IMG/VR virus record: IMGVR_UViG_3300042549_004128
Location: 1-27,365 of that record
Origin: a virus
Lineage: Duplodnaviria > Caudoviricetes
DNA: 27,365 nt
Direction: 5' to 3' (one strand)
Shown: piece after piece, positions 1 to 27,365 of the stretch
Position numbering within the stretch: the first letter of the stretch is position 1
How the letters are laid out: each line of letters begins with the position of its first letter
Notes under the pieces: generated by a model
Told to the model about the DNA's origin: nothing
The model's input: only the letters and a program-made list of their open reading frames with translations
Databases searched by the model: none
Position numbers and translations under genes: made by a program

Positions 1-655
1 CGTCTGTTCCAGTCGTAATCGTGAAAGACCCCTTTGAAAGGACCTCTGGGATAGGTTTTACAGACTTTACAGGAGTTACTGGATTACCTGCAGACAGACC
101 ATTTGCGGCCACCGCAGACACGCTGAATTCTTTGCCCTGCGGTCCGACAATCGTAATGCCATCATTAAGGACGGTAGCCGTGTACCCGCCAGTTAGACCT
201 GTCTTAACATAATTCAGGAATCCATTGATATTGACATGGGAGGGTCGGAATATGCCAGTAACCCAATCATCTACGATTACTCCATCGTAAAAAGCGTAAC
301 GATTGCCGTCTGAAAACTCTGCGATGACGAACGGCTTTCCGCTGTAGGTCGTGAAAGACACCAACTTTGTCATCGGAAAGATGGTGTCTGGGTGCTGCAG
401 TCGTCGATACTGAATCGGAGACGGAACAGACAGATTCTGGCTTCCGAAGGTGAACAGTTTATTACCGCAAACATTCAGGCCAAAAGTGCCCGCTGGCAGG
501 GTCCTGTATAACTCGAAAATCTTACGCTTCTCTACCTCTCCGCCACGAGTCACATGGGCGTTACGCAATTCCACCACAGACCCAGGCTTGGAGGTAAGGA
601 TATGCCGCCTCGTATCGAGCCCGCCTACGAAGTTCTCGATTACAAGATAGGCCAT
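1..655 (-). CDS. Tail nozzle / tail tubular protein B-like (N-terminal part; runs off window start)
   Basis: Not in the ORF track. ATG at 655 directly after the adaptor stop; open to the window edge: MAYLVIENFVGGLDTRRHILTSKPGSVVELRNAHVTRGGEVEKRK... The 'NF.GG....N......G...KR' start and the position after the adaptor fit podovirus nozzle proteins. Confidence 0.75.
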   Translation of the reverse strand, partial: MAYLVIENFVGGLDTRRHILTSKPGSVVELRNAHVTRGGEVEKRKIFELYRTLPAGTFGLNVCGNKLFTFGSQNLSVPSPIQYRRLQHPDTIFPMTKLVSFTTYSGKPFVIAEFSDGNRYAFYDGVIVDDWVTGIFRPSHVNINGFLNYVKTGLTGGYTATVLNDGITIVGPQGKEFSVSAVAANGLSAGNPVTPVKSVKPIPEVLSKGSFTITTGTD

Positions 656-656
656 A

Positions 657-1352
657 TCAAGGGTTGGGGTTCGGCATACGACCGCCAATCAGGCCGTGGT
701 TGTGGTCATTATTGATAAGACCGCCGCCAAAACGCACGATTTCGTTCTTAGAATTGAGGCCACGGAGGCGTGAGTAATGAGCATTGGCAAGGCCAAGTTT
801 GGCGGGAGCATCCGCAGACTTGGTATTGGCAAGCATTTCAGACGCAGCGTACAGGACAATCAACTTGTCATCCAGTTCACAGACATCCGTGTCCATGACC
901 AGAGGTTTGAGTTTCCTGATGCCAGACACCCGCAGGATGGAGTTAGACGCAGGAATCGGCCAGACTTCCAGCATGTTTTCCTCGTAATGACGCCACTTAA
1001 GCGGAGGGTCCTGCTTGATGCCGTCGTCGGAATCCATGAAGTTGTAGTCCTTCAGGTTCAGGCCAGGAATCACGGGACGCCAAGAAGCGGCGTACTTGAC
1101 ATTGGTGCAGATGATTCGGTCGTACGCAATCTGGGCGGGGAAGGCGTAATAACGCTGACCGTCCACCAGATTGATGTCTCGGTCAATCATCATGTTGGGC
1201 CAGTCAAAGTCGTACCATAGTCGCTCCTGCGTACGCTCAAGCAGCGTATTCATCGCATGGTGGGCGTTGGTCCCCATGGCAGGATTAGGAGAGGCACCGA
1301 TTTCTGCACGGAGCCTGTCCCGAAGGAGCGACAATGTTACGCCAGAGGCCAT
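657..1352 (-). CDS. Head-tail adaptor / tail tubular protein A-like
   Basis: 231 aa with 'TLSLLRDRLRAEIG', 'DGQRYYAFP' and 'LEVWPIP'; typical size and position between capsid and nozzle genes. Confidence 0.75.
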   Translation of the reverse strand: MASGVTLSLLRDRLRAEIGASPNPAMGTNAHHAMNTLLERTQERLWYDFDWPNMMIDRDINLVDGQRYYAFPAQIAYDRIICTNVKYAASWRPVIPGLNLKDYNFMDSDDGIKQDPPLKWRHYEENMLEVWPIPASNSILRVSGIRKLKPLVMDTDVCELDDKLIVLYAASEMLANTKSADAPAKLGLANAHYSRLRGLNSKNEIVRFGGGLINNDHNHGLIGGRMPNPNP

Positions 1353-1702
1353 CAGTTATTCATGAAGTTTTCGTCAACGGAAGCCTTCTTGAACTTCTTG
1401 ACCTTGGTGGGCTCAGGTTCGACGGCGACATCATCGATGCCGATATCAATCAGCAACTTAGGGAGGGACGGATTCGCACCAGGGAACGCCTTGGCGACGA
1501 CATCACGACCATAGATGTCAGACAGACGCTTGAGTTCAGAGGCGTTGTTGATGACATTCTCGCCTTCCAACTTCATGTTCGTCACGGAGCCAACGCCGTG
1601 GAGGGCGGACAGCAGGACGATTTCAGGGACGGAGATACCAGCCTTGACGACGGTGTTACCCATGTCTCCGCCGATAAGGATTTCGCAGGTTACGGTTTGC
1701 AT
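1352..1702 (-). CDS. Small hypothetical virion-associated protein
   Basis: ORF directly downstream of MCP; probable start MQTVTCEIL at 1702; stop overlaps the adaptor start. Confidence 0.7.
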   Translation of the reverse strand: MQTVTCEILIGGDMGNTVVKAGISVPEIVLLSALHGVGSVTNMKLEGENVINNASELKRLSDIYGRDVVAKAFPGANPSLPKLLIDIGIDDVAVEPEPTKVKKFKKASVDENFMNN

Positions 1703-1740
1703 AGGACCTCTAATCAATGGGACTCAGACAGAAAGACAAC

Positions 1741-1766
1741 AAAAAAGGGGTCCCTTTCGGGACCCC
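1741..1766 (-). terminator. Rho-independent terminator after the major capsid gene
   Basis: Minus strand reads GGGGTCCC-GAAA-GGGACCCC followed by TTTTTT, 24 nt after the MCP stop. Confidence 0.9.
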
Positions 1767-1789
1767 CTGTATTTGTCTGTCAGACAGGT

Positions 1790-2836
1790 TTAGGCAACCT
1801 GGTAGACGGCACACCCGTTCAACTGGGTGGCGGCCATGCCACCAGTCCAGGTCATCGCACGGTAGATGACATACTGGTCATGCGGGCGGGCAGGGTTGTG
1901 GGTCTTCTTGTCTTCGCCGTCCATGACATACAGGTTGATGTTGGACTCATCGATGAAGTAGATGTAGTCCGACTTACCGAGGCTGTCGAGGGTGGGGTCG
2001 TAGACGAAGCGACCGACGCCACGCATGTGGATGTCAGCCATGCCGAGTTCCGTGGAGCCTTCCTTCATGAAGCCCGTCTGGGTGTAGGTACCCTTTTCGG
2101 TGATTTCGGCCTCAAGCAGAGCAAGGGCGGTCGAACCACAGAAGATGAGGGTAGGCTTACCACCGAAGCGGGTCAACTGGCGGACTTCAGCACGGAGGAA
2201 CTTCGTCAGCGTCTGGTTGGCAGGGCTGGAGATAATCTTGTTCGCACCAGTAGCCGAACGGTTACGCCAAGCGGCGACATTCGCACGGTTGATACCGCCG
2301 ACGGTGCCGACAGACGGATTGTCCGTGATGAAGTGCGTAACGCCCGTGATGAGTTTCGGGTCAGCGGTGCCGTCGCCCCAGAGCATCTCGTTGAACGAGC
2401 GAGCCCAGCCTTCGGTCATGTCAGCCAACTTGTGTTCCAGAAGACCCGTAAGGGCCGTCATCTCACGGTCGGAGTGCTTGGAGGTGGACGCACCAGTCGT
2501 GCTGTCGGTAACGGAGATACCGTCATGCTTGAGTTCCGTCAGGGAGACGGTGATACCAGCATGGATTTCCTTCCAGTTATATTCGACACGCTTCAGGTTA
2601 GCGGGGTTGTCGTAGGTGACGGTATCGAGGTGCGAGAAGCCCTTGATAGCGGTCGTGTAATCAAACACAACGGGGATGCTGATTTTACCCTTACCACCAG
2701 GGAAGGACTTCTGCTTCTTGGTAAGAGCAGCGAGAAGGGGCTTTTCCTGGATGGTCTGGGAAAACGGCTTCTGCTTGATGTAAAAATCAAGGGCAGCGGC
2801 AGCAATGTTTTCGAGTTCGGCGGTAGTGAAGGCCAT
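1790..2836 (-). CDS. Major capsid protein
   Basis: 348 aa with strongly biased codons; follows scaffold and portal and has its own terminator; MAFTTAELENIAAAALDFYIK...PHDQYVIYRAMTWTGG resembles HK97-fold podovirus capsid proteins. Confidence 0.88.
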   Translation of the reverse strand: MAFTTAELENIAAAALDFYIKQKPFSQTIQEKPLLAALTKKQKSFPGGKGKISIPVVFDYTTAIKGFSHLDTVTYDNPANLKRVEYNWKEIHAGITVSLTELKHDGISVTDSTTGASTSKHSDREMTALTGLLEHKLADMTEGWARSFNEMLWGDGTADPKLITGVTHFITDNPSVGTVGGINRANVAAWRNRSATGANKIISSPANQTLTKFLRAEVRQLTRFGGKPTLIFCGSTALALLEAEITEKGTYTQTGFMKEGSTELGMADIHMRGVGRFVYDPTLDSLGKSDYIYFIDESNINLYVMDGEDKKTHNPARPHDQYVIYRAMTWTGGMAATQLNGCAVYQVA

Positions 2837-2856
2837 AGTAGTAGTTAGTAGGTAGG

Positions 2857-3885
2857 TTAGTAGCGTGAAGCCGCAGTCCGAACGACATCGAGCAATGTCT
2901 TGGGCTGAGGCTGGGCGGAGACGGATGAAGACGAACTCGTCATGACGGTCTGAGAACGACGGGGAATGAACGACCGCATGCCCTCATTGACATCCGCATA
3001 TGCTCTTTCGACCATAGCGATTGCCTCCTGAGTGCTGTTGGGAGTTTCATTGCCAATCATGACACGGACTTTATCCATGATGAACTTCTGCTTCGCTGAA
3101 TAATCGGGGTCACGCTGTTTGATGTTACTTTCCCATGCCATAACCGCATCACGGACCTGCGTCTGCTTTGCGTTGTATTCCTGATTCTGTCGTTCAACGA
3201 CACCCAGTTGCTGCTGTTGAGCAAGTAGGTTCGCTTGTGCCCTGGCTTTCGCCAGTTCTTTTGCGGACTCGATGTCCACATCTCCGTTGTCTACCCTCCG
3301 TGAAATATCTTCGGGAAGGCTTTCTCCAACAATCGGTGCCAATCGTGACAGATGGCCAGACAGAACCTTATACGCCTCGACGGGGTTGTGCTTAAGCAAC
3401 GACATGACCTGAAAACCTTCCGCCACCTCTTGAGGTGAGAGTTGGTTCTTGACCATGTATTGTTCAACCTTGTCATACTGTTCCGCACGAGACTTAAACG
3501 AGTCCCGTTCAGACAGCAGTTCTTTCCATCGAGGATGGTTGTGGAAAGGTAAAACTTCGGCCTTCGGGTTACCAGAAGCGTCATCCTTGACCGCTTTAAC
3601 TCCAGTAGCCGAATCCTCGGTAGTGACCTTGTCATTCACCGCTAGTGACGAATTAGCGTCGGGTTTAGCCTTTACGACGCCTTTGATGACATCGAGTAGG
3701 CTTGCCCGCTTATTAGCGTCAGTCTCCGCAGCAGACGAGGCTTGCGGCACATCATTAGCGTCTGAACTCTGGCTCGTGTCTGCAGACTGTTGGCTCGCAA
3801 CAGTTTGTGCAGAGGATTCCTGAGTTCCGTAGTTTTCGGTATCGGCAGCAGACGGGGCTGCCTGAATGTTATCGTCGGGTTCCAT
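2857..3885 (-). CDS. Capsid scaffolding protein
   Basis: Low-complexity acidic N-terminus, 'PFHNHPRWKELL' motif, coiled-coil character, position between portal and MCP; probable start MEPDDN at 3885. Confidence 0.75.
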   Translation of the reverse strand: MEPDDNIQAAPSAADTENYGTQESSAQTVASQQSADTSQSSDANDVPQASSAAETDANKRASLLDVIKGVVKAKPDANSSLAVNDKVTTEDSATGVKAVKDDASGNPKAEVLPFHNHPRWKELLSERDSFKSRAEQYDKVEQYMVKNQLSPQEVAEGFQVMSLLKHNPVEAYKVLSGHLSRLAPIVGESLPEDISRRVDNGDVDIESAKELAKARAQANLLAQQQQLGVVERQNQEYNAKQTQVRDAVMAWESNIKQRDPDYSAKQKFIMDKVRVMIGNETPNSTQEAIAMVERAYADVNEGMRSFIPRRSQTVMTSSSSSVSAQPQPKTLLDVVRTAASRY

Positions 3886-3930
3886 TGGGAAATTTACTGT
3901 CTGCAGACACGCAGACAAAGCAAGACATAA

Positions 3931-6054
3931 TTACATTCCAGGCGGAGCCGCATCAGTAGGGCGACCGCCAGGTGACCCAGGGGCCTGAGTCGGAGACGGT
4001 GCGTTCTGTGCACCCTGAGGCCCCTGGGAGTTGGGGTTATTCAAGCCGTTGGCACTATCATCAACCGCACTCGCCTTGGCGTTGGCATTCGTAGCCACGA
4101 TAGACGGGATGGTAGCGATGATGATGTCCTCGGGCTCAATACGGTCGTCCAGACGGCGAAGCGTCTCACGAGCAAAGAATTCAGGGGAGATGCCAGGAAT
4201 CTGCATCAGGATAGGAGCCAGACGCTCCCAGTTCTGGATTTCCGACGCTTTGTTGGGTCGGCCAGAGGAGCCAGCCTCGATGTCAAGGTATAGGGCTTCA
4301 GCGATTTCATTGCGGCTAAACTGAGGCCAGACAGCCCCAGGACCTACAACTTTTAGGACAAACTCCTGAGAGAACTCCTTAAGCATGACCGCACCAGCCG
4401 CACGGCAGATAGCCCCAAGGAACTCGTCAAGGTCGTCAACATTAGAACCGACCGCAGACATGCGGCTAGACTCAGCCACAGACACTTCGGTAGCCGTAGT
4501 GCCAGAGGCGGCGGTTCCGCCGATATTAGCCTCTTGAGAGCCAAGAATCCGAAGCGTGTCATCCACGAGCATGCTTGTGTCGTACAGAGAAGGGTCGATG
4601 GCTACGGGCTTGATTTGCTGAAGGACGGATTCCACGCCCTGACCAGGCTGAAGGCCACGCAACTCTATGATAGAATGCGGAGGACGCTCAGACAGATTGG
4701 TCTTGTCAGTAGCGTCAAGCATGCCAAACGGAACCGCATAAGCAGGTCGGTTAGCATGACGGTGTTCACGCAGTCCCTCACGGGCACGGTTATACTCCAG
4801 TTGAACAGGACGGAGAAGTCGGACATCGGATTGGGGATAGATTTCCTTTTCGTTTTCAACTTCATTGAAGACAAGCGGGTAGATGGGCCAGAAGCCCTCA
4901 AGGTCGGGCCATGGAGATTCGGGCTCCTGCAGGAAGTCGTGGTAGCCATCAACGACGACATACTTCATCTTGTCTGACTTGGAATAGATTTCCCAGACAA
5001 CACAGTTGTCATTCTGCTCGGACGAAGAATGGTGACCGACATTACGATTCTCCATGTACGAGGTAAAGGTCTTACCAAGGTCAACCTTGTAGACTTCCTT
5101 GACCGCCTCAGGAGTCATGATGAACTCCTGACAAATCCAAGCGGCACCAAGGAACGAAGAAAGGTGTCTGCACTTAGGGTCAACGATGATACTGGTAGCA
5201 GGGGGGAAATCGAACACAACGCCTTCACGAACAAGGACTTCAGGCTTAGACTGAAGGTCACGCATCATCAGTTTTAACTGCTCAGATTCAGGTGCGTCAG
5301 GCTTAAGGGTGTTATCTTCGATGTCTTGAGTGATACGCTCGATGCTGGTCAGTTGCTGCGTGATATCACGAATCTTGTCCGCATCTTCAGGGCGGGCTTC
5401 GGTGACACGCTCAAAGCCGACCTTTACGAAACCGACGCCCGTCACGCAGACACGGCGGACCAACTGCTTCATCTGAGCCTTGAAGTTAGGCTGCTGCTCA
5501 TGAATAACATGGGCGAATAGGATTTCCATGGTCTTGGCGACCTTGTCCAGCATCACTCGCTTCTGGGAACCCTGGCTGAAGTCCTGCATCAAAGCCATAC
5601 CTTGAGGGTCAGGTGGCATGCCCTGCTGGGCAGACATCGCAGACATGGCTTGGGCCTGTTGCAGCGTGGCTGAAGTCCCGTCCCATAATGCAAACTCAAG
5701 TCGCTTCTTACGCTTGGCCGTGGCTTTCGGATTCTTGCAATAAAGAGCCGCAACACGCTGGGCAATATGCCGTTGCGTAATGTTTGCGGTGTAGCGGTCT
5801 TCATCCATGGTGCCGCCAGCCCATTGCTTGCCAGACACGAAATCCATGTCTTCACGCATACGGGCGAACGGACGCTTCCAATGGTTCTTAGCGGCAATGA
5901 CCTTCTTACACCACTCCTTGACAAGCGTGGCACGAGCCTCGTCAGGCTTCGGAGTGTCACGGCGGATACGGCCTTCGCCATCAGGTTGACCCATCATCGG
6001 GTTTTCCCCAGGCATCGGCATGCCACCCATGTTCATCATGTCGTCAGGTTCCAT
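3931..6054 (-). CDS. Portal protein
   Basis: 707 aa directly after TerL; 'MREDMDFVSGKQW', 'TATEV', 'LDIEAGSSGRPNK' and a P/Q-rich tail, as in P22-like portals. Confidence 0.9.
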   Translation of the reverse strand: MEPDDMMNMGGMPMPGENPMMGQPDGEGRIRRDTPKPDEARATLVKEWCKKVIAAKNHWKRPFARMREDMDFVSGKQWAGGTMDEDRYTANITQRHIAQRVAALYCKNPKATAKRKKRLEFALWDGTSATLQQAQAMSAMSAQQGMPPDPQGMALMQDFSQGSQKRVMLDKVAKTMEILFAHVIHEQQPNFKAQMKQLVRRVCVTGVGFVKVGFERVTEARPEDADKIRDITQQLTSIERITQDIEDNTLKPDAPESEQLKLMMRDLQSKPEVLVREGVVFDFPPATSIIVDPKCRHLSSFLGAAWICQEFIMTPEAVKEVYKVDLGKTFTSYMENRNVGHHSSSEQNDNCVVWEIYSKSDKMKYVVVDGYHDFLQEPESPWPDLEGFWPIYPLVFNEVENEKEIYPQSDVRLLRPVQLEYNRAREGLREHRHANRPAYAVPFGMLDATDKTNLSERPPHSIIELRGLQPGQGVESVLQQIKPVAIDPSLYDTSMLVDDTLRILGSQEANIGGTAASGTTATEVSVAESSRMSAVGSNVDDLDEFLGAICRAAGAVMLKEFSQEFVLKVVGPGAVWPQFSRNEIAEALYLDIEAGSSGRPNKASEIQNWERLAPILMQIPGISPEFFARETLRRLDDRIEPEDIIIATIPSIVATNANAKASAVDDSANGLNNPNSQGPQGAQNAPSPTQAPGSPGGRPTDAAPPGM

Positions 6055-6068
6055 TTGCGGGAAAGTAG

Positions 6069-7667
6069 TTAAAAACCTCCAAAACGCAATAGGTTTTGTC
6101 TGCGTCGCTCATCGCCAGACGCTTGCTTAAGCCAACCCATGGTACCCGTGGCAAACCCCTCGATTTTCTTGATGACAGGATTGCGACCGCTGAACTGCTT
6201 GCTCAGGCCAAGGCCGATGTATGCCAGAGCATCGACGAAGTCATCATGCTTGGCTGCGGGGAACTTAAGGAGTTCCTGTTCAGCGTCTTGCATCCAAGGA
6301 GCGAACCGAGGGAAGTGCACCTTCCCCATGGCCATACGGCCACGAATTGCCTGGGCTCGTGTCTGCTTGTCCTTGGCTGGGGTGACCTCGTCGATAGCCC
6401 CGTAGGTGCTACGCTCTTGCATACGCTTGCGTAGGAATGGACCGATAGACTTGGAGATATGCCCCTTTTCCGCCCACCAGAGCATTGGCTTAAGTCGCTC
6501 CATGATGTCAATCATCGCCTCCACCACTTCGTCGGTCTGCTCCCGTCGCCACCAGACATCTGGCAGAATCCAGATGTCATCGTTCTCGTCCACCCCTACG
6601 GGAATCAGACAGGTTGCGTCACGGTCTTGGTCCATGGACACGGCATGGTCAGATGCCACATAGATGGTCAGGGCTTTTGGTAATTCAGATGGATTGTAAT
6701 ACTTAATCCAGTCCTTTTTGAAAAAGTCGCCGTCTTCAGGGGCGGGTGAGCCTTGGTACAGGGATGCAAAGCCTCGTGGGTTTAATGACCGTGCTCGCTC
6801 AAGAAAAGGGACATCAAACCGTTCTGGCCACAGGGCCTCCCCAGGCTGTCTGCCCATCGGGTCATCTCGGACAGCCAGGGCTGGCAAAGATAGAATCTTC
6901 CAATGCTTGGCTTCTTCCTCGTTGTAGTAGCCATTGGTCGGGTCAATCAGGCGGCCAATCAGGTCATCCTCGTGCCAGCGGGTCATGATAATGACCACTC
7001 GGCTGCCCACAGACATCAGGCGTGTCATGGCCACATCGGTGAACCAAGCCCACATCTTGTCACGGGTAGCCTTGGATTCAGCCTCCTCACGGTCCTTGAT
7101 TGGGTCATCGATGACCAAAAGGTCAGCACCACGGCCAGTCAGGGAGCCACCACGGCCTACGAACATGGCCTGACCGCCCTCTTTTGTCTGCAGCATCTCG
7201 GCAGAAGCAGACCCCTTGCGGAGTTTGGCGGTCGGAAATAACTGTCTGTAGACTGGCATCTGCACGATTTCACGGACGGCACGACCGAAATCCTTAGCGG
7301 TGTCCTCGTTGTAGGTCGCAAAGATGGTATGGCGGTAGGGGTCCTTGCCCATGAACCACGCAGGAAAGCGACGAGATGCCAGTTCAGACTTACCGTGTCT
7401 GGGAGGCATCGTGATAATTAGCCGCTGAATCGTACCCTTCTCCACCTCCTCAAGTGCAGCCGCAATCACCTCATGGTGCTTGCATGCCGTGTATCGGCTC
7501 CTGTCTGTGTTCTCAGGGTCGTCTGGGTCTGGCAGCGTCAACTTAGTGAACTCAAGCAGACTGTTCCGTCCACGCTTGATGGACAGAAGACGCTTGGCCG
7601 CACTAATCCTTTTCAGGTGTGCGGCTTGGGCGTTTTCGGCTGTCTGCTCTGGGTTGTCGTCAGACAT
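6069..7667 (-). CDS. terL: Terminase large subunit
   Basis: Walker A 'MPPRHGKSE', 'LTGRGADLLVIDDPIK', 'MTRWHEDDL' and nuclease 'HDDFVDAL'; probable start MSDDNP at 7667. Confidence 0.97.
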   Translation of the reverse strand: MSDDNPEQTAENAQAAHLKRISAAKRLLSIKRGRNSLLEFTKLTLPDPDDPENTDRSRYTACKHHEVIAAALEEVEKGTIQRLIITMPPRHGKSELASRRFPAWFMGKDPYRHTIFATYNEDTAKDFGRAVREIVQMPVYRQLFPTAKLRKGSASAEMLQTKEGGQAMFVGRGGSLTGRGADLLVIDDPIKDREEAESKATRDKMWAWFTDVAMTRLMSVGSRVVIIMTRWHEDDLIGRLIDPTNGYYNEEEAKHWKILSLPALAVRDDPMGRQPGEALWPERFDVPFLERARSLNPRGFASLYQGSPAPEDGDFFKKDWIKYYNPSELPKALTIYVASDHAVSMDQDRDATCLIPVGVDENDDIWILPDVWWRREQTDEVVEAMIDIMERLKPMLWWAEKGHISKSIGPFLRKRMQERSTYGAIDEVTPAKDKQTRAQAIRGRMAMGKVHFPRFAPWMQDAEQELLKFPAAKHDDFVDALAYIGLGLSKQFSGRNPVIKKIEGFATGTMGWLKQASGDERRRQNLLRFGGF

Positions 7668-7677
7668 CAAAAATGAA

Positions 7678-10134
7678 TTATCGGATAGGAATCCATCTGT
7701 CAACTCCACCAATGTTCACCTTAATTTCTTGAGTGTAAGTCGAAAAAGCGTTCGTGTGGTTTTGAACCACTTGATTAGTAAGAACAATGTCTGAAGCAAT
7801 GTTAATAGTATTTGAGAACAAAGAAGTTCCTTGAACCTCAAATTTGGCCGATGGCACAAAAGTCGAAGGGTTGACCCCGACTCCAAGCGAACCACTTGAT
7901 GTAATTACAAATGAACTACTGTCTGGATTTATATTGTCCTCGACAACTAGTGCGTGGCCTGTGCCAGTCTGGGTAATGCGAAGCAATGAAGCCGAAGTAG
8001 AGGCTGAAATAATCTGATTTGTAGAAAAGGTATTGATGGCTCCACGCAATGCCACGACCTGCCAGACATTCTGCCCATCACGATAGTTCAAGTTTGCATC
8101 ACCGCTGGCAATCCACATGTCACCACTAGAGGTAGCGGCGGTTGAGCCACCAATTCCAATGTTAACCCCTGCGGCTCCGCTTACTGAGGTTCCGCTTACC
8201 TTGCCAGTAAATGCAGCCCCAGAAAGGTTAGCCTTGCCGCTGAGGGCCGTATTAAGGTCGTTTTGCGAAGCAAGAGTCCCCGTGATTCCTCCCCAAACAG
8301 CACCGCCACCACCTACAGGGGCAGTCGTAAGCGTGGTTCCATCATTGAACATGATACCGCCAGCGTCCACCTTGATTGCGGCAGTAGTGCTTGGAGCAAC
8401 ACCGACACCGACCCTGCCGTTGTTATCAATCACAAACGGAGTAGTGTCTGGATTGTTAGAATCCTCGACTACTAATGCGTGACCTGTCCCAAGTTGCGTA
8501 ACACGCAAGGCGGCACTAGTTGTGCCAGCAGGAGCAGAAACAATCTGCGGAACAGTAAAGGTATTAGACAGATTACGAGATGCCAAGATACGCCAAGTCC
8601 CTAGTCCGTCTCGGTAATTAAGAGCAGACCCACCTGTGGCAATCCACATATCGCCAGCAGTCGTAGCCGATGTATCCGTCCCACCGACGCCGATGTTTAG
8701 TCCAGCCGCCCCATCGGTTGAGGTAAAATCAACTTTGCCAGTAAAGGTTCCGCCTGTTTTATTAACTCCAGCCGAACCTTGAGTTGTATTATCTGGGAAT
8801 GTGATTCCTCCGTGTGAAATCTCCAATCCCGTATTGGTACTAGCATCCCAAACACGAAGGGTAGTACCAGCATTAGAATCAAGATAAAGAGGACGAGGAG
8901 TAACATAGTCTTGCTCCGTAGTCCGCAACCACCCCGCTTGCCAGTTAAACTCGTAACCAATAGAGCAAACCAGACTGATGCCATAATTACCGCCACGGGT
9001 GGTGTCAAAACTGCCTTTGCCGATATACTGACCAGAGGTTCCATCGAAGATAATCGGACTGGTCACAACGCCACCAGTAAAAGTGCCGCCCCCGCCGCCG
9101 CCTGTCGGAGCCGTAGTCAAAGTAGTTCCGTCATTAAACATGATACCACCAGCATCAACCTTAAGTGCGGCGGTAGTGCTTGGAGCGACGCCAACACCAA
9201 TCCTTCCAGTAAAGGTTGCACCAGACAGGTTTGCTTTGCCGTCCAAGGCGGTTTGAAGCCCAGTAGTGTCACCAATGACATGAGAATGCGAAACAGGAGC
9301 ATACACCCCTGTATGCAAGTGGGTTGTATCAGACTTGCCGTCCAAAGCGGTTTGAAGACCAGTCGTGTCTCCAATCACATGACCATGAGCAACTGGAGCG
9401 TATACGCCTGTATGTAGATGCGTCGTGGCCGACTTGCCGTCAAGGGCTGCCTGAAGCCCAGTCGTGTCTGCGATTAAATGAGAGTGCGTAATGGGGGCAT
9501 ATACACCCGTGTGCAGGTGCGTCGTAGCAGACTTTCCATCTAATGCCGTCTGAAGCCCAGTCGTGTCTGCGATAAGATGCGTATGTGTCGTGTTTGCCTT
9601 GCCAGCAAGACCAGCAGTTACCGCCGTCGTCAGGGCGTACCCAGAAAGGTCTGGTCTTGCAGACTGTTCAGTCCAGGCAGACGGGTGGGTGATGGGACCG
9701 TAGCCAGCCGCACCAATCGTAGTGTTAAACTTGAAAAACCTATTGTCTGCGGTGACCATGTCTCCAGCAGAATAGATTTTGAAATTATTGTAGTCCTGAA
9801 TCTTGGCATTGATGAGGGCTTCCTGAAGGCCGACGACATTGCTGATAGGATGGGTGTGCTGGACTTCTGCCTTGGTATCAAAAATAGGAATCAATAAGGG
9901 CAGAATTTGGTTGTATACCTGGGGGACAAGCGTGCTCTGGTCTAGGGCGGAGTCACGGATATAGCCATCGTCACGCTGAATCTCAGACAGACGAGACATG
10001 ATGCCGTCAAGCGTACGCTTAACGCTGTCTAGTTCGCCCTCAATCTGGACGCCAGGTTGCTGAGTGGTCGGATTGACGATGCTGAAGGACTCAAAATCGA
10101 AAATGCGATTATAGGGAAATGGAGGCTGCGACAT
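7678..10134 (-). CDS. Tail fibre / fibre-like protein with phage tail repeats
   Basis: About 818 aa, G/T/A-rich; N-terminal anchor-like segment (QRDDG); HxH-containing 33-aa repeats (HTHLIADTTGLQTALDGK...); duplicated C-terminal modules. Confidence 0.8.
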   Translation of the reverse strand: MSQPPFPYNRIFDFESFSIVNPTTQQPGVQIEGELDSVKRTLDGIMSRLSEIQRDDGYIRDSALDQSTLVPQVYNQILPLLIPIFDTKAEVQHTHPISNVVGLQEALINAKIQDYNNFKIYSAGDMVTADNRFFKFNTTIGAAGYGPITHPSAWTEQSARPDLSGYALTTAVTAGLAGKANTTHTHLIADTTGLQTALDGKSATTHLHTGVYAPITHSHLIADTTGLQAALDGKSATTHLHTGVYAPVAHGHVIGDTTGLQTALDGKSDTTHLHTGVYAPVSHSHVIGDTTGLQTALDGKANLSGATFTGRIGVGVAPSTTAALKVDAGGIMFNDGTTLTTAPTGGGGGGTFTGGVVTSPIIFDGTSGQYIGKGSFDTTRGGNYGISLVCSIGYEFNWQAGWLRTTEQDYVTPRPLYLDSNAGTTLRVWDASTNTGLEISHGGITFPDNTTQGSAGVNKTGGTFTGKVDFTSTDGAAGLNIGVGGTDTSATTAGDMWIATGGSALNYRDGLGTWRILASRNLSNTFTVPQIVSAPAGTTSAALRVTQLGTGHALVVEDSNNPDTTPFVIDNNGRVGVGVAPSTTAAIKVDAGGIMFNDGTTLTTAPVGGGGAVWGGITGTLASQNDLNTALSGKANLSGAAFTGKVSGTSVSGAAGVNIGIGGSTAATSSGDMWIASGDANLNYRDGQNVWQVVALRGAINTFSTNQIISASTSASLLRITQTGTGHALVVEDNINPDSSSFVITSSGSLGVGVNPSTFVPSAKFEVQGTSLFSNTINIASDIVLTNQVVQNHTNAFSTYTQEIKVNIGGVDRWIPIR
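9235..9605 (-). repeat. About 3.5 tandem 99-bp (33-aa) repeats in the fibre gene
   Basis: TGAAG anchor at 9254, 9353, 9452 and 9551 (period 99); peptide HxH(L/V)I(A/G)DTTGLQ(T/A)ALDGKSxTTHLHTGVYAP. Confidence 0.92.
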
Positions 10135-10336
10135 GCGTGGACTTTTTAGAAATGGCAAAAAAATGCAAGATTAACAAAATGTCGGCTCGGATTTGATTCT
10201 GGAAAATTTTTAGCGGTTGGCCTGGTATCCATGCACGCACGACCTTTTCGGGGGGGTGGTCGGGGGTCGGGCCCACGCCCATACCCCCAGCCTACGCCCT
10301 CCTTAGGCGTAGGCGACCCAATGAATTCAATGGCTT

Positions 10337-10909
10337 TCAGCCATTGGCCCCATCTTTCGGTTCTTGTCTGTCTAAGACAGACAAGGGGTCCGAGGTTTCG
10401 ACCTCCAAAATCGGGGTGTTTTGGCCTTGAATTAGGGCCTCCAATTCGGCCTCAGACAGGTCGGTCAATGGCCTCGTCCACGCACTTACCCCCAGCCGCA
10501 TGGCCGTGCCTGTCACTCCCATTCCAGAATGCTCTAATACCCACTTAGATGCATTTAAACGCACATGGGCGGGCGTTGTTGAATCCAACAGGAGCCCACG
10601 AATGCAGCCCCACGCTATGCTCGCACCCTCTGTCTTTAGATTCTTGTCTATTTGAATCTGAATTGCCTCTCTGACATGACTGAGAGTCAACTGTCTGTAT
10701 CCATAAGATTCTGTCTTTCCGACTGACTTTGATGCAGAACAGGCGTCCCCACCGTTCCTAACGAATTCTTTGACAAAGTCTGTCTGAATAGCGTTCAGGT
10801 CATCATGATGCGACGCCGAAAAAAATCGGCCTGTCTTGGCATCGTTTCCGACCCCATTTTGATTGGGTTTTCTGTCTTGGCTGTCTGATTTTTTTGGGGA
10901 AATTTCCAT
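10337..10909 (-). CDS. terS: Terminase small subunit-like protein
   Basis: 'LNAIQTDFVKEFVRNGGDACSASKSVG...YGYRQL...VREAI' resembles the TerS HTH pattern, plus 'VRLNASKWVLE'; first gene of the morphogenesis block; start placed at MEISPKK 10909. Confidence 0.65.
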   Translation of the reverse strand: MEISPKKSDSQDRKPNQNGVGNDAKTGRFFSASHHDDLNAIQTDFVKEFVRNGGDACSASKSVGKTESYGYRQLTLSHVREAIQIQIDKNLKTEGASIAWGCIRGLLLDSTTPAHVRLNASKWVLEHSGMGVTGTAMRLGVSAWTRPLTDLSEAELEALIQGQNTPILEVETSDPLSVLDRQEPKDGANG

Positions 10910-10936
10910 TTTTTGAAAAGTGCGTTTCGACCAATA

Positions 10937-10965
10937 AAAATGGGGTCCAAATCGACCTCTGTCAA
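10937..10965 (-). promoter_or_regulatory. Candidate sigma70 promoter for terS and the late block
   Basis: Minus strand TTGACA-N17-CATTTT ending about 28 nt before the ATG at 10909; same CATnTT -10 variant as the elements at 14650 and 17421. Confidence 0.5.
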
Positions 10966-11340
10966 TCGATGTCTGAAAAAATCTGCTCGACATTTTGGAG
11001 GTGATTGGGCAAAACAGTTTTCGCCATGCCAAAAACCGCATCCCAAAACGCCCCGCTGACCCCTCTGGTCATCGGCCTCACCCAAAACCCGACCCCTGTC
11101 TGTCGCTGTCAGACGCCTCAGGTCACCCACCCACCCCACAGCCCCAGCCACCAGCCCGCTGGAAATCAGACGGCGGAACCGACTCCTTCCCCTATGGGGA
11201 ATGTGAACGGTTCGCCCAGCAACGGTTCGCCGTCTGAACCTTCCCACGAGCCCACCCCCAGCCACCAGCCCGCCCAGCCCACGGAGCCTTCGGCTCAGAC
11301 GGCCCCCAATTCCACCCCCCAAAATTCCACCCAAAATCCC

Positions 11341-12531
11341 ATGCCCAACATCCCACCAGCCCAGCCCCAGCAGCCCGCCACCCCGAACCTCAAGGCTTTA
11401 GCCTTGGAAGCCTTAATCGGCCCTCGGGGAACCATCAAGCCGTCCTCTGGACGGAATGGTAACAAGAACCTCATCAAGAAGTGGCTCACCGAGAAAGGCG
11501 TAGCCTTTTCGGTGTCTGGTTGGGCCACGGTCAAGGAACTTGGTGCTGTCTATAATGACACTACTGACACCATCCTGAATCAGATGCTTCAGAAGTCTTC
11601 GACTTCTGCCCAGCCCAATCAGCAGAATCAGCAGACTCAGCAGACTCCGTCTGCCCCGACCGCCCAGCCCACGACCCCTCAGACAACTCCGTTGTCTGTT
11701 CCGACTCCCAAGACCCCGAAGACGGCGAAGCCGATGAAACATGCCCTTCACGACGAAGTCGTGGAAGTGATGTCTGTCGGTCTGAATGCCTTTGTCTTCG
11801 GCCCTGCTGGAAGTGGTAAGACCACTTTGGCTGGTTCGGTCGCTAAGTCCTTGGGACTTAGGCTGTTCATGACAGGAGCAGTCCGTAAGGACTTCAAACT
11901 GTTCGGTTTCATCGATGCCCATGGCAACTATCGGTCTACGACCTTCCGAGATGCCTTTGAAAACGGCGGTCTGTTCCTGTTCGATGAAATCGATGCCTCA
12001 GACAGCGGTGTCCTTCTCCAACTGAATGCGGCCTTGGCAAACGGAGTTTGCGACTTCCCCGATGCCACCATCAAGGCTCACCCTGATTTCAGGGTGATGG
12101 CTTCAGCCAATACCAACGGTGACGGTGCTACTGCATCTTATTCGGCAAGACAGTTGCTGGACGGTGCTTCTAAGGACCGATTCATGACCTTCACTTGTGA
12201 CTATGATAACAGTCTGGTGAAGCAAATCGTGGCGGACATGTGCAAAAATCCTACGGATTTGGCTGTCTGTCTGGATTGGAATGACGATGTCTGTCTGATT
12301 CGCAAGTTGGCTAAAGCCAACAGCATCAACCTCATCCTCAGCCCCCGAGCCACCTTCATGGGAGTGAAACTCCTGACGAATCCGAATCGCAAGGTCTTTA
12401 AGACCAAGGCCGATTTGATGGATGGCCTTGTCTGGAACAAACTGTCTGACGAAAATACCCGAAAGCGTCTCAAGGGCCTCTTTGAGGCCGAGAAAGCCAA
12501 GGCCATCGTCACCCCCGCTGTCACCGCCTAA
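11341..12531 (+). CDS. MoxR/CbbQ/CobS-like AAA+ ATPase with N-terminal extension
   Basis: Walker A GPAGSGKT, Walker B FLFDEID, 'HPDFRVMASANT', 'LDGASKDRF', 'LSPRAT'. The frame is open back to 11005/11026, but 11341 has the typical C/A-rich leader. Confidence 0.9.
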   Translation: MPNIPPAQPQQPATPNLKALALEALIGPRGTIKPSSGRNGNKNLIKKWLTEKGVAFSVSGWATVKELGAVYNDTTDTILNQMLQKSSTSAQPNQQNQQTQQTPSAPTAQPTTPQTTPLSVPTPKTPKTAKPMKHALHDEVVEVMSVGLNAFVFGPAGSGKTTLAGSVAKSLGLRLFMTGAVRKDFKLFGFIDAHGNYRSTTFRDAFENGGLFLFDEIDASDSGVLLQLNAALANGVCDFPDATIKAHPDFRVMASANTNGDGATASYSARQLLDGASKDRFMTFTCDYDNSLVKQIVADMCKNPTDLAVCLDWNDDVCLIRKLAKANSINLILSPRATFMGVKLLTNPNRKVFKTKADLMDGLVWNKLSDENTRKRLKGLFEAEKAKAIVTPAVTA

Positions 12532-12600
12532 CCCTACTGTCCAAAGGACAGCCCCTCACCCCGAGGGGTTGTCCGAAGGACAACCAACCAAAAAAAACAC

Positions 12601-13557
12601 ATGTCTAACGACCAACTCAAGGACCTCATGGTCCTTCCCAAAGAGCGACAGACGGTCAGTCTGTCTGAAGGTGTCCGTCTCACTTCGGAGTTCAAATCCA
12701 TCGGTGGATTTGTCCTGCTGGAAGCAGACAGCATCGAAAAGTATCTGGCCTTCCAGACCGTCTTCGACGGTAAGGCTACGGGCCATGAACGGCATTCCCG
12801 AACCAACTCTGCCTCCAAGTCTTGGGACTTGAATACGGGTTGGGAAGGCCACCAGAAGATTCTGGTGGAAGGCTGGAAGGCTGGTGTTGACGGTCTAAAG
12901 ACCGCCCAAGCCACCTTCCCTTCGACAGGTTCCTTCGGAAAAATCCCAGACAGCGACATTGCTGGAGGTTCGCTTTGCGTAGCAACTTACTGCTCTGGTG
13001 CTCCAGACTACTACGATGTAGACCCCGAGGAAGACAGCCTTGGTTCCACCAAGGTCATCAAGTTGGTGGTTCCTGTCGGTGCTACTGCTGGATACTCTGC
13101 AGAGTATCTGTTCAATCGTGGTGCTGGAATCGTGGCGGCAATCCAAGCAATCGAACGGTCTGGAAAGCAATGTGAGGTCTGGGCTGAATCTGCGGCCACG
13201 ACCTCTGGTCAGCCAATCTGTCAGCGTGTCTTAATCAAGTGGGCTGGTTCTCCTCTTGACCTGAATACGATGGCTGTCTGGTTGGCTCATCCTGCCACCT
13301 TCCGACGACTGTTCTTCTCTGGTCGAGAATGTCTGTGGAATTTCCAGACCCCTGTGGGGTCTGTCAGACACATCCTCGGCGGAGACTACGGTTCGACCTG
13401 TCAGGGTCCTACGGACAAGATGTCTGAAGGCACTATCTACTTGCCTCTGGCAAGAGACGGTAACTACGGCACTCCCAAGGCGGCCCTTCAGACTCTGTCT
13501 GAAATCTTCAAGTCCGCTGGGTTCTCCTTGGACTTCGGTGACCTGAGCAGCATGTAA
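12601..13557 (+). CDS. vWA/CobT-like partner of the AAA+ ATPase (degenerate MIDAS)
   Basis: 318 aa next to the AAA+ gene; 'IKLVVPVGATAGYSAE..NRGAGIVAAIQAIERSG..CEVW' and 'HPATFRRLFF' resemble phage vWA-like partners. Confidence 0.65.
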   Translation: MSNDQLKDLMVLPKERQTVSLSEGVRLTSEFKSIGGFVLLEADSIEKYLAFQTVFDGKATGHERHSRTNSASKSWDLNTGWEGHQKILVEGWKAGVDGLKTAQATFPSTGSFGKIPDSDIAGGSLCVATYCSGAPDYYDVDPEEDSLGSTKVIKLVVPVGATAGYSAEYLFNRGAGIVAAIQAIERSGKQCEVWAESAATTSGQPICQRVLIKWAGSPLDLNTMAVWLAHPATFRRLFFSGRECLWNFQTPVGSVRHILGGDYGSTCQGPTDKMSEGTIYLPLARDGNYGTPKAALQTLSEIFKSAGFSLDFGDLSSM

Positions 13558-13617
13558 GGACGAAACAGACACCCTTCGGGGTGTCTGTCTTGCGGTGAAA
13601 CCGCAACTGATGAGTCC
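13558..13617 (+). ncRNA. Hammerhead ribozyme, type II (HH1), GUC cleavage after 13589
   Basis: GGAC-GAA-ACAGACACCC-UUCG-GGGUGUCUGU-C-UUGCGG-UGAAA-CCGCAA-CUGAUGA-GUCC: all core nucleotides present with three perfect stems. Confidence 0.96.
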
Positions 13618-13637
13618 ATCAGACAACTTTTCCCACC

Positions 13638-13994
13638 ATGAAAAACCAAACCAAAATCCCCGCCAAACTCATCGCTCGTCCTAAGGACGAACTGCTTCCG
13701 CTTCGTCTGACCGACGCCCACAAGGAGGTGCTCAAAGACGGACGAAAGGTTCGACTGCTGTCTAAGTTGGTCAAGACATCCCCTCATTGGGGAACTGTCT
13801 GGGCTGAATTCGACGGCCTCCTCTGGGGCTTCGCCGTCTCCAACTACGCTCAGACAATCTCGGTCGGTGACCCCGAAGACAGCAACGAGAACCCCGAAGT
13901 CATCGATGTCGATGTCTGGTCGTTCAATACGGCCTACATGGAAGGCCGAATGGTTACTGTCTGCAAGGAACTCATCGAATACCCCTCTCTCTAA
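13638..13994 (+). CDS. Hypothetical early protein (118 aa)
   Basis: ORF with phage-typical codon usage and a C-rich leader, directly after HH1. Confidence 0.8.
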   Translation: MKNQTKIPAKLIARPKDELLPLRLTDAHKEVLKDGRKVRLLSKLVKTSPHWGTVWAEFDGLLWGFAVSNYAQTISVGDPEDSNENPEVIDVDVWSFNTAYMEGRMVTVCKELIEYPSL

Positions 13995-14001
13995 TCCCAA
14001 C

Positions 14002-14580
14002 ATGAAAATCAAAATCACCCCCCACCAAGCCGTCATGGCTGAAGTCGAAACCCTCAGACAAAACCGTCTGGCCATCCTGTCTTTGGGCGTCAAGGGGTTT
14101 ACCCCTTCCCAGATTCAGAGGATGTCTGACATGGTCGAGGAACTCGAAAAGAAAATCGCAGACTTCACCGAAGGTGCTCCGACTGACCACGGTCCTTACG
14201 CAGACAATGGCATTGGCTACAAACGGTATGTCTGCGAGACGAATCCTGCTGGATTCTGTCTGTCTGTTCAGAACCACATCGCTGAACTTGTCTACGCAAT
14301 CCGAATCAATCCGTCTCGTAAGGCCCCCATGGGATTCCATGAAGACGGAATCGATGCGAGCATGGCATGTGGCGTCTATCACCCCAGCAACTTCATCAAC
14401 TTAGACACCATCATCAAAAAGGCTGTCTGTCTGGACGAAGACATGTGGGAGCACTTCGTCGTAGCCCCCATTGAGGGCGAAGACAAGGAACTGTCTAAAG
14501 ACAGGCATAAACTCTGGTGCTTCACAGGCATCAGCCCCAAGACACGCATCTACGAGCGTGGCAATCGCAAGGGCGTCTGA
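14002..14580 (+). CDS. Hypothetical early protein (192 aa)
   Basis: Start MKIKITPHQ 7 nt after the previous stop; codon usage consistent with neighbours. Confidence 0.8.
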   Translation: MKIKITPHQAVMAEVETLRQNRLAILSLGVKGFTPSQIQRMSDMVEELEKKIADFTEGAPTDHGPYADNGIGYKRYVCETNPAGFCLSVQNHIAELVYAIRINPSRKAPMGFHEDGIDASMACGVYHPSNFINLDTIIKKAVCLDEDMWEHFVVAPIEGEDKELSKDRHKLWCFTGISPKTRIYERGNRKGV

Positions 14581-14640
14581 CCACCCACGCAACCCCAGCC
14601 ACCTGCCCATACATAACCTAGGCACAATACGCATGAGAAA

Positions 14641-14679
14641 GAAAGGTGCTTGACAATCGACAAATTGTAGGCATCTTTC
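14641..14679 (+). promoter_or_regulatory. Sigma70-like promoter within a hairpin (copy 1)
   Basis: TGCTTGACA-N7-AATTGTAGGCATCTT; perfect -35; core shared with 17418-17448. Confidence 0.7.
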
Positions 14680-14715
14680 CAATCGAGCATCACCTCCCAA
14701 CCCACAAAAAAACCA

Positions 14716-15156
14716 ATGAAATCCGCACCGCAATACGGCATCGTCATCCAGAATCTCATCGCTCTGGACGAACTGCACAACGAGGTCACGAACCGCCTGT
14801 CCCACATCGAGGCCAGCGTGGAAACCTACCTCGAAAATCCCAAGCACATCAAGAAGCCCGACACGCTGGGCAAGTGGAGCAAGCGTAATGCTGGCCCCCT
14901 TGCAGACATCGAACGAGCCCTTGACGACATCGGACAGGCCGAAGGCCACCTGACGACTCTGTCTGCCAACCTTGACCGCTGGCTAGACACGAAGTCTCCT
15001 GTGGACGGCGTGCCCAGCGAAGACATCAAGTTCGTGGACTATGTCCACATCATGGCTCGTCTGGAGGAAGCCCGTCTGAATCTCCAGAATGCGGAATGGC
15101 TCGTCAGCCAGCCCGAGTTCGTGACCTTCATCACCCACATCGAAGACAGCATCTAA
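14716..15156 (+). CDS. Hypothetical early protein (146 aa, helical)
   Basis: ORF after the promoter and a C/A-rich leader. Confidence 0.8.
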   Translation: MKSAPQYGIVIQNLIALDELHNEVTNRLSHIEASVETYLENPKHIKKPDTLGKWSKRNAGPLADIERALDDIGQAEGHLTTLSANLDRWLDTKSPVDGVPSEDIKFVDYVHIMARLEEARLNLQNAEWLVSQPEFVTFITHIEDSI

Positions 15157-15265
15157 TCCCTTTGCCTTGTCTGTCTGAGGTTCATGTTCCCGAACATACC
15201 TCATTGAACAGGCGAACCCAGACAGACAGGCATCCACTCTCACCCACCCAGACACCCCCACATAT

Positions 15266-15466
15266 ATGCCCACCATCAAGCCCACCATCCACAACCCAGA
15301 CGGCAATATTTTTGCCATCATCGGCATGGCCCAAGCGGCCCTCCGAAATCGTCCGACCTCGCTCGACCTTTTCAAGGCGAAGGTCAAGACAGCGATGTCT
15401 GACGGAACCGACTATGACGGCATGCTCGTCATCATCCAAGAATTCGTGAACATCGAAATCGACTAA
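15266..15466 (+). CDS. Small conserved phage/plasmid hypothetical protein (66 aa)
   Basis: 'DGNIFAIIG...AL...DYDGML' pattern recalled from small phage proteins; not checked against a database. Confidence 0.8.
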   Translation: MPTIKPTIHNPDGNIFAIIGMAQAALRNRPTSLDLFKAKVKTAMSDGTDYDGMLVIIQEFVNIEID

Positions 15467-15504
15467 CTTTTCACCCACCCAGACAAACCCAAAATAATAC
15501 CAAC

Positions 15505-15870
15505 ATGCCCAAAGCCCAAAAGCCCAAGTCCACCCCCGCCTTCCTCGTGGAGGTCGTGACCACCACGGTCGGGAAGAATCTCAAGGTCACCCCTGTGACC
15601 GTGGGAGACTTCACCGACATCCACAAGCACCTCGGCATCGAAGGCGGGACCTTCACCTTGGTCCGTCTGAACACCTACGGAGATGTCATGTATGTCGATG
15701 ACGAAGGTGCTCTCAAAGAGAACACCCTGATGTATCTGAACGGCAACTATCCCATCTACGGCAAGGGCCTTGTCTTGGGCTCGACCGCAGACGGAGATGA
15801 CAAAGCCCCGCACATGAACATGCAGGAAGTCGCAGACATGTGCCACCACTTTGAGGCCCGCCCCTACTAA
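15505..15870 (+). CDS. DUF3846-like protein
   Basis: 'DVMYVDDEGAL...PIYGKGLVLG' motif. Confidence 0.7.
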   Translation: MPKAQKPKSTPAFLVEVVTTTVGKNLKVTPVTVGDFTDIHKHLGIEGGTFTLVRLNTYGDVMYVDDEGALKENTLMYLNGNYPIYGKGLVLGSTADGDDKAPHMNMQEVADMCHHFEARPY

Positions 15871-15907
15871 CCTTCACCCACCCAGACACAACCAACCAGA
15901 CACAACC

Positions 15908-16324
15908 ATGAGCGAACCCATCCAGACCAACCACACCCAGCCCGACCTGTTCACCAGACAGGCCGAGGCTGTCCACGAGTTCAAGGCGAAAGCCTTGTCT
16001 GTCATGCGAGACGATGTCGCAGACAGGAAGCACCTCATCGATTCCTGCGTCAACTACATGCTCGCCATGCAGAGGGACATGAACCGAGTCCACGACAACC
16101 TCGCCATCGTCAGACAGCAACTCGAAAGCCGTGACTACGAGCGAGTGCTCAAGAACATGGAAGACGCTGGCTGGGTCATGTCTGTCATGAGGGGTCGAAT
16201 GAACCGTCTGTCCAAGGACTTGGTTCAACCCCTTTACAGCGAACGCCTCGCAGACAAGGTCGCCTCGCTCACCGAAGACAGGCCCATCCGAACCGTCACC
16301 CCAGACACCTCTGTCCAGAAATAA
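15908..16324 (+). CDS. Hypothetical early protein (138 aa, coiled-coil)
   Basis: Start MSEPIQ after the repeat leader. Confidence 0.8.
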   Translation: MSEPIQTNHTQPDLFTRQAEAVHEFKAKALSVMRDDVADRKHLIDSCVNYMLAMQRDMNRVHDNLAIVRQQLESRDYERVLKNMEDAGWVMSVMRGRMNRLSKDLVQPLYSERLADKVASLTEDRPIRTVTPDTSVQK

Positions 16325-16349
16325 CTCTCACCCCCAACCCAGACACACC

Positions 16350-16592
16350 ATGAGCCAACAGACAGACATGAACGGCATTCCCCTCCCTCCGCCCCCTGCC
16401 CCCTCGCAAGAGTGGGTAGACAAGAAGGCCACCGACTTCCTCGCTTGGGGTCGTGGCTCTTGGGGCCAAGGCCCCTATGACCAAGCCCGTTATGACAACG
16501 GGACGATGCTCCGCATCTGGACCGCCATCGCAGACAAGGCCAAGGCCCACGCCGAGTTCCTGTCTGACAAGACGCCCCACGAAACCAACTAA
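16350..16592 (+). CDS. Hypothetical early protein (80 aa)
   Basis: Bounded by repeat leaders on both sides. Confidence 0.75.
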   Translation: MSQQTDMNGIPLPPPPAPSQEWVDKKATDFLAWGRGSWGQGPYDQARYDNGTMLRIWTAIADKAKAHAEFLSDKTPHETN

Positions 16593-16619
16593 CCCTCACC
16601 CCCAAAATAAAATACGAAC

Positions 16620-17003
16620 ATGACCAAGTCCCCCGAAGCCATCACGAACGAAATCATCGCCATCCACGAAACTGTCTGCGACCTCAAGCGGAAGGCCCAG
16701 ATGCTCGCCACCTCCGACAAGCCCGAAGACAGGACGACCTACTTGGCCCTCAAGGCCGAGTGGGGTGTCTTGGAGAACAAGGTCGTGGACCTCGTCATCG
16801 AGCGTCGCCACGCCTTCCGTCTGGAGGCCATGCAGGAGAAGGCAGACATCAAGCACGACCTCGATGAGGAGATGGAGCCCATGACCCATGACGAGGAGAT
16901 GGACCTCTATGACAGCATCGAGTCTGCGAATCCGTCTGGCCGTGATTTGCCAGACAGGAACGAAGACGGCGAATACCTCAACGGCGGAGGCTACATGCCG
17001 TAA
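16620..17003 (+). CDS. Hypothetical early protein with acidic C-terminus (127 aa)
   Basis: Bounded by repeat leaders; D/E-rich tail. Confidence 0.8.
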   Translation: MTKSPEAITNEIIAIHETVCDLKRKAQMLATSDKPEDRTTYLALKAEWGVLENKVVDLVIERRHAFRLEAMQEKADIKHDLDEEMEPMTHDEEMDLYDSIESANPSGRDLPDRNEDGEYLNGGGYMP

Positions 17004-17039
17004 GACAGACAACTCTCACCCACCCAGAAAAACATACCT

Positions 17040-17399
17040 ATGCCCACCCCCGAAAAAGAAATGTTCCTCATCGGAACCATCATGTCTGTCTGCATGGCAG
17101 ACTTCAAAGCCAAGAACGAGGTCCCCAAGTTGGAAGACAGGCTTCCGCTGGGCGACCTCGCCATCACCGCTAGGGCCCATGAAGCCCTTGGCGACAAGGT
17201 CTGTCTGCATCTGGGCTTCGCTCAGAATGCGACCGTCTGGGGGAACACCCTCGGAGACGAAGACAGACAGACGAACGACATGGCCATGAAGAATGGCGGT
17301 CGCATCCTGTCTGCTTGGACCCTTGACGGAGAAGGTTACTATGTCATCACGGAGCACGACCGTTCCGTCACGACCATCATGCGAAAGGAAGACTACTAA
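17040..17399 (+). CDS. Conserved plasmid/phage small protein ('LG....T...WG....D...N......G.RILSA......ITE.DRS.TT....EDY' family)
   Basis: Recognisable motif pattern; function unknown. Confidence 0.8.
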   Translation: MPTPEKEMFLIGTIMSVCMADFKAKNEVPKLEDRLPLGDLAITARAHEALGDKVCLHLGFAQNATVWGNTLGDEDRQTNDMAMKNGGRILSAWTLDGEGYYVITEHDRSVTTIMRKEDY

Positions 17400-17406
17400 A
17401 AACAAA

Positions 17407-17455
17407 ATCGGGCAACATGCTTGACAGCCTAATAATTGTAGGCATGTTGCTCGAT
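17407..17455 (+). promoter_or_regulatory. Sigma70-like promoter within a hairpin (copy 2)
   Basis: TGCTTGACA-N7-AATTGTAGGCATGTT inside the inverted repeat ATCGGGCAACATGC/GCATGTTGCTCGAT. Confidence 0.7.
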
Positions 17456-17470
17456 ACCACTTTCCCCCCA

Positions 17471-17857
17471 ATGAGCAAAAACCCAGCACAGCGGCCCACG
17501 GCCCTCACTAAAGCGTTCCGTCATCTCCTGCACGACTACATGGTCGAGCGTGATGAAGGCAGGACGCCCTACACCTCCAAGGCGAGCGATGCCTACAAGG
17601 AGGCCCACCGTAAGTTTCAGGAGATGGCTCTGGAGGCCGACCAAGGTGTCGCCTCCGCTGTCGTCGCCTCCGTCTGTCGGACGGTCTATGACGAAATCAA
17701 GGACAAGAAGGGAGACGGCATCGAGGCCATCCAGCGATGGGACTTCGGCATCCTCCGTTCCCTGTCTGTCTTCTACTCGTCCATGAGGATGTCTGGCGAA
17801 GACAACTTCCTGTCTGAGAAACCCCTTCCCCCCAACAACAACCAAGATACCAAATAA
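17471..17857 (+). CDS. Hypothetical protein (128 aa)
   Basis: Start MSKNPAQ downstream of promoter copy 2. Confidence 0.78.
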   Translation: MSKNPAQRPTALTKAFRHLLHDYMVERDEGRTPYTSKASDAYKEAHRKFQEMALEADQGVASAVVASVCRTVYDEIKDKKGDGIEAIQRWDFGILRSLSVFYSSMRMSGEDNFLSEKPLPPNNNQDTK

Positions 17858-17864
17858 TACGAAC

Positions 17865-18356
17865 ATGACGAACAACCAGAACCAGAACGGTGGCTTCGAC
17901 CCGAACGGTCACCACATCGCCATGGAGGCTCAGGAATTCCTGAACTTCCTCGGACACATCACCCAAGCGACCGTCATTGCGGCGGTCACCGCTGGGTCCA
18001 TGTCTGAGGACATCAAGAAGATTGAGGACCTCCTGCAGGACGGCAAGGTGGACGAGGCCCTGAAGGAACTGCAGTTGATGAAGCGTGGCATGGTCCTCAT
18101 CAGCAAGACTGTCTGCAAGGTCGGTTCCGAACTGACCCTGCACGACCAGAAAATCTGCGAGGGCTGTGAGGCCAAGGGCATGTCCGTGGAGTCGGTGACG
18201 GCCACGCACATCGAACGGTTCCAGCAAGACACGAAGGGCTTCATCGATGAGTTCTTCTCTGCGACCCCGCACACCAAGATTGTCAAGCCGCCCGAAGGCA
18301 AGAAGAAGAAGGACGATGACATCGACCCCTTCAGTTCGGGCTCTCGGTTCAACTAA
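17865..18356 (+). CDS. Hypothetical protein (163 aa)
   Basis: Leader AAATAATACGAACATG similar to that of the 16620 gene; consistent codon usage. Confidence 0.8.
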   Translation: MTNNQNQNGGFDPNGHHIAMEAQEFLNFLGHITQATVIAAVTAGSMSEDIKKIEDLLQDGKVDEALKELQLMKRGMVLISKTVCKVGSELTLHDQKICEGCEAKGMSVESVTATHIERFQQDTKGFIDEFFSATPHTKIVKPPEGKKKKDDDIDPFSSGSRFN

Positions 18357-18366
18357 GAACCAGACA

Positions 18367-18438
18367 GGACGAAACAGGCAGACGCAACAGGCATGGTGCG
18401 TCTGTCTGTATCTGGGTGAGGCCCAGACTGACGAGTCC
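18367..18438 (+). ncRNA. Hammerhead ribozyme, type II (HH2), GUA cleavage after 18410
   Basis: GGAC-GAA-ACAGGCAGACGCA-(10 nt)-UGCGUCUGUCUGU-A-UCUGGG-UGAGG-CCCAGA-CUGACGA-GUCC: intact core, one G-U pair in stem III. Confidence 0.95.
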
Positions 18439-18489
18439 CTCGCAGAGACAACTTTCACCCCCAACCAAAAACCAAACAACCAGACAGAC

Positions 18490-18705
18490 ATGAAGCACAA
18501 CAACCGAAACCGTAAAGGCAACAAGCGGGCCGTCATCCTCGTCACGCAGATAGACATGCTCCCTCTCCATGAGGACGGCATGTGGGTCGTGCGGGAGGAG
18601 GTCTACGACAATCAGACAGGCAAGGCCGAGCAGACGGTCGAGCACAAGTTCGTCCACAAGGCGGACGCCCAGAAGTTCATCGACTCGTGGGTCGGCCAAC
18701 TCTAA
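18490..18705 (+). CDS. Hypothetical protein (71 aa)
   Basis: Start MKHNNRN after HH2 and the repeat leader. Confidence 0.75.
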   Translation: MKHNNRNRKGNKRAVILVTQIDMLPLHEDGMWVVREEVYDNQTGKAEQTVEHKFVHKADAQKFIDSWVGQL

Positions 18706-18712
18706 GACAGAC

Positions 18713-19201
18713 ATGGCCATGGAATACAGAGAGCACCTGTTCACAGACAGGCTCAACACGGACGCCATCGTGTCCTTCCACCTGAAGGTCGTGCCCAAGC
18801 CAGACAACAACTTCGGCACAGCGACCTATATCCTGCTTGGTGATGACGGCGAAGACAGGACCTTCATCGACCACTTTGAAGACACAGTCTCCAGACCGAG
18901 CAATGTCTGGTTTGAGCCCATGACGATGGGCGTGGAGGTGAACTCCGTCCGCATCGCCAAGAACTTCCTGTCAGACAGGTTCGGCCACGGGACCGATGAC
19001 TATGCCTGTGGTCCGTGCTATCTGGCAGGACAGGCGTGGGTGTCGTTCCGAGACAGACACGGTCGCCGTCTGGGGCTGTCCTTTGACGAGGTGTCCAAGG
19101 TGGTGGCAGACACGATTCGCTGGCGGTTCCCGCTGGACGAGATGGTCCTGCATTCTGCGGCCATCAGTCGCAACGCATCCCGCATCCACCCCACGCCGTG
19201 A
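18713..19201 (+). CDS. Hypothetical protein (162 aa)
   Basis: Start MAMEYRE 7 nt after the previous stop; last gene of the plus-strand block. Confidence 0.72.
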   Translation: MAMEYREHLFTDRLNTDAIVSFHLKVVPKPDNNFGTATYILLGDDGEDRTFIDHFEDTVSRPSNVWFEPMTMGVEVNSVRIAKNFLSDRFGHGTDDYACGPCYLAGQAWVSFRDRHGRRLGLSFDEVSKVVADTIRWRFPLDEMVLHSAAISRNASRIHPTP

Positions 19202-19202
19202 A

Positions 19203-19219
19203 GCCCCCGCTTTGGGGGT
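19203..19219. terminator. Possible hairpin at the convergence of the early and replication blocks
   Basis: GCCCCC-GCTTT-GGGGGT right after the stop; no clear U-tract. Confidence 0.3.
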
Positions 19220-19307
19220 ATGTCCTTTGGCTGGCCATGCTTGGGGTCGGGGTCGTCTTGGCTGGCCTAGCCATCGCCGCCTGTGCCACGACCTTTCGCT
19301 TCCGTCC

Positions 19308-19874
19308 TTAGGTCCTGCCTTGCCCCTGTAGGCCCTTGAGCCACTCGGGCATAGCAGGACTAGGGTCGCAGGGGTAGCCGTCCCTGCCGACCCACGGAGA
19401 GGGGTCGAACTGTTGGCGGTAAGGCATGACCTGAACGGTGACTCCGTTCATCTCCTGCTTGGTCCAGATTTTCTCCACGACCAGAGACGAGACAACGCAG
19501 TCGTCTGGCAGGATGCCATGCTTGACCATGACATCGAGGACGAGTTTGGCTAGGTTGTCCGTGTCTGGTCGCTGGAGGTGTGGCTGTCCGTCTGCTCGCC
19601 CAGCCTTGGGCTTACGCCCGACCACGACCTCGTAGCCAAAGCGGAACTGCATGCGGACGGTAAGGCCGCCTGTCCCGATGAGGTCTGGCATGACCTGTTT
19701 GCCCCCGACCACAGACAGGGCTCGTTCGCACGCACGCTGCACGCAGCCCAGCCAGAATTTCGCCTTGGTGTCTGCGATGGAGATGACACGCCCTTTGGCG
19801 AAGCGAGGTCGAGGCTGAGGGCGAGGATGTCCGTAGGCTACGATGGTGATGCCATGTCTGGTGTCTGTCGTCAT
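19308..19874 (-). CDS. rusA: RusA-family Holliday junction resolvase
   Basis: 'GHPRPQPRPRF', 'RPDTDNLAKLVLD', 'DDCVVSSLVVEK'; start MTTDTR at 19874. Confidence 0.9.
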   Translation of the reverse strand: MTTDTRHGITIVAYGHPRPQPRPRFAKGRVISIADTKAKFWLGCVQRACERALSVVGGKQVMPDLIGTGGLTVRMQFRFGYEVVVGRKPKAGRADGQPHLQRPDTDNLAKLVLDVMVKHGILPDDCVVSSLVVEKIWTKQEMNGVTVQVMPYRQQFDPSPWVGRDGYPCDPSPAMPEWLKGLQGQGRT

Positions 19875-20002
19875 GTCTCCAAGTTGGCGGCAGACATCCA
19901 GGCGGGTCAAATCGATTCTGTCTGGCCAGGGGACGGGGTTGGCTAATCAGTATGACAGTTGTCTGATGGCTAGACCTGCCTGTTAAGGCATGGGCGTAGC
20001 CC

Positions 20003-20240
20003 TTGAGGACACCATACTATCTTATAGTCCTCGTGTCCTCAAAATTTAGCGTTGATAGTCAACGACTTACGAAAGTGCTTTTCCGTTTTGAGGACGCGGC
20101 TTTGAGGACACGCTAAGTCATTGCAATACAGACACTTACAAATTGGCGTCCTCAAAAAACGCTCTTGAGGACACGATTTTGAGGACGGGCGTCCTCGACC
20201 ACAATTCGTCGGGTTTACACCACATTTCGTCGGGTTTGTC
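20003..20240. repeat. Iteron-like cluster, putative replication origin
   Basis: About nine GAGGAC-core copies (mostly TTGAGGAC) in both orientations within 200 bp, plus a 21-bp tandem pair CCACAWTTCGTCGGGTTT, in a non-coding stretch. Confidence 0.7.
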
Positions 20241-20314
20241 TGGCATGTCTGCAGACAAAACAGCCAGACACGCCTCAGACACGCTGCAAGATTCGTGTTT
20301 GACATTTGCGTAGA

Positions 20315-20351
20315 TAAATTACTAATGTCTCACCGAGACATTAGTAATTTA
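20315..20351. repeat. Perfect 17-bp inverted repeat with a 3-nt loop
   Basis: TAAATTACTAATGTCTC-ACC-GAGACATTAGTAATTTA. Confidence 0.95.
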
Positions 20352-20373
20352 CCCCAATGTGAATGTGGGCCGA

Positions 20374-20526
20374 TTACTTCTTTTCCAACTCAGCGATACG
20401 CCGATACAGTTCAGCGTTCGTCCTGTCATAGGACTCGCACCGCATGCGTAGGTGGGCGATTTCCAGATACGCCTTCGTGAGTTGGTCGAGCGTTTCGTTC
20501 AGGCGGGATTCTTCTTCGGGTGTCAT
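20374..20526 (-). CDS. Small coiled-coil protein (50 aa; not in ORF track)
   Basis: MTPEEESRLNETLDQLTKAYLEIAHLRMRCESYDRTNAELYRRIAELEKK; leader CACCAAC-ATG 7 nt after the upstream stop. Confidence 0.7.
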   Translation of the reverse strand: MTPEEESRLNETLDQLTKAYLEIAHLRMRCESYDRTNAELYRRIAELEKK

Positions 20527-20533
20527 GTTGGTG

Positions 20534-20953
20534 TTAGTTGTGGAGGTGAAAGTTGAGTCTTATTAACGCCCGTTGTTTCACGGGCGGGGCCAGACGAGGA
20601 TTGAAGCCGATGGCCTTGAAGCCAGCGAACCCCATCGAGTAAGACAGATAGACATGCTGCGGGGTCGCAGCAACCCCAGATTCAGACAGACGCTTCATGT
20701 GCCAAGCCAGCAGCCAGCGGGCGATTTCCCGATGCTGGTCGGGCGTGGCCTTCTGTCTATTGATTCGTGTTTGATTATGCGAGGCCCTGAAGTCGTTTGC
20801 TGTCTGCCAAGCCGACTCCCAGACCTGCCACGCTCCGATGGCCCTGCCGCCATCTCCTATGGCTTCGTGTTTGAAGTTGGACTCCGTCCGTGCGACCGCA
20901 TCGACGAAAGGTTCGGACGGCATGGCTACCGCCAGCAGTAAGACAGCCATCAT
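20534..20953 (-). CDS. Lytic transglycosylase / lysozyme-like protein with N-terminal hydrophobic segment
   Basis: 'AVARTES....AIGDGGRAIGAWQV' catalytic Glu motif and 'YLSYSMG'; start overlaps the upstream stop (ATGA). Confidence 0.78.
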   Translation of the reverse strand: MMAVLLLAVAMPSEPFVDAVARTESNFKHEAIGDGGRAIGAWQVWESAWQTANDFRASHNQTRINRQKATPDQHREIARWLLAWHMKRLSESGVAATPQHVYLSYSMGFAGFKAIGFNPRLAPPVKQRALIRLNFHLHN

Positions 20954-21108
20954 GACACGGGCCTCCACTTATTGCGGGCATACAGGGACGCCCACATGTC
21001 TGCCGTCTCCTTGCCGTGGAGCAGGACGACCTTCTTCTCATGGGGCGTCAGCAGTTTGAGGCCAGCCTTCAGGATTTCTGGCCTACGCTTCTTCGTCTTC
21101 TTTGCCAT
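20950..21108 (-). CDS. Small basic protein (52 aa; not in ORF track)
   Basis: MAKKTKKRRPEILKAGLKLLTPHEKKVVLLHGKETADMWASLYARNKWRPVS; fills the gap and its stop overlaps the next start. Confidence 0.6.
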   Translation of the reverse strand: MAKKTKKRRPEILKAGLKLLTPHEKKVVLLHGKETADMWASLYARNKWRPVS

Positions 21109-21307
21109 CGATGTATTTGTCTAGTTGTCTGTCGATATACTCGCAGTTGTTCTTGAGACGCTCAACCTCCAACTTCAGGCAAGCGACTTCGTGTTTGAGT
21201 TTCTTGTTCTCCGCCCCGAGGTCACGCCCGAGGTAGCCGAGTTGCAGGATGCTCTTGGCGAAGCCCTCGATGATGCCATCCCGATAGTCCTGAGGTAGTT
21301 CAGACAT
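21083..21307 (-). CDS. Hypothetical coiled-coil protein (74 aa)
   Basis: Start MSELPQDY overlapping the end of the upstream gene. Confidence 0.7.
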   Translation of the reverse strand: MSELPQDYRDGIIEGFAKSILQLGYLGRDLGAENKKLKHEVACLKLEVERLKNNCEYIDRQLDKYIDGKEDEEA

Positions 21308-21524
21308 GACGCTTGGGTCCCATCTGGGGTTTGGGCACGGGTGCGTTGTGCTTCTTGACCCATCGATACAGGCGATTGCGTCCGATTTTCTCACGGTCTT
21401 CGACCGCCCGAATCGAGCCAATCCGCAGGGCCGACTCGTAGAGAGCCCGCATCCATGAGTATTGGAGGTCGGGGGCCAAAGCCTCGAAAGCCTTGGACTG
21501 TCTGGTTTTTTTATTCTTGTTCAT
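21300..21524 (-). CDS. Small basic, possibly HTH DNA-binding protein (74 aa)
   Basis: Start MNKNKK; 'GSIRAVEDREKIGRNRLYRWVKKH' is HTH-like. Confidence 0.6.
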   Translation of the reverse strand: MNKNKKTRQSKAFEALAPDLQYSWMRALYESALRIGSIRAVEDREKIGRNRLYRWVKKHNAPVPKPQMGPKRHV

Positions 21525-21714
21525 TTTGTATGTCGAAGGTGTTGTTCTGGAGGATTGCGAATTGGTCAGTCCGCATGTGTCTGATGACGCCGTCCTTTTC
21601 CATGACCACGGCGAAGATGTCATTGCTCCAAGTGCCGCCGTCACGGACATACATCAGCCAGCCATAGCCGATGTCTGTCTTGACGGGGATGGGGTTTCGG
21701 AACTCGTGAATCAT
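21511..21714 (-). CDS. Conserved phage hypothetical protein (67 aa)
   Basis: MIHEFRNPIPVKTDIGYGWLMYVRDGGTWSND...; ATGA overlap with the primase-helicase stop. Confidence 0.75.
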   Translation of the reverse strand: MIHEFRNPIPVKTDIGYGWLMYVRDGGTWSNDIFAVVMEKDGVIRHMRTDQFAILQNNTFDIQNEQE

Positions 21715-24002
21715 TTGATTTGGTTGATGCGTTTGGTCTGGTTGTCGTAGACGAACCTGTCCCAATGCGGGACATCGAGGTAGGCCCCCGAAGACAGTTC
21801 GGCTCCGTCGCTGTCAGTAGCGTAGGTCCCTGTCGGGATGTCCAGCCACTTCTTGTCCTTGGTCCCCTTGGCCGCACAGGCCACGAGCCCTTCACGCATC
21901 ATCATCTTGGATACGAGCGTGTCGAATTCGTGTGCCCCTGTCGTCTGCAGGACCTTGGGCAGTTCCGAGCGTCTGCGATACAGGCCCGACTTGGCGTTCT
22001 TGCCTTCGATGGAGTAGGGGTGACCGCACTCCGCCGCATGCTTGACGGCGAACAGGAGCCATGCTTCTCGCTCGCCCATGTTCACGGCGTTGAAGATGTC
22101 TCGCTCCGTCACATCGCACAGGAGGCCAGACGGCTGTCTGAGCAGGGACATTTCCGAGTCCAGCATCTCAGGGTTGTTGGCCTTGATGACGGCCATTTTC
22201 CAGAGGTGGTGACGCTTCGGCGGGATGCCCATGCCAGACATGCGGCGTTCGTAGTCAGACGCATGCCAGATGCCGATGACGGAACGGAAGGCGGCGGGCA
22301 ACGCAGACGAGCCACGGACGGCGGACTTCATGTCATCCACGCTACGGATAGGCTCCTCGCCCTGCTTGCGGATGTGGTGGGTGATGATGAGGGCCGAGCC
22401 GAGTTCACCGCAAATCTGGCTGGCGACACGGATGAACTCGTTGATGATGGTGGCCGAGTTCTCCTCGCCGTGCATGACCGAGTTCAGGGTGTCGATGACG
22501 ACCAGACGCAGGTCTGGCAGTTTGCGGAGGTGGCCCATGAGTTCGACCCACTTCTTGGACGGTCTGGCCTCCTGTGTCTTAGGGTCCTTCTCCACCAAGG
22601 CGAAGGCTCCGCCCGTGTTGATTAACGGGAGGATGATGAGTCTGTCTGCGGCTGCGAAACGCATGCCCTCTGGGTCGATTTCGTTCAGACGGATGTGCAG
22701 TTCGTCTTGGTCGTCTTCGGTGGTCACGATGACCGCCGTTCCGCCCTGCTTCACATCCTTGCCGCACCACTTCTGCTCACCGCAGACACCATGGCATGCC
22801 ACCTTCAGGGCTAGGTCGAGCATCAGGAATGTCTTACCCGCACCGCCTTCGGCCACGAGCATCTGGTGTTTGCCCGCCAAGATGAGCCTGTCTACGAGGA
22901 ACTTGCGGGTAGGCGGGTCGCCCGCAGACCAGCGGTGTGCCGCCCACGCCAGCAGACCTTCGCCCGTGTCGTTCTGGACGAGAGGCTTGTCTGGCTCTGG
23001 GACAGGGCCATGGGCCGTGATGTCCTTACGGAAGATGGCGTTGAACTCCTTGATGCTCCGAGGCAGGGGCCACGGCGGGACCATATGGGTGTCTACCCAG
23101 CCGATGGTCCGTTCAAGGGCCTCCTGCTCCGTCAGTTCATTGCGTCTGACCGCCGAGATGAACATGCCAGCGACACGGCTGAACTGCGACCAGCGTGTCA
23201 TGTCGCCTTCGCCACCTTCGTGGACGGTGTCCAGAAGGTTCAGAGCCCGAAATTCCCCCTGCACGCCTTCGGCGGAGGGGGCCTTCGTCTTGCGTTCCAC
23301 GGCTTGTCCAGCCAGCGGGACCATCTGTCTGATTGTGTCTGCGACATGCTCTGGGGCGTACGCAGCGTCCTCCATTCGTTCACGGATTTCTACCAGCGTC
23401 ATCTTGCCGTTCTTGCCATGGATGGAGCCAGCCAGACGGATGGGCTGGTGGGCCCGACCGTACGGATTCCCGTCCGTTCCGATTCCGAACTGCGGGTCGC
23501 CTCCGATTTTGGAAGCCAATTCGTGTCTGATTTGGACGACCTCCTGCGGAGTGCCGACCCTTCGGGCGAGCGAAATGTACGCATGGAGTTTGTCATGGCC
23601 CTGCTCTGTCTGACCGCCTGAGGCGACGACCATGGACGGCTCGATGCCAGACTTCCTGACATGCTCGATGCCAGACCACGGGTTACCGCTGTCGATGTCC
23701 ACGCAGACGGTATCGAACCGTAATACATTGTTTGACTTGGCTTCGGGCTGGCTGAAAACGGCGGGCACGATGAATGAGCCGATGCCGTGGGCGGACCAAC
23801 GCAGGACATGCTGGTAGATGACTTGGTCGAGTTTGTCTGGGCAGTCGAGGGCGGGCTGAATCATGATGTTCTCAGCGAACACGCCCTCCTTCTCCGTGCC
23901 CTTCTCGCCGATGCCACGGATGCACACCCACTCCCCTTCGGAGAAAGGCGTCTTGAACAGCAGACCGAGGTGGTCGCTGACGCTCTTGAATAGAGGTGTC
24001 AT
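21711..24002 (-). CDS. Primase-helicase: RepB'-like primase domain plus RepA/AAA_25 helicase
   Basis: N-terminal 'VCVDID', 'VVASGG...KLHAY', 'IRLAGSIHGK'; C-terminal Walker A 'AEGGAGKT', 'LVVIDT', 'THHIRK', 'RGSSAL'. Confidence 0.88.
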   Translation of the reverse strand: MTPLFKSVSDHLGLLFKTPFSEGEWVCIRGIGEKGTEKEGVFAENIMIQPALDCPDKLDQVIYQHVLRWSAHGIGSFIVPAVFSQPEAKSNNVLRFDTVCVDIDSGNPWSGIEHVRKSGIEPSMVVASGGQTEQGHDKLHAYISLARRVGTPQEVVQIRHELASKIGGDPQFGIGTDGNPYGRAHQPIRLAGSIHGKNGKMTLVEIRERMEDAAYAPEHVADTIRQMVPLAGQAVERKTKAPSAEGVQGEFRALNLLDTVHEGGEGDMTRWSQFSRVAGMFISAVRRNELTEQEALERTIGWVDTHMVPPWPLPRSIKEFNAIFRKDITAHGPVPEPDKPLVQNDTGEGLLAWAAHRWSAGDPPTRKFLVDRLILAGKHQMLVAEGGAGKTFLMLDLALKVACHGVCGEQKWCGKDVKQGGTAVIVTTEDDQDELHIRLNEIDPEGMRFAAADRLIILPLINTGGAFALVEKDPKTQEARPSKKWVELMGHLRKLPDLRLVVIDTLNSVMHGEENSATIINEFIRVASQICGELGSALIITHHIRKQGEEPIRSVDDMKSAVRGSSALPAAFRSVIGIWHASDYERRMSGMGIPPKRHHLWKMAVIKANNPEMLDSEMSLLRQPSGLLCDVTERDIFNAVNMGEREAWLLFAVKHAAECGHPYSIEGKNAKSGLYRRRSELPKVLQTTGAHEFDTLVSKMMMREGLVACAAKGTKDKKWLDIPTGTYATDSDGAELSSGAYLDVPHWDRFVYDNQTKRINQIK

Positions 24003-24302
24003 TTAGAACTCTTGGTGTCTGTTGACGATAAAGACAGGGGTGCCTTCGCCTACCCACGAGCCGACGACATTGAAGTCCATGAACTCCACGGCTTCGGCAT
24101 AGTCCATGCCGTCACGGTACATGAGGATGTGGATGCAACGCTCGTAGTGGTAGACGATGAGGGCGGGGCGGCCAGGTTGAGCCACGGTGTGTCCGACTGC
24201 GGCGTCATCGAACCCATCTGCGGCAAGCATGCCGTGGAACTGGGTCGGGAGCGTGGACTTCTTCTTCCGAGGTTTCGGTTTTTTCTTCTTCATTTTAGCC
24301 AT
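24003..24302 (-). CDS. Conserved phage hypothetical protein (99 aa)
   Basis: 'ADGFDDAAVG...VYHYERCIHILM...EAVEFMDFNVVGSWVGEGTPVF' pattern recalled from aquatic phages; start MAKMKK. Confidence 0.8.
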   Translation of the reverse strand: MAKMKKKKPKPRKKKSTLPTQFHGMLAADGFDDAAVGHTVAQPGRPALIVYHYERCIHILMYRDGMDYAEAVEFMDFNVVGSWVGEGTPVFIVNRHQEF

Positions 24303-25081
24303 GATGGGATGTTGGTTTCGGTTTCGGTTTGGGTGGTGGAAATCTTGTTGTGGCAACGCTTCTTGTAGTCGCACCACATGCATCCGAAATTGGACGGGTC
24401 TTGGGATGCCTTGCTGAGTTCTTCGGGCGACTGCGTGGCCACGATGCGTACGGCCTTGTCGCTCAGTTTCTGGGCGGCGTGTTGGTCGAACACGATGACC
24501 TCCGCATACACATCGCCGCTGTCACGGTTGATGCAAGTGAAAAGACACCACGACAGGTCGAGGTAGGCCATGTAAATCTGAGCCTGTGCCCAGTAGACAG
24601 GTTTGGATTCCTTGATGCCCTTCTTGAGGACATCGTCGAACGACTTCTTGCCGAGGGCTTTGCTTTCCCAGAGTGCGGGCCACTTGTGCCCCATGTCTGG
24701 TCCGTCCGTGATGACGCCGTCGATGTGGCCCTTGAGGCGACCTTCGGCTGCGGAGAATCCGAACTGCTTGCCGTCCTCCTTGTGCGTCTTCACCTTGAAG
24801 CCAGACAACTGCATGTATTCGGCCATGCGTTCTTCGCCGTCGTGGCCCATGTCGAAGATGCGGATGGTCTTGCCCTTGAACTCAGCACCCTCGTCCTTCG
24901 GGGTCTGGTGATACTCGTAGCCGAGGGCTCGCTCGCAATGACCGCCCCAGCGGGACGCACCAAGGTACTTGCGTGGGGCTTGCGAACTGTTGCGAGCCAT
25001 GCATGCCTTGTCCATGATTTCGGAGAACTTGTCGGAGAAGGTTTTTTCCTTCTCGACCTTGGGGGAAAATAGAGGGTCCAT
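24290..25081 (-). CDS. Cas4-like PD-(D/E)xK exonuclease
   Basis: 'YLGASRWGGHC', 'GHIDG', 'WESK', 'QAQIYM', C-terminal 'CMWCDYKKRC' Fe-S cysteines. Confidence 0.9.
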   Translation of the reverse strand: MDPLFSPKVEKEKTFSDKFSEIMDKACMARNSSQAPRKYLGASRWGGHCERALGYEYHQTPKDEGAEFKGKTIRIFDMGHDGEERMAEYMQLSGFKVKTHKEDGKQFGFSAAEGRLKGHIDGVITDGPDMGHKWPALWESKALGKKSFDDVLKKGIKESKPVYWAQAQIYMAYLDLSWCLFTCINRDSGDVYAEVIVFDQHAAQKLSDKAVRIVATQSPEELSKASQDPSNFGCMWCDYKKRCHNKISTTQTETETNIPSWLK

Positions 25082-25287
25082 TATTTCTTAGAAGTGATTC
25101 GCTTGTATTCATAATACGCTTCGCACAGGTGCAACAGCGTTTTCGGGTCCACGCAGATGGTCTGCGAGCCGCCTTCTTCCATGTGTGCGGAAAGCGTGGC
25201 CGACAGTTCGGCCACATGCCTGATGTATTCTTCTTCTGCGATAGGCTTCTTAGGAACCTTATCTTCGTTGATGTTTTTCGGTTTCAT
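25081..25287 (-). CDS. Hypothetical protein (68 aa)
   Basis: Start MKPKNINE; stop overlaps the exonuclease start. Confidence 0.65.
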   Translation of the reverse strand: MKPKNINEDKVPKKPIAEEEYIRHVAELSATLSAHMEEGGSQTICVDPKTLLHLCEAYYEYKRITSKK

Positions 25288-25298
25288 GGGAGGATAAA

Positions 25299-26933
25299 TT
25301 ATAGGTTGTGAATGGCTTTGGCAATGCGTTCCTCGTTGAATTTCCAAGTCAGCCGACAGGTGGCGGAGTAGCGGTTGACGGAGGAAATGAAGCCAAGGCC
25401 GAGCATCTGCTTCTGTCTGTCTGTGGCGGGTAGCCGTAGCCAAGACTTGGACTTACGGGCGAAGTCACGGTCGCCATGCTCACGCATGTAGTCATCGGCG
25501 GAGGCTATGCACGGAACCCGTGCATCCGAGCGATTCAGGACACGGACCTTACCTTTGGCGACGGAGCCCAATGCGACGAATCCGTCGTTTACGGCGACGA
25601 CCACGGCCCACGCAGACAGGGCGGAGCAGACAGACGCCGCACCATCCCAGAGCGTCTCCCAGCGGAAGGGGCTGGCCTCGATGATTTCGACTTCGGTCAT
25701 GGCAAACCTGTCCAAGGCTTCCCGTTCTTCGCCTTCGGGCTTGCCGACCTTGATGTAGGCGTAGCCGCAGACAGGACATTCGGTCAGCCACGCAGGGTGC
25801 AGCGTCTTGCAGTTCGGGCATTCGATGGGGGCGGCCTCCCGCTTCTCCTTCTCGATAATCTCCGTGCTGGCATCGATGTCGCCGTGTGTCAGGATGCTGT
25901 GGCCGAAGTCCATTATCAGACAGTCAGATTTGACCACATGCGGGTATCGCTCGGGGTCAAGTTTGCGTAGCCCACGCCCAATCATCTGAATCATGGTGCT
26001 TTTGTGGCTACACGGCCTGAGCAGGATGACGCAAGACACGGGCTGGCAGTCCCAACCTTCGGTCAGGACGGCCACATTGACCAAGACCTTGAACTTCATC
26101 TGGTCGAAGGCATGCAGGGTGGCCCGTCTGTCGTTGTCTGCCATGGCCCCGTGGACGACACGGGCGTCGATGCCGTTGGCCGTAAACTCTGTCGTGATGT
26201 CTTCGGCGTGTTTGACCGTGCTGCAGAAGATTACTGTCTGTCTGTCTGACGACTTCTCTTTCCATTCCCTGCAGACAGCCTGGTTTACCACCTGCTTATT
26301 CATGATGGCCTCGACCTCAGACATGTCGAAATCATTGGCCGTCTTGCGGACTTTGGACAGGGAGTCGCCCAGCCCAAGGTTGATTACGAAGGTGCGGGGC
26401 CTGACGAGATGGCCTGAGATGATGAGTTCAGACAGCGAGATGGAGTCGCAGACATTGCTGAAGACGGACTGCAGCCCTTGGCTGTCGCCACGCTGCGGCG
26501 TAGCCGTGACCCCGAAGATGCGAATCTTGGGGTTTAGTTCCTTGGCCCGATTGATGATTTTCTGGTAGGAGTCGGCGGCCACATGGTGGGCTTCGTCGAT
26601 TACCAGCATGTCGAACGCTGGCATCTGGGCGAGGGTGTTGTCTCGGCAGAGTGTCTGGACCATGGCGAAGGTGCTTGGCCCGAACGCCTTTTTGTCAGCG
26701 TTACAAATGACGGCCTTTCGGCCAGTTATGTTAACAAAGGTCGCCAAGTTCTGGTTGACGAGTTCGTCTCGGTGCTGGATGACCAGCACGGAGCCGTCGT
26801 GGTCGGCACAGACAGCAGACAGCATGACAGTCTTGCCAGCCCCAGTCGGGGCGATGGCAATCGTGTTGCGATGTTCTTTGAGGGCCTTACTTACCCGTCC
26901 GACCAACTCTTGTTGGCGAGGTCTAAGAATCAT
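25299..26933 (-). CDS. SF2 DEAH helicase (RadD/YejH-like) with Zn ribbon
   Basis: 'LRPRQ', 'APTGAGKT', 'IDEAHH', 'TATP', 'LTEGWD', 'QMIGRGLR', CPNC...CPVC; start MILRPR. Confidence 0.95.
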   Translation of the reverse strand: MILRPRQQELVGRVSKALKEHRNTIAIAPTGAGKTVMLSAVCADHDGSVLVIQHRDELVNQNLATFVNITGRKAVICNADKKAFGPSTFAMVQTLCRDNTLAQMPAFDMLVIDEAHHVAADSYQKIINRAKELNPKIRIFGVTATPQRGDSQGLQSVFSNVCDSISLSELIISGHLVRPRTFVINLGLGDSLSKVRKTANDFDMSEVEAIMNKQVVNQAVCREWKEKSSDRQTVIFCSTVKHAEDITTEFTANGIDARVVHGAMADNDRRATLHAFDQMKFKVLVNVAVLTEGWDCQPVSCVILLRPCSHKSTMIQMIGRGLRKLDPERYPHVVKSDCLIMDFGHSILTHGDIDASTEIIEKEKREAAPIECPNCKTLHPAWLTECPVCGYAYIKVGKPEGEEREALDRFAMTEVEIIEASPFRWETLWDGAASVCSALSAWAVVVAVNDGFVALGSVAKGKVRVLNRSDARVPCIASADDYMREHGDRDFARKSKSWLRLPATDRQKQMLGLGFISSVNRYSATCRLTWKFNEERIAKAIHNL

Positions 26934-27101
26934 CTGAAAAGGGGGTGCCTTGAAGCAGAGGCTTCCCAAAAAAAGCGTACTTCATTAGGCTGTCTGAGTT
27001 CATAGAGGAAACCGAAAAGAACCCCTATGGTTCACCAGCCGAGGACTATTGGTTAAGGTTTTAATGCTTAGTCTTTGGGAAACCAAGCACATTCTTCGGG
27101 A

Positions 27102-27365
27102 TTAGAAGGGGCCGTTCGGCTTCGGGGTAGACAGGAAGGAGGGCTTGCCAGACAGCGAACTGCCGACCGAGCCACCGCCACCCATCACCTTCTTGAAGTT
27201 CTCCGAGGTGCCGCTTTCAGGGTTCGGGCTGAGGAAGTCGGTCACGCTGTTCTTGTCAGAGAAGCCGCCTGTGCCCGCCTTGATGCCGACCTTGATGGCG
27301 ACCGTCTGACCGCTGAGGGCGGCGATGAGGGCCTCAAGGTTGGCGAACTTGCCATAGGAAGCCTC
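27102..27365 (-). CDS. ssDNA-binding protein-like, C-terminal part (truncated by window end)
   Basis: Open frame ...LSGQTVAIKVGIKAGTGGFSDKNSVTDFLSPNP...KPNGPF*; flexible tail ending PF; position upstream of the helicase. Confidence 0.6.
   Translation of the reverse strand, partial: EASYGKFANLEALIAALSGQTVAIKVGIKAGTGGFSDKNSVTDFLSPNPESGTSENFKKVMGGGGSVGSSLSGKPSFLSTPKPNGPF

Follow-up and report, generated by a model that had tools for sequence, protein, structure and literature searches.

A short asymmetric word, CAGAC(A)(G), was enriched over the window (the whole stretch of phage DNA analysed here, 27,365 nucleotides), silent positions in its sites were conserved, the sites turned over with distance, and across phages the word varied together with a small N-terminal domain of an AAA+ ATPase. 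Judging from sequence comparison, we propose with a probability of roughly 60% that the word is the binding site of this domain, which would tether the ATPase and its vWA-like partner along the phage DNA. Overall, we regard the word as a likely self-address of the phage, read by an AAA+/vWA machine that is tethered to the DNA; the job of this machine would probably be to clear host proteins off phage DNA. No description of such a word and reader system was found in the literature.

Abundance of the word and selection on it

Sites were counted over positions 1..27365 without assignment to a strand, and their densities were compared with null models. The 27 kb window contained 307 sites, 153 CAGAC and 154 GTCTG, and 194 of them were the hexamers CAGACA (93) or TGTCTG (101). 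The mean gap between sites was 89 bases and the maximum 678, and the copy density of CAGAC(A)(G) was about 11 per kb over both strands. Structural genes had 7.7 sites per kb, early genes 14.3 and replication genes 10.5, in each class about 2.3 to 2.5 times the null. The major capsid protein gene (1790..2836, minus strand, PHROG 9953) had no excess, with 4 sites against 3.2 under the null. The favoured form was CAGACA(G), with AAGACA, TAGACA and CAGACG as weaker members. The sequence information stopped after 6 to 7 bases, and the flanks showed no palindromic extension of this asymmetric word. The sole clear peak in spacing was a 4-base overlap (23 pairs), and apart from it no phasing or fixed inverted pairs were found among the sites.

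These results agreed in most respects with the original prediction, which had been made from the sequence by eye. Its local counts were reproduced (18 in 15961-16980, 13 in 10337-11340, 13 in 25300-26300, 9 for the claimed 9-10 in 1-600 and 4 for the claimed 4 or so in the capsid gene), as were the lack of strand polarity, the overlapping runs, including the one near 26236, and the use of different reading frames. All three frames were used in both orientations (32/50/27 for CAGAC and 34/33/70 for GTCTG). The enrichment itself stood, but the expectation of 2 per kb against which it had been judged was too lenient compared with a codon shuffle.

Synonymous codons were shuffled within genes, over 21,789 coding bases. 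CAGAC was observed 100 times against 43 expected and GTCTG 133 against 58, and the hexamers CAGACA and TGTCTG 62 against 10 and 73 against 20. When 13 avoided words were also forbidden, the hexamer values were 62 against 10.4 and 74 against 24.2. Thus, the hexamers in genes were 3 to 6 times the synonymous-codon nulls with or without the avoided restriction sites forbidden, and the excess, which might have vanished under a codon-preserving null, persisted. At silent positions of hexamer sites, 2 of 203 were changed where 17.6 changes were expected, and in a second comparison 16 of 150 where 33.8 were expected. Amino acids at the sites were not conserved (104 of 240 changed, 99 expected), and over longer distances the site positions turned over. 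The survival of the excess under codon-preserving nulls and the slower change at silent positions support selection on the nucleotide sequence itself, as had been suggested. Sense and antisense strands were used equally, which suggests that the selected molecule is DNA and not RNA. An effect on Asp-Arg codon choice had also been claimed; AGR indeed followed Asp (GAC) in 20 of 31 pairs, compared with 50 of 353 other Arg codons, but three of the five places cited as GAC-AGG read AAGACAGG, not CAGAC.

The ATPase, its N-terminal domain and adjacent features

The ATPase and its partner span 11026-13557. The first of them, a MoxR/CobS-type AAA+ ATPase (11026..12531, plus strand; PHROG 249, E 1.5e-47; Pfam AAA_5), carries Walker A and B motifs, and its closest solved relatives are midasin and CobS. 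It is the first gene of a plus-strand block that is presumed early, and its start codon may lie at 11026, 11197 or 11341. The candidate word reader is a small helical N-terminal domain of about 60 residues between low-complexity linkers (11401..11586, plus strand), delimited by a family alignment and profile and singled out by co-occurrence. The positions Arg, Asn-Arg and Arg-Lys-Trp were conserved in 68-96% of 112 domains, a pattern compatible with DNA binding. For one member of the family, L190, the predicted model had a pLDDT of 85.5. The domain was compared with helix-extension-helix references (Rho N-terminal, SAP, LEM and EndoVII C-terminal) and resembled such folds weakly. The best of them was the Rho N-terminal domain (Z 3.8, rmsd 2.6, 44 aligned), with further matches to the CDNF C-terminal (Z 2.9), T4 EndoVII C-terminal (Z 2.8) and YqbF (Z 2.7) domains; all these Z values are below the tool's reliable level, and a wide search gave a best Z of 4.0. 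Foldseek returned zero matches at E 0.001, the Atlas none, and no Pfam family covered the domain among 27 carriers. In the tree of the domain, 13 of 17 branches were open.

The partner (DUF7192; 12601..13557, plus strand; Pfam E 6.4e-21) was modelled with a pLDDT of 90. Its best Foldseek rows were the NorD VWA domain in NorQD complexes (E 2e-4 to 5e-4, TM about 0.2-0.3), and its fold, assigned structurally from these Foldseek matches with their low TM-scores, is described as vWA-like. Pro, Gly and Thr occupy the canonical MIDAS (DxSxS) positions in the window, suggesting a degenerate MIDAS, and an Asp was found at the MIDAS position in 15 of 63 aligned partners.

Directly 3' of the partner gene lies a hammerhead-type RNA (13558..13628, plus strand), which scored 29.9 bits (E 0.022) with RF02276, hammerhead type II, below the gathering score of 37, and had a fold z of -5.2. 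One of its stems is a CAGACA/TGTCTG pair. A second hammerhead-like RNA (18367..18438, plus strand; fold z -3.65), recognized by its core letters, was not reported in the Rfam scan and has CAGAC/GTCTG within its stems. Core letters and stems are present in these RNAs, and the word was found in the stems of both, as claimed.

Co-variation of word and domain, and alternative readers

Loci were retrieved through their capsid, terminase, helicase or primase, 151 in all and several of them from one contig; 30 had an observed/expected ratio (O/E) of at least 2.5 and the remaining 121 had at most 2.0, showing patchy enrichment among related podophages. The ATPase was encoded in all six further positive genomes (G001-G004, G006 and G007), whereas G005, G009, G013, G015 and RHph_N65 had neither ATPase nor word. 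On the terminase tree the positives fell at five places: five lineages with the domain carry CAGACA and five ATPase-less relatives do not. The sister clades of the window on this tree have no ATPase, or a diverged domain together with GACGCA. The capsid gene tree was a quick tree. The ATPase of G006 belongs to another subfamily and was missed in the direct search, but its N-terminal domain and word are the same. A search for a co-occurring DNA-binding gene, which had been proposed as a check, led to the N-terminal domain, a candidate DNA binder that the enrichment follows.

When loci were retrieved on ATPase similarity alone (80 loci), CAGACA was the top hexamer in two (L190 and L203), and both bear the domain. 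As a prediction test, three new phages (L274, L275 and L276) and the contigs L281 and L282 were collected with a domain pattern, and CAGACA ranked first in all of them. Diverged versions of the domain went with GACGCA, CGGACG or CCTGGAC. In another domain family, GTTTAA had an O/E of 3.3-11.6 in 19 of 19 loci, compared with at most 2.3 in the other 61. TGACA reached 3.6, 2.9 and 1.6 in a further N-terminal domain family, and a zinc-ribbon domain went with CCTTA/CTTAA/GCTTA in Faith1, Sephiroth and L256. The siphophages P106B and RHph_X2_24 carry a distant member of the domain (E 1e-5 and 6e-4), and their CCTGGAC counts were 33 against 2.7 expected and 25 against 3.0. Cultured relatives with predicted words have named hosts, Rhizobium for P106B and Mycobacterium smegmatis for Faith1. 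In Staphylococcus and Listeria myophage ATPases the N-terminal module was absent by eye, and 50-kb stretches showed no comparable word.

The correspondence has exceptions. Of ten domain-bearing loci among the 80, three were enriched in (C)AGACA and four in other words; L202, L221 and L227 carry the domain with no specific word, and so does G024. In a subgroup of 13 mostly short loci (L288-L300) the first helix is identical and CAGACA absent, and L220 had 10 copies against 2.7 expected although it has no domain. In an all-against-all comparison that ignored kinship the effect was small (mean r 0.038 vs -0.017). The CAGACA-positive phages come mostly from a single podophage family, so common ancestry or common hosts can account for some of the pattern.

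An unlikely alternative is a host enzyme as reader, with the word acting as a self-mark, Chi-like for AddAB/RecBCD or of another kind, and the ATPase domain varying with it only via the host group. In favour are the shortness and asymmetry of the word, its presence on both strands, and the accumulation of host Chi sites in phages that an excerpt of PMC12315714 describes. G021 (96% complete) lost its ATPase domain and vWA gene by deletion but retained the N-terminal domain, with the word at 4.3 times expected; therefore, the intact machine is not needed for the presence of the word today, and several domain carriers lack the word. Against a host reader, two cases with named hosts were compared with host-side or same-host controls, comprising a 50-kb stretch of one replicon and two phages, and these controls lacked the respective word: CCTGGAC was at 5 against 7.9 in 50 kb of an R. 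gallicum replicon and at 11 against 7.2 in RHph_N65, and CTTAA at 1 against 2 in 26 kb of D29, from Faith1's host, compared with 204 against 117 in Faith1. Sister phages with similar virion genes and no ATPase also lack the word. Chi-rich phages have no recombination genes of their own, according to the same excerpt (PMC12315714), whereas an AAA_24 ATPase and a Cas4-type exonuclease are encoded in G001; the window carries a Cas4-type exonuclease and RusA, and these genes may form a recombination module. A search of GTDB genomes for prophage relatives, as a route to the host, gave one distant locus, a Sneathiella prophage.

Less probable still is that the reader is a different phage protein accompanying the ATPase, either the vWA partner or the product of a small early gene, and that the N-terminal domain binds a protein client. 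A vWA-like gene is near the ATPase in 75 of 80 loci, MoxR ATPases mostly act on proteins, and according to an excerpt of PMC4124505 no viral DNA was bound by p618, an ATPase of an archaeal virus. However, G006 has the same N-terminal domain without a detectable homologue of the window's vWA gene, G021 lost that gene and kept the domain, and the six further positive genomes have no other non-core gene in common. Three other candidates were rejected: an integrase, present in the negatives G005, G013 and G015 and not found in the positive G006; a clade-specific 163-residue early protein (17865-18356), missing from G006 and G007 and with no Atlas match; and a Smad-like reader, as the Smad-binding element is CAGACA, whose domain was absent from the scans. 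The 3,121-residue virion protein of G001 had zero Pfam domains.

We regard as improbable that the word has no reader and results from a mutational bias, be it methylation-guided repair, which has been proposed for HIP1, or another. Slower change inside sites would also fit biased repair, and a host with many methyltransferases is probable, given how many restriction-type sites are avoided in the genome. Still, HIPs are palindromes with matching orphan methyltransferases, as far as an excerpt of PMC4390886 describes them, and CAGACA is not palindromic. The sets of avoided sites differ clearly between the phages in which the word is kept, and a general depletion of single-mismatch neighbours was not seen. 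No methyltransferase was found in the phage proteins scanned (37 window ORFs and 13 further G001 proteins), nor in five positive genomes by a crude motif test, so gene content lends no support to the earlier idea of a modification site.

The suggestion of a priming signal fared worse, and a primase recognition site is very improbable. The T7 primase triplet is GTC, and several of the words contain GTC or GAC (CAGACA, GGACA, TGACA, GACGCA, CGGACG and CCTGGAC). However, the primase-helicase of the window (AAA_25; 21711..24002, minus strand), identified by PHROG and Pfam scans and rejected as reader by co-occurrence, is shared at 53% by G005, G009 and G013, which lack the word, whereas no match to this primase was found in G016, G017 and G021, which carry the word; strand polarity is absent as well. 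Among the interpretations originally offered, a site for a protein that binds or coats the genome fits. A by-product of codon usage and restriction-site removal is contradicted: ACGT, AGCT, CCGG, GATC and GCGC are at 0 and CGCG at 1 in the window, which constrains codon pairs, but with proteins and codon usage kept and avoided words forbidden a 2- to 6-fold hexamer excess per strand remained in four of four genomes.

Proposed machine and known systems

If the N-terminal domain reads the word, it would bind CAGAC(A)(G) on phage DNA, and in a ring of six domains avidity would favour word-rich phage DNA over host DNA. The tethered ATPase/vWA machine, similar to NorQ/NorD, would then pull on a client protein. 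Given such binding, we would hold at somewhat less than even odds that the client is a host protein on the incoming DNA, in a restriction, silencing or other defence complex; after that come a role in early transcription and assistance with genome entry. More tentatively, many unrelated tailed phages might recognize themselves by means of an early AAA+/vWA machine whose DNA-reading module (helical, zinc ribbon or other) can be swapped, and of a genome rich in the 5- to 7-base word of that module; the machine would dock on this DNA by avidity and strip host defence or silencing proteins from it.

If this is true, the genes annotated as cobalamin/porphyrin biosynthesis (cobS) in these phages would encode this machine, and sequence alone would suffice to match unexplained word biases of phages with their readers. 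Binding of the word by the domain would turn a widespread gene pair with cobalamin/porphyrin labels into a DNA-addressed motor and give phages a positive self-mark, in sequence instead of chemistry. Natural pairs of a tiny domain and its target word would be material for protein-DNA specificity, and the cause offered here for silent-site conservation would have to be respected in phage recoding.

In Neisseriaceae and Pasteurellaceae, the uptake machinery of the cell reads DNA uptake sequences of 9 to 12 bases. These are likewise present in many interchangeable copies, on both strands and within genes, bending codon choice, but the CAGACA word has 5 to 7 bases and a candidate reader encoded by the phage. 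McrB recognizes modified foreign DNA on behalf of a nuclease, and sigma-54 enhancer-binding proteins read a few promoter sites. Both place a sequence-reading domain on an AAA+ ring acting at DNA; unlike the phage machine, they have no vWA partner and no hundreds of sites in their own genome.

The Chi-rich phages coliphage LLS and P1 (Zheng et al. 2025, PMC12315714, in excerpt) also carry a short asymmetric word genome-wide under selection. There a host enzyme reads Chi, replacing the missing recombination module, whereas CAGACA follows a phage gene, changes with its N-terminal domain and is absent from host-side controls of relatives. HIP1 and the alternate HIPs of cyanobacteria (Elhai 2015, PMC4390886, in excerpt) are iterated words whose identity shifts with a protein-coding gene between lineages; they are palindromes tied to methyltransferases in cellular genomes, in contrast to an asymmetric, phage-borne word tied to an ATPase domain. 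The GATC/GGATCC excess of B3 mycobacteriophages is similarly genome-wide in one phage subgroup with its cause open, but its word is palindromic, and the excerpt of PMC4841201 names no phage reader.

The MoxR AAA+/vWA pairs NorQ/NorD, CobS/CobT, midasin and ATV p618/p892 are co-encoded as here and gave the best structural and profile matches. We know of no member of this group that is DNA-addressed. The known pairs remodel or load proteins, p618 with no binding of viral DNA in the excerpted source (PMC4124505). Unlike them, the phage ATPases have a swappable N-terminal module, and the vWA-like partner in the window has no canonical MIDAS.

Enrichment and silent-site conservation of the word

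The original prediction rested on local counts of CAGAC plus GTCTG in four regions, and these were borne out by a recount (18, 13, 13 and 9). Over the whole window CAGAC occurs 153 times and GTCTG 154 times, and CAGACA/TGTCTG is the most frequent hexamer, with 194 occurrences against 33 expected from a second-order Markov model. The excess persisted when synonymous codons were shuffled within genes, with 100 against 43 for CAGAC, 133 against 58 for GTCTG, 62 against 10 for CAGACA and 73 against 20 for TGTCTG. Because ACGT, AGCT, CCGG, GATC and GCGC are absent from the window (CGCG occurs once), a null that additionally forbids the avoided words was built, and under it the hexamer excess was 2- to 6-fold per strand in four of four genomes. 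The pentamer excess is alike in structural, early and replication genes, at about 2.3- to 2.5-fold; the capsid gene showed no enrichment of the word. The word was also said to occur in different reading frames, and all frames and both orientations are indeed in use, which suggests double-stranded DNA as the level at which the word acts. Restriction-type site avoidance is extreme in the window, and its close relatives among G001-G009 miss different sets; G003 and G004 lack CTAG, GATC, TATA and ATAT.

The window spans an entire virus record of 27,365 bases, and the part missing from it is supplied by G001, a complete relative of 46,685 bases with direct terminal repeats and about 90-96% identity. 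Between the two, silent third positions within CAGACA/TGTCTG changed at 2 of 203, where 17.6 changes would be expected from the same codons elsewhere; the reverse comparison gave 1 of 199 against 18.3. In the pair of relatives G003 and G004, 16 of 150 such positions changed against 33.8 expected. Of 40 control pentamers drawn, 18 to 25 had sufficient data; their median ratios lay between 0.8 and 1.0, and the most extreme z was -2.8. At greater evolutionary distance sites turn over: 48 of 194 G001 sites are at the same position in the relative G002, at unchanged density. Such conservation combined with turnover is what numerous weak sites that can stand in for one another would produce. The silent-site numbers could also come from biased repair.

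Distribution of the word and the ATPase N-terminal domain

Searches with capsid, terminase, helicase or primase retrieved 151 overlapping loci, of which 30 were enriched at least 2.5-fold and the remaining 121 at most 2.0-fold; L077, a short member of the window's clade, reached only 1.4-fold. Positive loci belonged either to the clade of the window or to one of two distinct lineages, G006 and G007. An AAA+ ATPase (in the window of MoxR/CobS type, 11026-12531, plus strand) with a vWA-type neighbour (in the window 12601-13557, plus strand) was found in all of G001-G004, G006 and G007, and no such ATPase was found in G005, G009, G013, G015 or the cultured phage RHph_N65, where there is no CAGACA excess either. 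Judged from gene content in these sequences, the ATPase/vWA pair is the one module picked out. On the terminase tree, positives fall in five places (the window's clade, G006, G007, G016/G021/L274 and G017), and the sister groups of the window have no ATPase or else a diverged form of the domain, the latter in company with GACGCA. The word-positive G016, G017 and G021 had no match to the window's primase, which three word-negative genomes share at 53%.

The ATPase carries a small helical N-terminal domain of about 60 residues (window 11401-11586) with low-complexity linkers on both sides. The G006 ATPase is too distant for direct search, yet starts with the same domain. The L190 member was modelled (pLDDT 85.5) as three or four short helices; conserved basic residues are located in the first helix. 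Several helix-extension-helix domains are among the top fold matches (Rho N-terminal, Z 3.8; T4 EndoVII C-terminal, Z 2.8), which score too low to be relied on; no Pfam family was assigned in 27 carriers scanned. A profile search of 1.84 billion proteins found 119 carriers, and 62 of the 69 with at least 350 residues also have the ATPase. An aromatic residue (Tyr/Phe) follows the first helix in 7 of 9 AGACA-type domains and 0 of 11 others, a split chosen with the word labels already known; the tree of the domain does not resolve. Two truncated ATPase genes (L276 9929-10468 and the gene of protein P0008) retain the N-terminal domain and finish with the tail of a different early gene; the P0008 tail had no Pfam match and presumably resembles ArdA.

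Searches were also started from the ATPase and its domain. In the best 80 of 184 viral loci similar to the ATPase (a scan over 14 of 64 parts), CAGACA ranked first among hexamers in two, L190 (54 against 10) and L203 (53 against 15), both carriers of the domain; in a third carrier, L257, AGACA and AGACAG lead in the codon-aware test. Many of these 80 loci had no clear word. A domain-pattern scan added three phages (L274, L275 and L276) and another two contigs (L281 and L282) of this type, and in all five CAGACA was the leading hexamer. The domain is present with no specific word in L202, L221, L227, G024 and one subgroup of 13 mostly short loci (L288-L300). In G021 the word persists although the ATPase domain and the vWA gene are gone, for which a recent deletion or an assembly error might account, and L220 has the word at 10 against 2.7 despite the absence of the domain. 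We propose the N-terminal domain as the likely reader of the word, and put the probability of this at roughly 0.6.

Other N-terminal domains and other words

From the 78 loci with a usable ATPase, 56 non-redundant ones were compared; at 40-60% ATPase identity, a top word was common to 14 of 70 pairs from one domain family and to 59 of 1,238 pairs from different families. The domain-word correlation is small (0.038, with kinship ignored) and was matched in 1 of 5,000 label permutations. Within the best 80 set, GTTTAA is 3.3 to 11.6 times expected in 19 loci of a related helical family and at most 2.3 times in the other 61, its sites being mostly outside called genes. L217, L247 and L209 have a common domain and TGACA enrichment (3.6, 2.9 and 1.6). 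The cultured phage Mae-Yong1326-1, whose N-terminus is akin to that family by eye only, favours GGACA/TGTCC (148 against 81 and 151 against 53). A zinc ribbon is common to the phage Faith1 and L256 (E 2e-13), with a similar one by eye in the phage Sephiroth, and the preferred words of the three are CCTTA, CTTAA or GCTTA; CTTAA was not enriched in 26 kb of the host-side control D29 (1 against 2). In the siphophages P106B and RHph_X2_24, which encode a remote version of the window's domain, the preferred word is CCTGGAC; it was not enriched in the host-side controls, a 50-kb stretch of an R. gallicum replicon (5 against 7.9) and RHph_N65 (11 against 7.2). The words of G018 and G020 are CGGACG and CTTTAA.

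Strong words were also seen in the ATPase loci L231 (CTGAAG, 32 against 10 and 17 against 5) and L237 (GTAACA/GTTACA); the N-terminus in L237 is rich in Cys and His. In G008 1-14000 (L175), TGCGTCA shows strand polarity and clusters in the replication and early region, in contrast to the genome-wide word of the window. CCAGG and CCGGC are enriched about 2-fold or more in the related phages L153-L156 and L164-L167, and GCCGGC and GATCC in G013, suggesting an origin in host methyltransferase-linked repair.

Early block, proposed function and known systems

The minus strand of the window encodes capsid, portal, terminase, tail fibre, RusA, primase-helicase, Cas4-type exonuclease and helicase. The plus-strand block 11026-19201, with genes mostly of unassigned function, would correspond to early genes. 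A C/A-rich repeated leader with TCACCC(A/C)CCCA lies just upstream of seven of them (15241, 15472, 15875, 16329, 16597, 17017 and 18456), where no evident Shine-Dalgarno was seen by eye; CAGACA often follows this leader. Two circularly permuted hammerhead-type RNAs (13558-13628 and 18367-18438) lie between early genes, and the word in their stems is probably, and most simply, a by-product of both orientations being abundant.

On capsid comparison, the cultured phages nearest to the window are Mae-Yong1326-1 (47%) and RHph_N65 (40%). A host search in GTDB genomes (one scan) found one distant prophage only. A tyrosine integrase and a Cro-like gene are kept in the window's clade (G001 20738-21964, L049), where nothing was seen that corresponds to the divergent repressor-like gene which G005 and G007 have next to the integrase. 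The 3,121-residue protein encoded in the virion module of L048 (9638-19003) has no Pfam domain; LPD1 and ddrB-ParB domains are present in its Mae-Yong1326-1 and G006 counterparts.

If the domain reads the word, a presumably six-membered ATPase ring with tethered domains would strongly prefer word-rich over ordinary DNA. The machine might then clear host proteins off incoming phage DNA, a role hinted at by the leading position of the ATPase in the early block and by the pronounced avoidance of restriction sites. Full-text searches of a literature made up mainly of open papers gave no description of the word, nor of a link between a phage CobS-like ATPase and a genome word. Among solved structures the ATPase is nearest to midasin and CobS, and the vWA-like partner to the NorD VWA domain; a vWA-type partner is present in 75 of the best 80 ATPase loci. 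MoxR/vWA pairs are established as ATP-driven protein remodellers (PMC4124505).

Follow-up and report, generated by a model that had tools for sequence, protein, structure and literature searches.

Why would a DNA phage place self-cleaving ribozymes between its genes? In the parts of the literature covered here (PMC6765202, PMC10085705), the purpose of bacterial and phage hammerheads is still an open question. It is raised again by the window analysed in this study, a 27,365-nucleotide stretch of viral DNA (IMGVR_UViG_3300042549_004128:1-27365) in which two hammerheads lie within a single gene block. The initial annotation had read this block as an early operon that the phage divides without host nucleases, tuning its host-takeover genes.

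The block consists of 15 ORFs on the + strand, separated by 14 spacers (six of more than 60 nt and eight of 38 nt or less). It opens with a gene for a CobS-like (MoxR-type) AAA ATPase (11026-12531; phrog_249, E-value: 7.5e-48; Pfam AAA_5). The array had originally been drawn from 11341, but the long, Pro/Ser/Thr-rich N-terminus of this protein is common to the L001 and L213 ORFs, so 11026 is the likely start of the first gene. The second gene (12601-13557) encodes a DUF7192 protein (Pfam PF23822, E-value: 6.4e-21) whose stop codon abuts the first hammerhead, HH1. Behind HH1 lie the variable genes g3 and g4 (13638-14580): in the relative G010, g3 is missing and g4 is 53% identical, against 90-100% for most of the later genes, and L211 and G007/G008 have other genes at this site. 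Genes g5-g11 (14716-17399) have unstructured, C/A-rich leaders (YTCACCCMCCC) without a Shine-Dalgarno sequence. Genes g12 and g13 (17471-18356) precede the second hammerhead, HH2, g13 being the conserved gene upstream of it, and the last two genes, g14 and g15 (18490-19201), follow HH2, where G007/G008 and G001 have other genes. A weak terminator-like hairpin (19203-19219, + strand) closes the block; in G007 and G001 this site carries a strong hairpin with a T-run.

The description of these genes as host-takeover genes found no support in NCBIfam, Pfam, PHROGs or Atlas, none of which gave such an annotation for the block. Only two of the 13 small genes have a family match with an E-value below 0.001 (g6, phrog_1933; g7, DUF3846), neither with an assigned function; g11 lies near Atlas clusters (0.91) that are unnamed or labelled "type I restriction subunit M family", and g13 has no family or Atlas match. 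No polymerase match was found among the window proteins or the scanned G010 proteins, and no family match for a 3121-aa protein of G010, which may or may not be a virion polymerase. A search for the phage single-subunit RNA polymerase of the T7 type (PF00940) matched in 0/5 complete relatives, and its control also matched nowhere. The source phage and its relatives form a 44-48-kb family and are likely temperate; a capsid search of GTDB found no relative. The best terminase matches reach only 50-51%, and the closest cultured capsids are distant (Microcystis phage Mae-Yong1326-1, 47%; Rhizobium phage RHph_N65, 40%); the cultured capsid-match phages have no type II hammerhead by the descriptor used for the window. 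There are only hints as to the host: none of the 22 window genes checked has a Shine-Dalgarno word, and one Atlas cluster is mostly Verrucomicrobiota.

Using type II criteria taken from Perreault 2011, the descriptor search found exactly two hammerheads in the window, both on the + strand as first annotated, and no match in 200 dinucleotide shuffles (both strands); no type I or type III hammerhead was found in the real window. HH1 (13558-13617) has the cleavage triplet GUC and a predicted cut after 13589, while HH2 (18367-18438) has GUA and a predicted cut after 18410. Both have a 4-bp stem II and a 7-bp stem I, with a stem III of 10 bp and 12 bp, respectively. In each, three stems are paired beside the core, loops close stems I and III, stem II is open, and the core is complete (C3 U4 G5 A6 N7 G8 A9, G12 A13 A14, A15.1, U16.1, H17). 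When either sequence is truncated at the end of stem II, the hammerhead fold is its minimum free energy structure. Both contain U1.7 and an A ahead of stem II, as do 148/160 and 145/160 motifs, respectively, of scan A of the survey below; either a U1.7-A contact or a loop I pseudoknot may provide the stem I-II tertiary contact of hammerheads. Against Rfam Hammerhead_II (RF02276), HH1 scored 29.9 bits (E-value: 0.022) across the entire model, below the 37-bit gathering score, and HH2 was not listed at E-values up to 5. Core, topology and cut site are those of RF02276, but stems II and III are longer here, and the sub-threshold score is a matter of the library cut-off rather than a failure of the ribozyme consensus. 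Rfam searches of the window and four relatives for other ribozyme classes gave only weak Hammerhead_II matches and matches that look like chance.

Four relatives (G010, G007, G008 and G001) each carry two hammerheads on the sense strand within one gene block. HH1 follows DUF7192 in all four (88, 54, 54 and 36% identity, respectively), as it does in L148 and L211-L214, and HH2, also found in L214, follows the g13 homologue (33-38% identical in G007, G008 and G001). G002 and G003 have one hammerhead each. Placement is therefore neither random nor unconserved: both hammerheads hold their junctions across three lineages whose DUF7192 neighbour is 36-88% identical. The neighbour that is kept is the upstream gene, while the genes downstream of HH1 and HH2 differ. 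In G010, HH1 is identical at 60/60 nt, against 90% identity in the upstream flank and approximately 50% in the downstream flank, where the gene is swapped. Stem II occurs as GGAC/GUCC, GGCC/GGCC or GGGC/GCCC. In stems I and III, too, the sequence differs but pairing is retained, around invariant core bases. A hammerhead match was found in all six records that are at least 90% complete (11/34 of records searched overall), and a reversed-pattern control over the relatives gave 0 matches. Because both junctions are kept in G010, G007, G008 and G001, this comparison suggests that cutting at fixed junctions has likely been selected.

The ribozymes are not the only structures in the block. As the initial annotation had proposed, the longer spacers are structured: all six of more than 60 nt fold better than their shuffles (z-scores of -3.2 to -7.3; 0-3 of 300 shuffles as stable), and the eight of 38 nt or less show no structure. 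The ribozymes make up only two of these six, and three others are 16-24-bp hairpins that are not conserved. Hairpins of this kind are RNase III substrates. A GC-rich stem-loop between the AAA and DUF7192 genes (12538-12582, + strand; -32.8 kcal/mol, z -7.6) is kept in G010 and L212, is replaced by a different 12-bp hairpin in G007 and is absent from G001. A long bulged hairpin after g5 (15163-15232, + strand; -34.3 kcal/mol, z -7.1), a candidate host RNase III site without an Rfam match, is kept in G010 and L212 and missing at the same position in G007 and G001. Neither is a known ribozyme. Leaders are repeated within the block, and the sequence AGACAACTTT, which had been noted behind both hammerheads, does occur exactly twice in the window (13621 and 18446). 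It consists of the 3' end of the core-pairing tail described below (HH1) or the tail's neighbour (HH2) plus the start of a common leader, and it is absent from G007, G008, G001 and L212; as it is lineage-specific and not conserved, it was rejected as a ribozyme-linked signal.

The two promoter-hairpins of the initial annotation are present, although a generic sigma-70 scanner did not call them. P1 (14649-14677, + strand; TTGACA-16-CATCTT) has a palindromic operator-like site at 14657-14671, and its position is kept in G010, G007, G008 and G001, with merely weak folds in the last three. P2 (17420-17448, + strand; TTGACA-16-CATGTT) lies inside a 20-bp inverted repeat (17407-17455; -27 kcal/mol, z -7.7); the promoter is conserved and is nearly leaderless in G007/G008, but the long hairpin is not conserved. 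The long hairpins at P1 and P2 are thus lineage-specific. A candidate first promoter, P0 (10987-11015, + strand), is degenerate in the window and bears a palindromic operator-like site; it is the second-best window site by a matrix built from the relatives' promoter sites, and G007 and G008 have a clear TTGACA-16-CATGGT at this position. The operator-like site is found in 10/12 promoters, partly by construction since its consensus was drawn from the same sites, and P2 of the window fails its 2-mismatch cut-off.

The early mRNAs of T7 and SPO1 are processed by host RNase III. The block resembles these systems in that a long message of small genes is divided at intergenic structures, and the segmentation first proposed is upheld to the extent that the junctions are kept and cutting at them is likely selected. 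Independence from host nucleases is not borne out, given that three of the structured spacers are candidate RNase III sites. Unlike in T7 and SPO1, the cuts at HH1 and HH2 are predicted to be self-catalysed, leaving a 5'-OH and a cyclic phosphate. Two conserved internal promoters would also start RNAs between the cuts, and an integrase is encoded in 4/5 complete relatives, so the layout of a T7-type early operon, in which a strictly lytic phage makes a single transcript from promoters clustered at the end, is not found here. A search of RNA runs returned two runs, each with 0.05 of the words; both are assembled contigs at a depth of <6 with patchy coverage (15/30 and 5/30 bins), with no joints or end pile-ups listed. 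One of the contigs ends at 18370, 40 nt before the HH2 cut, which counts neither for nor against cleavage.

Each hammerhead is followed by a tail that can pair with its own core. In HH1, the core bases CUGAUG pair with CAUCAG directly 3' of stem II, forming a hairpin (13607-13622, + strand) that is incompatible with the active fold and is the minimum free energy structure of the 3' product. In HH2, CUG-CGAG pairs with CUCG-CAG (18428-18445, + strand). Blocking is favoured over the active secondary structure by 2.6 kcal/mol in HH1 (calculated for the G010 copy, which is identical) and over the active fold by 2.7 kcal/mol in HH2; across strong-tail cases the difference is 2.0-2.7 kcal/mol. These energies do not count tertiary contacts and Mg2+. 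For HH1 of G007/G008 and of G001, and for the lone hammerhead of G002, the alternative folds are weak and do not reach the stability of the active one; in G007/G008 and G001 the strong tail sits on the last hammerhead, and the single G003 hammerhead also has a tail. Pairing stems are favoured by a genome-wide excess of CAGACA/TGTCTG. A loop I pseudoknot of 3 bp in HH1 and 4 bp in HH2 is possible, and the CUCG of the HH2 tail could alternatively pair with loop I in this way. The HH2 tail is unchanged in G010, although loop I has changed there and the pseudoknot match is lost.

The tail was also found in a survey of 286 phage hammerheads (160 from scan A and 126 from scan B, which took 19 and 10 of 64 parts, respectively), clustered by shared 10-mers only and related to an unspecified degree. 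The sequence (A/G)UCAG occurs just 3' of stem II in 40/286 hammerheads (23/160 in scan A and 17/126 in scan B), compared with 0-1 in each of three control windows per scan (0-2 overall). Its first base follows the variable core base at position 7: U7 is found with AUCAG 16 and 5 times and C7 with GUCAG 6 and 10 times in scans A and B, respectively, while C7 occurs with AUCAG 1 and 0 times and U7 with GUCAG 0 and 2 times (Fisher 7e-5 and 0.003). The Watson-Crick match thus holds in 37/40 cases over both independent scans, which was reached by 0/100,000 permutations. These 40 hammerheads represent 35 loci with a wide GC range, and both forms occur inside L107 and L247, so a GC effect was rejected. 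In a post hoc comparison, the tail accompanies a stem II of at least 4 bp (16/65, compared with 1/61 for shorter stems); this association comes from scan B, as only 5/160 motifs of scan A have a 3-bp stem II, and it fits the prediction that the tail releases the cut product. The exact tail is present in only 40/286 hammerheads and so is not needed in general, and a broad test for any five paired bases was weak (scan A: 103/160, compared with 71 shuffled and 96 swapped; scan B: 61/126, compared with 50 and 58). Perreault 2011 (PMC3088659) describes, in the text covered, a loop I pseudoknot as activating. As a general role of the tail this was rejected: 4-bp potential is found in 19.5% of 169 motifs, compared with 21% of swapped controls, and in merely 3/27 tail-bearing motifs.

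We favour, at a probability of roughly 60%, a model in which the two hammerheads would cut read-through RNA at fixed junctions to create fresh, hairpin-capped 5' ends, and the core-complementary tail would refold the cut end with no rejoining. Host RNA polymerase would start at P0, P1 and P2, three host-type promoter motifs, which place each hammerhead two genes behind a promoter (P0-AAA-DUF7192-HH1 and P2-g12-g13-HH2). Each ribozyme would fold once stem II is made, and then cut. By the type II topology, the upstream piece should terminate in the hairpin of stem III, bearing a cyclic phosphate, and the downstream piece should begin with a 5'-OH directly on stem I. The tail is predicted to pair with CUGANGA, displacing the 4-bp stem II and releasing the upstream piece, and to add a second 5' hairpin ahead of the unstructured leader; release and locking of the cut product by the tail is likely. 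For the variable genes downstream, decay and translation would thereby be uncoupled from those of the conserved upstream pair, making the element a natural insulator. The effects of a 5'-OH and of 5' hairpins on decay that this assumes are those known from E. coli and B. subtilis.

The same energies allow another order of events. Since strong-tail cases favour the blocked fold over the active secondary structure by 2.0-2.7 kcal/mol, the tail may act before the cut and not after it: the blocking hairpin would compete with the active fold so that only part of the transcripts is cut. Tail-bearing phage type II hammerheads would then be a subclass of translation-coupled or kinetically tuned switches, an idea that we regard as unlikely but worth setting out. 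Ribosome traffic at the abutting stop codon, or polymerase pausing, would decide between core folding with cutting and trapping by the tail, and so set how much of the mRNA for the following genes is processed; this dependence is equally doubtful. The tail begins 3-8 nt after core A9 and, at generally known rates, would be made within a fraction of a second. HH1 begins 0 nt after the DUF7192 stop codon, and 213/274 surveyed hammerheads lie at -4 to +15 nt from a sense stop codon (≤15 nt), compared with 13/274 random positions, a placement that counts for the favoured model as well; regulated cleavage of phage hammerheads was raised generally in the covered text of Perreault 2011 (PMC3088659). 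On the other side, the energies leave out the tertiary core and Mg2+, hammerheads lacking the tail are next to a stop codon just as often, a placement that compact genomes may explain, and the link between tail and longer stem II would be no less expected for product release.

Less probable still is that the hammerheads mainly trigger decay or silence the upstream pair, the cuts behind the DUF7192 and g13 stop codons shortening or ending messages; a version in which cutting removes leaky read-through in the lysogen is no better placed. In every case it is the gene upstream, and not the one downstream, that is kept, 4/5 complete relatives encode an integrase, and the promoters have operator-like palindromes, but a type II cut would leave the upstream piece with a 4-12-bp hairpin at its 3' end, expected to protect rather than expose it, and a Shine-Dalgarno-like word within 35 nt downstream in 226/274 surveyed hammerheads (no control set) points to the downstream gene. 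Circularization of the RNA between the cuts, raised in the initial annotation, is very improbable. The interval (13590-18410) does measure 4821 nt, close to the 4.8 kb first given, its ends have RtcB chemistry (PMC8782182, in the part covered), a common stem II sequence in the window and in G001 would allow a chimeric hammerhead to ligate in place of host RtcB, and the HH1 tail could guard the chimeric junction from re-cutting. However, RtcB was found in 0/5 complete relatives (control matched 10/14), so a host enzyme would be needed; a tail that shuts the core after the cut, as predicted, would argue against rejoining; the stem II halves mismatch in G007/G008 (GUCC and GGCC); and P1 and P2 give 5'-triphosphate RNAs inside the interval, so that only P0 read-through yields the piece. 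Perreault 2011 (PMC3088659) sought circles and, in the text covered, found none. Junction protection is impossible for the strong tails on the last hammerheads of G007/G008 and G001, G003 has a tail on a single hammerhead, and the tail is not enriched when a downstream partner exists (4/46, compared with 13/62 without), so this role of the tail is not supported. It is just as improbable that the motifs lack activity or are carried along neutrally and serve, with the repeated leaders, as recombination points for gene-cassette exchange: gene content does change directly behind HH1 and HH2, but the core never varies while the stems show compensatory changes, and the two hammerheads of one genome share a single orientation and little sequence beyond the core.

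Viroid and satellite hammerheads are locked by alternative folds of flanking sequence, and in the RiboJ insulator a ribozyme and hairpin set a standard 5' end ahead of the translation start. The predicted lock differs from both in being a local 5-7-bp hairpin in the mRNA of a DNA phage, with no rolling-circle RNA, kept by covariation across unrelated phages. Clustered prophage hammerheads were proposed in Perreault 2011 (PMC3088659), as far as its text was covered, to divide long transcripts into mRNAs the length of an operon or a gene, with cleavage shown for three clustered phage arrangements in vitro and one in E. coli; spliced or circular products were also proposed there and not detected. 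The ideas of operon segmentation and of circles are therefore already published and are not new here. Like those clusters, as described in that text, the present hammerheads are type II, on the sense strand and between phage genes of changing identity. Unlike them, they number just two, separated by 4.8 kb and 11 genes, with positions conserved across a phage clade and a covarying core-blocking tail that does not appear in the text covered. Retrozymes and other ribozyme-flanked circular RNAs (PMC7229834, PMC6765202, in the parts covered) are similar in that two hammerheads bound an RNA with host-ligatable ends, but those are small units flanked by repeated copies of a single ribozyme. The present interval, with its 11 genes and two promoters, lies between ribozymes that differ outside the core and are not joined by a long repeat, so there are no direct repeats with the same ribozyme at both ends.

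What is new is the covarying tail 3' of stem II that matches the catalytic core, of which the literature covered, including the text of the Perreault 2011 supplement, gave no description, together with positions conserved across a clade, which point to selection for cutting at particular junctions. Core position 7 and one tail base provide a handle for separating product release, a block to re-ligation and pre-cleavage switching. If the switch reading were true, these would be natural regulated hammerheads forming a widespread subclass, and a natural lock or switch, if confirmed, would matter for the design of ribozyme insulators.

The window covers 27.4 kb of a tailed dsDNA phage genome. Family matches of its proteins place two gene groups on the minus strand (capsid, portal, terminase and tail genes at 1-10158; RusA, primase-helicase, Cas4-like nuclease and helicase genes from 19308), and between them lies a plus-strand block in which genes for a CobS-like AAA ATPase and a DUF7192 protein are followed by 13 small genes (g3-g15). 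Complete relatives have genomes of 44-48 kb, and because four of the five have a tyrosine integrase gene and the relative G010 carries a small repressor-like gene divergent from its integrase (a weak match), the family is likely temperate. It is plausible that the block is early, which would fit its host-type promoter motifs and kind of genes. The initial annotation described the locus accurately except for the first gene, which probably starts at 11026; its term "host-takeover genes" is not borne out by annotation of the window proteins. The N-terminal extension of the ATPase (11026-11340) is long and of low complexity, varies in length among relatives and contains a hairpin at 11155-11245. 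A 3121-aa protein without a match in a Pfam or PHROG search is encoded by G010 (L209:9638-19003) where related phages have ejection proteins. Shine-Dalgarno words were found in 0 of 22 window genes checked, the leaders being C/A-rich instead.

Two type II hammerheads were identified on the plus strand using a structural descriptor: HH1 (13558-13617, predicted cut after 13589, GUC) and HH2 (18367-18438, predicted cut after 18410, GUA). The descriptor gave no match across 200 shuffles of the window, and each motif folds as a hammerhead if truncated at stem II; the Rfam score of HH1 is under threshold and HH2 is missed. Structure is present in all six spacers longer than 60 nt and in none of eight short ones. 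Both sense-strand hammerheads, the structured longer spacers and the occurrence of AGACAACTTT 3' of both ribozymes, all proposed from the sequence alone, were thereby confirmed in the window. That the transcript is segmented without host nucleases is unsupported, because ribozymes occupy only two of the six structured spacers and the 16-24-bp hairpins, a kind of structure that RNase III can cut, are possible sites for that enzyme. The same CCAAAGGACA plus GC-hairpin element occurs at 12541-12570 (plus strand, after the AAA gene) and 19201-19230 (minus strand, block end), forming an inverted repeat; both copies were called terminator-like.

When ribozyme number and position were surveyed in related phages, as the initial annotation had suggested, both hammerheads were found at the same junctions in four genomes (G010, G007, G008 and G001) from three lineages, the window's own included: HH1 lies 3' of the DUF7192 gene (protein identity 88%, 54%, 54% and 36%, respectively) and HH2 lies 3' of the g13 homologue. 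The core is invariant among the relatives compared and stem changes are compensated; in G010, HH1 is identical at 60/60 positions, flanked upstream by sequence of 90% identity and downstream by a swapped gene. Further HH1 copies occur in contigs L148 and L211-L214. Five more distant relatives (G002, G003, G004, G019 and G020) lack the AAA/DUF7192 block and have one hammerhead each in the corresponding small-gene region. Matches were found in 6/6 records at least 90% complete and in 11/34 overall (that in G023 by pattern alone), the other 23 being fragments, 10-69% complete. The internal promoter motifs P1 and P2 (TTGACA-16-(C/T/A)ATnnT) keep their positions in all four genomes. G001 lacks the hairpins at 12538 and 15163, and AGACAACTTT was found only in the window and G010 among the genomes compared. 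From what is kept (hammerheads and promoter motifs) versus what is not (these hairpins and AGACAACTTT), the conserved plan, as read from sequence, is P0 (the first promoter motif)-AAA-DUF7192-HH1-variable genes-P1-genes-P2-g12-g13-HH2-variable genes-terminator.

The long hairpins at P1 and P2 are not conserved; their common element is a short palindrome (approximately CCGACA-N3-TGTCGG) that overlaps or adjoins the -35 box, read as a candidate operator with a consensus drawn from these same promoter sites. P2 is nearly leaderless in G007 and G008. Palindromes of this type occur at P0, P1 and P2 (including 14657-14671 and 10987-11001) and at promoters of G007, G008 and G001; half-site repeats lie in the spacer near 20200 (20198-20233), and the G010 integrase-repressor spacer has weaker copies close to the integrase promoter. 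Together these likely form an operator network. The word CAGACA/TGTCTG has 194 copies in the window (7.1 per kb), where 33 are expected under an order-2 model; both orientations and each of the three codon phases are represented, with 142 within genes versus 26 +/- 4 after synonymous shuffling. Four genomes carrying the AAA/DUF7192 block (window, G010, G008 and G001) have 3.8-7.1 copies per kb, compared with 0.03-0.44 in another 14 relatives; this excess is a DNA-level signal. Repeated GAGGACAC/GTCCTC words (~20000-20190) adjoin a perfect AT-rich inverted repeat behind a TTGACA (20300-20360, z -7.6), possibly an origin or control region.

Two IMG/VR pattern scans yielded 146 loci (19/64 parts) and 145 loci (10/64 parts), giving estimated totals of about 420 and 830 stretches; many loci have 2-8 matches on one strand. 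The descriptor retained 181 and 147 distinct motifs, which clustering reduced to 160 and 126. Among 274 hammerheads with enough flank, 213 start within -4 to +15 nt of a sense stop codon, versus 13 random positions. Such an arrangement is common, and the window pair is a modest example of it. Unrelated phages can have much denser type II arrays: L057 (2134-6950) has 10 motifs, L035 (4590-8672) has 9 and L017 has 8, each within 4-5 kb.

Directly 3' of stem II, HH1 carries CAUCAG, complementary to core CUGAUG, while the HH2 tail CUCGCAG pairs with core CUG-CGAG. The resulting hairpins are incompatible with the active fold and 2.6-2.7 kcal/mol more stable by secondary-structure energy. HH2 of G007, G008 and G001 and the sole hammerhead of G003 combine C at core position 7 with a GUCAG tail. 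In the scans, 23/160 and 17/126 motifs have (A/G)UCAG immediately 3' of stem II, compared with 0-1 per control window. In both scans the first base of this tail tracks core position 7 (Fisher 7e-5 and 0.003). Pooled, 37/40 tail-core base pairs are Watson-Crick, a number reached by 0 of 100,000 permutations, and 39/40 are able to pair, relatedness having been removed only roughly. The 40 cases span 35 loci and GC contents of 0.39-0.69, with both forms within single contigs. Runs of five or more adjacent core pairs are seen in 26/160 and 19/126 motifs (shuffle means 4.2 and 3.0), and in scan B the tail accompanies a longer stem II (16/65 versus 1/61, post hoc). Counting against the tail, a looser pairing test was barely over controls in both scans, most surveyed hammerheads have no tail, and several clade members have weak versions alone. 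A further kind of tail, GACUU/GACUC, located 5-8 nt 3' of stem II (e.g., L027, L030, L079, L090 and L113), could base-pair with both G8-A9 and stem II and is weakly enriched (28/160 versus 8 at a far position).

With the motifs, their placement, conservation and covariation established, we favour (probability about 0.6) the prediction that conserved cutting and a tail lock give an insulated downstream message. Given type II topology, the RNA upstream of the cut would end in a hairpin and a cyclic phosphate at its 3' terminus, and the RNA downstream would start immediately with stem I, carrying a 5'-OH. The tail is predicted to displace the 4-bp stem II, freeing the upstream piece and blocking rejoining; in the predicted HH1 fold it adds a second hairpin and the C/A-rich leader stays open, and for the HH2 3' product a competing fold is also predicted. 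RNA decay can depend on the 5' end, and hairpin-capped 5'-OH ends of this kind would be expected to resist it; the variable genes behind each ribozyme would therefore receive a standard, insulated message.

The main rival to this insulated message, which we consider unlikely, has the tail acting ahead of the cut: only part of the transcripts would be cleaved, or cleavage would depend on ribosomes located at the adjoining stop codon. Far less probable is ligation of the 4.8-kb RNA between the cuts into a circle, as the initial annotation had envisaged. Hammerhead ends are RtcB substrates in principle (PMC8782182), but RtcB was found in 0/5 complete relatives, the stem II halves of HH1 and HH2 are mismatched in G007 and G008, and P1 and P2 lie inside the interval. 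Moreover, in three lineages the hammerhead with the strong tail is the last one or the only one, and tails are not enriched where there is a downstream partner hammerhead (4/46 versus 13/62).

The hammerhead pair is real and conserved, and its arrangement is of a kind known since 2011. Perreault 2011 (PMC3088659) describes clustered prophage hammerheads, with cleavage demonstrated both in vitro and in E. coli; spliced or circular products were sought in that study and none was detected. Processing into operon- or gene-length mRNAs was also proposed there, so the segmentation idea gains from conservation at fixed junctions but is not new; a role in stability or translation was restated as unresolved by Weinberg 2019 (PMC6765202). 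We could not find a description of the covarying core-blocking variant in the literature searched or in the text, as distinct from the figures, of the Perreault 2011 supplements. This tail makes the function of phage hammerheads directly testable.

Follow-up and report, generated by a model that had tools for sequence, protein, structure and literature searches.

Why phages carry self-cleaving ribozymes among their small genes is still an open question (PMC6765202, in part). That hammerheads lie between phage genes, and that they might process mRNA, is already known from Perreault 2011 (PMC3088659), passages of which describe type II hammerheads clustered at prophage genes, an mRNA-processing hypothesis and three clusters that cleaved in vitro. 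Here we ask what one such hammerhead, HH1, which directly abuts the stop codon of a phage gene, would do to its transcript, and with what its 3′ flank pairs.

The window, that is, the whole stretch of DNA analysed, is a single contig of 27,365 nt (IMG/VR IMGVR_UViG_3300042549_004128, Caudoviricetes). Its minus strand encodes terminase, an SU10-like portal and adaptor and the major head genes, which mark it as a tailed phage, and its plus strand carries a gene run at ~11005–19201 led by a CobS-like AAA gene, with a DUF7192 gene next and then small, mostly uncharacterised ORFs; from this gene content we infer that the run comprises 'early' genes. By terminase, the nearest cultured phages are Microcystis phage Mae-Yong1326-1 (53%), in which small genes likewise come after a CobS gene, and Rhizobium phage RHph_N65 (47%). 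A structural descriptor found no type II hammerhead in either of them, and blastn of HH1 against cultured phages gave no match.

Table 1. Positions in the window of HH1, a second hammerhead (HH2) and neighbouring features of the plus-strand gene run.
Feature	Position	Strand	Remark
AAA_5/CobS-like ATPase gene, operon head	11005..12531	+	phrog_249; true start perhaps a few codons downstream
Intergenic hairpin with internal loop, AAA/DUF7192 gap	12538..12582	+	fold z −7.8
DUF7192 (PF23822) gene, 318 aa, upstream of HH1	12601..13557	+	stop codon provides A(−1)
HH1, type II hammerhead, including the conserved A 5′ of stem II	13557..13617	+	predicted cut between 13589 and 13590
U1.7, likely Hoogsteen partner of A13557 (stem I to stem II flank)	13596	+	conservation
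Anti-core hairpin, CUGAUG 13607–13612 with CAUCAG 13617–13622; excludes stem II	13607..13622	+	predicted fold, family enrichment, covariation
118-aa ORF, uncharacterised, downstream of HH1	13638..13994	+	missing in close relative L001
Promoter-like repeat TTGACA-N9-TTGTAGGCAT, copy 1	14650..14674	+	inferred promoter
Promoter-like repeat TTGACA-N9-TTGTAGGCAT, copy 2	17421..17445	+	inferred promoter
HH2, type II hammerhead; A(−1) and U1.7 present, separate anti-core flank CUCGCAG	18366..18445	+	predicted cut between 18410 and 18411

Several other features of this genome are recorded in their own right. The hairpin in the AAA/DUF7192 gap, which by its look may be an RNase III-type processing site or else a minus-strand terminator, has a similar counterpart of unrelated sequence at the same place in relatives with 54% DUF7192 protein identity. 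The promoter-like repeat TTGACA-N9-TTGTAGGCAT occurs as two exact copies in the window (mean 0.27 and largest 1 in shuffles), is unlisted by a sigma-70 scan and may be a promoter specific to the host or to the phage; two genes separate copy 2 from HH2. A 70-nt intergenic stem-loop (15163–15232, z −6.1), identical at 69/71 positions in the close relative L001, has no Rfam match, and a small gene between the two ribozymes (15505–15870) matches DUF3846 weakly (E 1.2e-4, short of the curated cut-off). Within the gaps of 13623–18490, plus-strand genes have A/C-rich leaders (e.g. TCACCCACCCAGAC) in which no Shine-Dalgarno word is evident, as might be expected if the host can initiate translation without it. 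The commonest hexamer of the 27 kb is CAGACA/TGTCTG, with 194 counts over both strands in genic and intergenic DNA; it is rich in relatives L273–L281 (2.8–9.9 per kb), stands at 0.04 per kb in Mae-Yong1326-1 and could be a DNA-modification, binding or uptake signal. CGCG is nearly missing (2 versus 156 expected), and GTAC and CCWGG are also depleted.

HH1 has the parts that the initial annotation assigned to it: a complete core (GAAA 13562–13565, CTGATGA 13607–13613, GTC triplet 13587–13589), a 10-bp stem III with a UUCG loop (13565–13574/13579–13588, including A15.1–U16.1), a 7-bp stem I with a GAA loop (13590–13596/13600–13606) and an open 4-bp stem II (GGAC 13558–13561, GTCC 13614–13617). 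The stop codon TAA (13555–13557) abuts GGAC, as had been noted, and the next ATG, at 13638, begins 48 nt past the predicted cut. A three-way junction with CUGANGA, GAAA and an NUH triplet, together with stems I and III that change sequence and stay paired in the 54% orthologues, identifies the hammerhead class (CL00010); stem II is invariant in sequence among orthologues. Loop-closed stems I and III and an open stem II correspond to the type II topology (RF02276). The assignment to type II, the predicted cut and the geometry of the products, all proposed at the outset, thus find support, and a hammerhead is kept behind the same gene in relatives. On sequence alone the hammerhead pattern matched twice in the window and in none of 100 shuffles, and the fold z of HH1 is −4.6. 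An Rfam search, which the initial annotation had suggested, did match HH1 with RF02276 over the whole model, but with stem II misaligned; its 29.9 bits (E 0.022) fall short of the gathering score, set at 37, which is a curation cut-off of the Rfam model and not a structural requirement of the class. At gathering thresholds Rfam gave no match in the whole window, and at E up to 10 it gave only HH1 and three weak unrelated matches. A third hammerhead was not found by the structural descriptor on either strand of the window. A type I/III core candidate overlapping HH1 was rejected as having a 2-bp stem only, as was an antisense hammerhead, the minus strand having no core there. One RNA run (X1, share 0.06) yielded three contigs at a depth of 2.4–3.9, none spanning HH1; one of them stops at 18370, which is 40 nt short of the predicted HH2 cut, although contigs cannot show RNA ends.

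To follow HH1 across relatives, we built a DUF7192 profile from 10 sequences (the window's and 9 of 10 homologue matches) and fetched nine loci. A hammerhead follows the DUF7192 gene in 8/8 loci with downstream DNA, the ninth locus ending inside the gene; these eight correspond to about three independent groups, with 88, 74 and 54% protein identity, and one of them, L273, is identical with the contig of L001. Over HH1 and its tail, L001 agrees with the window at 66/66 positions, compared with 270/300 in the adjoining gene end and 33/38 just downstream, and a homologue of the next gene comes after HH1, without the 118-aa ORF. The stop codon is flush with stem II at HH1, L273, L278 and L279; in the 54% group the stop-to-ribozyme gap is 11–12 nt, not 0, and stems I and III are of different sequence. 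The core, GGAC/GUCC, A(−1) and U1.7 are invariant across the DUF7192 orthologue loci. No other ribozyme classes were found in five related loci, and L276 and L281, with 8 kb of downstream DNA each, contain one hammerhead only. Judged by its sequence, HH1 is genuine and well conserved, and both its ribozyme class and its setting were known before.

A family survey, limited by design to hammerheads with GGAC/GUCC or GGUC/GACC as stem II and with counts uncorrected for kinship, extended the comparison. Two scans of viral contigs (18 and 13 of 64 parts) gave at least 145 and at least 125 loci; among the matches listed, 154/157 and 135/139 distinct sequence-only matches had paired stems, and the structural descriptor gave at least 180 and at least 146 hammerheads. 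After removal of three window/L001 entries, five near-duplicates and two flankless entries from set 1, and of 11 duplicate or flankless entries from set 2, 170 and 135 remained (305 together, among the matches listed). A third scan, of genome contigs, gave 85 loci; no paired hammerhead was present in 25 of them, and the set kept comprises 54 new ones. Some viral contigs carry at least 5–8 type II hammerheads within ~5 kb (L018/L019 of IMGVR_UViG_3300021976_000015, L037–L039, L002–L005). Matches in isolates of Nocardioides sp., Phycicoccus jejuensis, Streptomyces iakyrus, Kutzneria and Microvirga (L287, L296–L298, L309–L311, L302, L351) point to named organisms as possible culturable test systems; L287 has a CUGAC/GUCAG tail without A(−1) and U1.7. 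Among the matches listed, the ATG of a long ORF lies within 40 nt downstream in 233/289.

Throughout this family, two bases outside the core are nearly constant: A(−1) is present in 299/305, U1.7 in 296/305 and both in 295/305 among the matches listed, and the genome set (n = 54) has A(−1) in 49 and U1.7 in 47. A Hoogsteen contact between U1.7 and an A of loop II is described for other hammerheads in passages of PMC11875169, which relate it from O'Rourke et al., and the bases it calls for are present at HH1, namely U13596, A13557 and a 4-bp stem II; contact of U13596 with A13557 is thus the probable tertiary contact of HH1. U1.7 faces an A in HH1, a rare case among the matches listed (21/233, with G in 172/233), and this A could compete for the Hoogsteen contact. 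The initial annotation had instead paired loop I UGA with UCA in the 3′ flank (13619–13621). The letters are indeed complementary, and remain so in L273, L278 and L279, but comparative tests lend the pseudoknot no support: the complementarity is not kept in the 54% orthologues, and among the matches listed loop I forms at least three Watson–Crick pairs with the first eight flank bases in 73/297 (67.4 ± 6.9 with swapped flanks) and at least four in 10 (13.1 with swapped flanks). HH1 itself allows only 3 bp, fewer than the at least 4 bp of the Perreault-consensus pseudoknot. Because Perreault 2011 (PMC3088659, in passages of it) states potential pseudoknots for the majority of type II hammerheads, and its consensus uses one between loop I and the 3′ tail, our result is limited to the sampled GGAC/GUCC and GGUC/GACC subclass.

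The comparatively supported partner of the HH1 3′ flank is the catalytic core, not loop I. In the lowest-energy predicted fold, which the initial annotation had missed, core and flank are paired at −33.8 kcal/mol versus −31.2 kcal/mol for the constrained hammerhead, in a calculation that omits the non-canonical core contacts and so does not settle the balance between the two folds. The same tail recurs in the family. TCAG within the first 12 flank bases was found in 33/170 and 18/135 among the matches listed and in 9/54 of the genome set, compared with 3–8, 0–5 and 0–3 in six same-size control windows per set; shuffling of set 1 gave a mean of 5.0 and a maximum of 15 (versus 33/170 among the matches listed). 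Pooled, this makes 60/359 among the matches listed, versus controls of 3–9 of 305 and 0–3 of 54, an enrichment of ~6-fold across the three scans among the matches listed. Moreover, the base before TCAG covaries with core position N7: sets 1 and 2 have, among the matches listed, N7/base combinations of T/A in 31, C/G in 10, T/G in 2, C/A in 1 and others in 7 (p 2.8e-7 for both sets, p 0.011 for set 2 alone, uncorrected for kinship), and the genome set has C/G in 6, T/A in 2 and T/G in 1. A second type of hairpin appears aimed at GAGUC, with G[AG]CT[CT] in 17/151 GUCC members versus 1/139 GACC members among the matches listed. A looser fold test detected a tail in 96/305 (31%) among the matches listed, compared with 8–20% of controls.

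The tail is not a requirement, since it occurs in ~17% of the family (among the matches listed), is reduced to 5 bp in L278 and L279 and does not persist as this hairpin in the 54% group. Random flanks from the same operon equal the tail strength of HH1 in 6.8% and of HH2 in 9.3% of trials, and the family signal is therefore stronger than that of either single locus. The 5-mer CAGAC, enriched genome-wide, overlaps the HH1 tail. We rejected the idea that the tail generally blocks a downstream ribosome site: the ATG is farther away in TCAG members (median 28.5 versus 21 nt in unlocked ones), and a Shine-Dalgarno-like word lies within the first 16 nt in 5/51 TCAG members versus 111/209 unlocked members among the matches listed. 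We could find no published description of a covarying anti-core tail such as that of HH1; none for natural type II hammerheads turned up in the literature searched, a coverage that excludes most subscription journals.

Both hammerheads of the window carry an anti-core tail. The body of HH2 (18367–18438), 10 nt past a stop codon at 18356, combines a GUA triplet with a long stem III, shares stem II GGAC/GUCC with HH1 and was unmatched in Rfam even with a 151-base query. Its predicted folds are −40.4 kcal/mol locked versus −38.3 kcal/mol for the constrained hammerhead, and in L001 its loop I changes from GAG to AAT with the flank unchanged, which also counts against a loop–flank pseudoknot.

How far the tail matters is where the possible readings part. 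HH1 might be a plain, fast constitutive cutter whose tail is incidental, arising by chance or from a palindrome-perfecting template-switch mutation, or serves as a pseudoknot. Such a cutter would fit the many relatives without a tail, the 164/206 unlocked members that fold straight into the hammerhead among the matches listed, and the frequency with which random local flanks match the HH1 tail; the UGA/UCA complementarity of three loci and the prevalence of pseudoknots in passages of PMC3088659 would suit the latter variant. We consider it unlikely, because the ~6-fold enrichment and N7 covariation over three scans, and a second hairpin type that tracks stem II identity (all among the matches listed), speak against an incidental tail, and loop I TGA is in no excess in TCAG members (12/50, versus 46/247 others, among the matches listed), which speaks against the pseudoknot. 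A much less credible reading makes HH1 an inactive or selfish relic acting merely as a pair of hairpins. It would agree with the locked lowest-energy fold and with the 4/18 consensus hammerheads found inactive (PMC3088659, in part), but the core bases have all been retained, together with A(−1) and U1.7, although stem sequences differ from one orthologue group to another, and HH1 and tail are unchanged in L001. Equally hard to credit is that HH1 and HH2 together excise the 4.8-kb block 13590–18410, which reverse ligation or the host's RtcB would then close into a circle or splice. The ends would be a 5′-OH and a cyclic phosphate, and the shared GGAC/GUCC allows a chimeric hammerhead, but this stem II sequence is common, in the cleaved product GUCC would be masked by the tail, the block contains both promoter-like repeats, L276 and L281 show a single hammerhead, and no circular or spliced products were detected in the work reported in passages of PMC3088659.

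The stop codon invites a further reading. A sense stop of an ORF of at least 60 codons lies within −1 to +5 nt of stem II in 205/296, versus 17/289 antisense, among the matches listed, so that the stop proximity of HH1 is typical of the family, and the stop supplies A(−1) in 105/296 among the matches listed. A ribosome terminating at the abutting UAA would, as we take its footprint geometry to imply, hold GGAC and G12 inside its entry channel. With stem II thereby held open, the tail might capture the core, and cleavage would depend on upstream translation; with a selected tail near balance and the terminating ribosome turning cleavage off, HH1 would be a switchable hammerhead, and the early mRNA would be cut or stay whole according to upstream translation. 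The flush stops at HH1 and three relatives, the stop-derived A(−1) and an excess of overlapping stops among loose locks (44/92 versus 61/204, p 0.004, one of four uncorrected tests, among the matches listed) argue in its favour. Against it, neither comparison links the strict TCAG tail to a nearby stop (35/50 versus 170/246, p 1.0; 21/50 versus 84/246, p 0.33; among the matches listed), loose locks show no link with the wider stop window (p 0.42, among the matches listed), the stop stands 10 nt off at HH2 and 11–12 nt off in the 54% orthologues, termination is transient, and the overlap is explained by genome compaction together with the requirement for A(−1). Translation coupling of HH1 is thus possible and not favoured; we hold both the coupling and the full switch to be improbable.

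The reading that we prefer, and regard as fairly probable, is that HH1 cuts the polycistronic phage RNA after C13589 and that its tail damps cleavage and seals the 5′-OH product. From hammerhead chemistry, transcription of GUCC would close the 4-bp stem II and let U1.7 dock on A13557, and catalysis by G12 and G8 would then leave a 2′,3′-cyclic phosphate on the upstream RNA and a 5′-OH on the downstream RNA. The upstream AAA-DUF7192 message would end in the stem III hairpin and the downstream message begin with stem I, the cleaved halves being held by 4 bp only. Five bases past GUCC, the flank would become able to pair with CUGAUG in a fold that the model places ~2.6 kcal/mol below the hammerhead. 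Before cleavage, the tail would trap a fraction of transcripts uncut; after it, the tail fold would be unopposed, so that re-ligation would be disfavoured and two stacked hairpins would stand at the 5′ end of the downstream mRNA. Overall, the fixed AAA-DUF7192 module and the variable small genes would each have an mRNA of their own, separately stabilised, with HH1 acting much like a natural ribozyme insulator. The effect of downstream competitors was reportedly studied in a hairpin-type ribozyme test system. Such competitors can block ribozyme folding in vivo (PMC2817708, in part), and related type II hammerheads cleave in vitro and in cells (passages of PMC3088659 and PMC8782182).

The type II hammerheads of Perreault 2011 (PMC3088659, as far as its passages describe them) resemble HH1 in topology, core, location between small phage genes, occurrence more than once per genome and proposed processing of polycistrons. 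Neither an anti-core tail nor a stop-codon overlap like those of HH1 was encountered in main-text passages of that paper, in whose main text 'stop codon' has no occurrences, and HH1 scores below the Rfam cut-off. With the U1.7–A hammerheads of sTRSV and Schistosoma (PMC11875169, in part) HH1 shares a 4-bp stem II, U1.7 and, immediately before the returning strand of stem II, an A; that A lies in a tetraloop in those ribozymes, whereas in HH1 it is in the open 5′ flank, as the last base of the stop codon, and the contact there is one that conservation suggests. Desulfovibrio vulgaris type II hammerheads (cyPhyRNA-seq; PMC8782182, in part), likened here to HH1 by description and not by sequence, are also near phage-like genes and cleave in cells. 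Function, rather than membership, is the basis of a last comparison. RiboJ is reportedly synthetic and of a different permutation. HH1 would work as RiboJ insulators do (PMC12857756, in part), in that self-cleavage would leave the following cistron with a 5′ end that is structured and stays fixed whatever sequence lies upstream.

Neither the ribozyme nor its setting is out of the ordinary; what the locus adds is handles for telling modes of processing apart. Some are single bases, with a natural compensatory pair (CUGAU/AUCAG versus CUGAC/GUCAG) and the A(−1)/U1.7 contact, and others are natural orthologues with a stop–ribozyme gap of 0 or 11–12 nt; together they let a plain reporter distinguish translation-coupled control from constitutive and from damped processing. 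Should the tail tune cleavage, partial cutting would be built into roughly one in six of these hammerheads, among the matches listed, and assays on constructs trimmed at stem II would miss it.

Follow-up and report, generated by a model that had tools for sequence, protein, structure and literature searches.

A type II hammerhead motif between small genes of a tailed phage, with a probable U-A docking contact and a tail complementary to its core

Introduction

What would a self-cleaving hammerhead do in the gap between two small genes of a tailed DNA phage, and which contacts would govern its activity? Hammerheads between phage genes have already been described. Perreault et al. (2011) reported type II hammerheads in bacteria and prophages, with clusters flanking prophage genes; 14 of 18 consensus hammerheads cleaved in vitro, tandem prophage hammerheads cleaved long transcripts, and clusters cleave both in vitro and in vivo (PMC3088659). 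Additionally, three type II hammerheads located near phage-like genes cleave in vivo in Desulfovibrio (PMC8782182), although the role of hammerheads in bacteria has been described as largely unknown (PMC6765202). Here we consider one such motif, HH2, together with its companion HH1, its orthologues and a family of related elements. The window, that is, the whole stretch of DNA analysed, is the whole of one assembly, a single contig of 27,365 nt from a tailed dsDNA phage, whose genes include those for a major head protein, a portal, a large terminase, a tail fibre, a primase/helicase, RusA and a Cas4-like exonuclease.

Anatomy and detection of HH2

HH2 is a real and intact type II hammerhead motif (Table 1). 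Loops close stems I and III while stem II is open, as expected for the type II topology. From 18367 to 18438, all the core positions considered under the criteria of PMC3088659 are present with no substitution (C3, U4, G5, A6, N7, G8 and A9, G12 to A15, U16 and H17), together with the pairs that flank the core, U18411-A18427, C18370-G18435 and A18374-U18409. The last of these closes stem III and is followed by 12 further contiguous pairs, one of them G.U, and stem I comprises six pairs and a possible U.G. A GUA site, as in HH2, is found in 17 of the 155 members with enough flank of the family described below. HH2 is probably active as a ribozyme. Its boundaries should be set one base earlier, at A18366, and its tail reaches 18445.

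A descriptor search for all three hammerhead topologies, on both strands of the window and with at least 12 stem pairs, gave two matches, HH2 with 23 stem pairs and HH1 with 20, while the best total in 100 dinucleotide shuffles of the window was 17, reached once. In the 76-nt HH2 stretch, the hammerhead is the minimum-energy structure (z -4.3), and none of 200 shuffles was as stable. An earlier note, made from the letters alone, had claimed a second type II hammerhead here, with a GGAC/GUCC stem II common to HH1 and HH2, the core CUGACGA and the site GUA; these letters are as it stated, and the full anatomy, the pair count and the score of a covariance model bear the claim out. The covariance search that it had called for was divided in its outcome. 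Rfam reports no HH2 match across the window, nor in a scan of 151 nt that allowed E values as high as 10: HH2 stays below the 37-bit cut-off of Hammerhead_II (RF02276), as does HH1 with 29.9 bits. By contrast, a model built from 14 members of other genomes, whose calibration is rough, gave 54.4 bits (E 5e-14) to HH2 and 62.4 bits to HH1, the next non-hammerhead match in the window reaching only 10.7 bits. Covariation within that model is partly produced by selection, because its members were picked for the stem test and for length.

Three sequencing runs contained 5-8% of the sampled words, all of them in short assembled contigs. One RNA contig stops at 18370, which is 40 nt short of the predicted cut, and a contig of a relative, probably DNA, extends to 18432; neither of these ends bears on cleavage.

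Table 1. Features of HH2 and its surroundings (positions in the window)
Feature	Position	Strand	Remarks
A 5'-adjacent to stem II	18366	+	putative docking partner of U18417
Stem II, 5' strand GGAC	18367-18370	+	descriptor match and fold
Core GAAA (G12, A13, A14, A15.1)	18371-18374	+	
Stem III hairpin	18374-18409	+	13 contiguous pairs including A15.1-U16.1, and a weak apical extension
Triplet GUA	18408-18410	+	predicted cleavage bond 18410/18411
Stem I and loop	18411-18427	+	18411-18416 with 18422-18427; loop UGAGG 18417-18421
Catalytic core CUGACGA (N7 = C)	18428-18434	+	invariant in 4/4 orthologues
Stem II, 3' strand GUCC	18435-18438	+	
Tail CUCGCAG	18439-18445	+	complementary to core; predicted to displace stem II
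Leader, unstructured, A/C-rich	18446-18489	+	resembles leaders of other block genes
Companion hammerhead HH1	13557-13623	+	stem II as in HH2, A at -1, loop UGAAA, tail AUCAG perfectly complementary to the core
Upstream gene, 163 aa	17865-18356	+	no known family, only a sub-threshold Pfam match
Downstream gene, 71 aa	18490-18705	+	no known family; first of the genes carried by the predicted 3' fragment
Last block gene, 162 aa	18713-19201	+	no known family; terminator-like hairpin 19203-19219 after it

Gene block around HH2

HH2 lies on the sense strand of an intergenic gap, in a block of small + strand genes. The stop of the 163-aa gene is 10 nt upstream of it, and the 71-aa gene starts 51 nt downstream. 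The upstream gene has nine homologues at 62-99% identity. The proteins flanking HH2 have no family or name that hints at their function. From 18199 to 18705, a frame without stops crosses HH2 and enters the downstream gene in the window and in one relative (L001), and partly in a second (L367). Coding was rejected as an explanation for the conservation of HH2; the frame is closed in a third relative (L368).

Large structures are found in six of the 14 gaps of the block, namely the two hammerheads and four long hairpins. Both hammerheads, HH1 and HH2, occupy gaps of this single + strand block, which matches the clustered pattern described for prophages (Fig. 3 of PMC3088659). No promoter was identified in a scan of the block. 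In particular, TTGACA sites near 14650 and 17422 fail the scan and sit in long hairpins. The early transcript of phage T7 is processed by RNase III between genes and, by analogy, the block looks punctuated by two kinds of processing signals.

Some other features of this genome deserve mention in their own right. The long intergenic hairpins at 14636-14681 and 17410-17456 (+) have UGCUUGACA...AAUUGUAGGCA in common, with G.U pairs, and the L367 orthologue of the latter has matched changes on both arms; they are candidate RNase III-like sites, or candidate promoters inside inverted repeats. Another long intergenic hairpin, at 15163-15232 (+), has internal loops (z -6.2) and occupies a slot of the same kind as the hammerheads; it has no Rfam match and, among the loci compared, only the near relative has a counterpart. 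A further one, at 12538-12583 (+; z -7.4), lies between an AAA ATPase gene and a DUF7192 gene, and its outer part is altered in the relative. Throughout the block (11005-19201, +), leaders are unstructured and A/C-rich, many of them with the word CUYUCACCC, and there is no evident Shine-Dalgarno sequence, a possible clue to the host. Outside the block, a near-perfect 37-nt inverted repeat at 20315-20351, located right after a TTGACA and unchanged in the relative, is a possible origin or operator; its surroundings are low in coding and carry repeated GAGGAC/GTCCTC words. Finally, the hexamer CAGACA/TGTCTG occurs 194 times against 33 expected under a second-order model, a six-fold excess that is seen on both strands (93 and 101), in genes and gaps alike, and that is dense in L001 too; it could be a protein-binding or modification site.

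Conservation in relatives

HH2 is found at the same place in three relatives, L001 (in a region about 97% identical), L367 (83%) and L368 (86%), one of which came from protein-based scans of viral contigs and two from a pattern scan of metagenomes. All four copies have the same core, the same stem II and the same six pairs in stem I (10 of 10 pairs of stems I and II), and the A before stem II is present in each of them. Stem III differs by three one-sided changes and one broken apical pair, changes that are structure-neutral. Loop I is more variable, being UGAGG in the window only and UAAUG, UAACG and UAAGG in the orthologues. The tail reads CUCGCAG in the window and in L001 and AAAAUCGCAG in L367, where an insertion pushes it 3 nt away with its pairing to the core still kept, and it is deleted in L368; a core-complementary tail is thus retained in three of the four copies.

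The earlier note had also maintained that HH2 is not a recent copy of HH1, and that the two had diverged through compensatory changes. The first part agrees with our results, since the similarity of their stems is within the range of unrelated family pairs. The second is not shown by the sequences: the stems of HH1 and HH2 cannot be aligned base by base, and no pair has changes on both sides among the four HH2 copies.

A family with the same stem II

Related elements were collected with a pattern that required the GGAC/GUCC stem II, and all the counts given here apply to that stem II sequence. From 18 of the viral collection's 64 parts, the scan gave 145 stretches, which puts the viral total at an estimated 460 or so, and cellular genomes gave 89. 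Some viral contigs carry five matches. The viral set consisted of 154 sequences with 185 matches, which yielded 157 distinct members passing the stem test (duplicates and failures account for the drop, and three of the 157 come from this phage and its relative), 155 of them with enough flank and grouped in 118 clusters. The cellular set had 94 matches and yielded 73 distinct passing members, 72 with flank, in 46 clusters. The flanking frames indicate that, like HH2, family members lie between genes and on the sense strand: among the 76 with long flanks, a stop is found within 25 nt upstream in 63, against 12 on the opposite strand, and an ATG frame starts within 40 nt downstream in 61, against 13.

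A probable docking contact

A reverse-Hoogsteen pair is known from viroid and satellite hammerheads, where it links the U at the 5' end of loop 1 to the A at the 3' end of loop 2 (Dufour et al., PMC2632901). Because stem II is open in type II hammerheads, the position equivalent to this A is the base just before GGAC. HH2 carries both docking positions defined in that work, U18417 and A18366, and the family data concern the same two bases, neither of which was part of the search pattern. An A stands just 5' of GGAC in 151 of 161 non-redundant members. In about half of the members (78 of 161), this A is inside a stop triplet, and it is also kept in 73 of the 83 in which no stop triplet covers the position. 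Moreover, the A and the first U of loop I are present together in 150 of the 161 clusters, both are lacking in 10, and only one cluster has one without the other. Loops of the commonest length (n = 77) read U-N-A-N-G (U in 75, A in 63 and G in 54), which is the form of the HH2 loop.

From these patterns we infer that U18417 docks with A18366 and, more generally, type II ribozymes of the HH2 kind appear to dock through a single U-A contact in which the A comes from the 5' flank. As docking would consist of only this contact, a consensus based on a pseudoknot fits these ribozymes poorly. The ten clusters that lack both bases (L055, L060, L062, L278, L279, L282, L284, L286, L325 and L340), mostly with a shorter stem I and a longer, A-rich loop, may represent few lineages and may use another docking contact. 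In PMC3088659, the legend of Figure 2 speaks of a trans Hoogsteen/sugar-edge contact; Figure S5 and Dataset S1 of that paper may already display the U-A pair, or else the tail described below.

A tail complementary to the core

When HH2 is folded with its flanks, the lowest-energy structure pairs the tail with the core (18428-18435, with A18431 bulged) and has no stem II; HH1 behaves likewise with its AUCAG. The predicted strength of the core-tail pairing is -6.4 kcal/mol in HH2 and -6.8 kcal/mol in HH1, and the predicted probability of stem II in HH2 falls from 0.86 with four tail bases to 0.013 with eight. According to nearest-neighbour energies, which ignore the tertiary energy of the docked ribozyme, the tail fold is favoured over the active secondary structure by about 2.7 kcal/mol in HH2, by 1.2 kcal/mol in L367 and by zero in L368.

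Tails of this type recur in the family. Of the 118 viral clusters, 24 have UCAG within the first 10 nt of the tail, as do 9 of the 46 cellular ones, whereas control windows give counts of 0-3; in other words, about a fifth of the members carry a core-complementary tail and about four in five have no UCAG tail. Additionally, a stem II probability below 0.2 is predicted for 63 of 158 members with their own tail, compared with 26-39 with shuffled tails and 26-43 with distal sequence. For instance, the hammerhead L007:1361-1434 (-), in a viral contig of lower G+C, has a tail that starts as in HH1 (AUCAGACA).

A second viral scan required UCAG and left N7 and the base opposite it free. It gave 125 stretches from 59 of 64 parts, and the 124 loci analysed had 131 matches, 94 of them distinct and passing, in 64 clusters. 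In these, N7 and the base 5' of UCAG were U:A in 39 clusters, C:G in 17, U:G in three, C:A in one and another combination in three, one cluster being unscored. In the pooled 80 clusters, the counts were 46 U:A, 26 C:G, three U:G, one C:A and four others, so that the pair is Watson-Crick in 72 of 80, with offsets of 1 to 5 nt. Clustering lowers shared ancestry but does not remove it; under stricter clustering (n = 22), there were 13 U:A, six C:G, no U:G, no C:A and three others. Base composition adds a little to this signal, since members without UCAG also show a weak association of N7 with the flank (p 0.014).

The HH2 tail itself is a bulged form, not the covarying NUCAG form, and its exact form is without family support, because other tail words are not clearly enriched among the 158 members (GACU 10 against 2-5, CUCG 3 against 1-5). 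Its CAG could derive from the over-represented CAGACA hexamer. We also considered two other origins for such tails. Pairing of the tail with the 5' flank (YUGA is found upstream of 10 of 32 members with UCAG and 20 of 126 without, p 0.07) was rejected as the main cause because it leaves the covariation with N7 unexplained, while the varied spacing and the excess of U:G over C:A (3 against 1) weigh slightly against a DNA-level origin by template switching. In the literature searched, which leaves most subscription papers outside its reach, we found no description of a core-complementary hammerhead tail, and the accessible part of PMC3088659 does not mention one.

Proposed mechanism and alternatives

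Taken as a model, and with moderate confidence, we propose that HH2, an intact type II motif, probably cleaves the early transcript at 18410/18411 as it is being made and probably docks through U18417 and A18366 and not through a pseudoknot, with a tail predicted to refold onto the core. The + strand block would be transcribed through the gap that holds HH2, and the ribozyme would fold as GUCC leaves the polymerase. The reverse-Hoogsteen pair between the U of loop I and the A before stem II would then allow fast cleavage, as in viroid and satellite hammerheads. Once eight tail bases had been made, CUCGCAG could pair with the core and, because the core-tail fold is predicted to be more stable than the active secondary structure, cleavage would be confined to a short interval. 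The tail would shut uncut molecules soon after synthesis and would lock the 3' product, and the cut products, joined only by the four stem II pairs, could not re-join. Natural hammerheads have been argued to be tuned for co-transcriptional cutting and to be trappable by pairing to CUGAU (PMC1636495).

Cleavage would leave the downstream message with a 5'-OH at its start, followed by two hairpins and then an open leader, and this new 5' end may set its stability and translation apart from those of the upstream genes. The two-hairpin and open-leader picture is the one predicted for the 3' fragment of HH1. It is less secure for HH2, because a weaker alternative fold is predicted instead for its 85-nt 3' fragment (z -1.9). 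A broader proposal, which we put forward tentatively and would rather doubt than assert, is that in a sizeable group of phage type II hammerheads, to which both of those in this window belong, the covarying antisense tail acts as a timer or one-way lock, either restricting cleavage to a brief co-transcriptional period or preventing re-ligation later, and so tunes the fraction of early message cut at each gene boundary. If this were true, a few changes in tail bases would let the phage adjust cutting boundary by boundary.

The most serious alternative, which we still hold to be unlikely, is that HH2 is a plain constitutive processing ribozyme in which the pairing of tail and core is incidental. 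It draws on the loss of the tail in L368 and its spacing in L367, on the bulged form of the HH2 tail, on the abundance of CAGACA in this genome and on the absence of UCAG from most family members. However, the tails of HH1 and HH2 are of similar predicted strength with different letters, each matching its own core, the pairing is retained in L367 despite the insertion, and core and tail covary strongly in the family.

It is improbable that, at the other extreme, the ribozyme is mostly off in the cell, because the core-tail hairpin wins, and that the element serves mainly as a hairpin barrier or depends on a ribosome or protein for its activation. The stem II probability predicted in full context is only 0.01-0.05, the stop of the upstream gene is close to stem II, and inhibitory helices placed downstream have been reported to prevent assembly of a ribozyme in vivo just as those placed upstream do, below a threshold of stability (PMC2817708). 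Nevertheless, a core that never cuts would not be expected to be invariant in four of four orthologues, one of them tailless.

Highly improbable, in our assessment, is the activating pseudoknot proposed in the earlier note, in which UGAG of loop I pairs with CUCG of the tail. The four pairs (three Watson-Crick and one U.G) can indeed be drawn in the window's copy, and other type II hammerheads are activated by such pseudoknots, the published consensus including one between loop I and the 3' tail (PMC3088659). Nonetheless, both orthologues with a tail have two of the four pairs broken, and the third orthologue has no tail, so that the pairing is conserved in none of the three. In the family, at least four pairs between loop I and tail (including G.U) occur at chance level: permutation predicts 21.8 of 118 viral clusters and 8.0 of 46 cellular ones, and 18 and 8 were observed. 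Furthermore, UGAGG simply matches the family loop consensus, the pairing of four or more pairs that is conserved in the Fig. 2A consensus of PMC3088659 can be drawn in this copy of HH2 alone, and the same work reports that a pseudoknot shortened from six pairs to four lowered the rate about 20-fold. The complementarity on paper thus stands, and the pseudoknot is unsupported.

Lastly, cutting of HH1 and HH2 followed by cross-ligation through their identical stem II, the sole helix joining the two products, into a 4,821-nt circular or spliced RNA is barely conceivable. The idea was raised in PMC3088659, but such products went undetected there. The search pattern required GGAC/GUCC, so every family member shares it, and in the 3' fragment of HH1 the hairpin formed by the tail would mask GUCC. 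The contigs examined, which have little power in this respect, hold no joints.

Comparison with known systems

By itself, this copy of HH2 adds little to what has been described. The family analysis adds two points, the U-A docking and the covarying tail, and the latter points to natural control of ribozyme output. In addition, the four natural HH2 variants, with the tail adjacent, spaced or deleted, form a ready-made test series.

HH2 resembles the type II hammerheads of Perreault et al. (RF02276) in its topology, its full core, its position between small genes, the presence of several copies per phage and the proposed cutting of polycistronic RNA, but differs from them in the loop I/3' tail pseudoknot, which is conserved there (PMC3088659). 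The type II hammerheads of Desulfovibrio vulgaris are also near hypothetical and phage-like genes, two of them close together, a likeness by description; in vivo cleavage has been shown for them, whereas the cut site of HH2 is predicted (PMC8782182). The 6-pair helix I and 4-pair helix II of HH2 are as in sTRSV(+) (Table 1 of PMC1636495), and a conserved U that opens loop 1 and an A immediately 5' of the GGAC strand are common to HH2 and the hammerheads of viroids and satellites (PMC2632901). Unlike the latter, HH2 has no loop 2, the A being supplied by the 5' flank, the loop I of its family is U-N-A-N-G and not the UNmYN motif, and it is located in the message of a DNA phage and not in a rolling-circle RNA.

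In the RNase III sites of T7, cutting also takes place between genes of an early operon, although T7 uses a host enzyme. RiboJ is an engineered, artificial insulator whose added hairpin does not pair with the core; as predicted for HH2, it gives the message a defined 5' end, where a hairpin precedes a translation start that is left open.
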